A stretch of 64,000 nucleotides of DNA from Candidatus Moraniibacteriota bacterium. GTDB lineage: Bacteria; Patescibacteriota; Minisyncoccia; Moranbacterales; UBA1568. The stretch is taken from contig CAVURJ010000001.1 in the NCBI GenBank assembly GCA_963743885.1, positions 76,949-140,948 of the forward strand. Reading direction: 5' to 3'. How positions within the stretch are numbered: position 1 is the first letter of the stretch; each line of letters begins with the position of its first letter. The notes beneath the pieces were generated by a model, which made no database searches, had not been told where the DNA came from, and saw only the letters and a program-made list of their open reading frames with translations. Below, one piece after another: positions 1-64,000 of the stretch. The position numbers and the translations under genes were made by a program.

Positions 1-1147
1 CGTTACTGGCGGTGAGAGAAGCATTGGTACCGCCGTGAGCGAGAGAGAGATAATTGGTATCGACGCTCCAGGTGCCAGAGGAAATGGTCGGGACGCCGGT
101 CGAAGCGCTCGTATTGAGGCCGGTACCGCCGTACTGGGCACCGATGGCGGTACCTTGCCAAATGCCGGCGGAAATAGTGCCGGCAGATGTGATACCCGCA
201 AAGGTGGCTGCGCCAGCAGACGTGATACCCCAATTATCATCCGTGATGGAGACGCCGGTCGAAGCAACGTTGCCGATGGTAATCGTATCCGCACCACCAT
301 TGCCGATGGTGATCGTGTCTGTACCAGTTGAACCAAGGGTCACGGTCGTAGCGGACGTAGCAGTGAGCGATGTACCGGTGACGGAAACCGAATCATTCAA
401 GCTGATAACGCCAACACCGGCAGCGGTAAGCGTCAAATCTTCGCCAGTCGCCGTAGTCATGTCTGTCGTAGCGCCCGAAAAGACCAGACCGGTCGAGCCG
501 ATGGTCTTGTTGGTGAGCGTCTGCGCCGTCGCGAGGTCGGCGATCGTGATGGTACCGGACGGAAGTGTCGCCGTCGTCGAGGCAGTCGCAGTGAGCGTCA
601 TCGGGAAGGCGCCGGATGTCGAGAAGGCATCCGCGAAGGACACGGTCTTACCGTTTGCGACGGTGAGAGTACCGGTCGTGTCGGTCACCGTGAGGCCATG
701 GACCTTGTCCGCGTTCATGGCGTACGGAGCGGCCGTAAAGCGCACGAGCGGGGTCATCTGGCCGTTCGCGTTGAAGTTGATGCCAAGGTAGATGTTGTCG
801 GTGTTGAAATCAACCGAGCCAGGCAGCGTCGTGGTGTCGCCGAGATCAGTCTGGAAAATACCGTCCGTGACCGTGATGCTCTTGGATTCGCGCCACACGG
901 CATCGTTGTTCGCACCGCTCGTACAAGCCGTGGCCGGACTGCCGGTCGTGTAGAGACAAAACAGGAATGTGTAGCTGCCGTTCGTGACGTTGGTCCCGTC
1001 GGTATTGGTCACCTTACCCTGGAAGTTGATCTGGCGATTGATGCCAGCAGCAGCCTGTACAGAGGCAGAAAAAAGCCAAAAGCCCCCCATCCCGAGGATG
1101 GTGGCTACGAGCAGCACGCTGATGATATTTTTGTTTTTCCCCTCCAT
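1..1147 (-). CDS. Large secreted Thr/Gly/Ser/Asn-rich repetitive cell-surface protein, N-terminal ~380 aa (C-terminus lies beyond the window start)
   Basis: Manual reverse translation from ATG at 1147..1145 gives MEGKNKNIISVLLVATILGMGGFWLFSASVQAAAGINRQINFQGKV..., a signal peptide or TM helix, then a long stop-free T/G/S/N-rich sequence with short repeats (GSTGTDTITIGNGGADTITIGN, IGAQYGGTG). It is absent from the ORF track because there is no stop inside the window. Plus-strand ORFs 54..791 and 698..1213 are its antisense. Confidence 0.6.
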   Translation of the reverse strand, partial: MEGKNKNIISVLLVATILGMGGFWLFSASVQAAAGINRQINFQGKVTNTDGTNVTNGSYTFLFCLYTTGSPATACTSGANNDAVWRESKSITVTDGIFQTDLGDTTTLPGSVDFNTDNIYLGINFNANGQMTPLVRFTAAPYAMNADKVHGLTVTDTTGTLTVANGKTVSFADAFSTSGAFPMTLTATASTTATLPSGTITIADLATAQTLTNKTIGSTGLVFSGATTDMTTATGEDLTLTAAGVGVISLNDSVSVTGTSLTATSATTVTLGSTGTDTITIGNGGADTITIGNVASTGVSITDDNWGITSAGAATFAGITSAGTISAGIWQGTAIGAQYGGTGLNTSASTGVPTISSGTWSVDTNYLSLAHGGTNASLTASN

Positions 1148-1236
1148 AACCCCTTTAAAGAAGCAAAAACGGGAGAAGGTCTATCTTTTTCTTTCTTCGC
1201 CCGTTTCCATTGAACTCACTATCTATTATACACGAA

Positions 1237-1265
1237 AAAAATGGCTTAGTCAAGCCATAAACAGT
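1237..1265 (-). terminator. Hairpin (tggctt/aagcca) plus T-run on the minus strand
   Basis: aatggcttagtcaagccat flanked by A7 on plus (T-run on minus). It is the second of two tandem terminators downstream of the 1394..2011 gene. Confidence 0.35.
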
Positions 1266-1347
1266 TTGACGTATATAGAGAGTCATTTCATGCATTTCAC
1301 GAAAGATAGAAAGTCGGCCACTATTTTCCGCGTTGTCAAGAAAACAA

Positions 1348-1375
1348 AAAATGGCTTTTTTAAGCCATTATAGTA
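1348..1375 (-). terminator. Rho-independent terminator-like hairpin for the 1394..2011 gene
   Basis: aaaaaatggcttttttaagccatta; the minus-strand reading gives a hairpin followed by a T-run immediately after the stop at 1394. Confidence 0.4.
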
Positions 1376-1393
1376 AAAAACAGAAAAGTCCGG

Positions 1394-2011
1394 TCACTTT
1401 TTGAAGGAAAAACTACCGAGAATATCCTGGAAGTCTTTTTCGATACGATCCGGATCAGCAAAAGATTGCGAACTAACGCTTACTGTAGCCAAAATACCGC
1501 TTCCCAGGATAAAAGCTGTCTTCTCATACCCCTCTTCTTTCTTCGTAAAGACGACTCCCTCGGATCCATCAGCTATTTTCCCTTTTTCTCGGCCATATTG
1601 TGCCTTCTTGACATCATTCCGGAGGCGATAAGCCGGGATATCATCAAGTGTCTTGCCATGCATATCCATGATAGCGAAGGCAAACGTCCTTGACGACATT
1701 CCCGATGCGACAAAAACACCCTTTTCAAGCGACACCGTATCCGGATCGGTCTCACGCGGCGTATATCCGCCAGGATACGAGAAAATGGCGTATTGCCCAT
1801 CAAATCGGACTGGGGAAAGCAATGCCTCCGTCTCGGCCTGCGTCGGTCCCTGCTCGATGGTCCGGACTACGCCGACGGCTGGGCGATTGAAAAGCCAAAC
1901 AAGCAACGCAATCGCGATGACAACAAGCGCTACAAACACGATAAGCAAGGTCTTTTTCCAGCTTTTCTTTGACTTTTCCTCTGGATTCTTCTCTGATACA
2001 GATTCAGTCAT
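1394..2011 (-). CDS. Hypothetical N-terminally membrane-anchored protein
   Basis: 205-aa ORF. A Lys/Glu-rich N-terminus is followed by one TM helix (LLIVFVALVVIAIALLVWLF) and a roughly 160-aa soluble domain. It is co-oriented with the surface-protein locus. Confidence 0.45.
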   Translation of the reverse strand: MTESVSEKNPEEKSKKSWKKTLLIVFVALVVIAIALLVWLFNRPAVGVVRTIEQGPTQAETEALLSPVRFDGQYAIFSYPGGYTPRETDPDTVSLEKGVFVASGMSSRTFAFAIMDMHGKTLDDIPAYRLRNDVKKAQYGREKGKIADGSEGVVFTKKEEGYEKTAFILGSGILATVSVSSQSFADPDRIEKDFQDILGSFSFKK

Positions 2012-2086
2012 ATCGTCACAATCTTTTTCTCTTTGTTTTTTCTTATTTCTTGTCTCTTGTCCCTTTTATCTCTTATCACTCATCCC

Positions 2087-3022
2087 TTATCCTCTTGCTC
2101 GGCGCTTCCGCCTCACTACTCTATCAGCCGCAAAGACTGCTATCAGGCCGATACATCCAGCGATGAAGGCTGGCGGTACGACAAATACCCGCTCTTCTAC
2201 GGTTTCAAAGGCTTCCAGGCCATCGTAGCGGTACCCGAGACGGAGCGTATACACGCCAGGAACCCAAGCAGTCATCACTGGCCGCATCTTGACAACTATA
2301 TCACGTGTCGCTCCAGGCAATACGATGGAAGAATCCTCATTCACGATACCTTTTGCTACCAGACGACCTCGAGGATCAAGCAGATCCGACCGACCGCGCG
2401 GCACGATATGCACGTTGCCCATATTGCGGAAAGCGAGCCGCATCGAACGCACCGAGCCAAAAATATCCCGATCCATCGAAGATGAAACGAATTCCATGCC
2501 ATAGCGCTCACCGCCCATTTTTTTCATGAAAACAAGGGCTGAGATGCGCTGTTCAAGAGCAATATTGGCCGGTCCACTCCGAAGCACATCAGGATTGCCC
2601 GCATCAAAGAGAATAGACCCGTAATGTCCGCCTGGTGCCAGATCAGGCGTATTCACCAATCGGCCACGAAGCTCAGCCGTACCACCAGCCGGCACGGTCA
2701 CGCTATCGCTCTCAAGCGCTATCCAGGACGCCCGATCATACGACTGCTCAATATCACGTGCGGCACCAAGGAAAGCTGTACCAGCGGAAATATCCAGCGA
2801 TCCAAAATCCACCGCGAATGCAGAAAAATGCACATCAGACGGCGAATCGTTCGAAAGCGTGATTGTAAAAGGCTTTTCCGTCTCGCCCGGCTCGAAAACG
2901 AGATCGCTCAAGAAAGGCTCAACAGAAACACCTATTCCCGCTGCTTGCGCGGGAATAGCAAAGATACAAGAGACGAGAGACAAGAAACAAACGGCGGAAA
3001 AGACAACAAGGAGAGCGCGCAT
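2087..3022 (-). CDS. Secreted cell-surface protein with signal peptide and C-terminal TM anchor plus basic tail; divergent paralog of the two downstream genes (DUF916/DUF3324-like architecture by topology)
   Basis: The ORF track extends the ORF to 3328, but the plausible start is ATG at 3022 (MRALLVVFSAVCFLSLVSCIFAIPAQA signal peptide). C-terminus ...PPAFIAGCIGLIAVFAADRVVRRKRRARG. Shares FRNMGNVHIVPRG (vs VRNSGNVHVAPRG) and GHYGSILF (vs GYYYAVVF) with 3208..4251 and 4268..5305. Confidence 0.55.
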   Translation of the reverse strand: MRALLVVFSAVCFLSLVSCIFAIPAQAAGIGVSVEPFLSDLVFEPGETEKPFTITLSNDSPSDVHFSAFAVDFGSLDISAGTAFLGAARDIEQSYDRASWIALESDSVTVPAGGTAELRGRLVNTPDLAPGGHYGSILFDAGNPDVLRSGPANIALEQRISALVFMKKMGGERYGMEFVSSSMDRDIFGSVRSMRLAFRNMGNVHIVPRGRSDLLDPRGRLVAKGIVNEDSSIVLPGATRDIVVKMRPVMTAWVPGVYTLRLGYRYDGLEAFETVEERVFVVPPAFIAGCIGLIAVFAADRVVRRKRRARG

Positions 3023-3207
3023 AAGAAATCGTAACAATATGTCGACTACAAAACGAATCTTTGCGTTTTTTCTGTCATTCCGAGCTTGTCGAGGAATCCC
3101 GTGCCAAAAAGGAAGAGGTAAGATTCTTCGCGAAGCCCCCCCGCCTTTGGCGGGCTCAGAATGACAACGACTTGTTTTGTGATCGCTATAACTACGACTC
3201 CAGTATA

Positions 3208-4251
3208 TCAGGCTTTGCCGAAAGTACGTATCTTGCGATAGAAGCCAAGGAAGGTATTCTTGAAACCGATGAAGGCGAAGAAAAGAATCACTGCTGACGC
3301 CCCAATCACCCTCCAAGGCATCACCCAAAATGATACCTCCGCCTCAAGCGGGACATCACGAGTACCATCGTCGTAGGCCATGACCAGCTTGGCCGTATAC
3401 TTGCCGAAACGGAGTTTGTGAGCCTGCGAGAAATCCCATTGGAGTTCAGAAATCGGCTGTCCATCCTCATCAAAGACGGTGCGATCGCCATCACGCTTTT
3501 CAATACGAAGCGGGAATCCATCCTCCCATTTAACCGAGTAGATACGGTTGGAATCAGGAAGAATATTCCCCATCCCCTCATTAACGTCCAAAAGAGCAAC
3601 TTGTTTGTCTGTAGTAGAACTAATAAAAATATTGCCCCTCGGAGCCACATGGACATTGCCAGAATTTCTCACCTTAACATTGAATGTTGTCGGGAGAAAT
3701 TCATACCATGAACGATCGGTGGAAAACTCCGCAATCTGCGCCTCTCTTCTTGCATCCGGAGTCCTCACATCAAGCAAAACAAGAACTGCCGAACCGCCAG
3801 TAATAGCCGTCTGTCGTACTCCTGTTTTGACCTCTTCATCAGCCCTGGAAAATACGACTGCGTAGTAATAGCCAAATGAAGCGCTCTTGGGCGGATTGAG
3901 CGTCGTGGTAATCGTTTTCCATTCCTGTGGATCGATATTGAAAGCATCCTCCGAGAAAGAAATCCACTTGATGAAATCATCGCTCGGCTCCGGATCCATG
4001 AGCTGCGGCTGGCCGTTTTCCTGGTATGCCTTAAACTTCATCAGGCTCGCCTTGATCCTTTCCGACTGACTGCCGCCATTCTTAATCTTGATTTGAGCAG
4101 ATACTGGTGCTCCTGGCTCGGTAACGAGGCTGATTGGAAGCGGGGACGTGACAAGATTCAAGCTACCATCAGATTGAGCAGAAGCAACCGGAATAGCAAT
4201 CAAAAAACAGAGTACAATAAACAGTGAGCCAGAGAAGAGATGTTTGGTCAT
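3208..4251 (-). CDS. Secreted surface protein with C-terminal TM anchor, tandem duplicate copy 1
   Basis: The ORF track start at 4359 reads through the upstream copy's C-terminal codons. The real start is ATG at 4251 (MTKHLFSGSLFIVLCFLIAIPVASA). Roughly 320 aa are identical to 4268..5305 except one residue (DVPLEAEV vs DVQLEAEV). The C-terminal TM/basic tail is unique (SAVILFFAFIGFKNTFLGFYRKIRTFGKA). Confidence 0.55.
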   Translation of the reverse strand: MTKHLFSGSLFIVLCFLIAIPVASAQSDGSLNLVTSPLPISLVTEPGAPVSAQIKIKNGGSQSERIKASLMKFKAYQENGQPQLMDPEPSDDFIKWISFSEDAFNIDPQEWKTITTTLNPPKSASFGYYYAVVFSRADEEVKTGVRQTAITGGSAVLVLLDVRTPDARREAQIAEFSTDRSWYEFLPTTFNVKVRNSGNVHVAPRGNIFISSTTDKQVALLDVNEGMGNILPDSNRIYSVKWEDGFPLRIEKRDGDRTVFDEDGQPISELQWDFSQAHKLRFGKYTAKLVMAYDDGTRDVPLEAEVSFWVMPWRVIGASAVILFFAFIGFKNTFLGFYRKIRTFGKA

Positions 4252-4267
4252 ATGAGAAGCCATAGGG

Positions 4268-5305
4268 CTATTGCTGGAGCGCCTTAAGCCGGCGTCGCAG
4301 GCGGATGACGTACATGGTGAGACCGACAATAAGCGCGAAGTTAAGAAGCGCGGCTCCAATCACTCTCCAAGGCATCACCCAAAATGATACCTCCGCCTCA
4401 AGCTGGACATCACGAGTACCATCGTCGTAGGCCATGACCAGCTTGGCCGTATACTTGCCGAAACGGAGTTTGTGAGCCTGCGAGAAATCCCATTGGAGTT
4501 CAGAAATCGGCTGTCCATCCTCATCAAAGACGGTGCGATCGCCATCACGCTTTTCAATACGAAGCGGGAATCCATCCTCCCATTTAACCGAGTAGATACG
4601 GTTGGAATCAGGAAGAATATTCCCCATCCCCTCATTAACGTCCAAAAGAGCAACTTGTTTGTCTGTAGTAGAACTAATAAAAATATTGCCCCTCGGAGCC
4701 ACATGGACATTGCCAGAATTTCTCACCTTAACATTGAATGTTGTCGGGAGAAATTCATACCATGAACGATCGGTGGAAAACTCCGCAATCTGCGCCTCTC
4801 TTCTTGCATCCGGAGTCCTCACATCAAGCAAAACAAGAACTGCCGAACCGCCAGTAATAGCCGTCTGTCGTACTCCTGTTTTGACCTCTTCATCAGCCCT
4901 GGAAAATACGACTGCGTAGTAATAGCCAAATGAAGCGCTCTTGGGCGGATTGAGCGTCGTGGTAATCGTTTTCCATTCCTGTGGATCGATATTGAAAGCA
5001 TCCTCCGAGAAAGAAATCCACTTGATGAAATCATCGCTCGGCTCCGGATCCATGAGCTGCGGCTGGCCGTTTTCCTGGTATGCCTTAAACTTCATCAGGC
5101 TCGCCTTGATCCTTTCCGACTGACTGCCGCCATTCTTAATCTTGATTTGAGCAGATACTGGTGCTCCTGGCTCGGTAACGAGGCTGATTGGAAGCGGGGA
5201 CGTGACAAGATTCAAGCTACCATCAGATTGAGCAGAAGCAACCGGAATAGCAATCAAAAAACAGAGTACAATAAACAGTGAGCCAGAGAAGAGATGTTTG
5301 GTCAT
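4268..5305 (-). CDS. Secreted surface protein with C-terminal TM anchor, tandem duplicate copy 2
   Basis: 345 aa with signal peptide MTKHLFSGSLFIVLCFLIAIPVASAQS and C-terminal ...VIGAALLNFALIVGLTMYVIRLRRRLKALQQ. Its stop lies 16 bp from the start of copy 1. Confidence 0.6.
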   Translation of the reverse strand: MTKHLFSGSLFIVLCFLIAIPVASAQSDGSLNLVTSPLPISLVTEPGAPVSAQIKIKNGGSQSERIKASLMKFKAYQENGQPQLMDPEPSDDFIKWISFSEDAFNIDPQEWKTITTTLNPPKSASFGYYYAVVFSRADEEVKTGVRQTAITGGSAVLVLLDVRTPDARREAQIAEFSTDRSWYEFLPTTFNVKVRNSGNVHVAPRGNIFISSTTDKQVALLDVNEGMGNILPDSNRIYSVKWEDGFPLRIEKRDGDRTVFDEDGQPISELQWDFSQAHKLRFGKYTAKLVMAYDDGTRDVQLEAEVSFWVMPWRVIGAALLNFALIVGLTMYVIRLRRRLKALQQ

Positions 5306-5418
5306 ATATCTATCATCACTTATCTTTTATCCCTCATCTACTATCTAGGATTTCCCCAAGTATACCCCTTTTTCAGCCAAAACAAAACCCCCTCCTTTCG
5401 GAGGGGGTTAAAAATTCT

Positions 5419-6498
5419 CTAGAATCGACCCGCAGCCACAATAGTGAGTGTATCGGTATAATCCGAAGCTGCTGCCTGCACTGCCGAAATCTTCGCGCGC
5501 TCGATAAGGGTCAAGACATCTCCGCTCGCCACGCCATCACAAGAAGCAATCGGTTGGAAAGAAGTTGAAAGGGTTCCGCCTGAAGTTGTATTTGCACCAA
5601 GGTATTCCGGATCAATAACAAGGTTCGAACTTCCAGAACATGTCTCCGTTGTTTCATCAACATCCAAGACGTAACCGGTTAATGAGGCCAAATCTGAAGG
5701 AGCTCCATTTACCGTTCCAGCTGTAGCAATAGAGGCTGAGGCAACGGTCGAATTCAAAGCCGCATTAGCGCTCTTAACCCAAGCTATCCATCCATCCTGA
5801 GCATTAGTAGCAACAGTTAATGTATTTCCGTATGTTGAAGTCGTCGTCGTAGAAAGATTTCCCGTAAACGAATCCGTATTCGCATCGGCATCGGCATCGG
5901 CTCCATCACCAAATACGACACTGAATGTCGGTGGAACGGTTGCGGAAATTACCAGTTGATCATTAGCTATGACGGACAGCGCGTAGCTGGAAGAATCTAT
6001 TGTGGCCGCCCCGCTTGTTCGCGTGGTAATAGTTCCGACCTGATCATTTCCAAGCGCGCCAGTAGTCAATGTTGATGTTCCAGTGAAGTGAAAGCAGTAC
6101 ATGGTTCCAACAACAAGATCCCCGGAAGGGAATGTGACCGTCTTACCCGAAACCGAGTCCGCATCAGTTACGCCAGATGTCATACCAATCCAAAACGTTG
6201 ATCCTGTCGGAAGATTAGTATCATCCACTACCCAGTTCGTTGCGGTGCTATTCACTGTAAAATCAGTTCCTGCTACCGTTGGGAAAGTGACCTGAACATC
6301 ACTCTCGGTATTGGCAGTCGCTGGCCGGGCACACACCGTACCACCGGTTGTTGTAACATCACTTATACGATCAAGCCGAACATACGCTTGCTGGAAGTTC
6401 GCCGCTTCAACCTTATTTACGAGAATCGGGAGAACAATGACTAAAAGAAGTACAATCGCCTCAAGCACGGCCGTCCTCCGGATAAACATTCGCTTCAT
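5419..6498 (-). CDS. Secreted Thr/Ser/Gly-rich surface protein, paralog of 6684..7766 (WxL-like role inferred from locus context only)
   Basis: 359 aa with signal peptide MKRMFIRRTAVLEAIVLLLVIVLPILVNKVEA. C-terminal motif DYTDTLTIVAAGRF matches DYVETLTVIASGSF of the neighbouring gene. Contains a G/D/A low-complexity stretch (GDGADADADANTD). Confidence 0.5.
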   Translation of the reverse strand: MKRMFIRRTAVLEAIVLLLVIVLPILVNKVEAANFQQAYVRLDRISDVTTTGGTVCARPATANTESDVQVTFPTVAGTDFTVNSTATNWVVDDTNLPTGSTFWIGMTSGVTDADSVSGKTVTFPSGDLVVGTMYCFHFTGTSTLTTGALGNDQVGTITTRTSGAATIDSSSYALSVIANDQLVISATVPPTFSVVFGDGADADADANTDSFTGNLSTTTTSTYGNTLTVATNAQDGWIAWVKSANAALNSTVASASIATAGTVNGAPSDLASLTGYVLDVDETTETCSGSSNLVIDPEYLGANTTSGGTLSTSFQPIASCDGVASGDVLTLIERAKISAVQAAASDYTDTLTIVAAGRF

Positions 6499-6683
6499 AC
6501 TTTTCGATTAATGTTCGTTTTGTTCGAAAACACGAGAGTTTTCACTCGCTCACTTACCATTATACACGAAAAATGCTCGCTCGTCAAAGATTTCATCTAT
6601 ACGGACCGATACAGACTCTACGCTGACTCGCACGGACGGGTGCAAATCATACACCGATTCATACTGACCTCATGAAAACATCA

Positions 6684-7766
6684 TCAGAAACTTCCCGAAG
6701 CGATGACGGTGAGCGTCTCGACATAATCGCCAGCAGCAGGAGTAGTGTTCGCAGACTTGGCCTTGAGGACGAACGAGCCGCGGCCGGCTGTGATCGGTGC
6801 AGAAGTCGAGAAGATTTCGCGGATAGTCGTATTCGTCACGCCGACCGTATCAGAGCTGCCATTATACGGTGCGACGAGTGCGAGTGGGCCGCCTGACCCC
6901 TGGGCTACCGAGGCTCCTTGAGCACCAAAACCGCTCTGGGCAGCGGAAAGATCGGCCGTTGCCGAAGAGATAGTATGGCTCGCTGTCGAGCTGTACAGGC
7001 CGCCATTGGCAGAGCTCACATAGACCTTGCCGCCGGTCGTGCCATTGGTATCAAGATCAATCCAGACACGATTTCCGCTCGTTACAACCGACCCGGCTGG
7101 CAAGCTTCCGAGGTCGATATCCCGTATCTCATTTTCATCCGATGACGATGTTCCTATATCAATATCAAATGAAAGCTGCGGGTTCGATGTCGCGACAGCG
7201 GCTGTCGGTCCGTAGCCGGTCTCGGTAAACTTGCCCTGCCAGGCCTTCACTTTGACCGTATAGGTCGTTCCGGCCGCAAGACCGATGATGTCCATACCGC
7301 TCGCTCCGCCCCAGGCGGCATATGTCTGGTAGTCTTCGAGACCAAGCGTCGCGCCTATGGTCGCATCGCTCTGCACATAGCGCGTATCGGCTACGAAACC
7401 GTCCGTACTGATCGCGATAGCGAAGAGCGTATCGGTCGGATTGCCACCAGTCGCAAGGACGATGTGGAGCTTGTTGTAATAGTTCGAGGGATTGGTGAAG
7501 GTCGGAGCAGGCGGTACATCGGCCTGATTAGTATATTGGAGGCCTGTTCCAGCCTTATAGGCAGCGCTCGAGAGGAGCCCCTGGCTCTGCTCACCAGCAA
7601 GCGTCTCTGCGGCATAGTCAGTCGACGTCGCGTTGCTCGTCCCACCACTCCCGAAGCTGTAATTCTGGAGCTGATAGCTCGTAGACGCAGGCATCACGAG
7701 CATGATAAAAAGTCCCGATGGGATAGGAAGGATGCGCCGCAAAAGATGACGAAAATACTGCTGCAT
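6684..7766 (-). CDS. Secreted Thr/Ser/Gly-rich surface protein, paralog of 5419..6498
   Basis: 360 aa with N-terminal hydrophobic signal and a conserved C-terminal D-Y-x-E-T-L-T-V-I-A-S-G-S-F. Confidence 0.5.
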   Translation of the reverse strand: MQQYFRHLLRRILPIPSGLFIMLVMPASTSYQLQNYSFGSGGTSNATSTDYAAETLAGEQSQGLLSSAAYKAGTGLQYTNQADVPPAPTFTNPSNYYNKLHIVLATGGNPTDTLFAIAISTDGFVADTRYVQSDATIGATLGLEDYQTYAAWGGASGMDIIGLAAGTTYTVKVKAWQGKFTETGYGPTAAVATSNPQLSFDIDIGTSSSDENEIRDIDLGSLPAGSVVTSGNRVWIDLDTNGTTGGKVYVSSANGGLYSSTASHTISSATADLSAAQSGFGAQGASVAQGSGGPLALVAPYNGSSDTVGVTNTTIREIFSTSAPITAGRGSFVLKAKSANTTPAAGDYVETLTVIASGSF

Positions 7767-7775
7767 AAGCTGACG

Positions 7776-8216
7776 CTATGATACCAAATCTGACGGCTCA
7801 GCGCACGCGTCTCGGAAAGAATGCTTGAAAAAAAGCGCGACGGCTCCAATCGTCAGGAAGACATCGGCGAGATTGAACACTGGGAAGTGCGGCAAGAAGA
7901 CATAATCCGTCACGCAACCATAAGCGAAGCGCTCATAGAAGTTGCTCGCTCCCGCCGCGATGAGCATGAGCCACGGCCATGCCTCAGAAAAATCCGCCGC
8001 CGTCCGAAAACCGTAAAAGAAAAGGAGAAAAGCGGCGAGCGCGAGTACAAAAAGTATCATTGGAGAGAACGGCATACCGAACGCTCCCCAAGCATTGCAA
8101 GAAAAATACCCTTCATCATTCCAAACAGTCACGGCTAGACGAACGATTTGGCAAAAGACAAACAAAAAAGCCGCAAAAAGGATTCCTAGCATCGCTTTCT
8201 GCGGCTTCATATACAT
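7776..8216 (-). CDS. lspA: Lipoprotein signal peptidase (signal peptidase II)
   Basis: 146 aa, 4 TM segments, with the conserved LspA motif FNLADVFLTIGAV and NFYERF. Confidence 0.7.
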   Translation of the reverse strand: MYMKPQKAMLGILFAAFLFVFCQIVRLAVTVWNDEGYFSCNAWGAFGMPFSPMILFVLALAAFLLFFYGFRTAADFSEAWPWLMLIAAGASNFYERFAYGCVTDYVFLPHFPVFNLADVFLTIGAVALFFKHSFRDACAEPSDLVS

Positions 8217-8356
8217 CTAAATCACAAATCCAAAATCTCAATTTCCAAATAAATTACAACTCTCAAATCCGAAACGCGTGCATTCCTATTTTGAGTTTTG
8301 AATTTATTATTTGTTTGGAACTTGTAATTTTGAGCTTTGAATTTCAAGAATTACCC

Positions 8357-8701
8357 TTAAATGGCCGTACGAGCGGCTGGGTAGACCTCGAGACGATCGA
8401 GCGGAATCTCTTCACCAGACTTCTCGCAGATGCCGTACACGCCCTTGTCCATCTTGGTAAGTGCATCGTTCACATCATGGAGCTGGCCTTCGAGATTGTC
8501 CTCGAGCGCCAGGTTATCGACATAGCCTTCCACTTCGGTCGCATTGTCGTCCTCATCATCGCCGATTTCCTCGATCTGCGTCTCATAGTTGCCGACAGCA
8601 TCAGTCGACTTCGCGAAACGGGACAGTTCGCTTTCGAGCCGCGCCTTCTCGGCGAGCAGCTTTTCCTTCAGTCTATCGAGCGTTGTCTGGTCAAGTGCCA
8701 T
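8357..8701 (-). CDS. DksA/TraR-family-like small regulator (weak)
   Basis: 114 aa with a coiled-coil N-terminus (LKEKLLAEKARLESELSRF), an acidic segment and a C-terminal GVYGICEKSGEEIPLDRLEVYP resembling the DksA/TraR C4 region with degenerate Cys. Confidence 0.4.
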   Translation of the reverse strand: MALDQTTLDRLKEKLLAEKARLESELSRFAKSTDAVGNYETQIEEIGDDEDDNATEVEGYVDNLALEDNLEGQLHDVNDALTKMDKGVYGICEKSGEEIPLDRLEVYPAARTAI

Positions 8702-8779
8702 ATCATTTCATCGTTACATGGTTATCATCGTTTCATTGCTTCAATGGAGCACCCTTATCTTACCAAATCAAGACCGTAT

Positions 8780-9160
8780 CTACAAGAATATGCTTTCCAG
8801 ATGCCTGATATCGGCCTTTCCTAGGGCTGGATCATACAGGATCGACAGCGCGTCGAAGGCATACGGGGCATCCTCCACCTTCTTCTCCCGAAGATAGCAC
8901 GCCGCGATCCGCTCAAGCTTGCGAAGCTTATCCCGGCCGATATTTTCCTCCGGCAACGCACCAACGCCTACTGTCCGGGTCTTCACCTCCACAAAGATGA
9001 TCCGCCCGTCTTTCTTAGCTACGATATCGATCTCGCCAAGCCGTTTCCCCGTCGTATTGCAATAATTAGTCTCCAGGATCCGATACCCCTTATCCCGAAG
9101 ATAACGGCAGCCGAGCTTCTCACCGATGCTTCCGACCTTGTTTTTTAAGAAAAACCGCAT
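8780..9160 (-). CDS. YraN/UPF0102-family endonuclease-like protein
   Basis: 126 aa; GYRILETNY...GEIDIVAKKDGRIIFVEVKTR matches the YraN (Holliday-junction-resolvase-like) core. Confidence 0.55.
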   Translation of the reverse strand: MRFFLKNKVGSIGEKLGCRYLRDKGYRILETNYCNTTGKRLGEIDIVAKKDGRIIFVEVKTRTVGVGALPEENIGRDKLRKLERIAACYLREKKVEDAPYAFDALSILYDPALGKADIRHLESIFL

Positions 9161-9895
9161 ATTGAAGCCATTTTTGTAAAATAAAACAGCCTTTCGGCCT
9201 TCATGTTCTTTTTTACTATACCCGACACCCTATTACCTATACCCTGTCTAGGAAATTGTTGGTGTCGGGCGCTACGTGCGCCCAATAATATAAATATTTG
9301 GCTGTAGCGCCCGACGTTGCATGTGCCAACACGCATGTCGGTCACGTAGCTCCGGGTGAGAAAGCATCGGTGATCCATTGATCATTCGTGTAGTTTGTGC
9401 ATATGCTGTGTTCGTGTTCGGTCCTAACGGTTCCGCTCACTTCTCCCTTCACCGTTCTCTGGCGCGAAGCCTTTGAGTTTGTTTGAAAGAACGATTTTTT
9501 GTTTCTTTTTGTTTTTCTCCTGACTGTATTATTTTTTCAGGATTGAACTTTGTTTTTGTTTTGGTCCTCGTGTTAGGGCGAGGCGGTTCCGATACGTTGC
9601 CGGAACGCTTGAACAGTGAAAGAATTCCCCTTCACAATCAGGGGGAGATTGTGATTGGGAATTCTTTCACCGTCCGTAAACGGTTGATGGGAGCTGGTTG
9701 TCAAGAAAACTCACTTACAAACTCATTATAGCAGAAAAAAAGCTCTTGGTCAACGCACATTGCATCATCATCGCTCATCAGAGCCTCTCTTTCTCTCTTC
9801 CGAAAACATTTACATCGCTTTCTTCACAATCATCGTTCCAAGAAAGTCTTTTGACTTTTTTTCTCGATCAGAAAAACGGCTTGCTCTCGGCAAAA

Positions 9896-10993
9896 CTACG
9901 GCTGCACGCGATCAACGATCGCACGGAGCGTATCCTTGCTCGATCCGATGAGCCACTGCTTGCCGCGCACCATATAATCAAATGAAAGATTCTGCTCGGC
10001 ATCGACATTGACGAAGCGGACCGTCTGCGATGCATAAGATCCAGAACGGAATGCCGCTTGTGCAGCGACCGACTGTTCCTTGCCGTAGAGGAATGTCTTG
10101 AATCCGGCCGGCACCTTGGCCTCTTCCTTTGTCAAACGTTCCGCAGCAAGCGTACTATCCTTGAAAGAAAGCGAGAGACCAAGACGGGTATTGTCCATAT
10201 CACCATACACGAAGATGGAGAACGGTTCCTCGATGAGGGCGACCAGATCGGCTGACAACCCAAGATCCGTGATAAAAGCGAAGCGGCTGAAAGCAATCGG
10301 GTTGTTGTTCTTATCAGTCACGAGAAACTCCACCGGACCAGCCATCTGCGCTTCAATAATCTTGGCTCCGGCCTCTGTGAGTGCCTGGCGAATGCTCGCA
10401 GCAGTCGCTGTCTCGACATCAATCGGGAGATAGTTCGGCTGATCGGCAGAGAATGGCGGTATAACTGGTACCGTATCTGTAGAATGATTCTCCACTGCCG
10501 GTGTCTCCGGTACGACTACTACTGGCGCTTCCGCGACCGGCTCAGATGCCGGCTGACGGTTCCAGAAAAGTAGGAAATAAGCCAAAATACCAAGAACTGA
10601 GAGCGCGAGTACGGCGATACCGAGACCGACCATGATTTTGCGGGTATTCGCTGAAATCGGCTTTTTTTCAGGATTTTCAAACGCTATACCACCAGGAGCG
10701 ACGGCCGGAGCAGGAGCAGCTTCCGCTCTAGCCCCAGGCGCTGCGAACGGTCCGACGGTGGGAACAACTGAAGCAGCTGGTACTGACCGATTGTCTGCAG
10801 AAGCAGTCTCAGACAAATGGAAATCGGGAGAAAACGGGTTGACACCGACGCTCTCAGCATGAATAATCGACGGTCGTTCAGCTGGCTTACCATCAAGATC
10901 ATCCTGCATAGTGCGGACAGCCGTGAAAAAGCTTGCCGGAATTTCCGGACCAGCTTCCTTGGTCAGGCTCTTGTCAGAAGAGAAAAAAGACAT
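9896..10993 (-). CDS. Hypothetical single-pass membrane protein
   Basis: 365 aa with a Pro/Ala-rich N-terminus, one TM helix (IMVGLGIAVLALSVLGILAYFLLF) and a roughly 200-aa C-terminal domain. Confidence 0.4.
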   Translation of the reverse strand: MSFFSSDKSLTKEAGPEIPASFFTAVRTMQDDLDGKPAERPSIIHAESVGVNPFSPDFHLSETASADNRSVPAASVVPTVGPFAAPGARAEAAPAPAVAPGGIAFENPEKKPISANTRKIMVGLGIAVLALSVLGILAYFLLFWNRQPASEPVAEAPVVVVPETPAVENHSTDTVPVIPPFSADQPNYLPIDVETATAASIRQALTEAGAKIIEAQMAGPVEFLVTDKNNNPIAFSRFAFITDLGLSADLVALIEEPFSIFVYGDMDNTRLGLSLSFKDSTLAAERLTKEEAKVPAGFKTFLYGKEQSVAAQAAFRSGSYASQTVRFVNVDAEQNLSFDYMVRGKQWLIGSSKDTLRAIVDRVQP

Positions 10994-11113
10994 ATATCGT
11001 AAGAATATTTGTTTTTACCCGACTCCGACCGCCTGGAAACATTTCCAGAAACGGAAAGAGGAAGAGATACATCTCTTCCTCTAGGATACACCAAATCCGT
11101 TGTCCGGGGAATA

Positions 11114-13246
11114 CTACTCTCCCTGTCCGGCGCCGTTCTCCGCATTCAGCTTGCGGACTGCGAGCTTGTGCGAGAGATTGATACGGCCCTGATCGTCGAT
11201 TTCCTTGACGATGACCGGGACGATATCGCCAACCTTCACGACATCTTCCACCTTCTCGACCCGGTTTTCAGCGAGCTCAGAGATATGGATGAGGCCTTCC
11301 TGATTCGGCAATACCTCGGCGAAAGCACCGAAGTTCATGATGCGAGTGATGCGGCCCTGGAAGAGCTCGCCTGCCTTCACTTCGCGAGTGATGTTGTTGA
11401 TCCACTCCACTGCCTTGGCAGCGCTCGTCTCATCGGTCGACGTGATGAAGACTGAGCCATCATCCTCGATATCAATCGAGACACCGGTCTCGTCGATGAT
11501 CTGGTTGATCATCTTGCCGCCCGGGCCGATGACGTCACGAATCTTCTCAGGATTGATGTGGAGCGTAATGATGCGCGGCGCGTACGGAGACATCGTCTTG
11601 CGTACCTCCGGAATCGTCGCGAGCATCTTGTCCATGATGAAGAGCCGGCCTTCAAGCGCCTGTGCGATAGCGACCTTCAGCATCGCCGGGGTCAAACCAT
11701 CGATCTTCACATCCATCTGCATGGCGGTGATACCATCCTTGGTACCAGCCACCTTGAAGTCCATATCACCATAGTGATCCTCGAGACCCTGGATATCGGT
11801 CAGTACCTTGTACTCACCGTCCTTGCCTGTGATCACACCCATCGCGATACCCGCGACCGGCTTCTTGATCGGCACGCCAGCATCCATGAGGGAGAGCGTA
11901 GAACCGCAAGTAGACGCCATAGAAGACGATCCGTTAGACTCGAGCACCTCAGAAACGAGGAGAATCGTGTACGGGAAATCTTCCTTGCTCGGAAGCACCG
12001 GCACGAGCGCCTTCTCAGCGAGCGCACCATGGCCCACCTCGCGACGACCCGGTCCACGCATCGGACGAACTTCGCCGACAGAATACGGCGGGAAGTTGTA
12101 GAAGTGCATGTAGCGCTTCTTCATGTCGGTCTGCATCGTATCGACAACCATCTCATCGCCAGGAGCGCCGAGCGTCGTGACTGTCAGAGCCTGCGTCTCA
12201 CCACGTGTGAAGAGCCCGGTACCATGCGTGCGCGGCAGGATGCCGACGTTGCAGGTGATCGGGCGGATCTCCGTCACGCCGCGTCCATCCGGACGGGCAC
12301 CCTTCTTCAGAATATTCTCATGCACCGCTTCGTCGGAGACTTCTTCAGTGATGATGGAGAGGATCTCAGAGAGATTCTTCTGGTCCGGATACTTCTCAGA
12401 TGCATACTTCGCGATCTCTGCATTGATCTCAGCAGTCTTCACCTCCATCGCCTGCTTCGGGCGGAGATACAGAGCATCAGCGAGACCGACGCCCTGGCAG
12501 AATGCACGGATATCTGCCTCGAATTCATCAGAACCACGAAGGAGTGCTGCCGGGCGCTTCTCCTTGCCGGCCTCCTTGCGAATCTCTTCGATGAAGGTCG
12601 CAATCTTCTGGACAGCCTCGAAGCCGAACTCGAACGCTTCACCCATCTTCTCCTCGGTGATCTCATTGGCACCACACTCAATCATGTTGATCTTATCCTT
12701 GGTACCGGAGACCAAGAGGTCGAGTATGCTCCCCTCGCGCTCTTCGCTCGAAGGATTGAGGACGAATGCATCGTTCTGGAGACCGACGCGCACGGCGCCG
12801 ATCGGTCCGTTCCACGGAATATCCGAGAGCGTGAGCGCAGCCGAAGCAGCGATCATCGCTACGAGATCCGGATCGTTCTCGCCATCATACGACAGCGTCG
12901 TCACGACCACCTGCACCTCATTGCGCATGCGGCTATCGAACAGCGGGCGGACCGTGCGGTCCACGGCGCGTCCCGAAAGCACGGCGTCGTCCGACGGACG
13001 GCCTTCGCGCTTGATAAAGCGAGATCCCTTGATCTTGCCGGCGGCATAATACCGCTCCTCATAGTCCACCATGAGCGGGAAATAGCCCGTGATCTTGGAC
13101 ATTTCCTTGCTCATCGTCGCAGCGGCGAGGACGACCGTGTCGCCATAACGCGCTGTCACCGATCCGCTCGCCTGCTTGGCAAGCGTCCCTGTCTCGATAG
13201 TCAACTCGCGACCGCCGAGCTGCAGAGACCATTTCTTCTCCTGCAT
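11114..13246 (-). CDS. pnp: Polyribonucleotide nucleotidyltransferase (PNPase)
   Basis: 710 aa with two RNase PH domains, KH and a C-terminal S1 (GELFQGRITRIMNFGAFAEVLPNQEGLIHISEL); typical pnp position downstream of rpsO. Confidence 0.95.
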   Translation of the reverse strand: MQEKKWSLQLGGRELTIETGTLAKQASGSVTARYGDTVVLAAATMSKEMSKITGYFPLMVDYEERYYAAGKIKGSRFIKREGRPSDDAVLSGRAVDRTVRPLFDSRMRNEVQVVVTTLSYDGENDPDLVAMIAASAALTLSDIPWNGPIGAVRVGLQNDAFVLNPSSEEREGSILDLLVSGTKDKINMIECGANEITEEKMGEAFEFGFEAVQKIATFIEEIRKEAGKEKRPAALLRGSDEFEADIRAFCQGVGLADALYLRPKQAMEVKTAEINAEIAKYASEKYPDQKNLSEILSIITEEVSDEAVHENILKKGARPDGRGVTEIRPITCNVGILPRTHGTGLFTRGETQALTVTTLGAPGDEMVVDTMQTDMKKRYMHFYNFPPYSVGEVRPMRGPGRREVGHGALAEKALVPVLPSKEDFPYTILLVSEVLESNGSSSMASTCGSTLSLMDAGVPIKKPVAGIAMGVITGKDGEYKVLTDIQGLEDHYGDMDFKVAGTKDGITAMQMDVKIDGLTPAMLKVAIAQALEGRLFIMDKMLATIPEVRKTMSPYAPRIITLHINPEKIRDVIGPGGKMINQIIDETGVSIDIEDDGSVFITSTDETSAAKAVEWINNITREVKAGELFQGRITRIMNFGAFAEVLPNQEGLIHISELAENRVEKVEDVVKVGDIVPVIVKEIDDQGRINLSHKLAVRKLNAENGAGQGE

Positions 13247-13464
13247 ATGGTATGCTGGCCCCGTCCAAGCTCATAAACACGCGGGTATCAGCGAACAATA
13301 AGCAGTGAACAATGAACAAAAAGGCTTAGTCTAGCATTTCTGTTCCTTGCTCCCTGTTCGCTGCTCTCTGACTCCCGTGTAGCTATAAACCTGAAAAGAG
13401 CCTTAATTAAGATTAACTACCCTTAGAGTAGCGTCATTTTCGCTCTTTTGTCAAAGAAAAAACC

Positions 13465-13500
13465 GACAACAGAGGATTCTGTTGTCGGCATGGGTCGAAC
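13465..13500 (-). terminator. Terminator hairpin after pyrC
   Basis: ccgacaacagaggattctgttgtcgg hairpin with an A-run on plus (T-run on the minus strand) just below the pyrC stop. Confidence 0.5.
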
Positions 13501-13505
13501 GTTGT

Positions 13506-14576
13506 TCAACCAGGGTACTCGAGGCCTTCCACTTGCCAATAGACCGTTTCGCCAGCCCGGAAGGGAACGACGACGTTCTCACCGAACGGATAGCTCGCTG
13601 GCACTGTCCACGGCCGACGCACGAGCGTGATCGTGTCGCGATTGCGCGTCAAGCCGTAAAAGTCCGCACCGAAATGGCTGGCGAACCCTTCCAACTGACC
13701 AAGTGCGCCGATGGAGTCGAACGCTTCAGCATAGAGCTCGATGGCTGCATGAGCCGTGAAGCAGCCTGCGCAGCCACATCCGCACTCCTTCGTCCCCTTG
13801 GCATGCGGCGCCGAATCGGTCCCAAGGAAAAACTTGGGGCTCCCAGACGTCGCCGCGAGAAGCAGTGCTTCACGATCACTTTCGCGCTTGAGAATCGGCA
13901 GACAATAGTAGTGCGGCCGGATGCCTCCGCGAAAGATCGCGTTGCGGTTCTCGAGAAGATGGTGCGCCGTGATGGTCGCAGCGACGCCCGGACGAGCGAC
14001 TTCCACGAACCCCACCGCGTCAGCCGTCGTCACATGTTCGAGCACAATCCGGAGTTTCGGATAGCTGTCGACGAGTTCGAGGAGCACTTCTTCGAGGAAG
14101 CGGCGCTCACGATCGAAGATATCCACTTCGCCGTTCTCGTTCCGGAGCTGCTCGCCATGAATACAGAGCACGACACCGTACTCCTCCATCGCTTCGAACA
14201 CCGCTTCCATTTTTGCGATATCCGTCACGCCATCGGCCGAGTTAGTCGTGGCGCCAGCCGGATAGAGCTTGGCTGCGATGATATGCGTCAGATTTGCTGC
14301 CTCCTTGATTTCCTCTGGAGTCGTGCTGTTCGTAAGGTAAAGTGTCATGAATGGATCAAACCTTAACTTCCTTCCAATCGTAAACAATACCCGACTGTAA
14401 TACTCGCACGCCCGTTCCACCGTTGTTACCGGTGGCTTCAAGTTAGGCATAATGAGTGCCCGGCCGAAGACGCGCGCCGTATGAGCTAGCGCACTCGCCA
14501 TCGCCGCACCATCACGCAGATGCGCATGCCAGTCATCCGGACGGATGATAGTGATGCTTCCGACTTTCATTGCCAT
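13506..14576 (-). CDS. pyrC: Dihydroorotase
   Basis: 356 aa; N-terminal ITIIRPDDWHAHLRDG (DxHxHLR metal-binding motif of the amidohydrolase dihydroorotase). Confidence 0.8.
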   Translation of the reverse strand: MAMKVGSITIIRPDDWHAHLRDGAAMASALAHTARVFGRALIMPNLKPPVTTVERACEYYSRVLFTIGRKLRFDPFMTLYLTNSTTPEEIKEAANLTHIIAAKLYPAGATTNSADGVTDIAKMEAVFEAMEEYGVVLCIHGEQLRNENGEVDIFDRERRFLEEVLLELVDSYPKLRIVLEHVTTADAVGFVEVARPGVAATITAHHLLENRNAIFRGGIRPHYYCLPILKRESDREALLLAATSGSPKFFLGTDSAPHAKGTKECGCGCAGCFTAHAAIELYAEAFDSIGALGQLEGFASHFGADFYGLTRNRDTITLVRRPWTVPASYPFGENVVVPFRAGETVYWQVEGLEYPG

Positions 14577-14588
14577 GTGATTCTCCTT

Positions 14589-15593
14589 TCAGGACTCTTG
14601 CCTAATGAGTTGGTATTGCAGATCATCACTTCCGGCGATAAGACTCGAAAAGACACGCGGGTCGTTATCGGCATAAAACGGAAGCGAGGTCAGAGCGACG
14701 GCATCAGCCTCATTTCTGAGACATTCCGCCGCATGATCGCCAGTCGTGATACCGCCCGAAGCGATGATGCTCATGGACTCGGGCAAGACAGAACGGGCAC
14801 GCCTGATGAAAGCGATTGTGTTCTCCCGCAGGATTTCTCCCGAGAGTCCGGCTTTGCCGCCATTCGGCGTCGTAACCGGATGCCCGTCTGCATCGCGCCA
14901 AATCACGTTCGGAAGCGTGTTGCCATAAACGACAGCGCACACGAATCGATACTTCGCGATAAGTTTCACGACCTCGTCGATGAAATCCATCGTCACTGTC
15001 GGAACATGCGAGAAATCAAGGCGCGGATATTTGCTCGCAACCATCTCGATCCACTCGCGCGTGACATACCGCGAAAGTTTGATCCAGAGCGGCTTCTTGA
15101 GCTGCAACCGGATGAACGCCTCAAGGATCTGATGCAGCGACTCGAAGTCATGGCCGATTGGCACCACTCGCTTCTCGTGCTTGTTCGGACAGCCGAGATT
15201 CGCCTTGATTGCCGCAATACACTCGACATCTTGGAAGGCTTCCGCACCGGCGACGTAATCACTGACGCCGTCCCCAGCGATGCTGACCACGAGCGGTTTA
15301 CAGAACGAATACTGTTGCAACAAACGTGCAGTCGATTCATAGCCGTCATTCGGCATGCCGAACGAATTGGAGGCAACCCCCTCTCGAAGGAAACTCCCAA
15401 GATCCGGCGGATAAAACAGCGTGCCTTCGTTGCCGGTACTCTTCCCGGGCGTAATCGACCCGAGTGTCACAGCTCCGACCTGAGCGGTCGGATCCATGTA
15501 CTTAAGCGCCTGGGGCAGATACTTGCACGCTCCGGCGCCGACAATGATCGGCAGATCCATCTCGACACCACCAACACAAAACGGCTTGTTCAC
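14589..15593 (-). CDS. pyrD: Dihydroorotate dehydrogenase family protein (class 1-like)
   Basis: 334 aa; FMN TIM-barrel motifs PIIVGAGA, NLGCPN (catalytic Cys loop) and IIASGGITTGDHAAE. Confidence 0.6.
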   Translation of the reverse strand: MNKPFCVGGVEMDLPIIVGAGACKYLPQALKYMDPTAQVGAVTLGSITPGKSTGNEGTLFYPPDLGSFLREGVASNSFGMPNDGYESTARLLQQYSFCKPLVVSIAGDGVSDYVAGAEAFQDVECIAAIKANLGCPNKHEKRVVPIGHDFESLHQILEAFIRLQLKKPLWIKLSRYVTREWIEMVASKYPRLDFSHVPTVTMDFIDEVVKLIAKYRFVCAVVYGNTLPNVIWRDADGHPVTTPNGGKAGLSGEILRENTIAFIRRARSVLPESMSIIASGGITTGDHAAECLRNEADAVALTSLPFYADNDPRVFSSLIAGSDDLQYQLIRQES

Positions 15594-15793
15594 GATTTTT
15601 CCTCTCTTTCAGATTGTTTAGGTACGGAAAAGAGACCAGTAAACCGGTCCCTCCTTGGGCCGAAGAGTACCGGAAACCCCTGTTTTTGTCAAAAGGCCGT
15701 GGAACCTTGACACTAGGCGAAAATCGGCCTACTCTGCCATCAAGTTGCTTACCAATCAACACCTATCCACAACCCTACCAGAGGAGATGCATC

Positions 15794-16534
15794 ATGAACA
15801 GGAAGCTGCTTCTCGTAGTAACGACCAATCCAACGCTTTCGAGCAAATACGCCGACATCGCGAACGGGTCACCAGGCATCGAAGCCAAAGCGCTCTGTCC
15901 AGCGAACGGGCTCTCAACGCTCCTTCTGCTTCTCAAGAGCCGGTTCAGCGATGCGGATGGTGTGCTCCTTTCACCGGACACGCTCCATATCTTCGACCGT
16001 ACACCGGAAGATGCTATCCGGCAGATTCGCGAAGCGAAACCGTCAATCCGCATCCTCATCCTCAAAATTGGCGGATTGACGAAAAAGTCCGAGCCAGAAC
16101 AACGGATGATCGCGGCCAGCGCCGACGGCATCTATATCGGCATCGACCCGTCGATAAATGATTTCCGCCACTGGATAGCCTCCGAAATGGATCGGCCCGC
16201 CGGAATGAAGGGCCGAATCTACAAGGGAAAGCTGCGCCAGCAATCGGCCTACTCAGCGAAACCTGTCGCGAAACCAGCGCCGACCATAGTACTGGGCGAA
16301 GACCTAGACGAGTTCACAGAAGATGATGTGGGCATTTCTCCAGAAGAGCGGAATATCTCTTTGGAAGAGCCGAGCGCCCCTCCTGTCCACCGGCCCTATC
16401 CCACGCCGGATCGGAAAAGGAATCGTCCAGCAGGACGGACCGCACTCTCGGCTATCGACACGCTCCGCGAACGCCGCGATGGCAATTCCTGGCTCTTCAA
16501 AGTGCCACCGCAATCTGCCGCCAAAGGAAAGTAG
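15794..16534 (+). CDS. Hypothetical protein
   Basis: Internal start MNRKLLLVVTTNPT preceded by GAGGAG at 15781. The ORF-track N-terminal extension overlaps pyrD antisense. No recognisable domain. Confidence 0.4.
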   Translation: MNRKLLLVVTTNPTLSSKYADIANGSPGIEAKALCPANGLSTLLLLLKSRFSDADGVLLSPDTLHIFDRTPEDAIRQIREAKPSIRILILKIGGLTKKSEPEQRMIAASADGIYIGIDPSINDFRHWIASEMDRPAGMKGRIYKGKLRQQSAYSAKPVAKPAPTIVLGEDLDEFTEDDVGISPEERNISLEEPSAPPVHRPYPTPDRKRNRPAGRTALSAIDTLRERRDGNSWLFKVPPQSAAKGK

Positions 16535-16600
16535 GAAAGACTCCAAAAACGAAAGCGGCTACCGCAAACGCGATAGCCGTCTTTTTTTACCATCAATCCC

Positions 16601-17107
16601 CTACGAGATGAGGAACTGGCGCTTGCCTTCGGAAATATTCATGAAATCATCCGCGGCATCGATGAGCTTGGCCGAAGCCGACTCAGCGAACGCAACCACC
16701 TCGACGCGACAACCGTACGTGTTCTGGATGTACTCGACAAGCGAGACATAGTCCCCGTCGCCGGAGAGGAGCACCACGACGTCCACTTTGGAAGCCATCT
16801 TGATGGCATCGACCGCGATGCCTACGTCCCAGTCGCCTTTCTTGGAACCGTCCGGAAAGATCTGGAGGTCCTTGGTCTTGACCTCGTAGCCACTCTTCTC
16901 GAGCGCCTCGAAGAATTTCTCTTCCGTCGCCTCGGACGTCTTGATGCCGTACGCGATGGCGCGGATGAGCTTGCGACCGCCAGTCGCAGCCTCGAGGACA
17001 TTGCGATAATTCACTTTTTTCCCATACAGCACGCGAGCGCTGTAGTAGAGGTTGGCGACATCCACCAGGACAGCGATGCGCTGGTCAGAATGCTTAGCTG
17101 TATTCAT
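16601..17107 (-). CDS. NYN/LabA-like (PIN-like) domain protein
   Basis: 168 aa; IAVLVDVANLYYSA ... VVLLSGDGDYVSLVEY is the NYN/LabA signature. Confidence 0.6.
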   Translation of the reverse strand: MNTAKHSDQRIAVLVDVANLYYSARVLYGKKVNYRNVLEAATGGRKLIRAIAYGIKTSEATEEKFFEALEKSGYEVKTKDLQIFPDGSKKGDWDVGIAVDAIKMASKVDVVVLLSGDGDYVSLVEYIQNTYGCRVEVVAFAESASAKLIDAADDFMNISEGKRQFLIS

Positions 17108-17163
17108 ATATGCTGTGTCTTAAGAAAAAAATATCCCGAGCAGAAGCCCGGGATATGCCATAT

Positions 17164-17433
17164 CTAGAGTCCGAGGGTCTTGACCAACTCCTTGTGGGCC
17201 GATGCATTGGTCTTCTCGAGATAAGCGAGAAGCCGCTTGCGCTTGGCGACCATCTTGAGGAGTCCGCGGCGGGAATGGAAGTCCTTCTTGTTCTTCTTGA
17301 GGTGAGCGGTCAATTTCTTGATCTGCTCCGTGAAGACCGCGACCTGGTACTCCGGTGACCCGGTGTCCTTGTCATGGCGCTTGACCCCTCCGGCGACCTT
17401 CTCCTTCTGCTTGTGCGTGAGTGCCATAGGCAT
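17164..17433 (-). CDS. rpsO: 30S ribosomal protein S15
   Basis: 89 aa; GSPEYQVAVFTEQIKKLTAHLKKNKKDFHSRRGLLKMV. Confidence 0.9.
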   Translation of the reverse strand: MPMALTHKQKEKVAGGVKRHDKDTGSPEYQVAVFTEQIKKLTAHLKKNKKDFHSRRGLLKMVAKRKRLLAYLEKTNASAHKELVKTLGL

Positions 17434-17540
17434 TCTTGTCAGCTATGCATTCGTTCCTCCACCTCTCGGCGCGGGACCAATGCACGCTCGTTGTAAAAAT
17501 ATTAACAAAAGGACTATAACACGGATTCCTTTTTGAAGCA

Positions 17541-17572
17541 AGAAAAAGGGCGCGCGATGCGTGCCCTTTGCT
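17541..17572 (-). terminator. Terminator hairpin (minus strand)
   Basis: aagggcgcgcgatgcgtgccctt stem; the minus-strand reading is followed by TTTTT. Confidence 0.35.
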
Positions 17573-17573
17573 G

Positions 17574-17750
17574 CTATCCGATTTTTCCGGACTTCATCTC
17601 CTGATCCGCCACGGGAACCAGCGGCTTGGACTGGAAACTGACGCTTCCCCCATCCGGTGCCGGAACGAATCCTCCGCAGGGAACAATCCGAAGTTCCGGT
17701 TCGAGCGGCCGCACCACGACCGCGAAATCGCTTTCCTGGCCATCTGCCAT
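17574..17750 (-). CDS. Possible small protein (about 58 aa from MADGQESDF...), unsupported
   Basis: ORF 17574..17807 with an in-frame internal Met; followed by the hairpin terminator at 17541..17572. No homology recognised. Confidence 0.2.
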   Translation of the reverse strand: MADGQESDFAVVVRPLEPELRIVPCGGFVPAPDGGSVSFQSKPLVPVADQEMKSGKIG

Positions 17751-17845
17751 TTCACTACCCCTCTCAAAAAAATGCGATACATCTATAGATACAGAAAAAC
17801 CTGCCATTTGGCAAGTTTTCCACTTTTTGACATATTACTAAGAAG

Positions 17846-18718
17846 TTGTATAATTTATTATGTAAGTCATACAAACAAAAGATTGTGACAGATACGCAGC
17901 AAAAGACACATGAAGAGAATCTGAACAAAAACCAGCCTCAATACAGGCTCTTTATTGATGAGCTCGGTACCGCTAACACGAAAGATGTCCAATCAAGCCT
18001 TTATTTGCTGGCAGGTTGTTCAGTAAATGAGGCTGACCGGCAAAATATAAAAACCTGGGCCGATCATATCAAATTCAAATATTGGGGCCATACCGACGTG
18101 GTATTTCATTCCAGAGAAATCGGGAGAAGAGAGGGTGATTTTGAGATTTTCAAAAATAAAAAGGTTTTTGAAGAATTCCTTGAAGACTTAGGGCGATTTC
18201 TTCTTTGCTCTCGATTTAAAATGTTCTTTGTCATAGTCGACAAGGAAGCTGCTCGAGCTGCGGGATGGAATGACATAAAAATCTATCAAGAAACATCGGA
18301 CTCTATCGTAAAAAACTTCTTGCTCATCCTGCTTTCCGGGGATTCCACTGGAAAAGTGGTTATAGAATCAGCGACTGCAGAAAAAGATTTCTATTTCCAC
18401 AGAGCATTGGGACACTTTCTCTCAGAGGGAATACCCGAACTCAATGTAAAATTCAAAAAAGCCCAAGAAACAATCACTTCCATCTCTTTCGTTACGAAAA
18501 AAAATCATGATATCGAAGAGCAGGTCGCCGATCTCTTCGCCTACGCCGCAAAATGCAAGTACCTCCAGAAACGAAAGGTGCCTTACAAGGAAGGCACCTA
18601 TGAAAAAATGATAATGGAAGTACTCGAGAAAAAATTATTCAAGATTCCAAAGGATGCCGCGCCAAAAAAAATGCGATTTTTTTCAAAAGTATCTTCATTC
18701 AAGATTTTTCCTGATTAG
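17846..18718 (+). CDS. DUF3800-family protein (uncharacterised) in a low-GC island
   Basis: 290 aa; YRLFIDELGTA resembles the DUF3800 N-terminal Y-x-D-E-S-G core. Local GC is about 38% versus about 58% in the flanking genes. A consensus TTGACA-17-TATAAT sits at 17827..17854 and overlaps the annotated ATG, so the true start may be GTG at 17884. Confidence 0.45.
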   Translation: MYNLLCKSYKQKIVTDTQQKTHEENLNKNQPQYRLFIDELGTANTKDVQSSLYLLAGCSVNEADRQNIKTWADHIKFKYWGHTDVVFHSREIGRREGDFEIFKNKKVFEEFLEDLGRFLLCSRFKMFFVIVDKEAARAAGWNDIKIYQETSDSIVKNFLLILLSGDSTGKVVIESATAEKDFYFHRALGHFLSEGIPELNVKFKKAQETITSISFVTKKNHDIEEQVADLFAYAAKCKYLQKRKVPYKEGTYEKMIMEVLEKKLFKIPKDAAPKKMRFFSKVSSFKIFPD

Positions 18719-18815
18719 ACAACAAAAAAACCGGATCGCGGCATCACGCTCGCTCCCCGGTTTCTTATGAATCAATTATAGCAAAAACATACGCCTTGTC
18801 AAGCCGACGACTTGA

Positions 18816-20003
18816 TCATCTCTGTTGCGGCTCGGCCCACATCCCCTTCTCCTTGATCAGCCCGATGAGCGCCTCGAGCGCTTCTGCCTGCGGCACATCG
18901 CGCCGTACCAACTCCTTCTTATAGTAGAGGTTGACCTTGTCCGGAGCACCACCAACATAGCCAAAATCCGCATCTGCCATCTCACCCAAGCCGTTCACGA
19001 TGCAGCCCATGATGGCAATACGCACACCCTTCAGATGCCCCAGGCGCTCCTTGATGGCGTCCGCGACTTCCTCGATATTATAGAGTGTGCGGCCGCATGA
19101 CGGGCAAGAGATGAATTCCGCGCGCGTGATACGCCGACGCGCTGCCTGGAGGATGCCGTAGCAGGTCGGGATCTCCTTCACCGGATCCTCAGTGAGCGAG
19201 ACGCGGATCGTATCGCCAAGACCTTCGAGGAGAAGCGTACCAATACCAAGCGTCGACTTGGCTCTCCCTTCTTCGCCATTACCGGCTTCCGTCACGCCGA
19301 GATGGATAGGATAGTCCATGCCTTCTTGTTCCATCGTCGCTGCGAGCAGACGATTGGACTCGATCATCACGAGCGGATCGGATGACTTGAGCGCGACGAT
19401 GATTTCATTGAAATCATGCTTCTTGAAGATGCGCAGGTACTCCATCGTCGACTCCACCATACCAAGCGGCGTATCGCCGAAGCGCGACAGCACCCGGTCC
19501 GAGAGCGACCCATGATTGGAACCGATGCGGATCGGCTTCCCAGCCGCCTTCGCCGCCTCGATGAACGGCAGCAGGCTTTCTTCGATGCGTGCGATCTCCA
19601 GAGCATAGCTCGCATCATCAAACGCGAACTCGCGGAAAATCTTACCGTCGAGAAAATTACCGGGATTGAGTCGGATCTTGTCCGCCCACCGAAGCGCCTC
19701 GAAAGCCGCCGCGGGCAGGAAGTGAATATCAGCGATGAGCGGGATCACGATACCGTCCTTCTCGAGCGCCTCGCGGATCGGACCGAGCACCTCTGCATGG
19801 CGCGGTGTCGGCGTCGTGAGACGGATGAGCTCGCAGCCGGCCGAGACGCAGCTCTTGATCTGTGCGACCGTCGCCTCGATATCGAGCGTATCGGTATTGG
19901 TCATCGTCTGCACGCGGATCGGGTTGTCCCCGCCAATGCCGATGCCGCCCACCATGACGACGCGCGACTTCCTCCTCGGCTTCAATGCGGAAATATCATG
20001 CAT
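18816..20003 (-). CDS. ispG: 4-hydroxy-3-methylbut-2-en-1-yl diphosphate synthase (GcpE)
   Basis: 395 aa; N-terminal TIM barrel (RVQTMTNTDT) and a C-terminal 4Fe-4S Cys cluster CPSCGR...GCIVNGLGE. Confidence 0.9.
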   Translation of the reverse strand: MHDISALKPRRKSRVVMVGGIGIGGDNPIRVQTMTNTDTLDIEATVAQIKSCVSAGCELIRLTTPTPRHAEVLGPIREALEKDGIVIPLIADIHFLPAAAFEALRWADKIRLNPGNFLDGKIFREFAFDDASYALEIARIEESLLPFIEAAKAAGKPIRIGSNHGSLSDRVLSRFGDTPLGMVESTMEYLRIFKKHDFNEIIVALKSSDPLVMIESNRLLAATMEQEGMDYPIHLGVTEAGNGEEGRAKSTLGIGTLLLEGLGDTIRVSLTEDPVKEIPTCYGILQAARRRITRAEFISCPSCGRTLYNIEEVADAIKERLGHLKGVRIAIMGCIVNGLGEMADADFGYVGGAPDKVNLYYKKELVRRDVPQAEALEALIGLIKEKGMWAEPQQR

Positions 20004-20090
20004 AAGAAAAAAGTAATATCAGACGCTACGATACCACGAATTCCCCCGTCACGTAAAGAAAGCAAAAGCCGCCCCGTAAGGCAGCTTTTT

Positions 20091-20249
20091 GGTTTCTGGC
20101 AAGATGTCTTTTTGAGAAAAAGAAACTGTCTGAGACGCTCTTGTTTCTCGAAAGATTTCCTTAGGCCGTGACGAGGGAGGGAAATGTTTCGCAAGAAACA
20201 AGAGCGACGAGTTTTTCTTTTTTGAGAAAAGAGTTTCTTGCCGGAAACC
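20091..20249 (+). repeat. Roughly 160-bp imperfect-palindromic intergenic repeat, copy A
   Basis: ggtttctggcaagatgtctttttgagaaaaagaaactgtctgagacgctcttgtttctcgaaag ... gtttcgcaagaaacaagagcgacgagtttttcttttttgagaaaagagtttcttgccggaaacc. The termini are inverted repeats. Other copies sit at 27430, 46336 and 57990 (the last reverse-complemented). Confidence 0.8.
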
Positions 20250-20263
20250 GTTCTCGGCTATGA

Positions 20264-22717
20264 CTAAAGGATCGTGAACGCTGCGACGCTATCACCAGCC
20301 TGCGGCTTCATCACGCGCACCCCCTGCGTCACGCGACCGAGAAGCGAGATGCTCTTAAACGGGATGCGGATGATCGTGCCCTTCTCGGAGGTGAGGATGA
20401 GATCGTCTTCGATATTCTCCATACTCGTGATGAGCGCACCGACGATATCACCGGTCTTATCGGTCACCTTCATCGCCTTGATGCCGGAGCCGCCGCGCTT
20501 CTGCGCCTTGAACTGACTGAGTTCACTGCGCTTGCCATAACCATGTCGCGAGAGCACGAGAAGCTCCATATCCTTGTCACCATCAGAGACGACATCCATC
20601 GCGACGATGCGATCCTTGTCATCCTTGAGCTTCATACCGCGCACACCGGCAGCGCTGCGACCCATCGGGCGAACATCGGATTCCTTGAAGCGGATGGACT
20701 GACCATCAGCGGTCGTCATCACGACTTCGTCCTGTCCGGTCGTCGGGCGAACCCAACCGAGCACGTCACCCTTCTCGAGTGAGATAGCGATGAGACCACT
20801 TCGGCGCACGTTCTCGAACTCTTCGATCTTGCTCTTCTTGACCGTACCCTTGGCCGTCGCCATGAAGAGATACTTGCAGCCGCCGTCCTTGAACGAGATG
20901 ACTGCCGTGATCTTCTCCTCCTGTGTCAGCTGGAGGAAATTGACGATCGCCTGGCCCTTCGCAGTGCGCGAAGACTCTGGGATCTCATATGCCTTAGTCT
21001 GGAAGACTTTGCCAGAATCAGTGAAGAACATGAGGTTGTCATGTGTCTCGATGGTGAGCACCTTGGCGATCTTGTCTTCTTCCTTGGTGGTCGCGCCGAT
21101 GACGCCCTTGCCGCCGCGCTTCTGCACGCGATAGACACCTGGGTTCATGCGCTTGATGTAACCGTCCTCGGTGAGCGTGATAATCGCTTCCTCGTTCGGA
21201 ATGAGATCCTCTTGCTTGAACTCGGAGATGCCGGTCTTCACGATGCGCGTGCGGCGATCATCGCCGAAACGGTCACGCACTTCGATGAGCTCGCTCTTCA
21301 CGAGCGCAAGGATCTTCTTGCGATGCTTGAGGAGGTCTTCGAGATACGCAATGAGCTTCAATTTTTCTTCGAGCTCGTCCTCAATCTTCTTGCGCTCGAG
21401 GCCAGCCAGTGTCTGGAGACGCATCTCGAGAATAGCGGTCGCCTGACGATCGGAGAGCTTGAACTTCTTCATGAGGTTCGCGTGGGCCTCTTCCTTGGTC
21501 GGAGACTTTTTGATGGTCTCGATGATCTGATCGATATGGTCGAGCGCGATCTTGAGACCTTCAAGGATATGCGCGCGGTCCTTGGCCTTCTGCAGGTCAT
21601 GCTCCGTACGACGCACGACGACAATCTCACGATGCTTGATATAGTGCTCGAGAATACTCTTGAGTGTGAGGATCTGTGGATCGGTGCCGTCGACGAGCGC
21701 GAGCATGTTGACGTTAAAGTTCTTCTGCAGGTCCGTCATCTGATAGAGCTGATTGAGCACCTTCTGCGGGAAGGCTTCCTTCTTGAGATCGACGACGATG
21801 CGCACGCCATCCTTGTCGGACTCATCGCGCAGGTCCTTGATGCCCACGATCTTCTCTTCCTTCACGAGCTCGGCGATCTTCATGATAAGCGACGCCTTGT
21901 TGGTCGCGTACGTCATCTCGGAAACGATGATCTGGAACATACCAGCCTTGGTCTCGACGATCTCCGCCTTGGCGCGCGTGACGATCGGGCCCTTGCCGGT
22001 CGCATAGGCCTCGCGGATATCCTTCTGGTTGTACATGATACCACCGGTCGGGAAGTCCGGACCTTTGACGAACTCCATCAGGTCATCGACGCTCGCTTCC
22101 GGATGATCGACGAGATGGCAAATACCATCCACGAGCTCATTGAGATTGTGCGGCGGAATATTGGTCGCCATACCGACCGCGATGCCCACGGTACCGTTCA
22201 AGAGGAGCTGTGGCAGCTTGGCTGGCAACACGACCGGTTCTTCATGTACGCCGTCGAAGTTCGGGATGAAATCCACGGTATCCTTCTCGATATCAATAAG
22301 CATCTCCTCAGCGATCGCCATGAGTTTAGCTTCGGTATAGCGATACGCTGCAGCGCTGTCACCGTCCATCGAGCCGAAGTTACCCTGGCCCCAGACGAGC
22401 GGATAGCGGAGCGAGAAGTCCTGCGCCATGCGGACCATGGTGTCATACACAGCCGAATCGCCGTGCGGATGGTACTTGCCGAGCACTTCGCCGACAACCG
22501 TCGCCGACTTGCGGAACTTCGACGTTGAGCGGAGCCCGGTCGACCACATGGAATACAGGATGCGACGATGCACCGGCTTCAAACCGTCGCGAACATCCGG
22601 CAGCGCGCGCGCCACGATGACCGACATCGCATAATCGAGATAGGATTGCTTCACTTCTTCCGCGATGCTCCGCGGCTCGATCTTCCCTTCATGGAATGCG
22701 CGCTTCTCTTCTGTCAT
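20264..22717 (-). CDS. gyrA: DNA gyrase subunit A
   Basis: 817 aa with active-site [11 protein letters not shown] and a C-terminal beta-pinwheel. Confidence 0.95.
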
Positions 22718-22739
22718 AGATTCGTCGTATATATCGAAA

Positions 22740-23102
22740 TTATCTCGGCTGCACGGCAGGAATGCCTTCCTGCAGACTCGTATCGCCTCTCGTTCTCATC
22801 TGGTCTCGGAAGAACTCTTCACCGGTCGTCTTCTCGCTACTGTCTACGCGGAGCGGCGACGCCTCCTTCAACATATCGCTCAAGGATGGGGCCGGAGTAG
22901 CGTTCGGAGCGAGCTCTCTCCCCTTCTCGATAGCCTGCGGCACATCGCGCGAAATCGAATGAAAATTCTCGCGAACCGACAACATCCAGATACCGATGAC
23001 AAAAAGCATCGAGACAGCGAGACAAGCAAGTGCGTAGCGCATGCGTACCGGCTCAGGCTGCCGCCGTACCTCTTCTATCTTCTCCCAGATATTAAGTGTC
23101 AT
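22740..23102 (-). CDS. Hypothetical small membrane protein
   Basis: Internal start [11 protein letters not shown] at 23102 and one TM helix ([19 protein letters not shown]). The ORF-track start at 23189 overlaps the MBL-fold gene. Confidence 0.3.
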
Positions 23103-23142
23103 AAGAAAAACTGAACGGCTAGGGTAGAAATTTAAACGACTG

Positions 23143-23802
23143 CTATGCTCCTCTCTCAAGCAGCACGACTTCGAGCGTCTTCTCCTCAAGATCCTTCTTC
23201 TTTATGTTGAGCCGCGGGAGCGATTCCTTCGGGCAGCTTCCAATGGCTTCGCAGAACGCCTTCTCTGTTTCAAGCGGGAGCGAGAGTCCAGCGATCTTAT
23301 AGTGCATCGGGATGACGATATTTGGCTCGATCTTCCGCACCATCTCGGCCGCGACCTTTGCAGAGAGCGTATCAGAACCACCAACCGGAATAAAAAGAAT
23401 GTCGACACCATTCAGCTTATCGAGCATCTCCGGTGAAAGATCATGGCCAAGAGCGCCGAGGAAGCAGATATGGATATCCTCGCTCTCGAAGATGAAGATC
23501 GTATTCTGACCTCGCTCCGCGCCATTCTGTTCATCACGAAACGACGAGAAACCAAGCGCTGCAATACCTTTCGCGGCATACTCACCGGGAGCGTCGAGCA
23601 CGACCGGCGATCCCTTGAGGGATTCCTTGGCCGAATCTGCATCGCCATGTGTCAGGAAAACGATATTCGCTTCGCCCTGCGGCGCGCGGAGACCAGCGCC
23701 CTTCTCGAGTGGATCAGTCCAGATGATGACATCATCGGTCGCACGACCAGCCGGCTTGGTGCTGATCTTGAAGCAATAATCGCCGTAGTACTGTATGTTC
23801 AT
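23143..23802 (-). CDS. MBL-fold metallo-hydrolase (UPF0173-like)
   Basis: 219 aa; NIVFLTHGDADS plus additional His/Asp ligands (DILFIPVGG, PMHYK) typical of the metallo-beta-lactamase fold. Confidence 0.55.
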   Translation of the reverse strand: MNIQYYGDYCFKISTKPAGRATDDVIIWTDPLEKGAGLRAPQGEANIVFLTHGDADSAKESLKGSPVVLDAPGEYAAKGIAALGFSSFRDEQNGAERGQNTIFIFESEDIHICFLGALGHDLSPEMLDKLNGVDILFIPVGGSDTLSAKVAAEMVRKIEPNIVIPMHYKIAGLSLPLETEKAFCEAIGSCPKESLPRLNIKKKDLEEKTLEVVLLERGA

Positions 23803-23977
23803 AGCGGGAGATAACCAAAGAGAGATAACACAGCCATTCTAACAGGAATGCGATGCCTTGTCGAGCATCATCAGACATCCATAAAACTGCTAGAGAGAGC
23901 CTGGGGATTGACTTTTTCCGATTCTCTGATACACTGGAAAAACATCACGTTTCTAATCCGGATCATATCATTTTCGT

Positions 23978-24118
23978 ATGCCAAAGAGGACATACCAGCC
24001 GAAGACCCGCAAGCGCGCCAGGCGCCATGGGTTTCTCGAGCGCATGAGCACCGTTGGCGGCCGCAAGGTCGTCGCTCGCCGCCGCGCCGCCGGTCGGAAG
24101 AAGCTGACCGTTGCCTAA
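23978..24118 (+). CDS. rpmH: 50S ribosomal protein L34
   Basis: 46 aa, manually translated: [46 protein letters not shown]. Below the ORF-track size cut-off. Confidence 0.85.
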
Positions 24119-24134
24119 GGAAAACGGCTGCATT

Positions 24135-24473
24135 ATGCTAAAAAAGGGCTTCCGTATCACGAAACAAGAGGATTTTGACAGGGTGTTTCGCAGCGGGAAG
24201 CCCCTTTTTTTTGGAGAGATCGGTTGCAAAGGATTCAAAAATGGGCTTGATCACATACGAATAGGCTTTTCTATAAGCAAAAAGCATGTTCCGCTCGCCG
24301 TCGATCGCAACCGGCTCCGTCGGATACTCTCCGAAGCCTTCGCTGCCGCATCGGCCGAATGGCCGGCATCGATGGATATCATCTTCTTTTCAGCCAAAAA
24401 AACAGCGCCAATCAGCCTTGATGAAGCAAAAATTATCATCAGCCAGATGCTCCACAAAGCCAATCGCGCATAA
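24135..24473 (+). CDS. rnpA: Ribonuclease P protein component
   Basis: Start MLKKGFRITKQEDFDRVFRSGK; basic RNR motif (VDRNRLRRILSEA). Canonically follows rpmH. Confidence 0.75.
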   Translation: MLKKGFRITKQEDFDRVFRSGKPLFFGEIGCKGFKNGLDHIRIGFSISKKHVPLAVDRNRLRRILSEAFAAASAEWPASMDIIFFSAKKTAPISLDEAKIIISQMLHKANRA

Positions 24474-24685
24474 GTAACCGTTCAAATTCTCACCGCCTAT
24501 TAAATAAGAAAAGAAATCATGCTTGTCTGATAAAATGTCCGGATTTCGGCTGAAAACCTTTCAAAGCTCGTCTGGTTATCTCGATAGCCTTCCTCGCTTC
24601 TTCAAAGTTTTCATCTCGAAATCCGAACATTTTCTCAAGACATGAGATTTTGAACGGTTACTAACAAACGAGAAAAACGCTTCTT

Positions 24686-25414
24686 ATGGGATATTTCTTC
24701 CACTCCTTCATTTACGAGCCGATCTACAACACGCTCGTCTACCTCTACGACACCGTTCCAGGCGGCGATTTCGGCATCGCCATCATCCTGACGACCATCC
24801 TCCTCAAGACCCTTTTCATCCCGCTTTCCAAGAAGCAGATTGAATCCCAGAAGAAGATGCAGGAGCTCCAGCCCAAGATCAAAGAGCTACAGCAGCGCTA
24901 CAAGAACGACAAAGAAAAGCAGACAAAGGCCATCATGGACCTTTACAAGGAGCATAAGGCCAACCCAGTTTCCGGCTGTCTGCCGCTCATTATCCAGCTC
25001 GTCTTCCTGATTGCTATCTATCAGGTCATCATCAATATCTCCCAGGCTGGCTTCCTCGCCAACCCAGCAGATCTCTACGCGTTCGTAGCGGATCCTGGAC
25101 AGATCAATCAGCTGTTCCTGCATTTCCTCGATCTCTCAAAGCCAAACTACGTCCTAGCCGTCTTTTCAGCCATAGCACAGTACTATCAGACCAAGATGAT
25201 CATGGGCCAGCAGGCGGCCAAGACTCCGAAGAACGACGCCCCTTCCGACCAGCCGGACTTTGCCGCTATAATGAATAAGCAGATGCTCTACCTCGGCCCT
25301 GGCATCACCCTCTTCATCGGTGCCACCTTCCCAGCCGCGCTCTCGCTCTACTGGCTCGTCTCGACCCTCTTCATGATCTTCCAGCAGATGTTCATCCTTA
25401 AGCCGAAAGCCTAA
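24686..25414 (+). CDS. yidC: Membrane protein insertase YidC (short form)
   Basis: 242 aa, 5 TM segments; the YidC/Oxa1 core LPLIIQLVFLIAIYQ and C-terminal YWLVSTLFMIFQQMF. Confidence 0.85.
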   Translation: MGYFFHSFIYEPIYNTLVYLYDTVPGGDFGIAIILTTILLKTLFIPLSKKQIESQKKMQELQPKIKELQQRYKNDKEKQTKAIMDLYKEHKANPVSGCLPLIIQLVFLIAIYQVIINISQAGFLANPADLYAFVADPGQINQLFLHFLDLSKPNYVLAVFSAIAQYYQTKMIMGQQAAKTPKNDAPSDQPDFAAIMNKQMLYLGPGITLFIGATFPAALSLYWLVSTLFMIFQQMFILKPKA

Positions 25415-25419
25415 CGCCT

Positions 25420-25908
25420 ATGGAAACTGCACACCAAGAAACCGTCAAAGGGATCGTCAATGACCTGATGGAGAAGATGGGTTTCACCGCCTCGGTGGAA
25501 GTCCGTCCGCTCGCCTCATCCGAGACGATTCTCTTCGCTATCCGCGTCGAAGGCGACCAGCATCTCCTGATCGGCCAGCATGGCGCCAATCTCGCCGCGC
25601 TCCAACACCTGGTCCGCGCTATCGTCCGCCAGAAGACCGGGGAACGACTCGATATCACTGTCGATGTCAACGACTACTTCGCAGAAAAAGCTGCGCTCCT
25701 CATGAAGGAAGCTGATAAAGTCGTCGCCGAAGTTCTCGAGAACCGCATCTCCGTCGCGCTCCGTCCGATGCTGCCGTATGAACGCAAGATCGTGCACTCG
25801 CACCTCGCCAAGCACGACGGCGTCACGACCGAAAGCATCGGAAACGGACCCGACCGCAAGGTTCTCGTCCGCCCGAAAGTTTCGGATACCGTTCCGGACG
25901 AAGCATAG
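25420..25908 (+). CDS. jag: Jag/KhpB-like RNA-binding protein (KH plus R3H)
   Basis: 162 aa; C-terminal R3H (LPYERKIVHSHLAKHDGVTTESIGNGPDRKVLVRP). Conserved yidC-jag pairing. Confidence 0.75.
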   Translation: METAHQETVKGIVNDLMEKMGFTASVEVRPLASSETILFAIRVEGDQHLLIGQHGANLAALQHLVRAIVRQKTGERLDITVDVNDYFAEKAALLMKEADKVVAEVLENRISVALRPMLPYERKIVHSHLAKHDGVTTESIGNGPDRKVLVRPKVSDTVPDEA

Positions 25909-25938
25909 TCATCATCCGGCCGCACCAATCTCCTCTCT

Positions 25939-27402
25939 ATGGCCGTCGCCAGAAAAATTGCCTATATCGTCATCCTGAACTCCTTCCTCAAGGTGTTTTC
26001 GACGGTCGCGCTCTCACTCCTCTCCATCCGGCTCATCACCGGCTATCTCGGCCAGGACGGATTCGGTGACTACGCTACCGTGCTCGCATTCTTCTCATTT
26101 TTTTCTGCTATTGCCGACCTCGGCATCGGCGCTGTCACTGCTCGCGAAATATCCCGAGAAGGCGCCGACGAAGGCAAGATCCTCGGTCACGTCATCTCGC
26201 TCCGCATCCTCTCTGCCGCTGCCCTCATTCTCCTCTCACCAGCTGTCATCTTCTTCTTCGATTATTCGCGAGAAGTCGAGATCGGTATCCTGATCGCCGC
26301 CATCGCCACCGTCTTCTCGACCCTCTCGCTCACGCTCAACGGCATCTTCCAAAAGCACCTCGCCATGGACAAGGTGGCAATGGTCGAATTCCTCGGCAAG
26401 CTCCTCCAGGTCGGCGCAGTCTTCCTCATCGTGAAAGCTGACCTAGGATTCCTCGCGATCGCCGCAACGCTCCTTGTCTCACTCTCCTGGAATGCGCTCG
26501 TCGTACTCCTCATCAGCCGGCGCTACACCACTTTCCGCCTCCGTATCGACACAGCTGCTTGGAAGGATTTCCTCCGCGAGTCCTGGCCGATGGGCATGAC
26601 CGCGATCATCACTTTCGCCTACTTCAAGATGGACACCATCCTCCTCTCGGTGCTCCAGACCAGCTCGGAAGTCGGCATCTACAACGTGGCCTACAAGATC
26701 ATGGAAAACCTGATCTTCTTCCCAGCCATGCTCGCCGGCCTCGTCTTGCCGCTCCTCTCACGTTCCATCTTCACTGATCGCCCGCACTTCGACGAAGTCG
26801 CCAACAAGACCTTCAAGGTCTTCCTCATCATTGTGCTACCACTCATCATCGGTACCTGGTTCCTTGCGAGCGATATCATCGCTATCGTCTCCGGAGCCGG
26901 CTTCCTCGAGGCCGCCCCGGTGCTCCGCATGCTCGTCTTCGCGCTCGGCTTCATCTTCTTCGGGCATTTCTTCAACATGCTGCTCATCGTCAGCAATGCC
27001 CAAAAGAAACTCATGCAGACACTCATCATCGCCGCCGTCTTCAATATCCTCGCCAATCTCTACCTCATCCGGGAATATTCATACCTCGGTGCCGCGACCG
27101 CATCGATCGCGACGGAAACACTCGTCGTACTCCTCACCGGCTTCCTTGCCTACCGTCACATCCGCTTCATCCCCTCCTTCGAAAATATCGGCCGCATCGC
27201 GCTCTCCGCGCTCGCCATGACCGCCACACTCTTCTTCCTCGAGCCGTTCTCATTCCTTCTCTCTGGTATCGCCGGTGTCGCTGTCTATATCCTCGTGCTC
27301 TGGCTGACAGACGCCGTCAATCACACCGAGCTCGCCAGCCTCTTCCAGAAAGGCGGCTCATCAACAGAAGAAGCCGAGCACATGGAAACCATGCTGCCGT
27401 AG
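25939..27402 (+). CDS. Polysaccharide biosynthesis protein / oligosaccharide flippase (Wzx, MOP superfamily)
   Basis: 487 aa, roughly 12-14 TM segments with the typical Wzx N-terminal LKVFSTVALSLLSIRLITGYLGQDGFGDYA. Confidence 0.7.
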   Translation: MAVARKIAYIVILNSFLKVFSTVALSLLSIRLITGYLGQDGFGDYATVLAFFSFFSAIADLGIGAVTAREISREGADEGKILGHVISLRILSAAALILLSPAVIFFFDYSREVEIGILIAAIATVFSTLSLTLNGIFQKHLAMDKVAMVEFLGKLLQVGAVFLIVKADLGFLAIAATLLVSLSWNALVVLLISRRYTTFRLRIDTAAWKDFLRESWPMGMTAIITFAYFKMDTILLSVLQTSSEVGIYNVAYKIMENLIFFPAMLAGLVLPLLSRSIFTDRPHFDEVANKTFKVFLIIVLPLIIGTWFLASDIIAIVSGAGFLEAAPVLRMLVFALGFIFFGHFFNMLLIVSNAQKKLMQTLIIAAVFNILANLYLIREYSYLGAATASIATETLVVLLTGFLAYRHIRFIPSFENIGRIALSALAMTATLFFLEPFSFLLSGIAGVAVYILVLWLTDAVNHTELASLFQKGGSSTEEAEHMETMLP

Positions 27403-27429
27403 GATCGTTTTCGTCATCGAAAACACCCT

Positions 27430-27613
27430 TCTTAGTTTCCGGCTAGATGTCTTTTTGAGAAAAAGAAACTGTCCGAGACACCCTTGTTTCCCGAAGGATT
27501 CCCTTGGGTCGTAAAGAATGAGGCCTGCCTGCCGGTAGGCAGGGGAATGCTTCGTTAGAAACAAGGGTGATGAGTTTTTCTTTTTTTCAAAAAGAGTTTC
27601 TGGCCGGAAACCG
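27430..27613 (+). repeat. Palindromic intergenic repeat, copy B (with a central insertion carrying the CCTGCCTGCCGGTAGGCAGG hairpin)
   Basis: agtttccggctagatgtctttttgagaaaaagaaactgtccgagacacccttgtttcccgaagg ... cgttagaaacaagggtgatgagtttttctttttttcaaaaagagtttctggccggaaacc. Confidence 0.8.
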
Positions 27614-27645
27614 ATACTCCTCAAAACCGACTGACAGCCATCACT

Positions 27646-28530
27646 ATGCCAAAAGTCGCTATCATCGTCCTCAACTGGAACGGGCATGACTGCCTCCCTG
27701 GCTGCTTGTCATCTCTCGATTCCCTTTCTTACCCAGACAAAGAGATCATCGTCATCGATAACGGATCAAGCGACGATTCTCTCGCGCTCGCCAAGCGCGA
27801 CTTCCCACACTGCCTCTTCATCGAGAACAGCGAGAACCTCGGCTTCGCTTCCGGCATGAATCGCGGTATCCGCGTCGCCCTCGATCGCGGCGCTGACTAT
27901 GTCTGGCTCTTCAACTACGACGCGCAAGCAGCAGCCGATTCCCTCTCGCTCCTCATCGACACAGCCTCATCGCATCCGGAGGCTGGGCTCTTCAGTCCGG
28001 TCATCACCGATCAAAACGAGAAAGTCTGGTTCGCCAAAGGACAGATCGATTTCCTCCGCATGCGCGCCACCCATGTGGAGCCGTCGCCCCGAGAACTCAC
28101 GGCCGATGCCTATCCAAGCCCGTTCCTCACCGGCTGCGCGCTCCTCATAAGGAGAGGCGCCTTAGAAAGCATCGGCTTCTTCGATGAGGATTTCTTCCTC
28201 TATTATGAGGATGCCGACCTCTGCCTGCGCGCCAAAGCCTCTGGCTTCCACTCCCTTGTTGTTCCGAAAGCACGGGTCATACATGCCGAAAAGAGCCGGG
28301 AAAACCCAGAAAAGACCTACTATCTGGTCCTTTCAGGCCTCATGTTCTCAGCCAAGCACGCGCCGCGGCTCATCCGGCCATATCTCGCCATATATGCTAC
28401 AATACGGAGACTGAAAAACCGCTTGGATCTGCTTCGTGGGAGGGATGAGGCAGAAGCCGTCGCGAAAGCCTATAGAGACTTCGACCGCTATGAACACCCC
28501 TCTCTTCTCGATCGTCATCGTCAATTATAA
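27646..28530 (+). CDS. Glycosyltransferase family 2
   Basis: VAIIVLNWNGHDC...IIVIDNGSSDDS...NLGFASGMNRGI; DxD-containing GT-A fold. Confidence 0.75.
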   Translation: MPKVAIIVLNWNGHDCLPGCLSSLDSLSYPDKEIIVIDNGSSDDSLALAKRDFPHCLFIENSENLGFASGMNRGIRVALDRGADYVWLFNYDAQAAADSLSLLIDTASSHPEAGLFSPVITDQNEKVWFAKGQIDFLRMRATHVEPSPRELTADAYPSPFLTGCALLIRRGALESIGFFDEDFFLYYEDADLCLRAKASGFHSLVVPKARVIHAEKSRENPEKTYYLVLSGLMFSAKHAPRLIRPYLAIYATIRRLKNRLDLLRGRDEAEAVAKAYRDFDRYEHPSLLDRHRQL

Positions 28531-29275
28531 AAGCGCTGCGCGCCTGGCGCGCTTGCTCGCGAGTCTGCCCGCCCGAAACGGCGAGTATTCCGTCATCGTC
28601 GCCAACAACGACCCATCGGAAAGCCGCGTGCTCGGACAGCTCTCTTCAGCATTCCCCTTCACGCTTATCGAAACCGGTGCGAACCGCGGCTTCGCAGCCG
28701 GGGCGAATGTCGGCGCCCTCGCAGCAACCGGGGACATCATCGGCTTTATCAATCCCGACATGCTCTGGGACGGTGTCTCCTTCGAAGCGATTCGTTCGGC
28801 ATTCGAATCAGATGGAGAAACTGGCATCATCGGACTCGGACTCACCGATCCAAACGGCCGCCCCGAAGATTGGAGCTTTGGTCACGACCCATCGCTCACC
28901 GAACTCATCAAGAACAACATCCTCCGGAACCGCCAGACCAATCAACCAGAAAAAAAGTCGCTCCTCACTGATTGGGTCAGCGGCGGTGCGCTCTTCATCC
29001 GGAAGGATCTCTTCCAGAAGCTCGGCGGATTCGATGAAGATTTCTTCCTCTATTTCGAAGATGCCGACCTCTGTCGCCGGGCGCGCCTCTTGGGAACAAA
29101 AGTCCGGATCGCTCCGCACCTGCCGATCATCCACCTCGGCGGTCAAAGCCAAGAATCACAAGCGCTACAGAAAAGGTATTTCTATACTTCCCAATCCGCC
29201 TATTTCCGTAAGCATCGCCCACGCGCCGAATACTACATGCTCCGCTTCCTCCGCTTCCTCCGTTACGGACTCTAG
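28490..29275 (+). CDS. Glycosyltransferase family 2
   Basis: Start MNTPLFSIVIVNYKSAARL (ATG 28490); ANNDPSE...NRGFAAGANVG. Overlaps the previous GT2 by about 40 nt. Confidence 0.7.
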   Translation: MNTPLFSIVIVNYKSAARLARLLASLPARNGEYSVIVANNDPSESRVLGQLSSAFPFTLIETGANRGFAAGANVGALAATGDIIGFINPDMLWDGVSFEAIRSAFESDGETGIIGLGLTDPNGRPEDWSFGHDPSLTELIKNNILRNRQTNQPEKKSLLTDWVSGGALFIRKDLFQKLGGFDEDFFLYFEDADLCRRARLLGTKVRIAPHLPIIHLGGQSQESQALQKRYFYTSQSAYFRKHRPRAEYYMLRFLRFLRYGL

Positions 29276-29337
29276 CCTCTAGAGCACAGACATATAAGAG
29301 CAATGCTTCTCCCCGCATTCCATTCTGCAATCAAGCT

Positions 29338-30654
29338 ATGGCTATCCTCCTCTCACTCTATCTTCTCATCCTGCCGATCCAGTTCGCACTTTCCCCGATA
29401 GCTGGCATCGATCTTGCGCTTTCGCGCGTCCTCGCACTCGCTATCATCGGAGTATGGGCGGCTCTCTCCCTAGCACGCCGTTCCCTCATCCTGCCACGAC
29501 CAGCCATCCTCCTGCCGTTCGTCTCATTCCTCGCCATCGCATCCATCTCATACTGCTGGGCGGAAAACCGTGACTGGGCACTCCGAAAGATCATCTTCCT
29601 CTGGAATTTCTTCCCTCTTCTCGTAGTATTCGCCGCTGCCTTGAAGGAACCTGGTGCACGCCTCCTTGTCATCCGCGCCATCACCTTCTCCGGCGCTCTC
29701 GCTGGCATGATCGGACTCATCCAGTCAGCCGCTCAACTCCTCTTCGGCGTCGAACGCGTCTTCGCCTTCTGGACTGGCACGCTCCTGCCATTCTTCCTCG
29801 GTACCGGACTCGGCGGATCGGTCGCCAGCTATCCAAGCCTCCTCGTCAACATCTCCGGGGCGACCGTGCTCCGCGCCTCGGCGCTCTTTCCGGACCCACA
29901 CATGCTCTCGCTCTTCCTCGGGCTTGCACTACCGATCGCAGCAGGATATGCGCTCTCGCGACCAAAAGGCTCGCGCGCTCTTCCGATCGCAGCAGCCACC
30001 ATCATCCTCGCTGCCGACCTCCTCACTTTCTCCCGCGGCGGCTATGTCGGACTAGCAGCCGGGATACTCGCAGTTGGAATACTCTCTTTCCATGAACGCC
30101 TCTCCGCCGAAACAGTCAAGCGGATACTGATTGGGATAGCCGCTGTCGCCATGCTTGCTATCACGCTCCTCATAACACCTATCGGGACACGCTTCCTCTC
30201 GAGCTTCTCTTCCGATGACGGATCAAATAGCGAACGCCTCCGCCTCTGGCAGGAAGCTGCGGACCATATCATCAGCCAGCCGATTCTCGGCGTAGGCCTC
30301 GGCAACTATCCACTCGCCGTGAAACCATCGGCTGATTATCGCGAACCAATCTATGCTCACAGCCTCTATCTCGACATCGGTGTGGAGATAGGCCTCGTCG
30401 GGCTTTCAGCATTCGTCAGTCTCATCATCGTCGTACTTCTTACCGCCTCATCTACATGGATCAGGCAACGCGATGTCCTGGCAGCAGCAACCACCGTCTC
30501 GCTCATAATCTTCTCAGCGCACTCCCTCTTCGAACTACCACTCTTCTCTGTCCAGGTGCTACCACTCCTCCTCGCGATCATCGCACTCGCCTCGCACAAA
30601 GAAGTCAACACGCCGATTTCCAGCCGCATCCATCGAAATGACACTGCCATATAA
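29338..30654 (+). CDS. O-antigen ligase / Wzy_C-family polytopic membrane protein
   Basis: 438 aa, about 11 TM segments with a larger loop near residues 290-330 (SSDDGSNSERLRLWQEAADHIISQPILGVGLGNYP), typical of the Wzy_C / O-antigen ligase / PglL-like family. Confidence 0.5.
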   Translation: MAILLSLYLLILPIQFALSPIAGIDLALSRVLALAIIGVWAALSLARRSLILPRPAILLPFVSFLAIASISYCWAENRDWALRKIIFLWNFFPLLVVFAAALKEPGARLLVIRAITFSGALAGMIGLIQSAAQLLFGVERVFAFWTGTLLPFFLGTGLGGSVASYPSLLVNISGATVLRASALFPDPHMLSLFLGLALPIAAGYALSRPKGSRALPIAAATIILAADLLTFSRGGYVGLAAGILAVGILSFHERLSAETVKRILIGIAAVAMLAITLLITPIGTRFLSSFSSDDGSNSERLRLWQEAADHIISQPILGVGLGNYPLAVKPSADYREPIYAHSLYLDIGVEIGLVGLSAFVSLIIVVLLTASSTWIRQRDVLAAATTVSLIIFSAHSLFELPLFSVQVLPLLLAIIALASHKEVNTPISSRIHRNDTAI

Positions 30655-30683
30655 CCTTATATGATAGTATTTATTCACAGCCT

Positions 30684-31940
30684 ATGACCCGTCCGCTCCG
30701 CATCACCATAGAAACCCTCATTCTCTCAGGATTCTTCCTACTCCCCTTCGCGCGCCTCAAGCTGACCCTCTTCGGACTGCCGCTCTACGCGCTCGAGATA
30801 CCAGTCCTCATCGCCGCAGCCATCTTTCTCTTAGGCATCATTCGGAAACGAGCCGTGCCCTACCTGCCGCTCTTCTCAGATACTATCCTCACGGCCGGCA
30901 TTATCCTCTTCGCCTCCGGTGCCGCGCTCTCGTTCGCAGCCAATCCATTCTCGGAGACTGGTCTCGGCCTCATCAAAAGCTGGGTGTGTTTCCCAATCGC
31001 TGCTGCCGCGCTCTGGACCGCCGCAAGAGGCCGCACTGACCGACTCTTCTCTGCTTGGTTCATAGCGATCTCCGGCATCGCGATCTCCTCTCTCGTCTAC
31101 CTCTCACTCCATATCCTCACCTTCGATGGCCGGCTCGAAGCCTGGTACACATCGCCCAACTTTCTCGCGGCCATGCTCACTCCAGGCCTCCTGATCGGCA
31201 CACACCTTCTCATCTCGCTCCTCGCCGAGGAGAAGCGGTGCCTTTCTCTCATCGCCGCTACAAGTCTCGCGCTTCCCGCAATCACCGTCGCACTCTTCTT
31301 CACGCGCTCCTATGGCGCTTGGGTCGCAGCTACGATCGCGCTCGCAGCATACCTCCTCTTTGTAGGCATGACGAAAAAACGAATGGCTGCCGTCTTCGCA
31401 ATCGTCCTCTCAGCCATCGCTGTCTTCACGCTCTCCGAGTACGATAGCGAAAAATGGCAATCGCTCGTCTCTCTCAATGAACGCTCATCACTCTCATCAC
31501 GGCTCATAATCTGGCGATCAGCCACCAAGATGATCAGCGATCAGCCGCTCCTCGGTATCGGTATCGGCCGCTTCCAAGAAGAGTACCTCGCCTACCAGCA
31601 GTACTTCCCGCCATATCTCGAATGGGCGGTACCGGAACCGCACAACTTCTTCCTCGCACTCTGGCTGAATACTGGGTTCATCGGACTCATCGGGTTCATC
31701 CTCATACTCATCCGCTCCGCCTGGATCCTCCTCCGTCAGCCACTGCCAGAAAACAAAAAGATGAGCCGCCGGCTCATCCTGTGTCTCTTCGTATTCTTCC
31801 TCGCTTACGGCCTCTCTGATACTCCCTATTTCGGCAACGATCTTTCCTTTGTTTTCTGGATGCTTATCGCATCCGGCATCGGTCTCGTCTCAATGACTAC
31901 AGATCGACCCGATACAGGCGATGTGTCTGGCGATCAGTGA
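30684..31940 (+). CDS. Second O-antigen ligase / Wzy_C-family membrane protein
   Basis: 418 aa polytopic; loop SSRLIIWRSATKMISDQPLLGIGIGRFQEEY parallels that of the upstream paralog. Confidence 0.5.
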   Translation: MTRPLRITIETLILSGFFLLPFARLKLTLFGLPLYALEIPVLIAAAIFLLGIIRKRAVPYLPLFSDTILTAGIILFASGAALSFAANPFSETGLGLIKSWVCFPIAAAALWTAARGRTDRLFSAWFIAISGIAISSLVYLSLHILTFDGRLEAWYTSPNFLAAMLTPGLLIGTHLLISLLAEEKRCLSLIAATSLALPAITVALFFTRSYGAWVAATIALAAYLLFVGMTKKRMAAVFAIVLSAIAVFTLSEYDSEKWQSLVSLNERSSLSSRLIIWRSATKMISDQPLLGIGIGRFQEEYLAYQQYFPPYLEWAVPEPHNFFLALWLNTGFIGLIGFILILIRSAWILLRQPLPENKKMSRRLILCLFVFFLAYGLSDTPYFGNDLSFVFWMLIASGIGLVSMTTDRPDTGDVSGDQ

Positions 31941-33033
31941 AAAAGAGCTCTCGCTCATCACGACCAAGAAAAAGGTCCGCACTATCAAAGCTGGCTGTCA
32001 CATCAGCAAGATCGACAAGCCGGGTCTTCCTCCCAGTCTCGATGTCCATCTTCCAAAACGTATCTTTTGTCGGCAATAACTTTCCGAAATAATCATTTGG
32101 CAAGACCGCTGTCTCTGGAAGCGACCCAGGGAGGGCATAATAAATCGTCCTGTTATCAGCGGACCAGACCACTTTCGAAACAAGCGTCGGTAAGAAAAGA
32201 TCACGAAACTGTCCTCCATTCCTATTCATGATACCCAGCGTAAGCGAATGCCCGCCCTTCTCGCTGCTTGCGGACACCAATACATGCTCGCCATCCGGCG
32301 ACCAGAGATAATCCGCGCCAAAATTACTCGTAAACAAAGCTTTTCGCGCATCCCCAGAAATGCCCGATGTCTCCAAAAATGTCTGGTCGAATGCATTCGG
32401 CTTATTCCAGAATGAGACTAACGAGCTCTGCGGGACAGAAGCGATAAATGAATCTTTTTCAAGCTTAGAAAGTTTCTTCCAGTCCGATCCATCAGGATTA
32501 GACATATTAAGAGATTTTGCTGCAGTCACTGATTCGACATACTGATAGAAAATCTTGTCACCAAGGTTATTCCACGCAACCCTAGCTACTCCTGGTTTGA
32601 GCGCAACAAGCGATCTCGTCGCAAGATCCGCATAATGCCAGACAAACGCGCCATCCAGCTGCCTAATATGCAAAAGTGCGCGAGCGCGTTTCGGCGACCA
32701 AATAACCTGATCCGGGGTGCCAGGCATATCGCTCATAAGCACCTCTTTATCCTTCCCATCAAAAGTAGCTCGCTTGATGGAGTGATCATCAAGCGAATAG
32801 TAGTACAGCTTATCATCAGGACCCGATACAGCGCCAATCACATCTTCATTCACCGGATTCTCAAAACGCCCCACCTCAGGAATCACATCTTCTATAATCA
32901 TTTCCGCTGCCTGCTTCTCTTCCGGCGCAGCAACAGGACTGTTCACGTTATGTCTGAACGCGACGTTATATGCACCCAAAAAAATAAGCACGAGCACTAA
33001 CAGCCCAAGAGACGTATAGAAAATCCGTTTCAT
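31897..33033 (-). CDS. Secreted beta-propeller (TolB/PD40-like repeats) protein
   Basis: 378 aa with a signal peptide; repeated WSPDG / WSP motifs (IWSPKRARALL, YLWSPDGEHVLVSASS). Confidence 0.4.
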   Translation of the reverse strand: MKRIFYTSLGLLVLVLIFLGAYNVAFRHNVNSPVAAPEEKQAAEMIIEDVIPEVGRFENPVNEDVIGAVSGPDDKLYYYSLDDHSIKRATFDGKDKEVLMSDMPGTPDQVIWSPKRARALLHIRQLDGAFVWHYADLATRSLVALKPGVARVAWNNLGDKIFYQYVESVTAAKSLNMSNPDGSDWKKLSKLEKDSFIASVPQSSLVSFWNKPNAFDQTFLETSGISGDARKALFTSNFGADYLWSPDGEHVLVSASSEKGGHSLTLGIMNRNGGQFRDLFLPTLVSKVVWSADNRTIYYALPGSLPETAVLPNDYFGKLLPTKDTFWKMDIETGRKTRLVDLADVTASFDSADLFLGRDERELFFTDRQTHRLYRVDL

Positions 33034-33051
33034 ATCAGGCAGTTATCGATC

Positions 33052-34269
33052 TCATTTCGAGCAACAGCTTGTCTGGGCGCTAACATGGATATGCGGCCAA
33101 GACGAGGAAGATTCATCATTCACCCTACCACCGCATGAAGCCGCAGCCGACATAACTGCCTTGGCAATGCTCATATCAATAGTGCCGCTCGCACTCTTTA
33201 TACTGAAATCAGCCGCTTGTGATTTTTGACACTCGTCAGACGTACGACTAGCGCCGCCACCATAATGACAAGACCCTTCAGCATGCGCACACTTCGGATC
33301 AGTCCATGAATTCTTACATGTCAGAAACCCGGCGCTATCAGAAATACTTGTGATCTTCGCGCTGGGATACTTGCCATGCATGCACGACAAAACGTCAGAA
33401 AGCGCAGGTGATGCATCGCTGCATTGATCGGAAGATATATCTTTTACACTATATCCGCCACACGTTCCCGGTATTCCGGTCCCCGATGCCACGGGAGCAC
33501 TTGCAGGAATGCTCATTTCGACCGGCGTGACGGAAAGACCGTTTAATGTCACATTGACCAGGTCCGGGTTGATAACATTCAAGATAAGCCATGATGTAAT
33601 TGCGATAACAAGGCCGATGAGCGAATCAAAAATGACGCTTTTTGCCGACCCCATAGCCGAAGTATTGCCGGCGCTCGTCAAGTACATGAAACCGCCGATC
33701 GAAAGCATAAGTACCGCGGAGAGCGTCACGATGATGAGCGCCGCCTTATAGATCGCTTCGATATACGTCTTCAAATCGCTCCCGGCACTTTCTCCGCCAG
33801 GAATCTTCTCGAGCAAGACATATTCCGATGGCGAAAGCGATGATCCGGATACGGCTGCTCCGCCAGATGAGGCTGCTCCGCCAGATGAGGCCATGCTACA
33901 ACAACTAAAGCCTGCGACATCGCTACAGATACCCATGAAGGAAGACCCTATGCTCGAACAGCTCCGGTTGGTGCAAAATCCGCTAGACGAATCGCAATCG
34001 CTCTTCGTATACTGAGGAAGATCTTTTTTTGGAACACAGCATTTGTTGGTTTTCGTAAAGACAGCATCCGAGCATTTTCCCTTATCGATCTCATCGCTCT
34101 CGCAGGCATTCCCGTACCAAGGCTCGTCCTTGCATATCCCCTTGAGGTCAGACACACACTGGGCACTTGTCACATCCGCCGATGCTGAAACAGGAAAGGA
34201 CGCCAACAGTACCGAAAGTACAGAAAAAGTCGCGACAAAAATGCTATTTTGTTTCATATGTGAAATCAT
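33052..34269 (-). CDS. Cys-rich secreted/membrane protein with two central TM helices and a C-terminal LAS/M15-like zinc peptidase motif
   Basis: 405 aa. The N-terminal Cys-rich module is CVSDLKGICKDEPWYGNACESDEIDKGKCSDAVFTKTNKCCVPK. The TM pair is ALIIVTLSAVLMLSIGGFMYL / IFDSLIGLVIAITSWLILNVI. The C-terminus has SCHYGGGASRTSDE ... WPHIHVS, an H-x-x-x-D...H-x-H arrangement as in Hedgehog/DD-peptidase (M15) folds. Confidence 0.35.
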   Translation of the reverse strand: MISHMKQNSIFVATFSVLSVLLASFPVSASADVTSAQCVSDLKGICKDEPWYGNACESDEIDKGKCSDAVFTKTNKCCVPKKDLPQYTKSDCDSSSGFCTNRSCSSIGSSFMGICSDVAGFSCCSMASSGGAASSGGAAVSGSSLSPSEYVLLEKIPGGESAGSDLKTYIEAIYKAALIIVTLSAVLMLSIGGFMYLTSAGNTSAMGSAKSVIFDSLIGLVIAITSWLILNVINPDLVNVTLNGLSVTPVEMSIPASAPVASGTGIPGTCGGYSVKDISSDQCSDASPALSDVLSCMHGKYPSAKITSISDSAGFLTCKNSWTDPKCAHAEGSCHYGGGASRTSDECQKSQAADFSIKSASGTIDMSIAKAVMSAAASCGGRVNDESSSSWPHIHVSAQTSCCSK

Positions 34270-34350
34270 TTTTATTTATTATACCACAGAAACTCATGGC
34301 AAGAAAAAGACCCCTCCTTAACGGAGAAGTCTTCATCTGATGGGATGACC

Positions 34351-35394
34351 TCAAAAGTCCCAGCTGCCATTAAGGCTCGAGGACTGAGTATAGTTGACCA
34401 CGGTCGACTCGAAGAAGTTGCTCTTATCGCCATTGGTATCCTGAATACGCTCGAGATGTTTGTACGGATTCTCGACCGCTTCCGGATAGATCGGGGCAAT
34501 ATTGAGCATCGCCAGGCGATTGTTGGCCAACCAGCGGGTATATTCGCGTGTCGTCTGGCCATTAATACCCGGGATACGATCACCCAAGATATGATTGGAC
34601 CACTCGATTTCCTGCTTCACGGCCACATCCATCATATCCTTCACAACCTGCTCATCATAGATGTGCGGGAATTCGCGCTTGATCTCGCGGATCAGGTTCG
34701 CAAAGATAGTGATATGCGTCAGCTCATCGCGGCGGATGTACGAGATCATGCGGCCGGTCGCGAGCATCTTCATGTGGTCAGTCAGCGTATCGAAGAACGC
34801 GAAGCCGTTGTAGAAGTAGACCGACTCAAGAAGGAAGTTCGCCACGATGCCACGGAAAAACTTGGCATCAGACGGATCTTCGAGGAAATCCTGGTACAGC
34901 TGGCCGATATACTGGTTGCGATCGAGGAGTGTCTTGTCCGTCCGCCAGAAATAGTAGATCTCATCGCGCTCCTTGCTATCCACCACCGACTCAAGGATGG
35001 TCGCATATGACTGCGAATGGATCGCCTCCTGATAGGTCTGGATTGAGAGGATGAGATTGACCTCCGGCGACGTCACGAAATCGGAGAAGTGCGGGAGATT
35101 CACGGTCTGGATCGAATCGAGAAAGATGAGGAATGAGAGAATACCCTTATAGGCACGTTGTTCTTCCTCTGTCAGATCCGTATGGAACATACGGGCGTCA
35201 TCCTTGAGGCCTGACACCTTCTCCGGCACCCAGAAGTTGCCAATCATTACCTGATAGAGCGACTTCGCCCAAGGATACTTAACGGCATTCAGATTGAAGA
35301 GGCCGGTCGTCTGGCCTTTGATGATAGTCCGCACCTCAACCAGGTCGTTGCCGTCCGGGTTGAAGATCTGATTCTGCTGCATTTTTTCGGTCAT
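34351..35394 (-). CDS. nrdB: Ribonucleoside-diphosphate reductase beta subunit (R2)
   Basis: 347 aa; di-iron ligand motifs (QTYQEAIHSQSYATILE, FFYNGFAFF, EELTHITIF). Confidence 0.85.
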   Translation of the reverse strand: MTEKMQQNQIFNPDGNDLVEVRTIIKGQTTGLFNLNAVKYPWAKSLYQVMIGNFWVPEKVSGLKDDARMFHTDLTEEEQRAYKGILSFLIFLDSIQTVNLPHFSDFVTSPEVNLILSIQTYQEAIHSQSYATILESVVDSKERDEIYYFWRTDKTLLDRNQYIGQLYQDFLEDPSDAKFFRGIVANFLLESVYFYNGFAFFDTLTDHMKMLATGRMISYIRRDELTHITIFANLIREIKREFPHIYDEQVVKDMMDVAVKQEIEWSNHILGDRIPGINGQTTREYTRWLANNRLAMLNIAPIYPEAVENPYKHLERIQDTNGDKSNFFESTVVNYTQSSSLNGSWDF

Positions 35395-35490
35395 ATGATT
35401 TTTGACTTACGACTTACAACTCACGACATACGACCGGATACTTCTGAGCATTCCATTGTCAGTCGTTGGTCATTGGTCGTCAGTTCAGTC

Positions 35491-38106
35491 TTATCCGCTG
35501 CAGCTCACGCATCCGTCCTTCACTTCTCCCGAGAGACTGCGCACATAGTAGACGGTCTTGATCTCCTGTTCCCACGCCTTCACGTAGTAGCCGTAGAGCT
35601 GGGCCGGGCTGACGCGTGCCGGGTCGATCATCCATTCGAACGACACCGACTGGTCGATCCACTTGTAGATGACTGCCATCATATCGATGACGTCATTCAT
35701 ATCCATGTTGATGTACTCCTTGTAGTACCAGAAGTTGTCTTTGGAAAGCTTCGGCGCCACACGGATGGTCGGAGCAGACAAATTGGTCTCGACGAAGTAG
35801 CGCTTGTAGATCGGGAGGAGCGCCGCTGTCGTACCGACCACACCGGCTGTCGAGGTATTCGGCGCCGGAGCGGTATGGTAGGCGAAGCGTACGCCGGAAA
35901 GCTTCATGTCCGCGAAAAGCTGCTTCCATTCATCAGCATGGCCAGTCTTCTCGACGAACCATTGCTCATCACGGCCGAGGAGCACTCCCTTGGAATACTC
36001 GCTGCCATCATAGAGCGGATACTGGCCGCGCTCCTTCGCGAGGTCAACCGATGCCCGATAGGTGTGATAGGCGTAGCGCTCGAAGAGCTTGTCGGTCTCC
36101 TGGCGCGCCTCCTCGCTATCGTAGGCGATGTGCCGCGTCGCGAGATACTCGGCGAGACCGAGGTATCCGAGACCGACGCTCCGATACCGCATCGCGGTCC
36201 GCTCGGCTTCCTTGATCGGATAGTAGTTGAGGGTGATGACGTTATCAAGCACACGCATGACCACCGGGAACACCTCAGCGATCGTCGCATCATCATTGAC
36301 CGACGCCACATTGATGGAAGCCAGGTTGCAGACCACAAGGTCGCCCGGCTCATAGCGGATCACGATCTTCCCATCCTCGATTACTTCTTCAAGGAAGCGT
36401 GATGGGGTCGTATTCTGACAGATCTCAGTGCAGAGCTGCGTAGAATAGATGTTGCCGGCATGCTTGTTCGGGTTGAGACGATTCACCGTATCGCGATAAA
36501 AGACATACGGCATACCCGTCTCGACAGCGCTCTTCAAAAACTTCTTGAAGAGCTCCTTGGTCTCGACGACCTTCTTCATCGAGAGGCGTTCATCGCGCTC
36601 GAGCTCCTCATAAAAGACATCAAAGTCCTTGCCGAAATGATCCTGGAGATTCTTACCGTAAAGATTTTTCACCTCATTCGGATCAAACAGTGTCCAGCTG
36701 CCGCCCTCTTTCAAACGACGCATAAAGATGTCTGGGATCGACACTGCTGGGAAGATATCAAACGCCTTGGAACGAATATCGCCCGTCTCCGTCTGCAGAT
36801 CGAGAAAGTCGTAGATATCGAGATGCCAGAAATCGAGCGTGACCGAGATAGCGCCGAGCCGGCTCCCCAGCTGGTTCACCGCGACTGCCGTGTCATTGAT
36901 GACCTTAACCCATGGGTTCACGCCACCACTCATCCCCTTCACGCCACGGATCGCTCCGCCACGGGCGCGGATGTTGCCGAGATACACGCCGACGCCACCG
37001 CCAAACTTTGAGATCTGCGCCATGTTCTCGACCGCATGATAGATGCCGCGGAGATCATCATCGACATTAATCTTGAAGCAGCTCGAGAGCTGATTGTAGT
37101 TGGTGCGCGCATTGAGAAGTGTCGGGGTCGGAAGCGAGATGCGCTGCTTCGAGCAATGCTCGTAGATCTTGAGCGCGAGCGCGAGACGGTTCTCCTGTTC
37201 CTCCGGGATGGCAAGAAAAAGTGCGACCGACATATACATCTCCTGCGGAAGTTCGCGGGTCTCCTTGTTCGGGTTGAGGAGATAGCGCTTGATGAAAGAA
37301 ACGATGGTCGTATACTCGTATCCCTCATCGGTCTTCTTCGAGAGATGCTTACCCGCCTCGAGGATATCCTCCGCGGAGTAATACTTGTAGAAGTCCTTAT
37401 AGTAGAGTCCGCGCGCGATATAGTCATCGAAGAGCGCCTTGTACGCTTCCGGTGTGTAAATATCATCCTGCGTCAGGCCACGATTCTTGATAGCATGCTT
37501 GTAGAGGTTGCCGAGCAGGATACGGGCCGCCACATTCTGCCAGGCGATGTTCTCCACCGAGACGAGGTCAATGCAAGTCTTCACCAAAAGCTTGTTGATG
37601 TCCGACGTCTTGATATCATCGACGATGTTCTTCTTGAACGCCTCAATCATCTGGTCGAATGGGCACTCTTTCTCATAGCCCTTAGCAGCACGATCAAAGA
37701 CCACTCTGATCTTCTTCGAATCAAAGAGTTCCTTCGAGCCATTCGCCTTCGTCACCTTGAGAGACTTGTTCTCGAACTGCTCGACGATCTTCTCGATTTT
37801 CTCCTCGCGCCGCTCGGTCTGCTTCTCGCGATACAGGATATACGCCTTTGCCACCTCGTAGCGGTCCCACTTCATGAGATGCTTCTCGACGAGGTCCTGG
37901 ACCTCTTCGACGGACGGGATGGATTCTTCCTCTCTCTCCTCGTAGAGATGCATGAGCTCGTGCACGACGTCGTCGGTCAGTCCGGGGATAAACGCCTTGT
38001 CGAGATCGCCGACCGCATCGCACGCGGATGCGATAGCGCTCTCGATACGCGACCGATCAAACTTCACCACTTCTCCGTCCCGACGCTTCACCTGTGAAAA
38101 AGTCAT
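35491..38106 (-). CDS. nrdA: Ribonucleoside-diphosphate reductase alpha subunit (class I, with ATP-cone)
   Basis: Start MTFSQVKRRDGEVVKFDRSRIESAI (ATP-cone) at 38106; roughly 870 aa with the ten-stranded barrel; C-terminal DGCVSCSG redox Cys pair. Confidence 0.9.
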   Translation of the reverse strand: MTFSQVKRRDGEVVKFDRSRIESAIASACDAVGDLDKAFIPGLTDDVVHELMHLYEEREEESIPSVEEVQDLVEKHLMKWDRYEVAKAYILYREKQTERREEKIEKIVEQFENKSLKVTKANGSKELFDSKKIRVVFDRAAKGYEKECPFDQMIEAFKKNIVDDIKTSDINKLLVKTCIDLVSVENIAWQNVAARILLGNLYKHAIKNRGLTQDDIYTPEAYKALFDDYIARGLYYKDFYKYYSAEDILEAGKHLSKKTDEGYEYTTIVSFIKRYLLNPNKETRELPQEMYMSVALFLAIPEEQENRLALALKIYEHCSKQRISLPTPTLLNARTNYNQLSSCFKINVDDDLRGIYHAVENMAQISKFGGGVGVYLGNIRARGGAIRGVKGMSGGVNPWVKVINDTAVAVNQLGSRLGAISVTLDFWHLDIYDFLDLQTETGDIRSKAFDIFPAVSIPDIFMRRLKEGGSWTLFDPNEVKNLYGKNLQDHFGKDFDVFYEELERDERLSMKKVVETKELFKKFLKSAVETGMPYVFYRDTVNRLNPNKHAGNIYSTQLCTEICQNTTPSRFLEEVIEDGKIVIRYEPGDLVVCNLASINVASVNDDATIAEVFPVVMRVLDNVITLNYYPIKEAERTAMRYRSVGLGYLGLAEYLATRHIAYDSEEARQETDKLFERYAYHTYRASVDLAKERGQYPLYDGSEYSKGVLLGRDEQWFVEKTGHADEWKQLFADMKLSGVRFAYHTAPAPNTSTAGVVGTTAALLPIYKRYFVETNLSAPTIRVAPKLSKDNFWYYKEYINMDMNDVIDMMAVIYKWIDQSVSFEWMIDPARVSPAQLYGYYVKAWEQEIKTVYYVRSLSGEVKDGCVSCSG

Positions 38107-38205
38107 ACTCGTTGCGGCCCACCGACAGCGAAAAGAAGACAACCGAAGCCTCCCCGAAAGCCTCGACCCCTGATCGCTATAAGCAACCTGTTACTTTAAT
38201 ATGTT

Positions 38206-38772
38206 TTATAGAAACCGCCGCTCCACCGCCCTCCAGTCGATTGAACGGAAAAACACTTCGATATACTCAGCTCTCTTGATTCCATAATCAGTCACGTACG
38301 CATGCTCGAACACATCCATCACGAGAAGCGGCGTTGCACCTGCGAGATGCCCCATGTCATGCTCATTGATCCAAACATTGAAGAGCCGCTCACCATCTTT
38401 GACGAGCATGACCCATCCGATGCCGCGCATGATTCCGGCCATCCGAAAATCTTCCTGCCATGCTTCCATGCTTCCGAATCGTTCCACTATCGCTTCCGTA
38501 ACTGCCGGCGCCATATCGGGCCCGGCCGATTCCTTCGTCAGGTTGTCAAAATAGAACTCATGAAGACGCATGCCATTCCACTCCCATCCGAAACGTCTCC
38601 GAAGCTCGGCGCCTTCCGGCATACCCGGCTCGATAACCTTCGAACGCTCCCCGATCAGATTCACATTCTTCACATATCCTTCGTAGAGCGCGAAGTGATT
38701 TGAGAGCAGCGTATCCGAAAATCCTTCGAGGCCGAGAAGATGCTTGTAATCCTTTGGCGTATACGCGGCCAT
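38206..38772 (-). CDS. sodA: Fe/Mn superoxide dismutase
   Basis: Start MAAYTPKDYKHLLGLEGFSDTLLSNHFALYEGYVKNVN; C-terminal WEHAYY-like VFEHAYVTDYG. Confidence 0.8.
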   Translation of the reverse strand: MAAYTPKDYKHLLGLEGFSDTLLSNHFALYEGYVKNVNLIGERSKVIEPGMPEGAELRRRFGWEWNGMRLHEFYFDNLTKESAGPDMAPAVTEAIVERFGSMEAWQEDFRMAGIMRGIGWVMLVKDGERLFNVWINEHDMGHLAGATPLLVMDVFEHAYVTDYGIKRAEYIEVFFRSIDWRAVERRFL

Positions 38773-38783
38773 AGGTATGTGTG

Positions 38784-39404
38784 TTAGATTTTTCCTACGA
38801 GATCGATGCCCGGCTTGAGCGTCTTCTCGCCCGGATGCCACTTGGCTGGGCAGACCTCGCCGCCATGCTCACGAACGAACTGGGCAGCCTCGATCTTCCG
38901 GATAAGCTCCTTCGCATCGCGGCCGATATTGTTGGCGTGCACTTCGAATGCCTGCAGTACTCCGTCCGGATCAATCACAAACGTCCCACGTCGTGCCAAC
39001 CCGCGATCGCCACCCTCTTCAATATAGACACCGAAATACTGCGCAAGCTCTCCAGCCGGATCAGCGACCATCGGATAGGCGATCTTCTTGATCGCTGCGG
39101 AGTGATCATGCCATGCCTTGTGCGCGAAGCGTGTATCCGTGCTCACCGAGAAGATCTCTACGCCGAGCTCCTGAAACTTCGCATAATGATCAGCGAGATC
39201 CTCGAGTTCTGTTGGGCAGACAAATGTGAAGTCCGCTGGATAGAAGAAGAATACCGCCCACTTCCCCTTGAAATCAGAGAGGTGCGCCTGACTGAACGTC
39301 TCGTCCTTATAGATGTCGAGCTCGAAGTCTGGAACCGTCTGGCCGATCACCGGAGACACGCCAAATGTGGAGCATCCGCCGCAATTGCATTCGTCTTGAT
39401 ACAT
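38784..39404 (-). CDS. Peroxiredoxin (2-Cys AhpC/TSA family)
   Basis: [21 protein letters not shown] peroxidatic Cys motif and resolving Cys in GEVCPAKW. Confidence 0.85.
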
Positions 39405-39665
39405 ATGTTTTTCTTTACGATATTACCCGTGGGGTCTCTCCATCATACGCATGGAAAAATACCCTGTCAAACATCCGCTTCTGGAGCGAAGAATCCAATC
39501 AGTTTTTTATGCTCGCATACATTTTTCAACTATATATTGTATGTATGTGTCGAAATGACACACAAGACAGAAAACTTGATAGCATCAGAAAAACAGCCTC
39601 GACAAGTACCCATCGATTTGCATTCGCAGCCAAAATCCTGTACAGAGACTATACAGATATACCCT

Positions 39666-40673
39666 ATGGAAACAACCCCTCTCATCACCGTATCGGTCAA
39701 ACGCAGCGGACAGGACAAACGTTTTGACGCCGCCCTCTTCGCGCTGCTCGAAAAGGAGTTTCCGGGACGGTTTTCCCGATCTTCCGTCGGCAGGGTCATC
39801 CGGGAAGGCCGGGCCTTTCGCAATGGTTCCCTTGCCAAGCCGAGCACGCCCGTCTTCCAGGGTGACATCCTCTCCATCGAGGCGGATACCACATCAGAAG
39901 ACGCTCCGCTCCAGCCGAATACAGATATCCAGACCGTCATCCTCGCTGAAACAGCCGATTATATAGCCATAGACAAGCCAGCTGGCCTCCAGGTCCACCC
40001 AGGAAACCATGATACCGGCGATACGCTCGCGAACTGGATCATCGCCACCTACCCAGAAACAGCCGCTTTCGGAGAAGATCCGCTCCGGCCAGGCATCGTC
40101 CACCGGCTCGACCGCGATACGTCCGGCGTCATGATGATTGCAAAGACAGAAAAAGGCTTTGATGAGCTAAAACACGTCTTCCATGACCGCCTGGCTGAAA
40201 AGACCTATATCGCGCTCGTTTCTGGCCATCTCTCCGAACAATCAGGAACTATCGATCGGGCGCTCGGCCAACGGAGCGGCGAATTGCGCCGCCGGACGGA
40301 TGACGGGACGATTCCGAATGCCCGGCCAGCTCTCACTGATTATCGGGTCATCGCCCGCTATGCCGACTGCGACTTGGTCGCCGCTATGCCAAAAACAGGC
40401 CGCACCCACCAGATCAGAGCCCATATGGCCGCTCTCGGCCACCCCATCATCGGAGATCACCTCTACTCGAACAAGCTTTCACGGCAAAAAGATGTTCTTT
40501 CTGCTCCTCGCCATATGCTCCATGCCTGGCGCCTTTCTTTGCCTCTATTCGGCCAAAAAGTAGCTCTCGAAGCCCCATTGCCAGAGGATTTCCGAAAAGT
40601 GATGAAAAGTATTGACGAAACACGGGAGACAAGCTATGATGACGAGGCCTTAGAAAGCCTGCTTTTGTCCTGA
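39666..40673 (+). CDS. rluD: RluA-family 23S rRNA pseudouridine synthase (RluD-like, S4 domain N-terminal)
   Basis: Start METTPLITVSVKRSG; catalytic HRLDRDTSGVMMIAKT and GRTHQIRAHMAALGHPIIGD. The ORF-track N-terminal extension (from 38781) is antisense of sod/prx. Confidence 0.8.
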   Translation: METTPLITVSVKRSGQDKRFDAALFALLEKEFPGRFSRSSVGRVIREGRAFRNGSLAKPSTPVFQGDILSIEADTTSEDAPLQPNTDIQTVILAETADYIAIDKPAGLQVHPGNHDTGDTLANWIIATYPETAAFGEDPLRPGIVHRLDRDTSGVMMIAKTEKGFDELKHVFHDRLAEKTYIALVSGHLSEQSGTIDRALGQRSGELRRRTDDGTIPNARPALTDYRVIARYADCDLVAAMPKTGRTHQIRAHMAALGHPIIGDHLYSNKLSRQKDVLSAPRHMLHAWRLSLPLFGQKVALEAPLPEDFRKVMKSIDETRETSYDDEALESLLLS

Positions 40674-40728
40674 GGCTTTTCTTTTTTTCAGTTTCCAGAT
40701 AGTAGATTATCCTTTTATCAGCGAGAGT

Positions 40729-41190
40729 ATGCACCAGAAGCTCATATCGTTCAACAAGAAGCAGCGTGAACCGATCTCTGTTCCTGATATCCAGGCCGGC
40801 GACGTCGTGAAGATTCACCGCAAGATCAAAGAAGGTGGCAAGGAGCGCACCCAGGTCTTCCAGGGTACCATCATCGCTATCAAGGGTGGCCAGAGCTCTT
40901 CCAAGACCATCACGGTCCGCAAGGTCTCTTCCGGTGTCGGCGTTGAGCTCGTTCTTCCGCTCGCTTCGCAGCAGATTGAGAAGATCGAGTTCGTGAAGCG
41001 CACTCGCGCCCGCCGTGCCAAGCTCTACTTCGTCCGCACCAAGTCCGTGAAGACGCTTTCCAAGAAGCTCAAGGAAGTGGCAGTGAAGGCCGGATTGGTC
41101 GCCGCTCCGGCAGAAGAAGTGATCGAAGAGGCTCCGGTAGCTGCTGAAAAGCCAGTAGTCGAGGAAGTTGTTGAGAAGACCGAGGTCTAG
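40729..41190 (+). CDS. rplS: 50S ribosomal protein L19 with Ala/Glu/Val-rich C-terminal extension
   Basis: VKIHRKIKEGGKERTQVFQGTIIAIKGG...ITVRKVSSGVGVELVLPL. Confidence 0.85.
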   Translation: MHQKLISFNKKQREPISVPDIQAGDVVKIHRKIKEGGKERTQVFQGTIIAIKGGQSSSKTITVRKVSSGVGVELVLPLASQQIEKIEFVKRTRARRAKLYFVRTKSVKTLSKKLKEVAVKAGLVAAPAEEVIEEAPVAAEKPVVEEVVEKTEV

Positions 41191-41311
41191 TAATAGAGCC
41201 TCCCACCTGCCCACAAAGGTAGACAGACGGAATTGGTGGTGCAGAAAGCAAGAAATACGGTACAATCAGATTACGATGAGAGAAAATGTCTGAGAAGGCT
41301 CAGACACACCT

Positions 41312-41395
41312 GCCCAGGTGGCGGAATTGGTATACGCGCTAGCTTGAGGTGCTAGTTCTCGCAAGGGATTGGAGGTTCGAGTCCTCTCCTGGGCA
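41312..41395 (+). tRNA. tRNA-Leu (anticodon GAG)
   Basis: Acceptor GCCCAGG/CCTGGGC, anticodon stem CTAGC/GCTAG with loop TTGAGGT, long variable arm, T-arm GGAGGTTCGAGTCCTCT. Confidence 0.8.
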
Positions 41396-41750
41396 CAAGT
41401 GAATGAAGTGAACGCCGTGGCCAGAGTAAGCCAACTGCTTGGCTTACGAGGGAGGCGAGAAAGCCGGAGCGATATCCACGCGAGTGGACCGCGAGGCGGG
41501 GTCGACAGCTCGCATAAGCGAGACTGGTGACCGAGTCCTCTCCTAGGCACAAAATGAACAAAGTGAATGGATTGTGCCCCGGAAGCAGGCCAACTCTTGC
41601 CTACCGGCAGGCAGGGCTTGGCCTGCGGAGGACGAGAAAGCCGCAGTGCTGCGTGAGTTTCCGCCGAAGGCGGAAGGCGAGCGCCACGAGGCGGGGTCGC
41701 GAGAAATTTCCGTCAGGAAATTTACTTGTGACCGAGTCTCTCGTTTCTAC
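41396..41750 (+). repeat. Two tandem roughly 165-190-bp related units, each ending in a copy of the tRNA-Leu(GAG) 3' end (…cgagtcctctcctaggcaca; …gtgaccgagtctctcg)
   Basis: Unit A 41396..41560 and unit B 41561..41750 share blocks (aagccaactgcttggctt / caggccaa...ttggcctg hairpins; gaggcgagaaagccggagcg / gaggacgagaaagccgcagtg; cgaggcggggtcg). Unit B contains ttgcctaccggcaggcagg. Confidence 0.7.
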
Positions 41751-41824
41751 GCACGCTTAGCTCAGTTGGTTAGAGCACCTCGTTTACACCGAGGGGGTCC
41801 AAGGTTCGAATCCTTGAGCGTGCA
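41751..41824 (+). tRNA. tRNA-Val (anticodon TAC)
   Basis: GCACGCT acceptor, anticodon stem-loop CCTCG TTTACAC CGAGG, T-arm GGTTCGAATCC. Confidence 0.85.
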
Positions 41825-41842
41825 CAGTACCTATAAAATATG

Positions 41843-42160
41843 CCGAGGTAGCTCAGTGGTAGAGCAGAGGACTGATTTTCGGTCACTCCTGTAGTAATAC
41901 AGGATGTATGCATCGGGTGAACTCGAGGAAACCTACGTTTCTAGCAATAGGAATATGGCAATCTCGATCCAAGCCTCAGTGGGATAAAGTTCTGAGGAAG
42001 GTGTAGAGACTAGCAGGTGAGCCCCAACAATAATCCTGCAACAGCGCCCGACTTCGCACTCCTTTCGAGGAACGAAGATGAAATAGTCCGATCCTTGGGG
42101 AAACCCAAGACAAATAAGAGGAAAATCCTTGTGTCGGCAGTTCAATCCTGCCCCTCGGCA
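41843..42160 (+). tRNA. tRNA-Phe (anticodon GAA) interrupted by a 246-nt group I intron in the anticodon loop
   Basis: 5' exon 41843..41874 (GCCGAGG acceptor, D-arm, GAGGA-CT) and 3' exon 42121..42160 (GAAAATCCTT...GGCAGTTCAATCCTGCC CCTCGGC A). The acceptor stem is perfectly complementary across 300 nt. The spliced loop reads CTGAAAA. Confidence 0.7.
41875..42120 (+). mobile_element. Group I intron in tRNA-Phe
   Basis: Internal guide GGTC pairs with exon GACU with a U.G at the splice site. P7-forming R/S-like elements are gtagagactagcagg and agatgaaatagtccgatcc. The intron ends in G (omega-G) at 42120. Confidence 0.6.
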
Positions 42161-42228
42161 CAGAAGACAGTTAGCAGTTAACAAATAGCAGACAACGGGA
42201 CTGTAGCTCAGTGGTAGAGCGCGCGGCT

Positions 42229-42848
42229 CAAGAAGTTCATTTCAAATTGTGTTGCGGGTTGTGTAATTCAGCATGACAATTGTTGCAAACAAGCAGACAC
42301 TTGTTCACTTCTTCGTCAATATGGGATTGCTTCCGATTTGAAAGGGATCTCATATCGAGTTGAAAGCTTTTTTCTTTCGGATCAAGGTGATGGAAAGTCA
42401 GTGCGGCAAGGTTTTTGTTATAGCCGCAAACTGAACATTTCCCACCGAATCGTTTCAAAAGCGACATCTTTCTCTCCAAGCCCCTGGCTTGTTGGGATTG
42501 ATACGATTGATGAAGCTGATTCTTACAAAAGGGCGAGCAAAAGACTGTTTGTCTGCCAGACAATTCCTTGCTACACACGACACAAGTTATGAGTTTTTTC
42601 ATAACTTTATGATAACACAAAATGAATGGATCTAGCAGGGCTGCTTAGGAAGTAATTCCTAAGTGATACTCTGTCAAACTCGGGGAAATCTAAACGGTGA
42701 GCAGTTTCATCCGCATGACAATCCCGAGCCAAGCCTCATCCATCAGGTGAGGAAGGTGTAGAGACTAGACGGCAGACACCCGTAATTCGGGTGAAGGGAT
42801 AGTCCAGCTCACAAATTTGAAAGAAGTTGCGAAAGCAATAGTGAGAAG
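42229..42848 (+). mobile_element. Group I intron in tRNA(CAT) carrying an antisense HNH endonuclease ORF
   Basis: The 3' part (ccaagcctcatccatcaggtgaggaaggtgtagagactagacgg ... gggatagtccagctcac) is homologous to the tRNA-Phe intron core. The intron ends with G at 42848. The ORF 42237..42620 lies on the opposite strand. Confidence 0.6.
42237..42620 (-). CDS. HNH homing endonuclease (intron-encoded, antisense to host tRNA)
   Basis: 127 aa; CSVCGYNKNLAALTFHHLDPKEKSF ... LLVCNNCHAELHN is a classic HNH/zinc-finger motif. Low GC. Confidence 0.7.
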   Translation of the reverse strand: MCYHKVMKKLITCVVCSKELSGRQTVFCSPFCKNQLHQSYQSQQARGLERKMSLLKRFGGKCSVCGYNKNLAALTFHHLDPKEKSFQLDMRSLSNRKQSHIDEEVNKCLLVCNNCHAELHNPQHNLK

Positions 42849-42947
42849 CATAACCGCTTGGTCGTTGGTCCGATTCCAACCAGTCCCACAAAAACCCCTC
42901 CCCCATTGACCTGGGCGGGTTTTTTTGCCAAAATGTCCTAGTGAGCT

Positions 42948-43022
42948 GCGGGTATCGTATAGCGGCTATTATGTGACCTTGCCAAGGTCAAGATACGGGT
43001 TCGACTCCCGTTACCCGCTCCA
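42948..43022 (+). tRNA. tRNA-Gly (anticodon GCC), CCA encoded
   Basis: GCGGGTA acceptor, anticodon stem-loop TGACC TTGCCAA GGTCA, T-arm ACGGGTTCGACTCCCGT, 3' TACCCGC T CCA. Confidence 0.85.
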
Positions 43023-43067
43023 GTAAAGTAAAAGGAATGACCTCGCGTTATTCCTTTTTACTTTTTT
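43023..43067 (+). terminator. Intrinsic terminator after tRNA-Gly
   Basis: agtaaaaggaatgacctcgcgttattccttttact plus TTTTT. Confidence 0.6.
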
Positions 43068-43157
43068 AGTGGTAACGGGAGGAGAAGGGCGCGAGTCGGA
43101 AGCGAGCGAGCGCAGCTTCCTGTGTGTAGCGCCCAGGCTTTTTGTCAGAGCAAAAAG

Positions 43158-43177
43158 GACTCCCGTTACCCGCTCCA
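43158..43177 (+). repeat. 20-nt perfect direct repeat of the tRNA-Gly 3' end (gactcccgttacccgctcca), 155 bp downstream of the tRNA
   Basis: Identical to 43003..43022. The intervening 135 bp contains a terminator hairpin and ggtaacgggag...ctcccgttacc inverted repeats. Confidence 0.8.
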
Positions 43178-43233
43178 AGCAACAAAAACAACCTCTGGAG
43201 AGGTTGTTTTTGTTTTTCTGCTACACTATATAT

Positions 43234-43860
43234 ATGTTCAATCTCTCACCAGAGGAGCTCAAGATCCTCAAACCCCTCTCGACGCCACAGAAGATCCAGG
43301 ACTTCCTGGATGCTTTGCCGAGCAACCTCTCCCGCTATAGCGACTCCTGCTCTTCTCCGCGCATGGCACTCCGGCACGGCCGCGCCCACTGTATTGAAGG
43401 CGCCTTCATTGCAGCTACCGCGCTGTGGCTCCATGGCGAGCGTCCGCTCCTCCTCGACCTCAAAGCGAAGCGACCGGACTTCGACCATGTCGTCGCCCTC
43501 TTCAAGCAAAACGGCTACTGGGGCGCCATCAGCAAATCCAACCACCCTGTCCTCCGCTATCGTGATCCTATCTACCGGACCGTCCGCGAGCTTGCTCTCT
43601 CCTATTTCCACGAGTACGTATTCGTGAAAACAGGAGAAAAGACTCTGGAGAGCTATTCTCGGCCTTTCTCGCTCAAGAGATTCGGCACTGCCTGGATGAC
43701 CTCCGAACGCCACCTCTGGGATATCGCTCAAGCCCTCGATGACTCCCCTCACTCTCCCCTGGTTCCGGAGAGCCAAAAACGCCTCATCCGCACCGCTTCG
43801 ACCATAGAAAAACAAGCCGGGGCACTGACCGAATGGGATCGAAGCGATCCGAGGACATAA
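43234..43860 (+). CDS. Hypothetical protein with papain-like Cys/His arrangement
   Basis: Start MFNLSPEELKIL at 43234; GRAHCIEGAFIAATALWLHG (candidate nucleophile Cys) and FDHVVALF...GYWGAISKSNH (candidate His). Family not identified. Confidence 0.3.
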   Translation: MFNLSPEELKILKPLSTPQKIQDFLDALPSNLSRYSDSCSSPRMALRHGRAHCIEGAFIAATALWLHGERPLLLDLKAKRPDFDHVVALFKQNGYWGAISKSNHPVLRYRDPIYRTVRELALSYFHEYVFVKTGEKTLESYSRPFSLKRFGTAWMTSERHLWDIAQALDDSPHSPLVPESQKRLIRTASTIEKQAGALTEWDRSDPRT

Positions 43861-44113
43861 TCCACACAATCACTGTATTGCTCGTGTATAAGTTACTAAA
43901 TGTCTTAAAATAAGCCATTTTTTATTTAACAACTCATATACGCCTGTTTTTGGCTCAAACAAGCACCTTATATCTTAATATTTGCTTCAAATAAGCCAAA
44001 TACTTACATTTTACCATTGACGGATTTCTTATTTTGTGCTAACATAGGCGGTTGGCTGAAAAGCCAGCCCGTACCCCTTCCGAGGGACTGCGGCTTATAC
44101 GTAAGGGCAACCT

Positions 44114-44683
44114 ATGCGTTTTCAGAAGGACCTCCTTCTTATCAGACTCGTCATCGGACTGGTTTTCCTCAATATAGACATCACCGACGCGAACGCTATG
44201 GCGTTCCACACCGAGCTTCCGCTCGCGACTACCGTCAAGACAGCCTACGACTTCAAAAACGACCCTTTCCTCATCGATTGGACCTTCCGTACGGAAGACA
44301 CCGAGCAGGCTATCGAGCCCGCCCAGATGAGCAAAGAGGACAAGCTCCTCGCCCACTGGAAGGAAAAGCAGGCCCATCTCTGGACTGCCCTTCCGGAAGG
44401 ACAGTTCACTATCAACGCCTCTGCCTATACGGCCGCGGCTGATGAGTGTGGTAAAAGCGACGGAGTCACCGCTTCCGGCATCAAAGTGACCGAGAAACGC
44501 ACCCTCGCCTGCCCGCCCAACTTCCCATTCGGTACCAAAATCGCCATCGAGGGTATGGGCGAATTCCGTTGCGAAGACCGCGGCGGCGCCATCAAAGGCA
44601 ACAAGATCGACATCTACATGGAGACCAAGAAAGAGGCTTTCTCCTTCGGTCGCCGCAACCTCATCGCCCAGGTCGTGAAGTAA
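44114..44683 (+). CDS. 3D-domain (MltA/RlpA-like lytic transglycosylase fold) secreted protein
   Basis: 189 aa with an N-terminal signal; C-terminal 3D domain GKSDGVTASGIKVTEKRTLACPPNFPFGTKIAIEGMGEFRCEDRGGAIKGNKIDIYM with the three conserved Asp. Confidence 0.6.
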   Translation: MRFQKDLLLIRLVIGLVFLNIDITDANAMAFHTELPLATTVKTAYDFKNDPFLIDWTFRTEDTEQAIEPAQMSKEDKLLAHWKEKQAHLWTALPEGQFTINASAYTAAADECGKSDGVTASGIKVTEKRTLACPPNFPFGTKIAIEGMGEFRCEDRGGAIKGNKIDIYMETKKEAFSFGRRNLIAQVVK

Positions 44684-44696
44684 TACTGCCTGATCA

Positions 44697-44745
44697 GAAA
44701 AGCGCCCCATCCGCCAGCCGGCGGAGGGCGCTTTTTGATTTCATA
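44697..44745 (+). terminator. Intrinsic terminator
   Basis: aaaagcgcccc...gggcgcttttt hairpin followed by a T-run. Confidence 0.55.
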
Positions 44746-44806
44746 ACCCATTGCGAATCATTGCGAATTATCCTAAAATTGCAGTATAGGACATAACCTC
44801 TTTTAT

Positions 44807-45514
44807 ATGGGAATAAAATACAAAGTAAACGAGGACTTCTTCAAAAAATGGTCCCAGGAAATGGCTTATACGCTCGGATATATCTACGCCGACGGCAGCC
44901 TCGAGTACGCCCCTCGCCTCCGAGGAAGATACCTCCGCGTCTCTAGTGTGGAAAAAAGAAATATCGAGAAGATAAAAGAATGGATGGATTCAGAACATAC
45001 AATAATCACCAAGAAGCCAACGTCAAAGAACGGAAAGACTGGGTACTTGCTACGAATCGGGAGTCATAAGATCTATAACGATCTAACGAAACTGGGATTG
45101 TATCCAAATAAATCATTGACCGTGAAATTTCCCTCTATTCCTAAAGAATCTCTCTGCCACTTCGTTCGCGGATATTTCGATGGTGATGGCTGCGTCAGAC
45201 TATCGACAGCAAAGGGAGTCTTTCAGAAGCTCAGCACTGTATTTACAAGCGGAAGCAAAGCATTTTTACAAGATCTGGCTATCCAATTACACTCTGCCGC
45301 CAACACAAAACAGCTGAGTGTCTACAATGGCCATCGGTCTTATATGCTTTCCTATTCGACAAGTGATAGTATTAGGCTTTTTAAGTTTTTTTATGGAAAA
45401 GCGAAGATTCCTATCTTTTTGGAAAGAAAGGCCGCAATTTACGGCGAGTATTTCCAGCTGAAGCCAGAAAGGCTTGATAAAAAGGCAAAAAGTGTACTAC
45501 AATGCTTAAGTTAA
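44807..45514 (+). CDS. Free-standing LAGLIDADG homing endonuclease (two-motif, monomeric type)
   Basis: 235 aa; motif 1 MAYTLGYIYADGSLEY and motif 2 FVRGYFDGDGCVRLS about 110 aa apart. Low-GC, between a terminator and tRNA-Cys. Confidence 0.75.
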   Translation: MGIKYKVNEDFFKKWSQEMAYTLGYIYADGSLEYAPRLRGRYLRVSSVEKRNIEKIKEWMDSEHTIITKKPTSKNGKTGYLLRIGSHKIYNDLTKLGLYPNKSLTVKFPSIPKESLCHFVRGYFDGDGCVRLSTAKGVFQKLSTVFTSGSKAFLQDLAIQLHSAANTKQLSVYNGHRSYMLSYSTSDSIRLFKFFYGKAKIPIFLERKAAIYGEYFQLKPERLDKKAKSVLQCLS

Positions 45515-45524
45515 CATAGGTATT

Positions 45525-45595
45525 GGTCCGATGGCCGAGTGGTTAGGCAAAGCTCTGCAAAAGCTTTTACAGCGGTTCAATTCCGCTTCGGACCT
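45525..45595 (+). tRNA. tRNA-Cys (anticodon GCA)
   Basis: GGTCCGA/TCGGACC acceptor, anticodon stem-loop AAGCT CTGCAAA AGCTT, T-arm AGCGGTTCAATTCCGCT. Confidence 0.8.
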
Positions 45596-45604
45596 CAAGT
45601 ATTC

Positions 45605-45688
45605 TCAAAAAATAGGGTCAGTGGTGGAACTGGCATACACGCGACACTTAAAATGTTGTGCCTGTAAAGGCTTGTGGGTTCGAGTCCC
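45605..45688 (+). tRNA. tRNA-Leu (anticodon TAA)
   Basis: GGGTCAG/CTGACCC acceptor, anticodon loop CTTAAAA, long variable arm, T-arm GGGTTCGAGTCCCAC. Confidence 0.8.
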
Positions 45689-45722
45689 ACCTGACCCACA
45701 AAAAAACCGGGTTCATGCCCGG
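45689..45722. terminator. Bidirectional terminator hairpin (serves the tRNA operon on plus and udg on minus)
   Basis: aaaaaaaccgggttcatgcccggttttcgtttttc. Confidence 0.55.
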
Positions 45723-46348
45723 TTTTCGTTTTTCTTCTTGATCTTCGCGATCACTCCAGGGATCTTCTTAAAATCCTCGATGAGCGTCTGACGCAATCCG
45801 CCATTGTAGAGTGCGGCCGCCGGATGGTAGAGCACGAAAAACATCTGCTCGCCGATATCATCAAATGTCCGACGGAATACCTGTCCGTGTACTTCGGAAA
45901 TCTTCTCGCCCGGGACGAAGTGCTCCATCGCATGCCGGCCGAGTGTCACGATGACTTTCGGACGGATGACAGCGATTTGCTCATGGAGCCAGGGCATGCA
46001 CGCCGCTATCTCTTCCGGCAGCGGATCACGATTCTCCGGCGGACGATACTTCACGACATTGGTTATATAGATATCCTCGCGCTTAAGGTTGATCGTCACC
46101 AACATCTCAGAAAGAAATTTTCCTGCTGCTCCGATGAACGGCCTCCCCTCTTCGTCTTCTTTTTTTCCTGGCGCCTCACCGACGAACATGATCTCTGCTT
46201 CCGCGCTGCCATCACCCGGCACCGCCTGCGTGCACTGCTCGCGAAGCGCACACACGCACTCGCGCACCCACTTCTCATTCACAGCATCAAGCGCCTGTTG
46301 CTTATCCATATCAGACACATTATGAATCGAGCTCAGGATTTCCGGCAA
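45713..46348 (-). CDS. udg: Uracil-DNA glycosylase, family 4
   Basis: FVGEAPGKKEDEEGRPFIGAAGKFL and HPAAALYNG motifs. The ORF-track start overlaps repeat copy C; the true start may be the internal MDKQQ. Confidence 0.8.
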   Translation of the reverse strand: MPEILSSIHNVSDMDKQQALDAVNEKWVRECVCALREQCTQAVPGDGSAEAEIMFVGEAPGKKEDEEGRPFIGAAGKFLSEMLVTINLKREDIYITNVVKYRPPENRDPLPEEIAACMPWLHEQIAVIRPKVIVTLGRHAMEHFVPGEKISEVHGQVFRRTFDDIGEQMFFVLYHPAAALYNGGLRQTLIEDFKKIPGVIAKIKKKNENRA

Positions 46349-46497
46349 GATGTCTTTTTAAGAAAAAGAAATTGTCTGAGACGCTCTTGTTTCTCGAAAG
46401 ATTTCCTTTGGCCGTAGAGAGGGAGGGAAATGTTTCGTAAGAAACAAGAGCGGTGAGTTTTTCTTTTTCTTCAAAAAGAGTTTCTTGCTGGGAATCC
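46336..46497 (+). repeat. Palindromic intergenic repeat, copy C
   Basis: ggatttccggcaagatgtctttttaagaaaaagaaattgtctgagacgctcttgtttctcgaaag ... gtttcgtaagaaacaagagcggtgagtttttctttttcttcaaaaagagtttcttgctgggaatcc. Confidence 0.8.
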
Positions 46498-46517
46498 AAA
46501 CGTCACCCATCCAAATT

Positions 46518-47495
46518 TTATGCGATAGCGAACCCCCGCTCCGTCTCTATGATACTACCAGGAATCTCAAAGCCACTCGCGAGACGATGTCCGCCGCCAC
46601 CAAACTGCGCTGCAATCGCCGACACATCCACACCGTGCTGCTCCATCGAACGCAAGCTCGCGCGCACGATGCCCCCATCACGTTCCGAGAGCACCATCGC
46701 GAACTTCGCATCCGGCACCGCCGAGAGAATAGACGCGACCTGATAGATATCATCCACCGATGCCTGGGCATCCTCGACATCCCTCTTTGTCACCGCCGTC
46801 ACAAGCATACCATTCTCCGGATTGAGCTTCGCCTTCTCAAATGCCTTCCCCCACAACTTGAGGGCTGCGATATTCTGATGTGCGAAAATCGTCTGCGAAA
46901 TCTTGGTGAGCGGCGCGCCGCGTTTCATGAGATCCGATGCGATCTCCATCACGCGCGGCGACAGACTCCCATGCTGGAAGCCGCCGGTATCGAAGATGAT
47001 CCCCATGAGGAGCTTCGTCGCCATCGACTTCGAGATGTTCGCATCGACTGAACGAAGGAAAAGATAGACGAGTTCGGAGCTCGACGAGTACGCGGTATCG
47101 ATCACGATCACATCACCGCGCACCGATATGTCGGGATGATGATCGATGAGCACAATCGCCTGATCCTCAGAGAATCGTCCGACGATCGTATCAAATCCCC
47201 TATCGACACTATCGCATGCGATCACGGCATCGTAGCTCGCGAGATCGAGCTGGTCAGGATGAAAGAATGTTTCCTTCGCAAGCGATGAGATCACATCCGG
47301 AAACGGATCAAGACAGGCGACATCAGCATGTTTGCCACTCAACCGAATATATTCCGCCAGCGCAGTATTCGATCCGACCGCATCAGGGTCTGGCCGATTA
47401 TGCGCCACAAGGAGTACGCGCTCGGATTTCGAGATGATGTATTCAATGGTGCGAAACTCTTTCTCGAAACTCTGCATACGTATCGGATACTTCAA
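46518..47495 (-). CDS. nrnA: DHH-family phosphoesterase (NrnA-like oligoribonuclease / pAp phosphatase)
   Basis: 325 aa; VAHNRPDPDAVGS (DHH motif I), DHHP, and C-terminal DHHA1 GGGGH. Confidence 0.75.
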   Translation of the reverse strand: MKYPIRMQSFEKEFRTIEYIISKSERVLLVAHNRPDPDAVGSNTALAEYIRLSGKHADVACLDPFPDVISSLAKETFFHPDQLDLASYDAVIACDSVDRGFDTIVGRFSEDQAIVLIDHHPDISVRGDVIVIDTAYSSSSELVYLFLRSVDANISKSMATKLLMGIIFDTGGFQHGSLSPRVMEIASDLMKRGAPLTKISQTIFAHQNIAALKLWGKAFEKAKLNPENGMLVTAVTKRDVEDAQASVDDIYQVASILSAVPDAKFAMVLSERDGGIVRASLRSMEQHGVDVSAIAAQFGGGGHRLASGFEIPGSIIETERGFAIA

Positions 47496-47827
47496 AATAT
47501 TTCTTTGAGAAGCTTCTCGACTTTATCAGCCTCTTCTTCGGTCCGATCGATCTCAAAAGAGAGCTTTGGCATCGGCCGCATGTAGAGCTTACTGTAAAGC
47601 TTCCTCTGGATTCCAGGAAGTTCCTTCTTGAGCGTCTCAGTAACATAGTGGATTTCTGTCTCAGGGAAAACACTGACGAACATACGAGTGTAGCGGAGAT
47701 CCTTCGATGTGTCAACCTTCGCGATCGTCGCAAAGACGCCCGGCTTGAAGGAAAGCTCCTTTTCCATGATTTCCGCCAGATGTTTGCGGATCAGCTCATT
47801 GACCTTGGTGACGCGGAGTGATGACAT
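47492..47827 (-). CDS. rbfA: Ribosome-binding factor A
   Basis: 111 aa; RVTKVNELIRKHLAEIM and KH-like fold motifs. Confidence 0.8.
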   Translation of the reverse strand: MSSLRVTKVNELIRKHLAEIMEKELSFKPGVFATIAKVDTSKDLRYTRMFVSVFPETEIHYVTETLKKELPGIQRKLYSKLYMRPMPKLSFEIDRTEEEADKVEKLLKEIF

Positions 47828-48055
47828 ATATGTGGATAACAGTGTACAAACGTCTTTTTTGGCTTATATTGTGCCCTCGAGAGGAATCGGACCTCTATTT
47901 ACTCGTTAGGAGTGAGTCGTTCTATCCATTGAACTACAAGGGCGAAGACGCATACTACCACGTCTCATTCATCTTATCAATGCTTACGTGTTAAGTAAAA
48001 CAAAAAATCCCCAAATAAGGAGATTTTCGCGACAACGCCTGATTTTCCGAAAACA

Positions 48056-48072
48056 GTGTGGACCATGCCGGA
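48056..48072 (-). repeat. 17-nt direct repeat of the tRNA-Ala 3' end (gtgtggaccatgccgga), 220 bp 3' of the tRNA
   Basis: Identical to 48292..48308. The intervening segment carries cctgcctaccggcaggcagg. Confidence 0.75.
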
Positions 48073-48294
48073 ACACTCACTACGCCCCTTCGATAAACTC
48101 GGGGTGCGTTCTATAGGGCTTCCCTGCCCGAAGTGCTACATCGTTGCAGGCGGGCGCCCTCTAGTCCTCTCCGCCCAGCTGGCGGATCGGTCACCCCGAA
48201 CGGGAAACTCCCGTTTCCTCGACTCGATTCGAGTCGAAGCGGGCCGACCCCTGCCTACCGGCAGGCAGGCCTTCCCTATTCGACCCCGTCAGTG

Positions 48295-48367
<73 letters not shown>

Positions 48368-48375
48368 GTTATTGG

Positions 48376-49050
48376 CTACATGAGTAGCATTTTAGCAATG
48401 TGTTTTAATTCAAGATCAATAGAAGAAGAAAAGTAGTCAACGCGACATACGCCTCTGTAATCGGCTTTTCTTGACTTTTTACCAATGGTTCTCTTATCAA
48501 TCCTTGCTTTGTAAAACTGACTGCGAGAGACGGCTGTAATTTTAGACCAAATATTCTCTAAAGATTCTACGTCTTGATCTGCTCTGCATTGAACCGTAAT
48601 TCTGAACTTTGACTCATCAATCTCATAACATTCTCGCATAAGGCGCATAAAAAGTCCAATGATGGATGGGTCTGAGTTACCAAACATAAGGGCTCCCCTT
48701 GGTGATTTGGAGCCTTCTGCTAGATAGAGAACTGCCAATGTAATTTTTCGGGAATCTTTGCTGGTTTTAAAAAAATTAATAAGCGAATTATTTTGTGAAT
48801 TAAGTTTTTCTACTAGAACTAAACGGTCCTCTTTTTTCTTTTCTAGAGCCATAATTCTAGATTTTTCAAGATGAAGTTTATTCATATTCTTCATCTTCAA
48901 ATAGTATTCTTCTGGCAGTTTAACCTTACTGCACCAGCTAGAAAGCGTGCTTTTTGAAATAATAACACCTAAAATATCACTAATCTCACTATATGTTCTC
49001 CCTTGCGAACGGAGATGCTGAGCTCTAATTTTGATGGAATATAATTTCAT
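48376..49050 (-). CDS. HTH-domain protein with a degenerate single LAGLIDADG-like motif (possible inactivated homing endonuclease or DNA-binding protein), in an AT-rich island
   Basis: 224 aa. N-terminal helix-turn-helix is RTYSEISDILGVIISKSTLSSW. Central KITLAVLYLAEGSKSPRGALMFGNSDPSIIGLF follows the LAG-x-x-D-G-D-G-S-x pattern with Glu in place of Asp. About 33% GC, directly upstream of the parS array. Confidence 0.3.
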   Translation of the reverse strand: MKLYSIKIRAQHLRSQGRTYSEISDILGVIISKSTLSSWCSKVKLPEEYYLKMKNMNKLHLEKSRIMALEKKKEDRLVLVEKLNSQNNSLINFFKTSKDSRKITLAVLYLAEGSKSPRGALMFGNSDPSIIGLFMRLMRECYEIDESKFRITVQCRADQDVESLENIWSKITAVSRSQFYKARIDKRTIGKKSRKADYRGVCRVDYFSSSIDLELKHIAKMLLM

Positions 49051-49139
49051 AGATTTATTGTACCATAGAACTACTCCATGTGTAAATAAGTTAGGTTCAT
49101 TTTTTAAGATGAGACTTTCTTGCTCAACTATTTACTAAT

Positions 49140-50350
49140 TGTTCCACGTGGAACAATTCCGATACTAGTCACCCTATCAGAACAATCCAGAATATCTTTT
49201 AAACGATACTTTCCTACTTGAAAGTAAAAATCATGCCATTAGGCTAATCTGTAAGCCAAAAATACGCACGGTCCAGCCCGCGTCATCACAATGTTCCACG
49301 TGGAACATATTACACTCCATAATAATTAATCATCTGTTCCACGTGGAACATTCAAAAAAACCAGTAGCGGATAACAATGAGACAACGAGATTGTTCCACG
49401 TGGAACAATTTAAAAAAATACCTCCGTATCTACGTGACAGCAAAAAATTAGCGTATCGATGTTCCACGTGAAACATACTCATATATACAGACTTGTTCCA
49501 CGTGGAACAAAATACCCACTATGAACAATCATGGGTCTTGAGGATCCTTAAAAGATAAGCGATTGCTATGGAGCCACAGAAAGCATATTCTAAAACATCC
49601 TATGTTCCACGTGGAACATACATCAAAAAAACAGCCAGCCTGAAATATCCCTTATCCTCGTTTTCAAATATACTTTCCTTTCAAAAAGTCTAAAAATACT
49701 GTTTTTTGGCTTATGATAGGTACGTAAGACACAAAAATACTAGTTGTTCCACGTGGAACATGCCAAAATTCCATACCAATGTTCCACGTGGAACATTTTT
49801 AAAAAAACGATATCCTTGAGGCGTCTCACAATGTTCCACGTGGAACATATGTGTTTTTTGAAAAACAGTCTCAAAACGATCCATCCCATACAAAGGTTCG
49901 CCAGAACAGCTGCGCCTCTACTTATCGCGATACATTGTTCCACGTGGAACAATGTATCATTACAATACATGGATAAGGGAAAGATGTTCCACGTGGAACA
50001 TATCTACCGAATACCCACTCCATGAACATTAAAAATTATCCTTTTGCCAGAACTTTCTTCTTTGAAAGTTAGAAATTTGTATATTTTGGCTTATATTAAA
50101 TATTTATGTTAATAATGTTCCACGTGGAACATGCTAACACAATCAAATCTTATCGTGCTTGAAACATATTTTAAAAAATGTTCCACGTGGAACATTTAAA
50201 CAAGTCACCAAAAGATCGGGTATTTCGCCAGGGGATTATGTTCCACGTGGAACATAGCCATCATTATTAAAAACTCAAATATACAAATATCCTATATATC
50301 ATACTAATAATTGACAGAATGGACTGCTGTAAAATGTTCCACGTGGAACA
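49140..50350. repeat. parS: Array of 16 parS-type 16-bp palindromes TGTTCCACGTGGAACA (one copy TGTTCCACGTGAAACA) with irregular 34-152 bp spacing in AT-rich noncoding DNA
   Basis: Core starts: 49140, 49292, 49335, 49392, 49460 (gtgAaaca variant), 49494, 49603, 49745, 49780, 49832, 49935 (a 26-bp perfect palindrome tacattgttccacgtggaacaatgta), 49985, 50116, 50179, 50239, 50335. Most are flanked to give the 18-bp ATGTTCCACGTGGAACAT or TTGTTCCACGTGGAACAA. The sequence is one or two symmetric changes from the canonical Firmicute/ParB parS TGTTNCACGTGAAACA. Confidence 0.85.
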
Positions 50351-50384
50351 TCTTATATCACTTTTTCTCTACATTATTGACATA

Positions 50385-50413
50385 TATACTATATTGTAGT
50401 ATAATAATGCTCT
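50385..50413 (+). promoter_or_regulatory. Perfect consensus sigma70 promoter (TTGACA - 17 bp - TATAAT)
   Basis: ttgaca at 50385..50390, 17-bp spacer, tataat at 50408..50413. Confidence 0.6.
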
Positions 50414-50419
50414 GTCTAC

Positions 50420-50815
50420 TATATACATGCTACCAAGATGATTTTCATTATTAACAAACGCTGGCCATCTGCGAGTTCTACGCGAGCTTAACAAAAGACA
50501 CTGAGCCCCAACACAAGCCTTGGATCTAATCCCTCTCCGCCTCTGGCAGAGAGTATTGACCAGATTTTACCTACGCTCCTCCGCCAGCTGGCGGACGGAA
50601 ACGAGAGTAAAATCTTGTTTCGCTCGCTTTGCTCGATAATTAAAAGACGGTGCTGGGCAGGTGCTTATCGAAAGGGGCTCGTGTCTTTCTACTACATCCG
50701 ATCAGCAGCGAGCTCCCTACGTCTCGACTTCGCAGCCCTCGTTATTGTGGCACGCCTAGCCAATGTATTCGATATCATCCTCTTGGGCCTAATACACAAG
50801 GCTCGGTTTTTTTAA
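50420..50815 (+). ncRNA. Candidate roughly 400-nt structured noncoding transcript (identity unknown) between the consensus promoter and a T7 run
   Basis: Higher GC than the AT-rich surroundings and multiple internal helices (cagattttac...gtaaaatcttg; ccgccagctggcgg). It ends ggctcggttttttt at 50808..50815. Only weak ORFs (66 and 72 aa) lie within it. The downstream gene has its own TTGATA-17-TATACT promoter at 50877..50905. Confidence 0.35.
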
Positions 50816-50933
50816 AACAACTTCATACCCCGTCCCGCCTACTAATCATCACTCGCAGTCTGACATAATCGTAAAATTGATACACACAGAAAAATATGTT
50901 ATACTTTCATTGTAAAAACAAGTAGCGACTCTT

Positions 50934-51926
50934 ATGAGCCGTAATGTTTCTTCTAGTACTGTCGGATCCGATGCGCGAGTGTCCCTTTTTGTATTTTCCA
51001 GCCTGCTTGTTTTTAGTGCAGTTTTTTTTATTTTTTCCGGAAGCGCTTCCGGGACATCAAATATTTTCCAAGATACCGACCAGGACGGCTTGAGCAACGA
51101 TGAAGAGAAGCTCTATGGGACCGACCCGAACAATCGGGACAGCGATAATGATGGGTATGGGGATGGAGTAGAAGTAGAAAGCGGATACGACCCTCTCAAG
51201 AAAGCCCCTGGAGATAAAATTACCCAAGAAGAATCGACCACTGCTACCATCTCACCAGCTGCTACCAATGATACTGCTACGTTGACTGACCGGGTGTCGA
51301 GCGAAATTGCTGCGGCGTTAAAGTCATCGGAAAGCGCCGAAGAACCGCTCACTATGGAACAGCTTAGCTCGTCTGTTCAGGAAATTCTCAGTGAAAACAC
51401 TCAGGAAATTACGTTGCCGGATATCGATGCCAGTACCATAAAAATCAAGAAGGTTTCAAAAAAACTTTCCGAAAAAAAACGCGAGGAGCAAGAGCGTGAA
51501 GATATCCTCGAGTATCTCACCGTGATGTCATATCTCGTTGCGAATAATTCACCAAAAGCATTCCACGAGGAAAGCGAGCTTGAGGATCTCGCTTCATCAA
51601 TATCAAGCGAATCGCTGACCGCACTGACCACTGGCAACCTATCCTACATCAATCAGCTCGCTGAAAAAGGAGAGAAGATTCTCAACGAAACGCGTGACAT
51701 CGAAGTGCCTGAAACAATGCTTGATACGCACGTCAAAGCTCTTAGGATTGCAACTTATGCCGTCAACCTCAAAGACTCGTCAGCATCGGTGCAAAACGAT
51801 CCTCTCGGGCAAATAGCGCTACTCTCAAAAACACAAGGACTGATCGGTGCCGCTTCATCACTTGGAGAAGAAATCCAGGGAAGGCTCTCAGGATACGGAA
51901 TCAAGAATATCCCAATCAGCCTCTGA
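50934..51926 (+). CDS. Membrane-anchored/secreted acidic protein with thrombospondin type-3-like Ca-binding repeats
   Basis: 330 aa; N-terminal TM (LFVFSSLLVFSAVFFIF), then DTDQDGLSNDEEKLYGTDPNNRDSDNDGYGDGVE (D-x-D-x-D-G repeats), then an acidic helical region. Confidence 0.45.
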   Translation: MSRNVSSSTVGSDARVSLFVFSSLLVFSAVFFIFSGSASGTSNIFQDTDQDGLSNDEEKLYGTDPNNRDSDNDGYGDGVEVESGYDPLKKAPGDKITQEESTTATISPAATNDTATLTDRVSSEIAAALKSSESAEEPLTMEQLSSSVQEILSENTQEITLPDIDASTIKIKKVSKKLSEKKREEQEREDILEYLTVMSYLVANNSPKAFHEESELEDLASSISSESLTALTTGNLSYINQLAEKGEKILNETRDIEVPETMLDTHVKALRIATYAVNLKDSSASVQNDPLGQIALLSKTQGLIGAASSLGEEIQGRLSGYGIKNIPISL

Positions 51927-51931
51927 ATACT

Positions 51932-53212
51932 ATGCGGCTATCGCAAAAAAACAATCTTTTCATGCGAATACCCCGAGCGGTTCTGTTTTCTAGCTGCCTT
52001 GTCATCATAATCGGCTTCGCTCCAAATGCTTCTGCTGGCGTTTGGGGAGAAACATTCTCAGCTACCATATGGAAGCAGGTGATGGAAGTCGCCTACACGC
52101 AAATACAGGGCATGATGCTAGGAGCCCTCAAATCAGCAGCCATGCAAGCTCTTAATCAGCAAGTAAACCAATTGATTGGCGGTTCATCTTCCAGCAAAGC
52201 TTTATTTATCACGAACTACGAGACCTTCCTCTACCAGGACCCGCTCCAAAAAACCAACCTCTACATGAACGATTTCTTTACGCTCACAACACGCGGGAAG
52301 GGAGCTTCATCAAACTACATCAGCTCAGGAACTGGGGCGTTTAGCAATTATGCCGGACATATTGTCGATATCGGGAAAAAATCAACTATCAATCAGACTG
52401 TGCCAACATATGATCTCGACAATTACTGCGATATTCCGGGAGAAATCACGTCCTTCCAATGCTTCTCGGGTATGTTTAAAAATCCGATGAATAATGATTT
52501 CGGATCTTCGCTGATATTTCAATCTGCATACCAAAGCCAATCCATAAAAAACCAGCGTATAGCCGAAGTCGAAGCGCAATCATCAGGGTTCCTCGGCTCA
52601 AAAAAGGGGAATCAAGTCGTCGCGCCAGCAGGGACTATCGAGGCTATGGCTGGAAAGGTACAGAATATAGGGAGCGACCTCATCGCATCCGCTACGAACC
52701 CCGGGGAACTCGTCTCGAGCGCCGTCGCCGCCATGGCATCGCAAATGATCAATCGACTCGTACAGCAAGGCATCGGACAAGCGCAAGCCAACATGCAACG
52801 GGAGATTTCTAACGTTTCAAGCGAAATAAACACATCCAGAAGTGACGCTATGCGCAATAGCGGTCCGGGAGCGGTCTTTTCTCCGGTCATGGCCCAACGG
52901 ACATCGGTGCGTATCAATCCGAACACTCCTGCACCGCCAGTTGCTTCATCGACCATATCGCCTTGTTCCGGATTCGGCGGCTCTTCCGGAAGTTGTGCTC
53001 CGGCAGCAACGTGTACAAACGGATACAGCGAGTCTGGTTGTGGCAGCGGTCTCGTCTGCTGCTACAATCCGCCAGCGGGAACTGGCCTCGCTGTCGGCTT
53101 GCCATGTTCCTCATACGGGAAAGCTTCAACGTGCCAAAAATCATCTTCATGCAGCCATGGATATACGATTGGTGGTTGTGAAGATGGACTTGTCTGCTGC
53201 TACAACCCGTGA
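51932..53212 (+). CDS. Secreted protein with a duplicated C-terminal Cys-rich module
   Basis: 426 aa with a signal peptide. The C-terminus has two copies of C-x5-C-x2-GY-x3-GC-x2-GLVCCYNP (CAPAATCTNGYSESGCGSGLVCCYNP / CQKSSSCSHGYTIGGCEDGLVCCYNP). This resembles the N-terminal Cys module of the 33052..34269 protein. Confidence 0.45.
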   Translation: MRLSQKNNLFMRIPRAVLFSSCLVIIIGFAPNASAGVWGETFSATIWKQVMEVAYTQIQGMMLGALKSAAMQALNQQVNQLIGGSSSSKALFITNYETFLYQDPLQKTNLYMNDFFTLTTRGKGASSNYISSGTGAFSNYAGHIVDIGKKSTINQTVPTYDLDNYCDIPGEITSFQCFSGMFKNPMNNDFGSSLIFQSAYQSQSIKNQRIAEVEAQSSGFLGSKKGNQVVAPAGTIEAMAGKVQNIGSDLIASATNPGELVSSAVAAMASQMINRLVQQGIGQAQANMQREISNVSSEINTSRSDAMRNSGPGAVFSPVMAQRTSVRINPNTPAPPVASSTISPCSGFGGSSGSCAPAATCTNGYSESGCGSGLVCCYNPPAGTGLAVGLPCSSYGKASTCQKSSSCSHGYTIGGCEDGLVCCYNP

Positions 53213-53346
53213 TTCTTTCTCAAAGGACACCCATAACGGGTATTGGACCCGATTTTACCTGCGCTCTCTTCGAGTCTGAGCCTCAGAGTCGATGACCGCT
53301 CGGAAACGAGAGCAAGCTCTCGTTTCACTCCCTACACTTGGTAATC

Positions 53347-53385
53347 AAAAGCGCCCCGAGCTTGTCGAAGGGCGCTTTTGTATAT
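53347..53385 (+). terminator. Intrinsic terminator
   Basis: aaaagcgccccgagcttgtcgaagggcgctttt plus a T-run. Confidence 0.6.
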
Positions 53386-53496
53386 ATGGTGGGTGATACT
53401 GGATTCCCTGGCTGCTCGCCTCGATGAGGCATCGGGCGAAGCGGTCCGACAGGCAGGGAACCAGTGACTTCATCCCTCACTTGAATACCTTACGGG

Positions 53497-53570
53497 TGGG
53501 TCTGCCCAGATTCGAACTGGGGACCTCTACAATGTCAATGTAGCGCTCTAACCAACTGAGCTACAGACCC
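53497..53570 (-). tRNA. tRNA-Val (anticodon GAC)
   Basis: Reverse complement GGGTCTG TA GCTCAGTTGGTTAGAGC G CTACA TTGACAT TGTAG AGGTC CCCAGTTCGAATCTGGG CAGACCC A. It is flanked by a 22-bp inverted repeat (53471..53492 / 53579..53600). Confidence 0.85.
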
Positions 53571-53673
53571 GAAAAATAAAGGTATTCAAGTGAGGGATCA
53601 ATGTGACGCTCTACTAACCCCAGCCCAAGGCTGGTCCGCCTCGGGCGGAAACTGAGCTCATCACTCCGAAAAC

Positions 53674-54540
53674 TTACGCCGCCGGCATGCTCGGATCGAG
53701 CACGTGTTCACCGGAAGCGAGCTTTTCACTATCCCTTTCTGAAGCAAGATCCTCAAAAAATCTCAAGGAAAGCGCTTGGTCGAAGACCATGAACCAGACA
53801 AACCCGATAAACCCGATACCGAGGACTATCTGCTCAGAAAAAGGCACCAAACCGACTTTCATGAAAAGGGAACTAGTACCCAGCATAGCGGCATTCAGGA
53901 AAAAAGTAAAGACTGCCGCTACCGCTATGGAGAATATCCAGAAGCCGAGGCTTCTTAGAAAAAACTTCGAGAAAAGCGCCGCGCCGCGATCCACTGAGGA
54001 GCGGAGTCTAAGCGGCGAAAGCAGGTGATAGAACAATCCATACTGCCGAATGAACGAGATGACAAGCGCGACAGGAAGAAACGCGACGATGCTCAAGAGA
54101 GCTGCTCCTTCGAAGGCTCCACGATTACTCAAAAGCGCGAGGAGCGGTGGGGCCGCGAAGATGAACGCGAGCACACAGAGCGCCGCTCCGGCCGTCACAT
54201 CCACAGCGAGCGTCTTGATAAAACGGCTGATCATCTCGCCCATCCTGAAGCCCATCCTGCGAGTAGAAAGCGCTGCGATCAGGTTGGCCTGACCGAACGC
54301 ATGCGCAAGGAGCAGAAGGAGAAACCCACCCGTAGCGATAGCTGTGTGCTCGACCCAAAAATCCCTCAAGGCCAGAGCGGCGCCCCCAGAAGCCGGCTGT
54401 TGCCAAAGAGCCTGCGCGACAAGCTGCTCCGCCATCATGCCGGAAGCGACCAGCATGCCGAAAAAGAGCGTCGGCGCTTTAGGCGTTGATGCCTTCCACG
54501 CCTGCGATACGAGTTCGGAAAACGGAGCCTTCTCCATCAT
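53674..54540 (-). CDS. Hypothetical polytopic membrane protein
   Basis: 288 aa, about 7 TM segments, no recognisable motif. Confidence 0.4.
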   Translation of the reverse strand: MMEKAPFSELVSQAWKASTPKAPTLFFGMLVASGMMAEQLVAQALWQQPASGGAALALRDFWVEHTAIATGGFLLLLLAHAFGQANLIAALSTRRMGFRMGEMISRFIKTLAVDVTAGAALCVLAFIFAAPPLLALLSNRGAFEGAALLSIVAFLPVALVISFIRQYGLFYHLLSPLRLRSSVDRGAALFSKFFLRSLGFWIFSIAVAAVFTFFLNAAMLGTSSLFMKVGLVPFSEQIVLGIGFIGFVWFMVFDQALSLRFFEDLASERDSEKLASGEHVLDPSMPAA

Positions 54541-54555
54541 AGTCCCGATATATGA

Positions 54556-56400
54556 TCAGACAGCAGCAGGGGTCTTGCCGACAATCCGATCGAATTCATC
54601 CTTCTCAAGCGTCTCCTTCTCAAGGAGCGTCTGAGCAATTGTATCGAGCAAAGCACGCTTCTCAACAAGGATATCCATCGCGCGCTTGAGAGCACCGTCG
54701 ACAAGATGCGATACCTCGGCATCGATATCCTGTGCGGTCTTCTCGGAATAATCCCGTTCCTCGTGCATCTCACGACCGAGAAAGACGAGCTCTTCCTTCT
54801 TGCCGAAGGTACGGGCGCCGAGACGGCTCATGCCATACCGAGTCACCATGCCGCGCGCCATCTGCGTCGCGCGTTCGAGATCATTCGACGGGCCGGTTGT
54901 CGTGTCGTTGAAGATAAGCTTCTCGCTCGCATACCCACCGAGAAGTACCGCCAACTCATCGAGGAAATATTCTCTCGAATGAAGCATCTTGTCCTCTTCT
55001 GGGACCGCCAGCGTATACCCGCCTGCATGGCCGCGGGAGATGATGGAAACTTTCTGGATCGGGTCAGCATTCACGAGGCTCGTGCCGACGAGCGCGTGGC
55101 CGCCCTCATGATACGCGATGATCTCCTTTTCTTTCTTGTTGATAGCGCGGCTGCGGCGTTCCGGACCGAGGATAACCTTCTCGATAGACTCAGTCAGCTC
55201 ATCCATACCAATCGTCTTGTGTTCACGACGGGTCGCGAGAATCGCACCTTCGTTCACGAGGTTGGCAAGGTCGGCACCAGAGAATCCTGGCGTGCGTTCA
55301 GCCAGGCGGCGGAGTTTCACATCTTCTGCAAGCGGCTTTCCCTTCACATGGATCGCGAGAATCTGCTCTCGTTCATTGATATCGGGCAAGTCCATCGTGA
55401 CGCGCCGATCGAAGCGTCCTGGGCGGAGCAGCGCTGGGTCAAGAACATCAGGGCGGTTGGTCGCTGCGATGACGATGACGCTCGTGTCCGTCTCAAAACC
55501 ATCCATCTCGACTAGGATCTGGTTGAGCGTCTGCTCACGTTCATCGTGCCCGCCACCGAGACCGGCACCGCGATGGCGGCCGACAGCATCGATCTCATCG
55601 ATGAAGACGATGGCCGGAGCACTCTTCTTCGCCTGCTTGAAAAGATCGCGCACGCGGCTCGCGCCAACACCGACGAACATCTCCACGAACTCGCTGCCGC
55701 TGATATTGAAGAAGGGGACACCGGCTTCGCCAGCGACCGCCTTGGCCATGAGCGTCTTGCCGGTGCCGGGAGGGCCGAGGAGCAACACCCCCTTCGGGAT
55801 CTTCGCTCCCATATTGAGGAACTTCTTCGGATGCTTGAGGAACTCAACAATCTCCTCGAGCTCGGTCTTCGCTTCTTGCGCGCCGGCCACATCCTTGAAC
55901 ATAATCCGCTTCTTCTTGTCTTTCGGGTCAAGCATGCGAGCCCGGCTCATACCGAATGACATCGCCTGCGCGTTGCCACGCTGCGCCTGGCGCATCATGA
56001 ACCAGATGAACGCCGCAATCAGGATGAAGGGGAGGAGAAACGGTAAAATGGCTGCCGCCCAAAACGACGCGCCGGATTCTTCCTTGATATCGATGCTCAC
56101 GCCCTTGAGCTTTTCCTTATCAACGCCATAATTGCCGAGCGTCTCGGTAAGCGAGCTCTCAGACTCCTTGTTTGCCTTCTGCTGTTTACCTTCCTCCACG
56201 AGCGCCACTTCGAGCGCATTACCGGAAACAGCTATCGATTTCACTTTACCCTGGTTGATCTCTTCTACGAGCTCAGAAAGCGAGACTTCGGCCGGCTTCT
56301 CCTCCGGAGACTGGTAGAGCACGAATATGCCCGAGATGAGGAGGAATATCAGAATGAACGTCGAGAGATTCTTGAGCATCTTTTCCATATGTTTCTGCAA
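54556..56400 (-). CDS. ftsH: ATP-dependent zinc metalloprotease FtsH
   Basis: 614 aa; two N-terminal TM segments, AAA+ Walker A GPPGTGKT, second region of homology, zinc motif HEGGHAL. Confidence 0.95.
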
Positions 56401-56409
56401 AAATATCGA

Positions 56410-57390
56410 TTAGTGGGCTGAATTGAGCAGTGTTACTGTATCACCTTTCCGCTCCAGTTTCAACCCTCGCACTGTGACGGATTGCGTTTTCTTCTTTTCG
56501 CTCCGCAGAGCCTTCAGCCATTCATCCATAACGCCTTTTTCCGGCATCTTCCCATCAGAAAACACCGCAAAAAGAGCCCGGAGCTCACGCAAGAGCAACG
56601 CCGGTGGCAAAGCAAGCGCTTCCGACCTTGAAAACGCCACTTTTCCAGCCTTCCAGGCAAGCGTAAGCGCCCCCTGTGAAGTCTTATTGGCCAGCTCATA
56701 ATCAGAAGCAATGACCGCGGCAGAACGCGCCAGAACCTTACGGATATTCGGCTGGAAATCACGCTCGAGAAGTGGGATAAGCTCATGGCGGATCCTATTG
56801 CGCATGAACCGACGGTCTCCATTGCTTTCATCCTCGCGATAGGGGAGACCGCGTTCTTCGAGGTACTGGAGGATATCCTGCCGGCTCATGGATAAAAGCG
56901 GGCGGATGATAGCTCCACTTTGTGAGCGCATCGCGGCAAGCCCCTGGAGCCCGGCTCCGCGGAGCAGCCGGAGAAGCACTGTTTCTGCTTGATCGTCCTC
57001 ATGATGGGCGACCGCCACTCGTCCGTACCCGAGTTTCTTGCGCAACCGCTCAAAAAACGCATATCGTTCATCACGAAGCGTCTCTTCAAGGTTCCCTTTC
57101 ACAGTCTTTTTCGGGCGGAAGACCGTACAGGGGATATCATAAGCCGCCGCTCGCTCGCGGACCAGCACTTCATCCAAGTCTGACGCCGCACCACGCAGCC
57201 GATAATTCACATGTGCGATATGAAGTTGGAACGCCTGCTTTTCAGCCAGCGCAGCCAGTACATCGAGGAGACAGAGACTGTCTGGGCCACCGGAAACGCC
57301 GATAATGAGGCCTTCTCCTGGTTTCCACAAGGCCTGCGTATGGGCCGCATTCTGGACACGTCGTAAAAAAGCCCGCGCAAACGGCGAAAA
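56410..57390 (-). CDS. tilS: tRNA(Ile)-lysidine synthetase (start uncertain)
   Basis: PP-loop LIIGVSGGPDSLCLLDVL; classic tilS-ftsH adjacency. The ORF-track start at 57588 would overlap gmk by 190 nt, and no clean ATG lies near the expected start, so an alternative start codon is likely. Confidence 0.7.
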   Translation of the reverse strand, partial: FSPFARAFLRRVQNAAHTQALWKPGEGLIIGVSGGPDSLCLLDVLAALAEKQAFQLHIAHVNYRLRGAASDLDEVLVRERAAAYDIPCTVFRPKKTVKGNLEETLRDERYAFFERLRKKLGYGRVAVAHHEDDQAETVLLRLLRGAGLQGLAAMRSQSGAIIRPLLSMSRQDILQYLEERGLPYREDESNGDRRFMRNRIRHELIPLLERDFQPNIRKVLARSAAVIASDYELANKTSQGALTLAWKAGKVAFSRSEALALPPALLLRELRALFAVFSDGKMPEKGVMDEWLKALRSEKKKTQSVTVRGLKLERKGDTVTLLNSAH

Positions 57391-57397
57391 TACCCGC

Positions 57398-57958
57398 TTA
57401 GATCGCGGCGTGCTGCTTGATAATCGAGGCGACTTTCTCGATCGCTTCGTCAAGCTTTCCTTGCTCATTTTCGACGGTGTAGTCATAGATATCAGTATGT
57501 TTGAGCCATTCTTCCGTATATGCCATCCGCTCACGCATGAATGCTTCAGATGGGTTGTCTCGCCGGCGGATACGCTCTTCAAGGACATCGAGCGGGGCAG
57601 ATATCATGATGGCTATGATGCCTGGGTAGAGCTTCTTCGCTGTTTCAACGCCTTTATACTCTATTTTCCAGATACCTATCTTCCCGGATTGCTCCAAACG
57701 GTCCAGTTCCTGTCTCGTTATACCGTACAGGTTACCATTGTATTGCTCGGCATGCTCCACGAACTCGCCCTGAGCAAGCCTCTGCTCGAATACTTCTTTC
57801 GACACGAAGTAGTACGGATTCCCGTCACTTTCGCCAGGGCGCATCGCCCTCGTCGTAGTCGTAACAGCTCTTTCCACTGGGAAAAGCTCAGAAATACCGT
57901 TTATTATCGAATCCTCTCCTGCTCCGGAAGGTCCGGAAATAATGAATACGTTTTGCAT
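57398..57958 (-). CDS. gmk: Guanylate kinase
   Basis: Start MQNVFIISGPSGAGEDSI (P-loop) at 57958. The ORF-track N-terminal extension runs into repeat copy D. Confidence 0.85.
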   Translation of the reverse strand: MQNVFIISGPSGAGEDSIINGISELFPVERAVTTTTRAMRPGESDGNPYYFVSKEVFEQRLAQGEFVEHAEQYNGNLYGITRQELDRLEQSGKIGIWKIEYKGVETAKKLYPGIIAIMISAPLDVLEERIRRRDNPSEAFMRERMAYTEEWLKHTDIYDYTVENEQGKLDEAIEKVASIIKQHAAI

Positions 57959-57989
57959 ACTACTGCTTAGTTTTTGACTAAAAGTTACG

Positions 57990-58146
57990 TTTCCGGAAAG
58001 AAACTCTTTTTGAAGAAAAAGAAAAACTCGTCGCCCTTGTTTCCAACGAAGTATTTCCCTCATTCTTCACAGCCCAAGGAAATCCTTCGAGAAACAAGGG
58101 CGTCTCAGACAGTTTCTTTTTCTTAAAAAGACATCTTTCCAGAAAC
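57990..58146 (-). repeat. Palindromic intergenic repeat, copy D (reverse orientation)
   Basis: The reverse complement reads ...gtttctggaaagatgtctttttaagaaaaagaaactgtctgagacgcccttgtttctcgaagg ... cgttggaaacaagggcgacgagtttttctttttcttcaaaaagagtttctttccggaaac. Confidence 0.8.
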
Positions 58147-58198
58147 GCCTCTTGCTTTGTATCAAAACATCCGCCAAGTGGCGGATGTTTCTGCTATC

Positions 58199-59368
58199 TT
58201 AAGCCTCTTTTTCCTCCTTCTTCACCTTAGCGCCCTCCTTCACAGGCAGGAGGCCCATGCGGTGGCTCTTCGGCTCGATAGAGAGGATGGTCCAAGTGTA
58301 GGCCTCACCTTCCTTGAAGACTTCTTCGATACGCTTGCCAGGGTAGACATCCTGGAACTCGCTCACGTGCGCGAGGCCATGGATATCCTTGTCGAGATAG
58401 ACGAACGCTCCGAAATGGTTGATCTTGTCCACCTTGCCCGGAACGATATCACCGACCTTGTACTTCTCGAGTACGCTCTCCCATGGGTCCTTCTTGAGCG
58501 CCTTCATCGAGAGAGAGATGCGGCTATCCTCAATACCGATGATCTTGGCCTGCACCGCCTCACCCGTCTTGATCATATCGCGCGGGTTATCGATGAGCTG
58601 CCAAGCGAGCTCTGAGATATGCACGAGGCCTTCGAGCTTCTCCATGCGACGCTTGCCGTCACCCTGCTCTGGAAGCGAGAACTTCACGAAGGCACCGAAA
58701 TCGACGACACCACTCACTTCGCCGTCGACGACATCGCCGACGCGGAGGAGATTGATGAGCTCCTTCTCTTTTTCGCTCTGTGCAGCCTTTTCAGAAGCGA
58801 TAAGCTTCTCGCTCTCGCGATCAGCATCAAGGATGCGGACCTGGATCTCCTGGCCAATAAGCTTCTTCAAAAGGTCGAGGATCTTGTTCTTGTCGCCATC
58901 CTCAACGCGCGGATAGTGCTCGCTTGAGAGCTGGGAAACCGGGATAAAGCCCGGGATGCCGTTGACCTCGATCATGAGACCACCCTTGTTGGCCTCGATC
59001 ACCTTGGTGCCGATCACCTCGCGGCCGGTCAGCTTGCGTTCGATATCCTCCCACGACTTCTCATACGACGCTTCGCGGATAGACAGCTCGATATAGCCAT
59101 CCTCGTTCTCATAATCCATGAGAGTCGCGCTCACTGTCGTGCCGACTTTCAGCTTGCCCTCCGGTCCGAGACCATCACGCATCTCTTTGCCCAGCACGAT
59201 ACCAGTGCCCATCGGGCCAAGGTCAACCAAAGCCGAGCTTGGGGCGACAAATACCACCGTACCCTGCACGACATCGCCGATGCTTGGGATTTCTACAACA
59301 TGCTTCGTCAAAAGCTCTTCCATCGGGGAAAGGCTTGTTTCAGCTATTTCCTGTCCTGTCTTCGTCAT
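58199..59368 (-). CDS. rpsA: 30S ribosomal protein S1 (short, four S1 domains)
   Basis: 389 aa with four repeats of the S1 OB-fold (GTVVFVAPSSALVDLG..., GTKVIEANKGGLMIEVNG..., GEVSGVVDFGAFVKF..., GKVDKINHFGAFVYL). Confidence 0.8.
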   Translation of the reverse strand: MTKTGQEIAETSLSPMEELLTKHVVEIPSIGDVVQGTVVFVAPSSALVDLGPMGTGIVLGKEMRDGLGPEGKLKVGTTVSATLMDYENEDGYIELSIREASYEKSWEDIERKLTGREVIGTKVIEANKGGLMIEVNGIPGFIPVSQLSSEHYPRVEDGDKNKILDLLKKLIGQEIQVRILDADRESEKLIASEKAAQSEKEKELINLLRVGDVVDGEVSGVVDFGAFVKFSLPEQGDGKRRMEKLEGLVHISELAWQLIDNPRDMIKTGEAVQAKIIGIEDSRISLSMKALKKDPWESVLEKYKVGDIVPGKVDKINHFGAFVYLDKDIHGLAHVSEFQDVYPGKRIEEVFKEGEAYTWTILSIEPKSHRMGLLPVKEGAKVKKEEKEA

Positions 59369-59734
59369 ATATTTCTTCTCTCTTGCGCGGAAACCGGGAA
59401 ACCGTGCGTTATTGAGTTAAAAACCGGATTTTTATCTTCAAAAAGCAAAAAACACCATTTCAAAATCGGGTGTTTCAGGGAACATTCTCTAGCAGAGGCT
59501 TATTACAGCCACTTCTTAGGTTGTGTTAGCTGATTACCCTTCTTCAGAACTTTTCCAAGTATACCTGAAGCTTTTCTTTTTGGCAAGCCCTATTAGAGCC
59601 CTGTCAAATTTTTTCATTACCTAATAAACTTTCACCCTTATCGGGACATTTTTCCTCAACAGGCTAGGGAGATCCGTACTCTAATAAGGCAAGCCCCGCT
59701 CCTATAAAATCCTTTCCCTTAAGGATCTCTCTAT

Positions 59735-59795
59735 AATTATCCACTTATACACCGGTTATTCACTATTCCCCAGTATCTAGAGGCTCGTTCAGTTA
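59735..59795 (+). promoter_or_regulatory. DnaA boxes in the dnaA upstream region
   Basis: ttatccact (59741..59749) and ttatccacc (59783..59791), 8/9 and 7/9 matches to TTATCCACA, plus the weaker ttattcact, within 70 bp of the dnaA start. Confidence 0.5.
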
Positions 59796-59811
59796 TCCAC
59801 CACGTGCTATA

Positions 59812-61260
59812 ATGGCTCGTACTGCTGATATTTTCCCTCACCTTATGCTGACAAGCGATGAACTTTGGAAGGCTGTCTTGGGCCAAATAGAACTTTCTTT
59901 ATCGAAAGCCAATTTTATAACCTGGTTTAAGAACACTCGGATCCTTAGTAGCCAAAACGGCCTCGTCACTATTGGCGTGCCGAATGGCTTCGCAAAAGAA
60001 TGGCTTGAAAACAAGTACAACCTCTATATATTGAAGGCGCTCAAAAGCCTCGACCCAAGCGTCACTGAGATGCGTTGTGTTATATCGCAGGAACGGCCGA
60101 ATATCCCAACAATTGATTCGGTCAAGACCGCGTCCGTGTCGTCACAACCATCAGAGGCCCAAGGATTCGTCAGGAAAAAGATCATCGAAAAGCCCGCTTT
60201 CGGCGCGCAAACCACATCCGAACCAGTATTCCATGAGACAAACCTCAACAGCCGATACACATTTGAAAACTTCATCGTTGCTGAGAACAACGAACTCGCA
60301 CGAGCGGCCTGCTACGCCGTCTCACAAAACCTCGGCATGGCCTATAACCCACTCTTCATCTATGGTGGTGTAGGGCTTGGCAAAACCCACCTCCTCCAAT
60401 CCATCGGCAATGAGGTGATGAGAAACGCGCCTGAAAAGCGCATCAAATACATCAACTCTGAACGATTCACCACTGAACTCGTCGATTCCATCAAGAACCA
60501 GAAGATTGATAAATTCAAAGAATACTACCAACAGATGGACCTCCTCATTATTGATGATGTCCAATTTCTCGCCGGCAGAGAGAAAACTCAGAATGAGTTC
60601 TTCCATATCTTCAATGCGCTCTACCAACTCAATAAACAGATCGTGATATCGAGCGACCGGCCCCCAAAAGCCATTCCAACACTCGAGGAGCGTCTTCGGT
60701 CGCGTTTTGAGGGAGGTATGATCACTGATATTAGTCGGCCAAATATTGAAACGCGTATCGCTATACTTGAGGCTAAGATAAGCGAAAAATCAGCTCATCT
60801 TGATGATGCATCCATTCGTTACATCGCTGAGCACATCTCACAAAACATCCGTGAACTTGAAGGAGCCCTCAACCGAGTCATCGCCTTCTGTGAATTCCAC
60901 AAAGTCTCTCCCTCCCTCGAAAATACCCAGAAAGTCCTCTCTCAACTCATTGAAACGAATAAAAAAACCATCAAGCTGGATGATATCTTCTCAGCCATTA
61001 TTGAGTTTTATAACGTATCAAAAGAAGACCTCTTAAAGAAAGGCCGGAAAAAAGAAGTCTCCCACCCTCGACAGGTGATGATGTATCTCCTCCGAAAGGA
61101 ACTCGACATGCCATTTTCTACGATTGGCGATACCCTTGGGGGACGTGATCATACCACTGCCCTTCATGCATATGAGAAAGTGAATAAACAACAAGTGGAT
61201 AATGAGCGACTCCAAGAAGAACTCCTTACCTTAAAAGAGAAGCTCTACTACCAATCCTGA
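59812..61260 (+). CDS. dnaA: Chromosomal replication initiator DnaA
   Basis: 482 aa; Walker A GGVGLGKTHLLQ, AAA+ sensor motifs, and C-terminal DNA-binding helix DHTTALHAYEKV. Confidence 0.95.
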   Translation: MARTADIFPHLMLTSDELWKAVLGQIELSLSKANFITWFKNTRILSSQNGLVTIGVPNGFAKEWLENKYNLYILKALKSLDPSVTEMRCVISQERPNIPTIDSVKTASVSSQPSEAQGFVRKKIIEKPAFGAQTTSEPVFHETNLNSRYTFENFIVAENNELARAACYAVSQNLGMAYNPLFIYGGVGLGKTHLLQSIGNEVMRNAPEKRIKYINSERFTTELVDSIKNQKIDKFKEYYQQMDLLIIDDVQFLAGREKTQNEFFHIFNALYQLNKQIVISSDRPPKAIPTLEERLRSRFEGGMITDISRPNIETRIAILEAKISEKSAHLDDASIRYIAEHISQNIRELEGALNRVIAFCEFHKVSPSLENTQKVLSQLIETNKKTIKLDDIFSAIIEFYNVSKEDLLKKGRKKEVSHPRQVMMYLLRKELDMPFSTIGDTLGGRDHTTALHAYEKVNKQQVDNERLQEELLTLKEKLYYQS

Positions 61261-61519
61261 TACAAACTCTGTTAATAACCCTGTATAACCAACGATATCC
61301 GCTGGATAAGAGTGTTGATAAACTAAACACTCTTGTGAGTAACTCTCCTCTCCTTGATTATTTTATGAGTTATACGAATATCCCTCTGAGATATCCTGAT
61401 TATAAAAATACATCTACTCTAAAAAATACCCTTTATTTAAAACAAAAATAAGAATTATCCCCATATCCACATCACTAAGTAATAATAATTCTTATTTAAA
61501 TATATAATACTTATATCTT
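61261..61519. promoter_or_regulatory. oriC: Candidate oriC: AT-rich dnaA-dnaN spacer with DnaA boxes and a DNA-unwinding-element-like AT tract
   Basis: ttatccagc (reverse complement of gctggataa, 61301 region), atatccacat and ttatcccca (about 61455..61475), then about 60 bp of more than 85% AT (aataataattcttatttaaatatataatacttatatctt) adjacent to dnaN. Confidence 0.45.
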
Positions 61520-62665
61520 ATGAAACTCATCTGTACACAAGAGAACCTCAACCGAGCAATATCATACCTTGAACGAGTTACAGGAAAACAGACAAACCTT
61601 CCTATTCTTGGAAATTTCCTTCTTGAGACAGAAAAGGGGAGATTGAAGATATCAGCGACAAATCTCGAGATTGGGGTTGTGGTGTATATTGGGGCAAAGA
61701 TCGAGCGTGAAGGAAGAATAGCAGTTCCTTCGCGGGTATTGGCAAATTTTATCCATAATCTTCCAAGTGGGGATGTAGTGGATATTGAGGTTTCTGGGCA
61801 GGTGATGAAAATAGTGAGTGCAGCGCATCAAGTGAATATTAAAGGTGTGGATGGAAAGGATTTTCCGATTATCCCACAATATAAAGAGGAGTATCCATTT
61901 GCGTTACCAGCCCAAGAATTAAAAGAAGCGCTTTCAAGGCTTTTATTTTGTGTTAGCTTAAATGAATCTCGGCTTGAGCTTACTGGGGTGAATATTTTTT
62001 TCTTTGAAGATGCTCTCCACCTCGCAGCGACAGATAGTTTTAGGCTTGCAGAGGAGATTATTCCACTTAAAGAGTCGAGCGTTGGATATCAGGATTTTAT
62101 TAAGGGGAATCCATCGCTTATTATTCCAAGTAATACCCTCCAAGAGGTGGTAAGGGTTATTACTCAGGAAAATAGCGAGGTGAAGATGGCACTTAAGGAG
62201 AATCAGGTATTTTTTGAAATAGATGGGGTCCAGATTATCTCGCGGAGTATTAATGGGAAATACCCTGATTATAAGCAGATTATCCCACAATCCTTTATAT
62301 TAAGATGTACTTTAGGGAGGGATGATCTTCAACGGGCGATCCGGATTGCAAGCGCATTCTCATCGTATGATACAAATGAGGTGACGCTTGTATTTGATCC
62401 GAAGCGTAGTGAGTGTTCCGTGGCGTCTATTTCGCGCGAAGTCGGGGAGAATAAGACGGTGCTTAAGTGTGAGTTTATATCTGGGAATGACCCATTAACG
62501 ATCGTCTTTAATCCGCGCTATGTCGCAGATGGCTTGAATGCCTGCTCGAGTGGTGTGGTGATGTTTTTAGCGAATACAGGGACGACGCCAGCAGCGCTTC
62601 GGATGATGGATAATGAGAGGGAAAAAGAAGGGTATCTTTATATTATGATGCCGATCAGGAAATGA
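61520..62665 (+). CDS. dnaN: DNA polymerase III beta sliding clamp
   Basis: 381 aa, three-domain clamp; typical position after dnaA. Confidence 0.9.
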   Translation: MKLICTQENLNRAISYLERVTGKQTNLPILGNFLLETEKGRLKISATNLEIGVVVYIGAKIEREGRIAVPSRVLANFIHNLPSGDVVDIEVSGQVMKIVSAAHQVNIKGVDGKDFPIIPQYKEEYPFALPAQELKEALSRLLFCVSLNESRLELTGVNIFFFEDALHLAATDSFRLAEEIIPLKESSVGYQDFIKGNPSLIIPSNTLQEVVRVITQENSEVKMALKENQVFFEIDGVQIISRSINGKYPDYKQIIPQSFILRCTLGRDDLQRAIRIASAFSSYDTNEVTLVFDPKRSECSVASISREVGENKTVLKCEFISGNDPLTIVFNPRYVADGLNACSSGVVMFLANTGTTPAALRMMDNEREKEGYLYIMMPIRK

Positions 62666-62669
62666 TGTT

Positions 62670-62963
62670 ATGAAGACTCTTAGGGATCTGCTACCAAAAA
62701 GAGAATCAAAGCGTGTCCCAGAGATGTTGGATGAGAAGACGATATTCCATATCTGCCGGAAAGTCCTCCTTGAGGAATATGGTGTGCGTGGAAGTGAGAA
62801 TATCATCCCTTCGCTCTATAAAGACAAGCGTCTTTTCCTCTCCCCGCGGAGCTCGCTTTGGGGGAATGAGATATCGCTTGAGCGTGAAGCACTGAGGAAT
62901 AAGATGAACGCGGTCATCGGGAGCGAAGCGGTGGATGGTATTGTGGTGTCGAAGCGGGGGTGA
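62670..62963 (+). CDS. DUF721 (RemB/YaaB-like) small protein
   Basis: 97 aa; same length and hydrophobic-pattern register as Bacillus YaaB (W in the second half, KLN..IG near the C-terminus), and located after dnaN where DUF721 genes commonly sit. Confidence 0.4.
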   Translation: MKTLRDLLPKRESKRVPEMLDEKTIFHICRKVLLEEYGVRGSENIIPSLYKDKRLFLSPRSSLWGNEISLEREALRNKMNAVIGSEAVDGIVVSKRG

Positions 62964-63076
62964 AAGCTAAGAGTCTATCCTAATAAAGAATGGTGATTTA
63001 TTAGGATAGACTCTAGGCTCGTCCGTATAGATGGGAGGGTATATAATAGCGACATATCATAAAACAGAAGAATTAT

Positions 63077-64000
63077 ATGGCTTTATGGTTTCGGAAGCGG
63101 CGGAGACTTCCGCCTGAATTCGGAGAACAGCCTCAAAAGAATAGGAAATGGCTGAACTGGAGGGTATTCTGGAGAGTATCCGCTATTATGGCCGCTACCA
63201 GCGTTGTAGTTGTAGCTGGTGTGTTTGCGTATATCGCGAAAGATTTACCGAACCCTGGAAGTGTCAGTAAGCGGTTCATCGCAGAATCGACCAAGATCTA
63301 TGATCGGACTGGTACGCATCTTCTCTATGAAGTGCATGGTGAGGAGAAGCGCACTATCATTGCGTTTTCTGATATGCCGGACGTTGTGAAATACGCAACG
63401 ATTAGTCTTGAGGACCAGGATTTCTATTCGCACCATGGCATCAAGCTGACGTCGATTGCCCGTTCGATCCTCAAGGACCTCGTCCAGTTCGGCAAGGCGC
63501 AGGGTGGATCGACTATCACACAGCAGTTTGTGAAGAACTCACTTCTCACGAATGAGAAGACGCTTATTAGGAAAGCGAAGGAAGTTGTTCTTTCACTCGA
63601 GATGGAGACGAAGTTTTCGAAGGATGAGATCCTCGCGATGTATCTCAATGAGATTCCATATGGGTCAAATACGTATGGTATCGAGGCAGCGGCGCAGACA
63701 TTTTTCGGAAAGCCGGCACGAGAACTCTCGCTCGATGAGGCGGCGCTCATCGCGGCATTGCCGCAGGCGACGACCTACTACTCACCATACGGCTCGCATC
63801 GTGATGCACTCATCGGCCGCAAGGATTATGCGCTTAAGCAGATGGCGAAGCTTGGGTATATTACGAGCGAGCAGGCGGACGAGGCGATGAGTACCAACAC
63901 ACTCGACAAAGTGATGCCACAGAAGAATATCATCGCGGCGCCGCATTTCGTCATGCATATCAAAGATTACCTCCAGGAGACCTATGGTGATCAGGCGGTC
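63077..64000 (+). CDS. Class A penicillin-binding protein, N-terminal transglycosylase (GT51) part; continues past the window end
   Basis: Manual translation from ATG 63077: MALWFRKRRR..., TM anchor, then the GT51 motifs ISLEDQDFYSHHGI, GGSTITQQFVKN, KAKEVVLSLEMET, YLNEIPYGSNTYGIEAAAQTFFGK. No stop in the window, so it is absent from the ORF track. Confidence 0.8.
   Translation, partial: MALWFRKRRRLPPEFGEQPQKNRKWLNWRVFWRVSAIMAATSVVVVAGVFAYIAKDLPNPGSVSKRFIAESTKIYDRTGTHLLYEVHGEEKRTIIAFSDMPDVVKYATISLEDQDFYSHHGIKLTSIARSILKDLVQFGKAQGGSTITQQFVKNSLLTNEKTLIRKAKEVVLSLEMETKFSKDEILAMYLNEIPYGSNTYGIEAAAQTFFGKPARELSLDEAALIAALPQATTYYSPYGSHRDALIGRKDYALKQMAKLGYITSEQADEAMSTNTLDKVMPQKNIIAAPHFVMHIKDYLQETYGDQAV

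Follow-up and report, generated by a model that had tools for sequence, protein, structure and literature searches.

A conserved operon of exported proteins in CPR bacteria: a probable usher-less, chaperone-assisted surface filament system

What kind of surface structure is encoded by seven consecutive genes for exported proteins, lying on the minus strand between positions 1 and 7766 of a Moraniibacteriota contig? In the 64,000-nucleotide stretch analysed here (the window), the initial annotation likened this locus to the cell-surface-complex (csc/WxL) loci of Gram-positive bacteria, in which secreted proteins dock on membrane-anchored partners. We report a computational analysis which directly establishes the gene content, homologies, predicted folds, synteny and regulatory signals of the locus, and on the basis of which we consider it probable that this is a conserved CPR operon for a thin, usher-less, chaperone-assisted surface filament, working on the principle of Pam and chaperone-usher pili.

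The translations and ORF positions bear out the run of seven genes in one orientation, whose products are exported by way of a signal peptide or an N-terminal anchor. All on the minus strand, they are g1 (1..1147), g2 (1394..2011, 205 aa), g3 (2087..3022, 311 aa), g4 (3208..4251, 347 aa), g5 (4268..5305, 345 aa), g6 (5419..6498, 359 aa) and g7 (6684..7766, 360 aa). They had been described as encoding signal-peptide proteins only, which does not apply to g2; judged from its sequence, this protein has a Lys-rich N-terminus and a single N-terminal TM helix, a signal anchor rather than a cleaved signal peptide, followed by an external domain of ~160 aa. It matched no family in Pfam or NCBIfam searches. 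Homologs occur in 32 related loci, where the gene follows g3 or precedes g7. The window edge cuts g1, and the translation shows the first 382 aa of a long fibre protein that is rich in Gly and Thr and begins with a signal peptide, the remainder lying past the edge; this part weakly matches the NCBIfam model Bdello_MAT_N (chimeric fibre protein; E 1e-3). A consensus scan of this locus places a sigma-70-like promoter upstream of g1, in the g2-g1 intergenic region (1225..1253, minus strand; TTGACT-17-TATAAT, 11/12). The co-oriented run extends upstream beyond g7 to lspA (signal peptidase II; 7776..8216, minus strand; Pfam Peptidase_A8, E 3.9e-14), which is 9 nt away and also adjoins the operon on a Logan contig with an identical g6. 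It was not found in the 79 related loci and is probably a neighbour, outside the system.

These 79 related loci, drawn from species-representative CPR genomes of Moraniibacteriota, Saccharibacteria and Shapirobacteria, provided the comparative genomics that the initial annotation had proposed. The order g7-g6(x1-2)-g5 type(x1-2)-g3-(g2)-g1 is repeated in most of them, and across phylum-level groups g6 and g7 are strictly conserved together with two to three chaperone-like genes. In most related loci the corresponding place in the operon is taken by a gene with the N-terminal part of g1; complete orthologs measure 554-2601 aa with the exception of one 181-aa ORF. The operon is widely conserved in ultra-small CPR bacteria. 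Since the gene order is kept and the terminal motif described below recurs in nearly all related ORFs, conservation at this locus is far beyond chance.

The two secreted proteins end in DYTDTLTIVAAGRF (g6; 5422..5463, minus strand) and DYVETLTVIASGSF (g7; 6687..6728, minus strand). They have only their last ~150 aa in common (30% identity, E 8e-7), a C-terminal domain that closes with the family-wide pattern D-Y-x-[DE]-T-L-T-x-x-A-x-G-x-F. The reported sharing of this motif is real: a scan of the window finds it in g6 and g7 only, and very few of the 80 g6-like and 65 g7-like ORFs lack it (~145 orthologs). The proposal that it acts as a docking element is plausible in a revised form. In the AF2 model of g6 (pLDDT 83.9) the motif, invariant in orthologs, forms the final beta strand of the shared domain (strand E351-357), and if chaperone-usher and Pam pilins are a guide it could plausibly border a groove that accepts a donated strand.

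The g6 model comprises, after the signal peptide, an N-terminal beta-sandwich (residues ~33-176), a linker and a C-terminal beta domain (192-359). Homologs number at least 1138 at ~60% identity, and those at 30-60% identity come from Moraniibacteriota, Saccharibacteria and Microgenomatia. The linker (aa 177-192, I-A-N-D-Q-L-V-I-S-A-T-V-P-P-T-F; 5923..5970, minus strand) is the candidate donor strand: among 44 diverse homologs D180, V188 and F192 are invariant and 182-186 nearly so, and residues 180-186 have pLDDT <50 in the monomer model. The g7 consensus holds no counterpart of this linker. A second conserved segment, Y-V-R-L-D-R at the mature N-terminus of g6, could serve as the donor strand instead. 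For g6 Foldseek returned nothing more specific than two-domain Ig adhesins of a generic kind, at low TM-scores, and the pilins CfaB, FimH and PapG.

The g6 gene has regulatory signals of its own. A near-consensus sigma-70-like promoter (TTGACG-17-TATAAT, 11/12) occupies the g7-g6 spacer (6559..6587, minus strand), and matches scoring at least 10/12 lie within 150 nt upstream of 43/80 g6-like genes in related loci, against 0-4 for each of the other gene classes. The gene is followed, 10 nt past its stop, by a strong hairpin resembling an intrinsic terminator (5386..5409, minus strand; 10-bp stem with 7 G-C pairs, then a T-run). Such a hairpin with its T-run follows 60 of the 80 g6-like genes (median dG -19.3 kcal/mol, other genes -9 to -15). 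We regard g6 as the candidate major filament subunit.

The candidate tip subunit is g7, in which a signal peptide precedes a PamT-like N-module, an fn3-like middle domain and the g6-type C-terminal domain. The N-module (aa 26-81; 7524..7691, minus strand) matches NCBIfam NF058579, CPR_pilus_PamT, at E 2.1e-8 and 33.9 bits, for a cutoff of 240; 22 of 42 g7 family members match this model (best E 2.8e-10), always in the N-terminal part of the profile only.

The architecture that had been read from g3, g4 and g5 is real: each product runs from a signal peptide through a beta-rich body to a C-terminal TM helix with a basic tail. Their common motif reads FRNMGNVHIVPRG in g3 and VRNSGNVHVAPRG in g4 and g5, and within the window NxGNVH is confined to these anchored proteins (in g4 it was seen in the sequence, an overlap filter having left g4 out of the scan). 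Their description as paralogs is accurate for g3 and g5 (25% identity over 245 aa, E 6e-12); g4 and g5 are no ordinary paralogs and form a near-identical repeat. Copy 1 (3302..4253; g4 signal peptide and coding part of the ectodomain) and copy 2 (4356..5307; the same parts of g5) stand in tandem with a period of 1054 and are identical over 952 nt but for two mismatches, at 3310 and 3350. The ectodomains are the same save P/Q301, and the TM helix and tail alone differ, ending ...FIGFKNTFLGFYRKIRTFGKA in g4 and ...YVIRLRRRLKALQQ in g5. A homogenised g4/g5-type pair is also found in 17 other Moraniibacteriota species; identical ectodomains on different membrane tails thus occur in the twin anchors of 18 species.

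Are the anchors related to the DUF916/DUF3324 proteins of WxL loci? The profile search suggested at the outset, hmmscan of the window proteins with PF06030 (DUF916, now WxLIP_PGBD), PF11797 and PF13731, gave no match at E<=1. At the family level the relationship proposed in the initial annotation is upheld. PF06030 is matched by 39/74 g3 homologs, three of them above the gathering score, and alignment of the g3 family with nine WxLIP proteins of Firmicutes by hhalign reaches a probability of 98.5% (E 2.4e-15), its 228 columns spanning the DUF916 as well as the DUF3324 part. With signal peptide and TM helix trimmed, g3 and g5 match WxLIP at E 3.9e-8 and 1.9e-5 respectively (negative controls, E 0.3-0.7). 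A fimbrial-chaperone NCBIfam model weakly matches 2/74 members of the g3 family (E 3.9e-4). The AF2 model of g5 (pLDDT 85) has two beta-sandwich, Ig-like domains and a TM helix at 313-344, and its top Foldseek PDB matches are two crystal structures of WxLIP from E. faecium, 9i1y and 9i25 (E 2.5e-9). The chaperones CsuC, CfaA and YadV follow, nearly as close (E 3e-9 to 5e-7), and then RbmA. Homologs of g5 number at least 1769, every named one from CPR. Profile comparison makes a solid case for g3, which has two beta domains, a TM helix, an RRKRRARG tail and an exact copy (P0241), as a remote WxLIP (DUF916+DUF3324) homolog. It is the candidate base anchor or terminator, and g4 and g5, judged from the g5 model, are anchored chaperone-like proteins.

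The secreted partners are a different matter, and here the csc/WxL analogy, half right in respect of the anchors, finds no support. None of 86 family members matches Pfam WxL at E<=0.1, profile comparisons reach only E 0.04-0.18, and a search for an LPXTG protein found none. The g6/g7 C-terminal domain does bear a colinear likeness, at the level of motifs, to the two WxL motifs: 'VtTNa..GW.vWVk' against 'VTD.RG..GWtLtVk', and 'A.DYtdtLT' against 'A..Y.t.LtW'. We conclude that g6 and g7 are two-domain beta proteins and not WxL proteins.

Strand insertion, polymerisation, subunit order and function are, as we infer them, the following. Sec would export all seven products. The membrane-tethered, PapD/WxLIP-like two-Ig-domain proteins g5 and g4 would keep subunits that have just been exported at the membrane, placing a strand in the groove next to the last strand of the subunit's C-terminal domain; the candidate chaperone strand is the conserved segment Q-T-A-x-V-G-G-T-A-x-L-V-L-L-E-A, which follows a variable, low-confidence loop. 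By donor-strand exchange, the linker of the next g6 would displace the chaperone strand and the filament would grow, the presumed major subunit being g6 with its own strong promoter and closing terminator. As g7 has an acceptor domain without a donor-type linker, together with its PamT-like N-module and fn3-like domain, only the distal tip would be possible for it, presumably as an adhesin. The paralog closest to WxLIP, g3, may cap the filament base and secure it in the membrane, a role also proposed for PamR and, with WxL as the protein held, for WxLIP, and g2 and the long fibre protein g1 would be conserved accessories.

The filament reading draws together the gene order, the WxLIP/chaperone-like anchors, the linker of g6, the C-terminal domain common to g6 and g7, the PamT match and the g6 promoter and terminator. 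Against it stand the generic, low-scoring structural matches of g6, and we know of no filament formation by WxL clusters, whose anchors are demonstrable homologs. One might instead suppose a static complex of the csc/WxL type, with g6 and g7 docked non-covalently, by beta-strand complementation, on the WxLIP homologs g3, g4 and g5 as a short adhesive layer that neither polymerises nor forms a filament. WxLIP is indeed the one external homology of the anchors that has statistical support, as well as their best structural match, WxL clusters have an equivalent gene content, and there is the motif-level likeness. That likeness is not significant, however, and a static complex leaves unexplained both the invariant low-confidence linker, which g6 has and g7 lacks, and the separate strong expression unit of g6. 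Moreover, cryo-EM has shown CPR filaments of exactly this architecture (10.64898/2026.03.03.709456); we hold the static arrangement to be unlikely. Less likely again, and in our estimation highly improbable, is a general surface cluster without strand-exchange assembly, with g6 as an abundant protein of the envelope or of S-layer type and the Ig-domain anchors as unrelated adhesins or envelope organisers. A secreted, Thr/Ser/Gly-rich g6, highly expressed to judge from its regulatory signals and generic in its Foldseek matches, would suit such a cluster; the strict co-conservation with g7 and the chaperone-like genes, the invariant terminal strand and the chaperone/WxLIP folds of the anchors would not.

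A further alternative is offered by the Pam pili of the CPR bacterium Candidatus Mycosynbacter amalyticus (Troman et al., bioRxiv 10.64898/2026.03.03.709456, 2026 preprint), for which cryo-EM shows two-domain pilins joined via a donated linker strand. In the pam operon the chaperones are PapD-like and carry a TM anchor, PamT is a tip protein of a single domain, PamR is a TM anchor resembling RbmA, and there is a tail-fibre-like neighbour (10.64898/2026.03.03.709456). The locus might be its plain ortholog (g7 as PamT, g6 as PamA/B/E, g5/g4 as PamC/D, g3 as PamR), the lineage alone being new. The order T-A-E-D-R, inferred from the preprint's consecutive accession numbers, does parallel g7-g6-(g6')-g5-g3, and the PamT-like module, the three TM-anchored two-domain proteins and the tail-fibre-like neighbour fit as well. 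We nevertheless think orthology rather improbable: the PamT match reaches 34 bits over the first ~80 profile positions only, the Saccharibacteria copies of the operon match no Pam NCBIfam model, and the pilins differ in size. We would expect MMseqs2, when started from one family member, to reach all g6 homologs, with their 30-60% identity in three groups, yet PamB is reported essentially within Saccharimonadia. Because PamA/B are reported mainly in Saccharimonadia and Microgenomatia (10.64898/2026.03.03.709456), the operon is probably not pam but a sibling system, Pam having been compared through NCBIfam models and the published description. The suggestion of a previously unrecognised system must be narrowed accordingly, as CPR pili with membrane-anchored PapD-like chaperones are already in that preprint; it makes no mention of WxL, DUF916 or Moranbacteria, and to this extent the suggestion stands.

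How, then, does the candidate filament operon compare with known systems? The csc/WxL clusters of Firmicutes, reportedly described by Siezen in 2006, resemble it in anchors with a signal peptide, two Ig-like domains, a TM helix and a basic tail, encoded together with at least two secreted partners, one giant surface protein and a small anchored one, and in a Y-x-x-x-L-T-h-x-h strand motif at the partner's extreme C-terminus. Insertion of an anchor strand into the partner is likewise predicted there, an AF2 model having a WxLIP strand complete the WxL beta-sandwich (Hassan et al. 2023, PMC10599100). The present operon differs in its CPR rather than Bacillota host, secreted partners without a WxL domain or a Trp-x-Leu pair, the lack of an LPXTG protein, two to three anchors per cluster against typically one, and a donor-type linker suggesting polymerisation, which is undescribed for WxL proteins.

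With the chaperone-usher systems (Pap/Fim, archaic Csu, class 5 CFA/I) it shares the closeness of the g5 model to CsuC, CfaA and YadV and a weak resemblance of g6 to the pilin or adhesin folds of CfaB, FimH, PapG and CfaE. In those systems major-subunit genes are generally expressed above assembly genes. Unlike them, it has no usher, outer membrane or PapD Pfam match, its chaperones are membrane-tethered, its subunits have two domains, and the candidate donor strand is internal rather than an N-terminal extension.

Pam and the present operon both belong to CPR lineages without outer membrane or usher, and both are operons of signal-peptide proteins. In each, the pilins (candidate pilins in the present operon) have two domains, of which the C-terminal one is the acceptor, with a conserved strand between them; alongside come a tip protein, here a candidate, without a donor strand, two-Ig-domain PapD-like helpers on a C-terminal TM helix, a third TM-anchored two-domain protein and a tail-fibre-like neighbour. 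They differ in that a sequence match to the Pam models is detectable at the PamT N-module only; g7, at 360 aa, carries one fn3-like domain more than PamT, which has 241; where Pam has PamA (55 kDa), PamB and PamE, there are only one or two shaft pilins, each ~350 aa long; no ATP-synthase neighbourhood like that described for pam is observed at this locus; and the operon, found here in Moraniibacteriota, a lineage absent from the preprint's text, carries twin chaperones with homogenised ectodomains.

The locus is a real, conserved operon of CPR bacteria. Within the window it comprises seven genes, all on the minus strand: g1 (1-1147; 382 aa seen, truncated by the window edge), Gly/Thr-rich, fibre-like and furnished with a signal peptide; g2 (1394-2011; 205 aa), with a Lys-rich N-terminus and a single N-terminal TM helix; g3 (2087-3022; 311 aa), with a signal peptide, a beta-rich body, a C-terminal TM helix and a basic tail; g4 (3208-4251; 347 aa) and g5 (4268-5305; 345 aa), which share the architecture of g3; and the secreted g6 (5419-6498; 359 aa) and g7 (6684-7766; 360 aa), whose C-terminal ends read DYTDTLTIVAAGRF and DYVETLTVIASGSF, respectively. 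The initial annotation described a run of seven minus-strand genes for signal-peptide proteins; the run is confirmed, but g2 carries a signal anchor in place of a cleaved signal peptide. It also set the limits of the locus at 1 and 7766; the seven genes do lie there, but the co-oriented run goes on past 7766. Upstream of g7 are lspA (9 nt away), one gene each of the DksA zinc-finger type and the YraN family and, beyond these, a polynucleotide phosphorylase gene recognised from its translated sequence. lspA (signal peptidase II, 7776-8216) adjoins g7 here and on one Logan contig and is absent from the related loci; the signal peptide of g3 has a lipobox-like L-V-S-C before its A-Q-A site. At 59812-62665 of the window, two plus-strand ORFs (482 and 381 aa) have N-termini that resemble those of dnaA and dnaN, so that the window may be near a replication origin.

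Homologs of g5 fall into at least 1769 sequence clusters (50-60% identity) and, among the matches listed, all those with names come from Moranbacteria/Moraniibacteriota or Saccharimonadales; homologs of g6 fall into at least 1138 clusters, with one identical copy on a 652-kb contig. Together the g5 and g6 families span the Moraniibacteriota, Saccharibacteria and Microgenomatia. A g5 profile scan of one genome per species yielded 79 related loci, which include Saccharibacteria and one Shapirobacteria genome; by tblastn with the window proteins, most of them run from g7 through a single or duplicated g6 and a single or duplicated g5-type gene to g3, in some cases g2, and g1, with varying flanking genes. 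The fibre-like g1 is thus present in the window and conserved in related loci. The C-terminal motif that the initial annotation had noticed in the secreted proteins is genuine: in its general form, D-Y-x-[DE]-x-[LIW]-T-[VIL]-[VI]-[AG]-[AS]-[GA]-x-[FY]-COOH, it is found in nearly all of the 80 g6-like and 65 g7-like ORFs of the 79 loci. In one Moraniibacteriota relative (L002:1496-7582) the operon lies directly downstream of genes that, by their sequence motifs, resemble a type IV pilus set, with 565-aa and 347-aa genes where the secretion ATPase and platform protein would be expected and several short proteins bearing G-F-T-L-I-E-type prepilin N-termini; this neighbourhood is not conserved in the other related loci.

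The initial annotation likened the locus to the csc/WxL clusters of Gram-positive bacteria, whose anchor is the WxL-interacting surface protein WxLIP (DUF916 + DUF3324). The scan it proposed, with PF06030 (DUF916), PF11797 (DUF3324) and PF13731 (WxL), came out negative, with no match at E ≤ 1 in the seven window proteins (Pfam and NCBIfam scans). For g3 such a negative single-protein scan is misleading and family-level scans are required: PF06030 (now WxLIP_PGBD) is matched at E ≤ 0.01 by 39 of 74 g3-family members, and three of the 74 (28.5, 27.8 and 27.5) exceed the Pfam gathering score of 27.3, while PF11797 is not among the families that they match at E ≤ 0.01. When compared by hhalign with a reference alignment (A3) of WxLIP proteins from nine annotated Firmicutes WxL clusters, taken from plasmids, the g3 family aligns with a probability of 98.5% and an E value of 2.4e-15; the 228 aligned columns span the DUF916 and DUF3324 parts and run colinearly through the latter up to column 277 of 358. 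Without signal peptide and TM helix the E value is 3.9e-8; for the g5 family it is 5e-8 untrimmed and 1.9e-5 trimmed, against 0.3-0.7 for the negative controls of the trimmed comparisons. AlphaFold2 models g5 (pLDDT 85) with two beta-sandwich (Ig-like) domains and a C-terminal helix (313-344). The best matches of this model among solved structures (Foldseek) are the E. faecium WxLIP structures 9i1y, aligned over ~300 columns, and 9i25 (E 2.5e-9, TM 0.47-0.49), followed by the chaperones CsuC, CfaA and YadV (E 3e-9 to 5e-7) and also RbmA. PDB chains, searched by sequence and by profile with g5, g6, g7 and the further queries A1 and A2, gave nothing significant: WxLIP and CsuC were left unmatched by sequence, as was Pam in a PDB copy without Pam entries. 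From the PF06030 family matches, the hhalign comparison and the Foldseek matches of g5, we conclude that the anchored proteins are remote WxLIP homologs with a PapD-like fold, a relationship that does not come from a Pfam threshold on the window sequence, and for these proteins the csc/WxL analogy is borne out.

The three anchored proteins had been taken as paralogs. This is true of g3 and g5, which are distant (25% identity over 245 aa, E 6e-12), but g4 and g5 are near-identical and more than mere paralogs: 952 nt of their DNA (3302-4253 versus 4356-5307), covering signal peptide and ectodomain, are identical but for 2 positions, and their TM helices and tails are unrelated. The g4/g5-type copies of 17 other Moraniibacteriota species (loci L001, L002, L003, L005-L007, L009, L010, L012, L015, L020, L034, L040, L043, L045, L054 and L057) are identical over 870-990 nt, with zero mismatches in 15; the ectodomains are 100% identical within a genome and 51-84% identical between genomes, and the tails are 10-45% identical, with tail types that are conserved across species. 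An assembly artefact could produce near-identity of this kind, but is excluded because the same pattern, with the conserved tail types, recurs in the assemblies of the 17 other species. The pattern points to recurrent gene conversion limited to the ectodomain, with selection maintaining two distinct membrane anchors, and offers a clean natural case of a gene pair evolving in concert over one part only. The twin copies of Saccharibacteria are diverged (56-83%).

The similarity of g6 to g7 is confined to the last ~150 residues (30% identity, E 8e-7). In the model of g6 (pLDDT 83.9) a beta-sandwich at the N-terminus (~33-176) is followed by a beta domain at the C-terminus (192-359), of which the terminal motif is the last predicted strand; Foldseek matches the model only to generic two-domain Ig adhesins and to the pilin/adhesin folds of CfaB, FimH, CfaE and PapG. 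The linker between these domains, I177...D180-Q-[IV]-V-[VI]-T-A-x-V188-P-P-T-F192, varies little or not at all across 44 diverse homologs and yet its residues 180-186 have pLDDT <50 in the monomer model, which is how a strand pairing in trans should behave. The C-terminal domain of g7 is as in g6, without the g6-type linker, and its middle domain is fn3-like, with fn3 matched by 7 of 42 family members. The g7 N-module matches NCBIfam NF058579 ('CPR-type pilus protein PamT') with E 2.1e-8 and a score of 33.9 bits, the match being limited to positions 27-82 of the profile; 22 of the 42 family members match this model similarly, and g7 and the nine further relatives scanned all score below the equivalog cutoff of 240 bits. 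Judged by sequence, then, g7 shares a module with PamT, the tip protein of the Pam pili, but is not its equivalog. An attempt to reach a true PamT through the N-module among 1.84 billion representatives returned 36 matches, and all those inspected were g7-like or fragments. A distant relative with the g7 N-module, P0350 (365 aa), has another terminal strand, G-Q-Y-T-Q-T-L-T-Y-T-V-Y-G-V-F, which suggests that further acceptor-domain variants may exist.

For the secreted partners the csc/WxL analogy fails. There is no match to PF13731 at E ≤ 0.1 in g6, g7 or the 86 members of their families (44 and 42), and hhalign comparisons of these families with 14 WxL proteins in three alignments, one of them domain-only with 143 sequences, gave E values of 0.18, 0.11 and 0.042. 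Because the homology of the C-terminal domain is not significant in any of the three, g6 and g7 are not filed as WxL proteins. The best local alignment pairs 'VtTNa..GW.vWVk' with the first WxL motif, not significantly, and a permissive alignment pairs two C-terminal motifs colinearly with the WxL motifs, which is a lead and not evidence. The g6 family has an invariant G-W-x-x-W-V-K that is similar, without statistical significance, to the first WxL motif; several Saccharibacteria g6-like ORFs (e.g. L070:8815-9873) end in DYTDTWTIIGAG[TSN]F, with a Trp at the position of that of the second W-x-L motif of WxL proteins, again not significantly. A known C-terminal sorting signal (LPXTG, PEP-CTERM, T9SS CTD or others) is ruled out for g6 and g7: both proteins finish in a beta strand whose last residue is Phe, neither has a C-terminal TM helix, scanning the g6 family at E ≤ 10 brought up no sorting-domain model, and LPxTG is absent from every operon protein.

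On the minus strand, g6 is preceded by a sigma-70-like promoter (6559-6587; 11/12) and followed by a strong hairpin with a T-run (5386-5409). Across the related loci, a promoter match of at least 10/12 lies within 150 nt upstream of 43 of 80 g6-like genes, compared with 0-4 genes in each other class, and a stable hairpin with a T-run lies just downstream of 60 of the 80, compared with 10-35 per other class; the median folding energy of the hairpins is -19.3 kcal/mol for g6-like genes versus -9 to -15 for the others. Such a separate, strong expression unit inside an assembly operon fits a major structural subunit.

From gene content, homologies, folds, synteny and regulatory signals we infer the strand exchange, subunit order and function that follow. 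All components would be exported by Sec, and the acceptor groove of g6 and g7 would be complemented by the tethered chaperones g5 and g4, in which the candidate donor strand is a conserved Q-T-A-x-V-G-G-T-A-x-L-V-L-L-E-A segment that comes after a variable, low-confidence loop. The g6 linker would displace the chaperone strand and so extend the filament, g7 would be the distal cap, as an adhesin, and g3 would secure the foot of the filament to the membrane. Chief among the alternatives is a docking complex of the WxL type that does not polymerise; the WxLIP homology of the anchors is common to both readings, and on the side of the filament stand the invariant g6 linker, the subunit-like expression signals of g6 and secreted partners that have no WxL domain.

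We entertain, with rather more doubt than conviction, the wider reading that WxL/csc clusters, Pam pili and the g1-g7 operon are branches of one ancient usher-less monoderm pathway, whose CPR partners polymerise. Were this true, a tethered WxLIP/PapD-like protein would complete the incomplete fold of its secreted partners by strand donation, and the CPR partners would have gained an internal donor strand. WxLIP would be the monoderm counterpart of the chaperone of chaperone-usher systems, WxL proteins would be held, perhaps chained, by donor-strand complementation, and the twin chaperones would give the same subunit two points of entry, each wired in its own way. The homology between anchors and WxLIP ties WxL clusters to donor-strand pilus assembly and gives both fields a testable mechanism. 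Much of bacterial diversity belongs to the CPR, whose members live attached to hosts, and the identification of their attachment organelles is only now under way; the operon, more widespread by far than the two Pam pilins so far reported, would rank as a prime candidate for a host-contact filament general to CPR bacteria.

Chaperone-usher pili have an outer-membrane usher, whereas the gene content of the operon is fully accounted for in the window and the 79 loci, with no usher-sized beta-barrel gene; CPR bacteria, as is well established, have no outer membrane. The chaperones of those pili are PapD proteins by sequence, whereas here the likeness is one of fold, with Pfam PapD_N and PapD_C unmatched in the window proteins and the 74 g3-family members and NCBIfam PRK09918 weakly matched by 2 of the 74.

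WxL clusters, which in enterococci and Listeria have been linked to adhesion and virulence, form a surface system of Gram-positive bacteria that is poorly understood. Pairs of WxL and WxLIP genes occur commonly on plasmids of Bacillus and Enterococcus (285 matching plasmid records), and on B. anthracis pXO1 (78207-79968) the pair is found just downstream of a gene for a CpaF/VirB11-family ATPase. WxLIP has two Ig-like domains and a TM helix, and one of its strands is predicted to complete the beta-sandwich of WxL (PMC10599100), the same principle as that proposed here. The csc/WxL clusters encode at least two secreted WxL-domain proteins and a small LPXTG-anchored CscD, whereas g6 and g7 have no WxL domain and g2, without LPxTG, is anchored by its N-terminal helix; the giant surface protein and small LPXTG protein that Firmicutes clusters often contain mirror g1 and g2 by position, not by sequence. 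No paper linking CPR bacteria to WxL was found in the literature searched.

The closest parallel is with the Pam pili of the CPR bacterium Candidatus Mycosynbacter amalyticus, two of whose filaments have been solved in a 2026 preprint (10.64898/2026.03.03.709456). Among the products of the pam operon, PamC and PamD are PapD/FimC-like chaperones that have a TM helix at the C-terminus, PamT is a tip of one domain and PamR a TM-anchored terminator resembling RbmA; a tail-fibre-like gene lies near the operon (10.64898/2026.03.03.709456). None of the NCBIfam Pam models other than that of PamT is matched at E ≤ 10, and none matches the Saccharibacteria orthologs of the operon (L070 and L048). An ATP synthase signature, reported from the pam neighbourhood, is absent by a simple motif scan of the window, which ends inside g1, and by eye among the ORFs of four related loci. 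Considering the lack of Pam-model matches in the Saccharibacteria copies, the reported distribution of the pilins PamA/B, mainly in Saccharimonadia and Microgenomatia, and the silence of the preprint on Moranbacteria, WxL and DUF916 (10.64898/2026.03.03.709456), the operon is probably a sibling of pam and not pam itself, the comparison being made with the published description and the NCBIfam models. On that description the parts list is the same and the gene order parallel: the TM-tethered chaperones have their match in g5, with its two Ig-like domains, its helix and its CsuC/CfaA/YadV fold, and g6, with two beta domains and an invariant, low-pLDDT linker, is compatible with a Pam-like subunit. 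The novelty claimed for the locus has in part been overtaken by the Pam work; what appears new is the WxLIP link, the wide occurrence of the operon and the pattern of the twin anchors.

Follow-up and report, generated by a model that had tools for sequence, protein, structure and literature searches.

Genomic Context of the Repeats

The stretch of DNA that we analyzed, a 64-kb window from a tiny, uncultured member of the Moranbacteria (Candidate Phyla Radiation, CPR/Patescibacteria), contains four copies (A to D) of a non-coding element of about 160 nt spread within 38 kb (Table 1). Each copy sits in the spacer between two housekeeping genes, and NCBIfam agreed with the gene names given in the original prediction. 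The description of these pairs as convergent or divergent had to be revised, as all four are co-directional: gyrA>ispG, wzx>GT2, nrnA>udg, and rpsA>gmk. Copies B and C are located inside apparent operons. The top strand of the element, which is the better folding one, is sense to the flanking transcription in two copies (B and D) and antisense in the other two (A and C), and the orientation of the copies on this one replichore (+, +, +, −) follows neither replication nor transcription. The terminator-like hairpin downstream of rpsA is the counterpart of terminators found in the same spacer of two relatives (L001 and L002).

Table 1. Copies of the element and neighboring features in the window.
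Feature	Position	Strand	Length	Context
Copy A	20091..20249	+	159 nt	Upstream of ispG, bounded by gyrA stop codon (20264) and gyrA terminator; both genes on − strand, top strand antisense to mRNA
Copy B	27434..27612	+	179 nt	wzx>GT2 spacer, genes on + strand; top strand sense to mRNA
Copy C	46337..46497	+	161 nt	20 nt past nrnA stop, ~27 nt ahead of udg start; both genes on − strand, top strand antisense
Copy D	57988..58147	−	about 159 nt	Inverted; downstream of rpsA terminator, 30 nt upstream of gmk start (ATG at 57958); both genes on − strand, top strand sense
Intrinsic-terminator-like hairpin	20064..20089	−		gyrA 3′ end; directly abuts copy A
Terminator-like hairpin after rpsA	58166..58189	−		18 nt from copy D; read from sequence
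Palindrome CCTGCCTGCCGGTAGGCAGG	27524..27543	.	20 nt	Precise insertion in apical loop of copy B
Free-standing CCTGCCTACCGGCAGGCAGG palindrome	41596..41615	.	20 nt	1 mismatch
Free-standing CCTGCCTACCGGCAGGCAGG palindrome	48250..48269	.	20 nt	Exact; adjoins tRNA-Ala

A Dispersed Family With Sharp Boundaries

A profile HMM of the element matched the four copies with E-values between 2e-50 and 2e-53 and gave no further match in the window; the same four were the sole matches of a covariance model run with its filters off (171–181 bits). These searches placed the copies essentially where they had been predicted; with pairwise identities of 84–89%, the earlier figure of more than 85% proved slightly high for some pairs. 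The core 23-mer AGATGTCTTTTTNAGAAAAAGAAA occurs 4 times, against 0.00 expected matches. The copies are isolated single units of 159–179 nt with a GC content of 0.39–0.46, and together they make up ~1% of the window. If the same density held across a CPR genome of ~1 Mb, extrapolation would give ~60 copies, fewer than the figure of about 100 projected in the original prediction, which is likewise an extrapolation. Judged from the sequences, a divergence of 11–16% among copies carries no sign of recent activity.

Similarity breaks off sharply at the boundaries of the element and the adjoining flanks are unrelated; this abrupt loss excludes the local segmental duplication against which the original prediction had set its dispersed family. 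Sharp ends, both orientations, unrelated intergenic contexts, and the same spacers standing empty in relatives all bear out the view of these copies as a dispersed family of imperfect palindromes. Each reading frame either is broken in one or more copies or yields low-complexity pseudo-peptides only, and a pseudo-translation of the element used as a protein query returned no protein matches. As had been suspected, several ORF calls (for example, 27361–27687, 46320–46499, and 57974–58126) are spurious translations of the repeat.

Copy B, together with an identical 243-nt spacer, was recovered in an independent assembly (Logan, run ERR12035942), and therefore it is not an artefact of a single assembly. 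Two short-read contigs from a public run terminate within copies A and D. These ends are not evidence of copy number, because a third contig, which spans copy B intact, begins inside an unrelated palindrome that is single-copy.

Hairpin Structure and Strand Asymmetry

Folding confirmed that the long imperfect stem predicted for each copy is a single hairpin, with 61 consensus pairs and z-scores of about −9.6 to −11.2 (−76.5 kcal/mol, z −9.6 for copy A; −94.7 kcal/mol, z −11.2 for copy B). Across copies, 98.8% of the cells in the consensus pairs are paired, a value that falls to 50–67% when the partner column is shifted by 1–3 positions. Compensatory double changes were found at 8 pairs, which none of 500 shuffles matched, and they include double transversions, for example from C-G to A-U in columns 10/171 and, in the outermost pair, from G-C to C-G. 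Variable columns account for 20% of the paired versus 40% of the unpaired positions (p = 0.018), and the apical loop is the most variable part of the element. The 13 pairs of the terminal helix are 100% paired in all copies, and the inverted repeat extends over the entire element. Each arm also holds a local palindrome, TCTTTTT-NNN-AAAAAGA. By eye, the top strand shows an inner stem and a small internal loop followed by G-U5-C-U5-6, with a matching A-rich tract in the 5′ arm; the bottom strand has a similar U-rich run that is more distant, and the full hairpin lacks a U-tail.

The two strands are not equivalent. Wobble pairs are distributed as 16 G.U versus 1 A.C on the same element strand (4 G.U and 0–1 A.C per copy), and the strand with the G.U excess stays the same whichever way the flanking genes are transcribed. 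In every copy the minimum free energy favors the top strand by 9–21 kcal/mol, and the covariance-model scores given above for this strand compare with 71–75 bits for the bottom one. The wobble bias points, in a way that can be tested, to a step in the biology of the element that involves a single strand of DNA or RNA.

The hairpin that copy B was said to have captured in its central loop is real and consists of an exact 20-nt insertion. This palindrome is complementary over 25 of 25 positions to the stretch at 48248–48272, and it belongs to a second small repeat family, of which two free-standing copies lie in the window. Such nested insertion is a habit reported for the pneumococcal BOX, RUP, and SPRITE repeats (PMC10969869).

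Orthologous Sites and Searches in Other Genomes

The relative L081 has a GyrA 92% identical to the one encoded here and is syntenic over 22 kb. Its wzx-GT2 spacer measures 11 nt versus 243 nt in our window, and the element is also absent from its gyrA-ispG spacer. Between rpsA and gmk, L001 and L002 have spacers of 79 and 58 nt, respectively, that hold only the terminator; ours would be 82 nt without the element. Orthologous sites are thus empty for three of the four copies, in spacers too diverged for a base-precise empty site to be defined. The relatives compared share ~80% DNA identity or less with the host, their spacers are not alignable, and they offer no clean pair of filled and empty sites. 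Absence at the orthologous sites fits a MITE-like insertion.

The core 23-mer had no match in GTDB representative genomes, JGI metagenomes, or viral contigs. The HMM and the covariance model detected no relative of the element in 160 related loci (2.3 Mb), where its termini were not found either, nor was a relative found in phage and plasmid records. A scan of Rfam at the gathering thresholds returned tRNAs and two group I introns only, the element matching no family, and E-value scans with copies A and D gave generic hairpin matches of 14–22 bits, versus thresholds of 55–245. A full-text literature search of limited scope returned no account of MITE-like repeats from CPR bacteria.

Search for Signatures of Mobility and Transcriptional Signals

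The original prediction had called for target-site duplications and a cognate transposase to be looked for. No duplication of at least 3 nt flanks any of the copies, even when boundary shifts of up to 4 nt are allowed, and Pfam identified no transposase or integrase (IS200/IS605, Y1, RAYT, or other) among the ~50 ORFs of the window. The flanking duplications of MITEs are known to fade in old copies (PMC10969869). Neither the left nor the right flanks of the copies have a motif in common, and we found neither an IHF site nor outward promoters within the element. A simple consensus scan did not call it as a terminator. A conserved sigma-70-like promoter was likewise not found inside the copies or at a fixed distance from them, in a group whose promoters are poorly known.

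Origin and Possible Roles of the Element

On balance, we favor the interpretation that these copies form a lineage-specific repeat family in a genome of Candidatus Moranbacteria, dispersed, non-coding, and palindromic over its full length, MITE-like and with the architecture of ERIC, Correia, and RUP elements. An enzyme acting in trans, and encoded outside the window, would have copied the element into intergenic spacers; this enzyme would recognize the hairpin or the termini (GGTTTCYGGCAAGATG...CTTGCCGGAAACC), probably on a single strand of the DNA, and its insertion reaction would leave no target-site duplication. Once inserted, the element is presumably transcribed along with its neighbors, given that each of the four copies is flanked by co-directional genes and that two are located inside apparent operons. 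The transcript would bear a hairpin of ~61 bp, which is the type of substrate processed by double-strand-specific RNases. Such a hairpin may change mRNA stability or partially terminate transcription; the stabilizer or terminator role proposed in the original prediction is likewise an inference. The hairpin itself is kept intact, through selection or through arm-to-arm templated correction.

CPR genomes are streamlined, at ~1 Mb, and are thought to be poor in mobile DNA. A repeat that fills ~1% of the window and keeps a near-perfect 61-bp hairpin by compensatory changes suggests that they can tolerate, and perhaps use, selfish palindromes. Long palindromes of this kind may also be a source of MAG fragmentation, besides the spurious ORF calls that they create in annotation.

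The copies could instead be cis-regulatory RNA hairpins of the host (a processing site, stabilizer, attenuator, or two-way terminator), kept for their effect on the neighboring genes and spread by recombination or recruited from a now-dead mobile element. Stem covariation and the lower variability of the stem point to constraint acting on every copy, the spacers that hold the copies separate co-directional genes and are presumably transcribed, and the inner stem with its U-rich run and A-rich counterpart on the top strand, along with the similar but farther U-rich run on the bottom one, is compatible with this idea. Nevertheless, A and C present the weaker, A.C-carrying strand to the mRNA, which is unexpected if folding of the mRNA were selected. 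The copies were not called by the terminator scan, and termination at B and C would silence GT2 and udg; since both copies sit inside apparent operons, a strong terminator there would be harmful. The wzx-GT2 spacer is 11 nt in L081, and relatives manage without the element at the same sites. We therefore consider a host regulatory origin rather unlikely. The constancy of the wobble bias (16 to 1 on the same strand, regardless of the direction of flanking transcription) would be explained if the top strand were itself the RNA product and the copies were a family of small hairpin RNA genes, each transcribed on its own, for which the strong covariation also speaks. Against this stand the missing promoter (with the reservation about CPR promoters made above), the absence of a conserved terminator after the full hairpin, and the lack of an Rfam match. 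Moreover, functional small RNAs do not usually consist of a near-perfect 61-bp duplex capped by a variable loop, and the apical loop is the most variable region and tolerates a 20-nt insertion in copy B, which makes this a very unlikely explanation.

A role at the DNA level, as cruciform or paired protein-binding sites for nucleoid organization, replication, or recombination, is suggested by the short A5/T5 palindrome present in both arms, which would offer a dimeric protein two potential binding sites in each element, and by other striking arrays of DNA-binding sites in this genome, among them 16 parS sites within 1.3 kb. We find it quite improbable, as a double-stranded site would not yield a G.U bias on one strand and would have no need for full 61-bp pairing with compensatory changes beyond the short motif; in addition, the element is absent in relatives. 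Chance similarity, local segmental duplication, or an assembly artefact has a negligible likelihood. The known copies do all fall within 38 kb, but E-values of ~1e-50, the 23-mer count, unrelated flanks up to the element ends, the inversion of one copy, and the recovery of copy B in an independent assembly effectively refute it. Within the mobile-repeat interpretation that we favor, a bolder version, which we regard as unlikely, would make the element a strand-specific, hairpin-dependent mobile DNA of the CPR, with a single-stranded intermediate, no target duplication, an enzyme with no established link to repeats of this kind, and a palindrome re-templated arm-to-arm, or else an element domesticated by the CPR as a general operon-punctuating RNA-processing hairpin. 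Active re-templating between the arms would account for the double-transversion pairs at columns 10/171 and at the outermost position.

Comparison With Known Repeat Systems

Bacterial MITEs are described as intergenic elements of less than 500 bp with terminal inverted repeats, stable transcript structures, and flanking direct repeats that fade with age (PMC10969869; PMC11602168). Our element resembles them in being short (~160 bp) and non-coding, in its inverted termini, in its intergenic copies (here four, at unrelated sites within 38 kb) in both orientations with no transposase of their own, in the very stable structure predicted for its transcript, in its presence here and absence at the orthologous sites of relatives, and in the nested small repeat. 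It differs in that neither a flanking target-site duplication (2–10 bp) nor a parent IS or transposase was detected, with no transposase among the ~50 ORFs of the window and no match to the termini in 160 related loci; in an inverted repeat that spans the whole element, versus termini of 4–30 bp in MITEs; and in copies that are 11–16% diverged yet pair at 98.8% of positions. Palindromic MITEs derived from IS200/IS605 (PATE-type) are mobilized by a transposase in trans, fold in a strand-specific manner, and generate no target duplication; the hairpins at their left and right ends differ, and insertion occurs 3′ of a fixed target of 4–5 nt. The missing duplication is shared with our element, and strand-specific folding and mobilization in trans would fit its wobble bias, whereas a single hairpin, flanks without a conserved target motif, and an orientation that tracks neither replication nor transcription set it apart from this group.

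REPs are GC-rich sequences of 20–40 nt, very abundant and arranged in alternating clusters (PMC2817692). The REP/BIME-like assignment of the original prediction fails on size, composition, and arrangement, as the element is 160 nt long, has 39–46% GC, and occurs as isolated units in a window without a RAYT or other Y1 transposase. What it has in common with the REP/BIME-RAYT system is an extragenic palindrome, the lack of target-site duplication, and a presumed recognition of the hairpin as a single strand; the nested GC-rich CCTGCCTACCGGCAGGCAGG palindrome of 20 nt resembles a REP more than the element does. Terminal repeats of 26 bp, a TA duplication, an IHF site, and outward promoters characterize Correia elements. 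Our element showed none of them, which separates it from the Correia/NEMIS repeats of Neisseria, and the two are alike in their inverted repeats and size (100–160 bp). The inverted repeats of Correia pair in RNA and the hairpin is cut by RNase III (PMC10969869; PMC11602168); by analogy, such cleavage would be the most plausible model for the 61-bp RNA duplex predicted here. The ERIC/IRU elements of enterobacteria, imperfect palindromes of ~127 bp that affect the fate of mRNA when co-transcribed (PMC10969869), have no sequence similarity to our element, whose host belongs to an unrelated phylum. Nonetheless, they share a similar size, a palindrome extending over the whole element, and transcribed intergenic sites in either orientation. 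The element is thus most likely a new, lineage-restricted family of an already familiar kind, that of small palindromic mobile repeats.

The repeat family and its boundaries

Region reading, alignment and a profile HMM bore out the original prediction that the window holds four copies (A to D) of a hairpin repeat of ~160 nt. Run against the window, the four-copy profile HMM recovered exactly A-D (E = 2e-50 to 2e-53) and, because the element is a palindrome, also matched the opposite strand of each copy (E ~1e-12 to 1e-15). With a covariance model and the filters off, no fifth copy was found in the whole window. The most conserved 23-mer has 4 window matches vs 0.00 expected, and CCGGAAAC is weakly enriched outside the elements (6 matches vs 2.3 expected). 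Pairwise identity is 84-89%, so that the predicted value above 85% holds for the upper range and fails for the lowest pairs. Similarity breaks off sharply at the ends GGTTTCYGG...CCGGAAACC, with element termini GGTTTCCGGCAAGATG...CTTGCCGGAAACC, and the flanks are unrelated, which excludes a local segmental duplication and agrees with the dispersed family that had been proposed. The suspicion that some ORFs are mere translations of the repeat was also borne out, as four of them cover the repeat and its flanks (27361-27687, 19982-20194 and 46320-46499 on the minus strand, 57974-58126 on the plus strand); such ORFs would mislead automatic annotation.

Copies of the element in the window and the genes that flank them
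Copy	Position	Element strand	Gene order	Gene strand	Basis
A	20091-20249	+	gyrA > A > ispG	-	region read and alignment, profile HMM; NCBIfam gene names
B	27434-27612	+	wzx > B > GT2	+	region read and alignment, profile HMM; NCBIfam gene names
C	46337-46497	+	nrnA > C > udg	-	region read and alignment, profile HMM; NCBIfam gene names
D	57988-58147	-	rpsA > D > gmk	-	region read and alignment, profile HMM; NCBIfam gene names

Hairpin structure and covariation

Folding gave one long imperfect hairpin per copy, with -76.5 kcal/mol for copy A (z = -9.6; reverse strand -59.5, z = -7.4) and -94.7 kcal/mol for copy B (z = -11.2). The alignment consensus holds 61 pairs and, by pair count over the four copies, 98.8% of the alignment cells are paired. 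Both-sided changes occur at 8 pairs (10 cells), a covariation that none of 500 column shuffles reached, and with the 3' partners shifted by 1-3 columns pairing fell to 50-67% and the compensated pairs to 0-1. Variable columns are half as frequent among paired as among unpaired positions (25/122 vs 15/37; Fisher p = 0.018). Two compensated pairs split {A, C} from {B, D} and thereby point to element subfamilies; each of the other six is confined to one copy. Double transversions, e.g., C-G to A-U at columns 10/171, account for two or three compensated pairs. As these pass through no wobble intermediate, they hint, across four sequences, that the palindrome is kept by arm-to-arm templated correction rather than by stepwise mutation and selection. 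Such correction, by template switching, is known at quasi-palindromes. Within each arm there is also a local palindrome, TCTTTTT-NNN-AAAAAGA.

Strand bias and the probable replication origin

Every copy shows 4 G.U pairs against zero or one A.C on the same element strand: 16 vs 1 in total, or ~9-10 vs 1 counted as events. This top strand folds better than the bottom strand by 9-21 kcal/mol in every copy and scores 171-181 bits with the covariance model vs 71-75 for the other strand. In B and D it runs with the flanking transcription (sense), in A and C against it (antisense). GC skew passes sharply from ~-0.18 to +0.2 at ~61.3 kb, in the dnaA-dnaN spacer (61261-61519), where the replication origin appears to lie, and the four copies, oriented +,+,+,-, are thus all on one replichore. 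The wobble bias tracks the element and not the host, and neither host transcription nor fork direction explains it. The simplest reading is that the element itself passes through a single-stranded stage, as a DNA intermediate or as a transcript of its own, and that the bias arises there.

Near the origin, DnaA-box-like motifs (TTATCCAC) lie upstream of dnaA at ~59737 and ~59793 (59700-59810), and a DciA-like ORF follows dnaN (62670-62963). We rejected a palindrome array at 49-50 kb as an oriC with which the copies would be fork-co-oriented, since the skew places the origin elsewhere and the array is parS. This AT-rich non-coding stretch of 1.3 kb (49140-50350; GC 0.35-0.38), ~11 kb from the origin, carries the 16-bp palindrome TGTTCCACGTGGAACA 16 times (31 half-site matches vs 1.15 expected); this is the canonical parS sequence, to which ParB binds. 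At 49460 the copy reads TGTTCCACGTGAAACA, identical to the parS with which ParB has been studied (PMC8299390, PMC6393308). No ParB was found among the ORFs scanned, and parS sites are seldom packed so densely on a chromosome.

Gene context and empty sites in relatives

NCBIfam confirmed the flanking gene names of the original prediction, which had placed the copies between convergent or divergent genes; all four flanking pairs are in fact co-directional. Copy A lies 14 nt past the gyrA stop codon and abuts a terminator-like hairpin (20064-20089), and copy D is 18 nt from the rpsA terminator hairpin, with the gmk ATG 30 nt downstream. B and C fill short spacers, neither with a terminator. Simple scans for -35/-10 boxes showed no sigma-70-type promoter conserved within the copies or next to them, simple scans for terminators did not call the element, and neither an IHF site nor GATC was found at it. 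On the top strand we read by eye an inner stem, a small internal loop and then G-U5-C-U5-6, a U-tract through which the element may cause partial termination.

By its GyrA relatives, the host belongs to Candidatus Moranbacteria/Moraniibacteriota (CPR, Patescibacteria), the best GyrA match being 80% among genomes and 92% among metagenomes (L081, WSSedL1CaDRAFT_10000040). This metagenomic locus is syntenic with the window over 11-33 kb and lacks the element at the sites of both A and B: between gyrA and ispG it has a terminator and a small reverse ORF, and only 11 nt separate the wzx stop from the GT2 start, vs 243 nt in the window. Two further related loci, L001 and L002, keep the rpsA > gmk adjacency with spacers of 79 and 58 nt that contain a terminator only; the window spacer minus D is 82 nt, and a shared ACTTTTAG motif is kept just past the element. 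By this comparison three of the four sites are empty in relatives, in spacers too diverged for a base-precise empty site.

Mobility signatures and a nested palindrome

The target-site duplications and cognate IS200/IS605 transposase raised by the original prediction failed to appear: no duplication of at least 3 nt and no shared flank or target motif was found at the four copies, and no transposase or integrase among the ~50 window ORFs. The sole mobile-element protein in the window is a LAGLIDADG endonuclease (44807-45514), unrelated to the element. It is free-standing and close to two tRNA genes split by group I introns (41843-42163 and 42197-42885; Rfam RF00028 at 41865-42110 and 42622-42829). 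By eye these are a tRNA-Phe(GAA) and an anticodon-CAU tRNA, each broken after U33, and ARAGORN calls neither. The second intron, of ~615 nt, overlaps an antisense ORF of 127 aa with no Pfam match (42237-42620).

The hairpin said to be captured by copy B is indeed there, as a precise 20-nt insertion, CCTGCCTGCCGGTAGGCAGG, in the apical loop. The same palindrome stands free at 41596-41615 and 48250-48269, and it is thus a second, REP-sized repeat, nested in the element. Nested small repeats have been reported for pneumococcal BOX/RUP/SPRITE (PMC10969869). Both free palindromes are part of a 38-nt repeat, GAAGCRGGCCRACYCYTGCCTACCGGCAGGCAGGSCTT (41582-41619 and 48236-48273), that adjoins tRNA genes in hairpin-rich non-coding stretches (41397-41750 and 48180-48293).

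Searches for further copies and relatives

The exact 23-mer core had no match in one genome per GTDB species, JGI metagenomes or IMG/VR, nor did the 3'-arm pattern in viral contigs. Neither nhmmer nor Infernal found a homologue in 160 loci centred on gyrA, from CPR and other relatives (2.3 Mb), where two matches at E ~0.05 were dismissed as generic hairpins and a termini-only pattern was likewise absent. BLASTN in 'distant' mode matched no phage or plasmid record, and the element fits no Rfam family. A protein search, aimed at spurious ORFs that annotation may have placed on other copies, used a pseudo-translation of the most open frame (stops replaced by Q, copy B stitched across its frameshift); none of its 533 word candidates scored.

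Exact-protein look-ups located the same genome in the Logan assembly of ERR12035942, which reproduces copy B with its 243-nt spacer. Logan contigs stop inside A and D, and another spans B and begins inside an unrelated single-copy palindrome (24476-24662). We rejected the ends in A and D as repeat-induced breaks indicative of copy number: B is spanned and a single-copy palindrome also breaks, so the breaks reflect palindromes as such and are silent on copy number. Window density extrapolated to a CPR genome of ~1 Mb would give ~60 copies, vs the ~100 or more extrapolated in the original prediction.

The single-copy palindrome takes up the spacer between rnpA and yidC with its ~187 nt (core 24515-24650, -42.5 kcal/mol, z -5.9). 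Other CPR loci retrieved here have intergenic palindromes of their own of 100-150 nt (e.g., L005 1758-1879, L109 8735-8879, L113 3897-4026), so CPR bacteria may repeatedly carry long hairpins in their spacers. Elsewhere in the window, five tandem paralogous ORFs of 345-413 aa with no Pfam match occupy 2087-7766 (minus strand); two share a 300-nt stretch 99% identical (3299-3598 vs 4353-4652), pointing to a recent duplication or gene conversion. Similar non-coding stretches of ~90 nt, 50560-50650 and 53240-53351, flank the gene pair at 50934-53212; laid out as GATTTTACCTRCGCTC ... CGGAAACGAGAG-loop-CTCGTTTC ... AATYAAAAG, they could be two instances of one leader, terminator or small RNA.

Interpretation

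The reading we hold as rather probable, with ample room for doubt, is that A-D form a MITE-type palindromic repeat, non-autonomous and specific to this lineage, whose architecture is like that of ERIC and Correia elements. Its copies would have entered spacers that are transcribed and would be read together with the neighbouring genes, giving a ~61-bp duplex. If this duplex behaves as in Correia and ERIC elements (PMC10969869), it could undergo double-strand RNase processing, alter mRNA stability or cause partial termination. A cis-regulatory hairpin selected by the host is unlikely, if still worth some weight: the compensated pairs and the position between co-directional genes would suit it, and the antisense copies and empty sites would not.

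A family of top-strand small RNA genes would suit the one-sided wobble pairs; the promoter scans and Rfam lend it nothing, and we consider it improbable. We give equally little credence to a DNA-level binding site or cruciform, with which the local palindrome in each arm is consistent and the one-strand G.U bias and the pairing along the whole stem are not. Chance, duplication or artefact is hardly tenable beside the expected counts, the unrelated flanks and the reproduced copy B.

No account of MITE-like repeats in CPR bacteria turned up in the papers searched in full text, which, together with the lack of detectable relatives, makes this a new family of a known element kind. The kind itself will not surprise a specialist; what makes the family interesting is that its host is a streamlined CPR bacterium, that its hairpin is well preserved and shows compensatory changes, and that its wobble pairs favour one strand. 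The element differs from REP/BIME repeats in size, GC content and arrangement, on which that part of the original prediction fails, and the missing duplication is the sole signature it has in common with IS200/IS605. The MITE-like claim stands in part: with neither target-site duplication nor, in the window, a cognate transposase, we file the element not as a proven MITE but as one that works like a MITE, which it resembles in its size, its inverted termini and its absence from orthologous sites of relatives, and perhaps in dispersion, with four copies at unrelated sites within 38 kb.

Follow-up and report, generated by a model that had tools for sequence, protein, structure and literature searches.

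The window that we analyzed, a stretch of 64,000 nt from a Candidatus Moraniibacteriota genome, contains a tRNA-Ile2(CAU) gene which probably harbors a composite element, namely a mobile group I intron that carries, antisense in its P1 loop, an HNH homing endonuclease gene with a promoter of its own. The element belongs to a large and conserved variant of mobile group I introns, which is apparently undescribed although its components are all of known kinds. The following features are referred to below, including those of the neighboring tRNA-Phe gene:

42197..42228, plus strand: 5' exon of tRNA-Ile2(CAU), last nucleotide U33 (ARAGORN on the ligated exons; break against intron-less alleles)
42229..42848, plus strand: predicted group I intron of 620 nt between U33 and C34, 3' end omega-G (Rfam RF00028, 63.1 bits; 58 metagenome alleles without the intron)
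42230..42637, plus strand: P1 loop (L1) of about 408 nt, containing the antisense ORF and its putative promoter (positions of the two P1 strands)
42638..42644, plus strand: predicted internal guide sequence GGGCUGC, 3' strand of P1, partner 42223-42229 (pairing worked out from the sequence; alignment of relatives)
42638..42848, plus strand: predicted ribozyme core from P2 to P9 (Rfam alignment; RNAalifold)
42849..42888, plus strand: 3' exon of tRNA-Ile2, first nucleotides being the anticodon CAU, CCA not encoded (ARAGORN, intron-less alleles, E. coli matches)
42237..42602, minus strand: predicted HNH endonuclease gene, 121 aa, ATG at 42602-42600 and TGA at 42239-42237 (ORF list, homologs, PHROG, AlphaFold, dN/dS)
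42609..42617, minus strand: putative extended -10 element TGtTATCAT, TG at 42617-42616 and hexamer at 42614-42609, 6 nt upstream of the ATG (conservation at the family level)
41842..42160, plus strand: tRNA-Phe(GAA), exons 41842-41873 and 42121-42160 (ARAGORN)
41874-42120, plus strand: predicted ORF-less group I intron of tRNA-Phe, 247 nt, at the same U33|34 position and ending in G (RF00028, 57.4 bits at 41865-42110)

A Predicted Group I Intron Splits the tRNA-Ile2(CAU) Gene

In its default mode, ARAGORN called no tRNA at either of the two split genes (CAU or Phe). Ligation of positions 42197-42228 to 42849-42888 yielded a 72-nt cloverleaf with the anticodon CAU in ARAGORN. A preliminary description of this DNA, made from the sequence alone, had reckoned with a failure of the 3' exon assignment; the ligated exons give a good predicted tRNA. 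Alignment of the window to syntenic contigs that lack the introns breaks at 42230|42849 in the CAU gene and at 41875|42121 in the Phe gene, and since these relatives break exactly there, the boundary pairs of both introns are fixed independently. At the CAU break, the placement of two nucleotides (CA) at 42230 is ambiguous in the alignment with the intron-less alleles. Because the 5' junction of relatives such as L002 reads GGCU|UAAG, the CA cannot be exonic, which fixes the predicted splice point behind U33, a nucleotide that is invariant in the relatives. In the spliced tRNA, G1 is paired with C72, unlike in bacterial initiators, and the tRNA is thus not an initiator. Its top matches in E. 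coli (81-85%) are annotated as tRNA-Ile with the anticodon CAT. For these two reasons, the tRNA(CAU) of the window is most likely tRNA-Ile2, the lysidine-dependent type, rather than tRNA-Met. Introns of this kind would explain why tRNA-Ile2 is seemingly missing from genome annotations of Patescibacteria and Chloroflexota.

The Rfam model RF00028 matches the plus strand at 42622-42829 with 63.1 bits (gathering score 50), and relatives score between 55 and 87 bits. With this match within 42229-42848 and the cloverleaf obtained on ligation, the interruption of a tRNA(CAU) gene by a 620-nt group I intron, as proposed in the preliminary description, is borne out. The predicted P1 helix comprises 7 bp, whereby the exon end GCGGCU (42223-42228) together with C42229 would pair with GGGCUGC and U42228 would lie opposite G42639. 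The guide is located about 410 nt from the exon end and P2 follows immediately 3' of it. How P1 could form around an inserted ORF had been raised as a question, and this pairing provides an answer, as the ORF and its putative promoter fill the P1 loop. As L018 and L016 have mismatches at -4/-5, P1 comprises only 4-7 bp in the family.

Among 23 aligned relatives, GGGC is invariant, GGGCUG occurs in 21, and the terminal G (G42848 in the window) is invariant as well. RNAalifold, run on 23 diverse relatives, predicted 61 pairs, and compensatory changes were seen at 36 of them, which are distributed over P2, P3, P4-P6, P8, and P9, in a fold that cannot represent the P3/P7 pseudoknot and in which the guide sequence was mispaired with the P7 strand. 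The compensatory changes, together with the invariant guide and terminal G, indicate that the ribozyme is under structural selection. Covariation in P1 was uninformative, since neither the guide GGGC nor the exon at positions -1 to -3 varies, and a search for a P10 pairing yielded no convincing candidate. On these grounds the intron is a predicted self-splicing group I intron, the excision of which would give a standard tRNA-Ile2.

The P1 Loop Encodes a Predicted HNH Nuclease on the Opposite Strand

The minus strand of the intron contains a single long ORF. An HNH ORF on the strand opposite the tRNA and near the 5' splice site had been noted before, which agrees with the intact ORF at 42602-42237 and its match to PHROG HNH families (3e-19). 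Two details of that description were revised. The ORF does end close to the 5' splice site, but its TGA lies 8 nt inside the intron, not 9 nt. The length of 127 aa applies to the longest mechanical frame (42620-42237), which starts with TTG, whereas the ATG shared by the homologs gives 121 aa. The TTG start was dropped in favor of the ATG at 42602, as M1 is invariant in the homologs and the TTG is located upstream of the proposed -10 box.

At least 246 homologs with 55-90% identity were found. The predicted protein consists of an N-terminal zinc ribbon with four cysteines and an HNH domain. Across the homolog alignment, the ribbon cysteines as well as C56, C59, H71, H72, N89, C106, N108, C109, H110, and H114 are invariant, resulting in the pattern CxxC...HH...N...CxxCH...H, which corresponds to the HNH order of catalytic and zinc-ligand residues. 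The Pfam model PF01844 (HNH) scored the window protein below its cutoff (16.3 bits against 21.4; E 0.011), and a precomputed PF01844 match is present in some of the homologs. AlphaFold returned a model with a pLDDT of 93, for which the best Foldseek matches in the PDB were all HNH proteins (Cap5 HNH, Gme HNH nickase, T4 endonuclease VII, and Cas9 HNH), with weak E-values of 0.15-0.7; a sequence search of solved structures gave nothing significant. From the PHROG match, the alignment, and the model, the assignment of the ORF as a predicted HNH nuclease holds. The family supplies very small predicted HNH enzymes of about 121 aa, which presumably recognize a defined tRNA-gene sequence.

Pairwise dN/dS values ranged from 0.03 to 0.13, with 0.035 (dN 0.042, dS 1.2) between the window and L001; by this measure, purifying selection on the ORF is strong. 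The stop codon of the ORF overlaps U33 in many relatives, or else the reading frame extends by 15-22 nt or more into the sequence antisense to the 5' exon.

A Conserved Putative Promoter Precedes the ORF

A generic consensus promoter scan restricted to the window's own sequence yielded no antisense promoter, owing to a weak -35 region, so the case for the putative -10 element is made from conservation in the family and not from the window's own scan. In 54 unique copies, TAnnnT is found at -12 to -7 in 45, whereby T-12, A-11, and T-7 each occur in 47-49, and TG at -15/-14 relative to the ATG is present in 31. The copies from Chloroflexota additionally have TTGACA, spaced by 16-17 nt. Likewise kept at a nearly constant distance is the guide complement, which lies at -41 ± 2 relative to the ATG in 48 copies out of the 54. 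This conservation suggests that the ORF has its own sigma-70-type promoter in the P1 loop. Because the -10 element ends 6 nt before the ATG, which leaves no room for a Shine-Dalgarno sequence, transcription would begin with the A of the ATG or directly beside it, and the ORF mRNA is probably leaderless. No convincing terminator was found close downstream of the ORF, and the predicted minus-strand transcript would continue across the 5' exon in antisense.

The Antisense Layout Is Shared by a Widespread Family

A homolog of the HNH protein is encoded in 304 species-representative GTDB genomes, 80 of which were fetched. In about 75 of the 80 loci, the ORF lies antisense inside an intron of 595-660 nt, and the tRNA reads ...GGCU|...G|CAUAAC.... 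At the loci tested with Rfam, a group I core is located on the strand opposite the ORF, just upstream of its start, with the exceptions of L023, L025, and L071. According to the record titles, the fetched loci comprise 39 from Patescibacteria, 23 from Chloroflexota, 2 from Armatimonadota, 1 from Latescibacteria, and 4 from Gammaproteobacteria, the remainder being unlabeled or doubtfully labeled. The antisense layout, which is shared by Patescibacteria, Chloroflexota, Armatimonadota, and Latescibacteria, is therefore a widespread and conserved family and not a one-off.

The possibility that the ORF is disrupted in relatives had also been considered in the preliminary description. A tblastn check found it intact in about 78 of the 80 loci, and together with the low dN/dS of about 0.1 this led to the rejection of a pseudogene. 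One premature TAA each is present in L009 and L012. In L051 and L060, only in-frame TGA codons occur; these are placed at conserved Gly positions, as expected for hosts that read UGA as Gly (code 25).

Homologs Outside of Introns Are Located Beside tRNA Genes

Four Gammaproteobacteria (Granulosicoccaceae and Lysobacter; L065, L076, L079, and L083) carry a free-standing homolog with about 60% identity, which is located 53-235 nt upstream of the tRNA-Ile2 gene in divergent orientation. The tRNA-Ile2 gene of these strains itself contains an ORF-less intron, which is inserted after CAU (36/37) and has the guide GGUG. Relatives are furthermore encoded in 392 viral loci of IMG/VR. From these, 80 loci of 3.3 kb were fetched, 75 of which include a tRNA gene and 58 at least three tRNA genes. 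A tRNA gene lies within 200 nt of the HNH match in 66 of the 80, and in 18 of these 66 it is a tRNA(CAU). Two viral loci, L091 and L108, show the intron arrangement. Relatives from cultured phages are at most 44% identical and are annotated only as HNH endonucleases. As a rule, the HNH clade is thus found together with tRNA genes, inside as well as outside of introns.

Intron-Less Alleles and Signs of Transfer

A pattern search for the intron-less tRNA-Ile2(CAU) allele, the sequence of which starts GGGACTGTAGCTCAGTGGTAGAGCGCGCGGCTCATAACCGCTTGGTCG, recovered 58 metagenome contigs, none of them with an HNH homolog. In four of these (L193, L197, L201, and L211), the tRNA gene is identical to the ligated exons of the window at 72 of 72 positions and lies in a syntenic context. 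Synteny with the window extends into the flanks of the intron-less contigs (65-75% identity), from which it follows that close lineages differ by the whole unit of intron plus gene. The GC content amounts to about 42-44% in the intron and the ORF versus 55-60% in the flanks.

The ribozyme cores from one genome of Doudnabacteria and one of Latescibacteria are 80-84% identical to those from Anaerolineales and 67-76% identical to those from other Patescibacteria, which suggests that the intron was transferred between phyla. Here, the presence/absence polymorphism at an otherwise identical site is directly seen, and the grouping of cores across phyla is judged from pairwise identity. Identity roughly follows the host lineage. 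Such lineage-tracking identity and the strong selection on the ORF would fit a long vertical residence, possibly with a second function at the host level, better than a cycle of invasion, decay, and loss. A limited search of viral contigs for an ORF-less derivative of the CAU intron gave no match.

Proposed Mechanism and Alternative Explanations

In the composite element that we propose, the HNH gene would be transcribed from the minus strand by the sigma-70-type promoter within the P1 loop, independently of the transcription of the tRNA and convergent with it. The resulting 121-aa protein with its zinc ribbon and HNH domain would nick or cut intron-less tRNA-Ile2 genes near U33|C34, and repair off the intron-bearing copy would spread intron and gene together. 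Cleavage of the empty allele is assumed here from the logic of such elements. The endonuclease lineage may stem from free-standing HNH genes beside tRNAs, as found in phage arrays and upstream of the gammaproteobacterial tRNA-Ile2, from where it would have been captured into the intron.

It might also be that two selfish elements are involved that are independent of each other, the intron and the HNH gene. The HNH enzyme would target tRNA genes and promote the spread of its own, essentially free-standing gene, which would be parked harmlessly in the dispensable P1 loop, the intron being carried along or not moved at all. The free-standing homologs beside phage tRNA genes and beside the gammaproteobacterial tRNA-Ile2, which has its intron at another site (36/37), would be in accordance with this, as would the putative promoter and the opposite orientation that the HNH gene has retained. 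We nevertheless regard it as unlikely, since ORF, promoter, guide, and core keep a fixed spacing in about 75 loci, no ORF-less copy was seen, and intron and ORF are missing together from the 58 empty alleles. Since cleavage at the insertion site would in practice lead to co-conversion of the two parts, this explanation differs from the composite element mainly in the evolutionary history.

Less probable still is a domestication, in which the protein or the antisense transcript would assist splicing as a maturase or regulate the processing of pre-tRNA-Ile2 in antisense after mobility was lost. Over about 370 nt, the antisense mRNA would be fully complementary to the intron of the pre-tRNA, and the ORF enters the 5' exon in many relatives; moreover, the very strong purifying selection, the near-universal integrity of the ORF over deep lineages, and the recoded copies of code-25 hosts would all suit a host function. 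However, the HNH residues for catalysis and zinc binding are all invariant, although a protein that acted by binding RNA could dispense with them, and the empty alleles with identical exons as well as the similarity across phyla indicate an ongoing gain or loss. We know of no established HNH maturase of a group I intron. Finally, that the ORF is a decaying or chance frame in an immobile relic of an intron, for which the two copies with a premature TAA and the weak Pfam support could be put forward, is hardly credible in view of at least 246 homologs at 55-90% identity, a dN/dS of about 0.1 while dS is saturated, the invariant catalytic residues, and the confident structural model.

Comparison With Known Systems

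The group I intron in the tRNA-fMet gene of Synechocystis is inserted in the anticodon loop. In strain PCC 6803, its I-Ssp6803I ORF is located in P1, is sense-oriented, overlaps P1/P2, and encodes an enzyme of the PD-(D/E)XK type (PMC3073962). The window element resembles this intron in that a bacterial tRNA gene with a CAU anticodon is interrupted and an endonuclease ORF is placed in P1. It is different in the antisense orientation of the ORF, the HNH type of the predicted enzyme, the putative promoter, and the host gene, which is tRNA-Ile2 split at U33|C34. The tRNA-Ile(CAU) gene of Azoarcus carries an intron between U36 and A37. The type of host gene (tRNA-Ile2) and the small tRNA-type ribozyme architecture are common to the Azoarcus intron and that of the window; however, Azoarcus-type introns are without an ORF, whereas the window intron is HNH-bearing, lies at U33|C34, and reaches only about 48% identity to them in the core. 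The ORF-less gammaproteobacterial introns described above are of the Azoarcus type.

Antisense homing endonuclease genes with an internal promoter are documented for nuclear rDNA introns of myxomycetes, i.e., I-DirII in Dir.S956-2 and I-DsqI in Dsq.L2066; they encode His-Cys box enzymes, depend on pol II, spliceosomal introns, and polyadenylation, and are located in P9.2 or other peripheral loops (PMC3073962; PMC9548176). As in these, the HNH gene of the window lies opposite to the strand of the ribozyme and the host gene and has an internal, here putative, promoter. It differs from them in being bacterial, of the HNH type, preceded by a sigma-70-type -10 element, probably leaderless, and situated within a tRNA intron, in its P1 loop. 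HNH enzymes are also known from phage introns, namely I-HmuI of SPO1 and I-PfoP3I of Pf-WMP3, and the characterized ones nick their target (PMC3428280; PMC3073962). These share with the predicted window enzyme the HNH family and the location in a group I intron of the bacterial type, but they are larger proteins and are encoded in sense orientation within protein-coding genes (DNA polymerase), and no close sequence relationship of the window protein to the phage intron HNH enzymes was detectable.

According to a model that was reportedly put forward by Bonocora and Shub in 2009, a free-standing endonuclease and an ORF-less intron act on one and the same conserved site independently before they are joined. 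The case in question (T3 gene 5.3 and I-TslI) is said to concern phage DNA polymerase genes in which the endonucleases are sense-oriented. The occurrence of homologous endonucleases both within introns and free-standing beside tRNA-Ile2 is in line with this model, although, unlike in that case, the family described here is antisense and resides in a tRNA gene. With homologs inside and outside of introns at one and the same tRNA gene, the idea that endonuclease and intron evolve separately and merge later can be studied comparatively.

Group I introns in tRNAs of CPR bacteria have been mentioned in passing (PMC8172020). In a literature search that covered mainly open sources, the sense-oriented I-Ssp6803I was the sole endonuclease found for a bacterial tRNA intron, antisense endonuclease genes in group I introns were documented only for eukaryotic rDNA (nuclear, from myxomycetes), and neither a bacterial group I intron with an endonuclease gene on its antisense strand nor a tRNA intron with an HNH gene was found to be described. 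Within that scope, it is conceivable, though we would put it at slightly less than an even chance, that this is the first recognized bacterial family of group I introns with an antisense, self-promoted, and leaderless homing endonuclease gene, which occupies one site (U33|C34 of tRNA-Ile2) in at least four phyla and is derived from HNH genes of phage tRNA arrays, and that convergent tRNA transcription may gate its expression. If this is true, the series from free-standing genes in phage arrays, via genes beside an intron-bearing tRNA-Ile2, to intron-embedded genes would be a natural one that documents the assembly of a mobile intron. The family furthermore makes it testable in a simple system how a protein can be expressed from within a strongly transcribed gene for a structural RNA without harm to the host, and it is of relevance for mobile introns, tRNA biology, and CPR genomics.

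The Neighboring tRNA-Phe Intron Belongs to a Separate Lineage

The tRNA-Phe intron is absent in L001, which is the closest relative of the window (90% HNH identity), as well as in L008, L016, L193, L197, L201, L211, and L172. From the two related introns in adjacent tRNA genes, the preliminary description had concluded that introns were recently mobile within this tRNA operon. This conclusion did not withstand the comparison of the ribozyme cores: The Phe core is 52% identical to the CAU core of the window and 47-53% identical to those of other CAU introns, i.e., no closer to its neighbor than to the others. To Azoarcus-type introns it shows 48% identity, and to the orthologous Phe intron of L013 81%. 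A recent duplication between the Phe and CAU introns within the operon was discarded on the basis of these values (52% versus 81%). The core strings which had been pointed out as common to both introns are indeed present, but they represent the conserved P3/P7/P8 catalytic core of the intron class. Judged from their core identities, the Phe and CAU introns are separate lineages that use the same U33 site and share only the catalytic core.

Composition and Borders of the HNH Cassette

The 620-nt group I intron of the tRNA-Ile2(CAU) gene, together with the antisense HNH gene that it carries (window 42229-42848), has a GC content of ~42-44%, compared to 55-60% in the adjoining coding sequence. 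This drop in GC is consistent with a foreign origin. Directly in front of the HNH start codon, the bases GTT are kept in 44-49 of 54 copies (window 42600-42605 and the matching site in ~50 relatives). Read on the tRNA strand, GTT plus ATG gives CAUAAC, the same six bases with which the 3' exon begins, and the cassette is therefore flanked by ..GGCU, the end of the 5' exon, and CAUAAC. These are presumed to be the two halves of the HNH target. The CAUAAC at the HNH start could be an insertion scar, could reflect a constraint from a leaderless start or could be due to chance.

HNH Relatives in Other Genomes and Viral Contigs

Two intron-borne relatives contain in-frame TGA codons:
L051, 719-1081, HNH gene from a genome labelled only "Patescibacteria group"
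L060, 902-1261, HNH gene from a genome labelled Gracilibacteria
Each has 2-4 such codons, several of which fall on conserved glycines. The genes are intact only under genetic code 25, which points to a long stay in those hosts and to translation there.

Among the IMG/VR viral contigs (L089-L168), HNH relatives are housed in phage tRNA gene arrays, with a tRNA at most 200 nt away in 66 of 80. In six of these loci (L090, L092, L102, L104, L105, and L110) the HNH stop codon abuts or overlaps a tRNA(CAU) on the opposite strand, and in L091 and L108 a group I core lies antisense to the HNH ORF. Rfam matches identified a permuted tmRNA (RF04321) at 2074-2325 of L099, with 53.8 bits, and part of a tmRNA (RF00023) at 2305-2386 of L092, both inside phage tRNA arrays that also contain HNH relatives.

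Free-standing HNH homologs occur together with a tRNA-Ile2 gene in Gammaproteobacteria:
L065, 516-1304
L076, 917-1863
L079, 1129-1902
L083, 1074-1869
Here, the HNH gene is located 53-235 nt upstream of the tRNA-Ile2 gene in divergent orientation, whereby the latter bears an Azoarcus-type intron after CAU without an ORF. In L076, a 19-nt partial repeat of the tRNA 5' end additionally lies between the two genes, at 1400-1382.

Further Insertions in the tRNA Region

The window contains further inserts:
41397-41545, ORF-less insert 1, between tRNA-Leu(GAG) and tRNA-Val(UAC)
41546-41745, ORF-less insert 2, same interval, in tandem with and related to insert 1
41874-42120, ORF-less 247-nt group I intron of tRNA-Phe(GAA), at U33|34, the position shared with the CAU intron
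43023-43185, insert after tRNA-Gly(GCC)

The tRNA-Phe(GAA) intron has a counterpart in L013 (81% core identity) and is missing from most close relatives, including the closest one, L001. It is an intron lineage apart from the CAU intron and is polymorphic, too.

Inserts 1 and 2 (~150-200 nt each) start directly after a tRNA-Leu 3' end, share the motifs CGAGAAAGCCGsAG and CGAGGCGGGGTCG, and terminate with the tRNA-Leu 3' end repeated in partly degenerate form (GTGACCGAGTCCTCTCCTAGGCACA). Insert 1 folds better than shuffled sequences (z = -3.0). The tandem inserts were found in none of L001, L197, and L201 (the latter two being syntenic metagenome contigs); several similar copies are present in L172 and in L193, a further syntenic contig. 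They may represent small elements for which tRNA 3' ends serve as targets.

The insert following tRNA-Gly(GCC) finishes with the tRNA-Gly 3' end repeated in direct orientation (GGACTCCCGTTACCCGCTCCA) and, around 43072, contains an inverted copy (GGTAACGGGAG), and two terminator-like hairpins (43030-43058 and 43181-43214) are located on either side of it.
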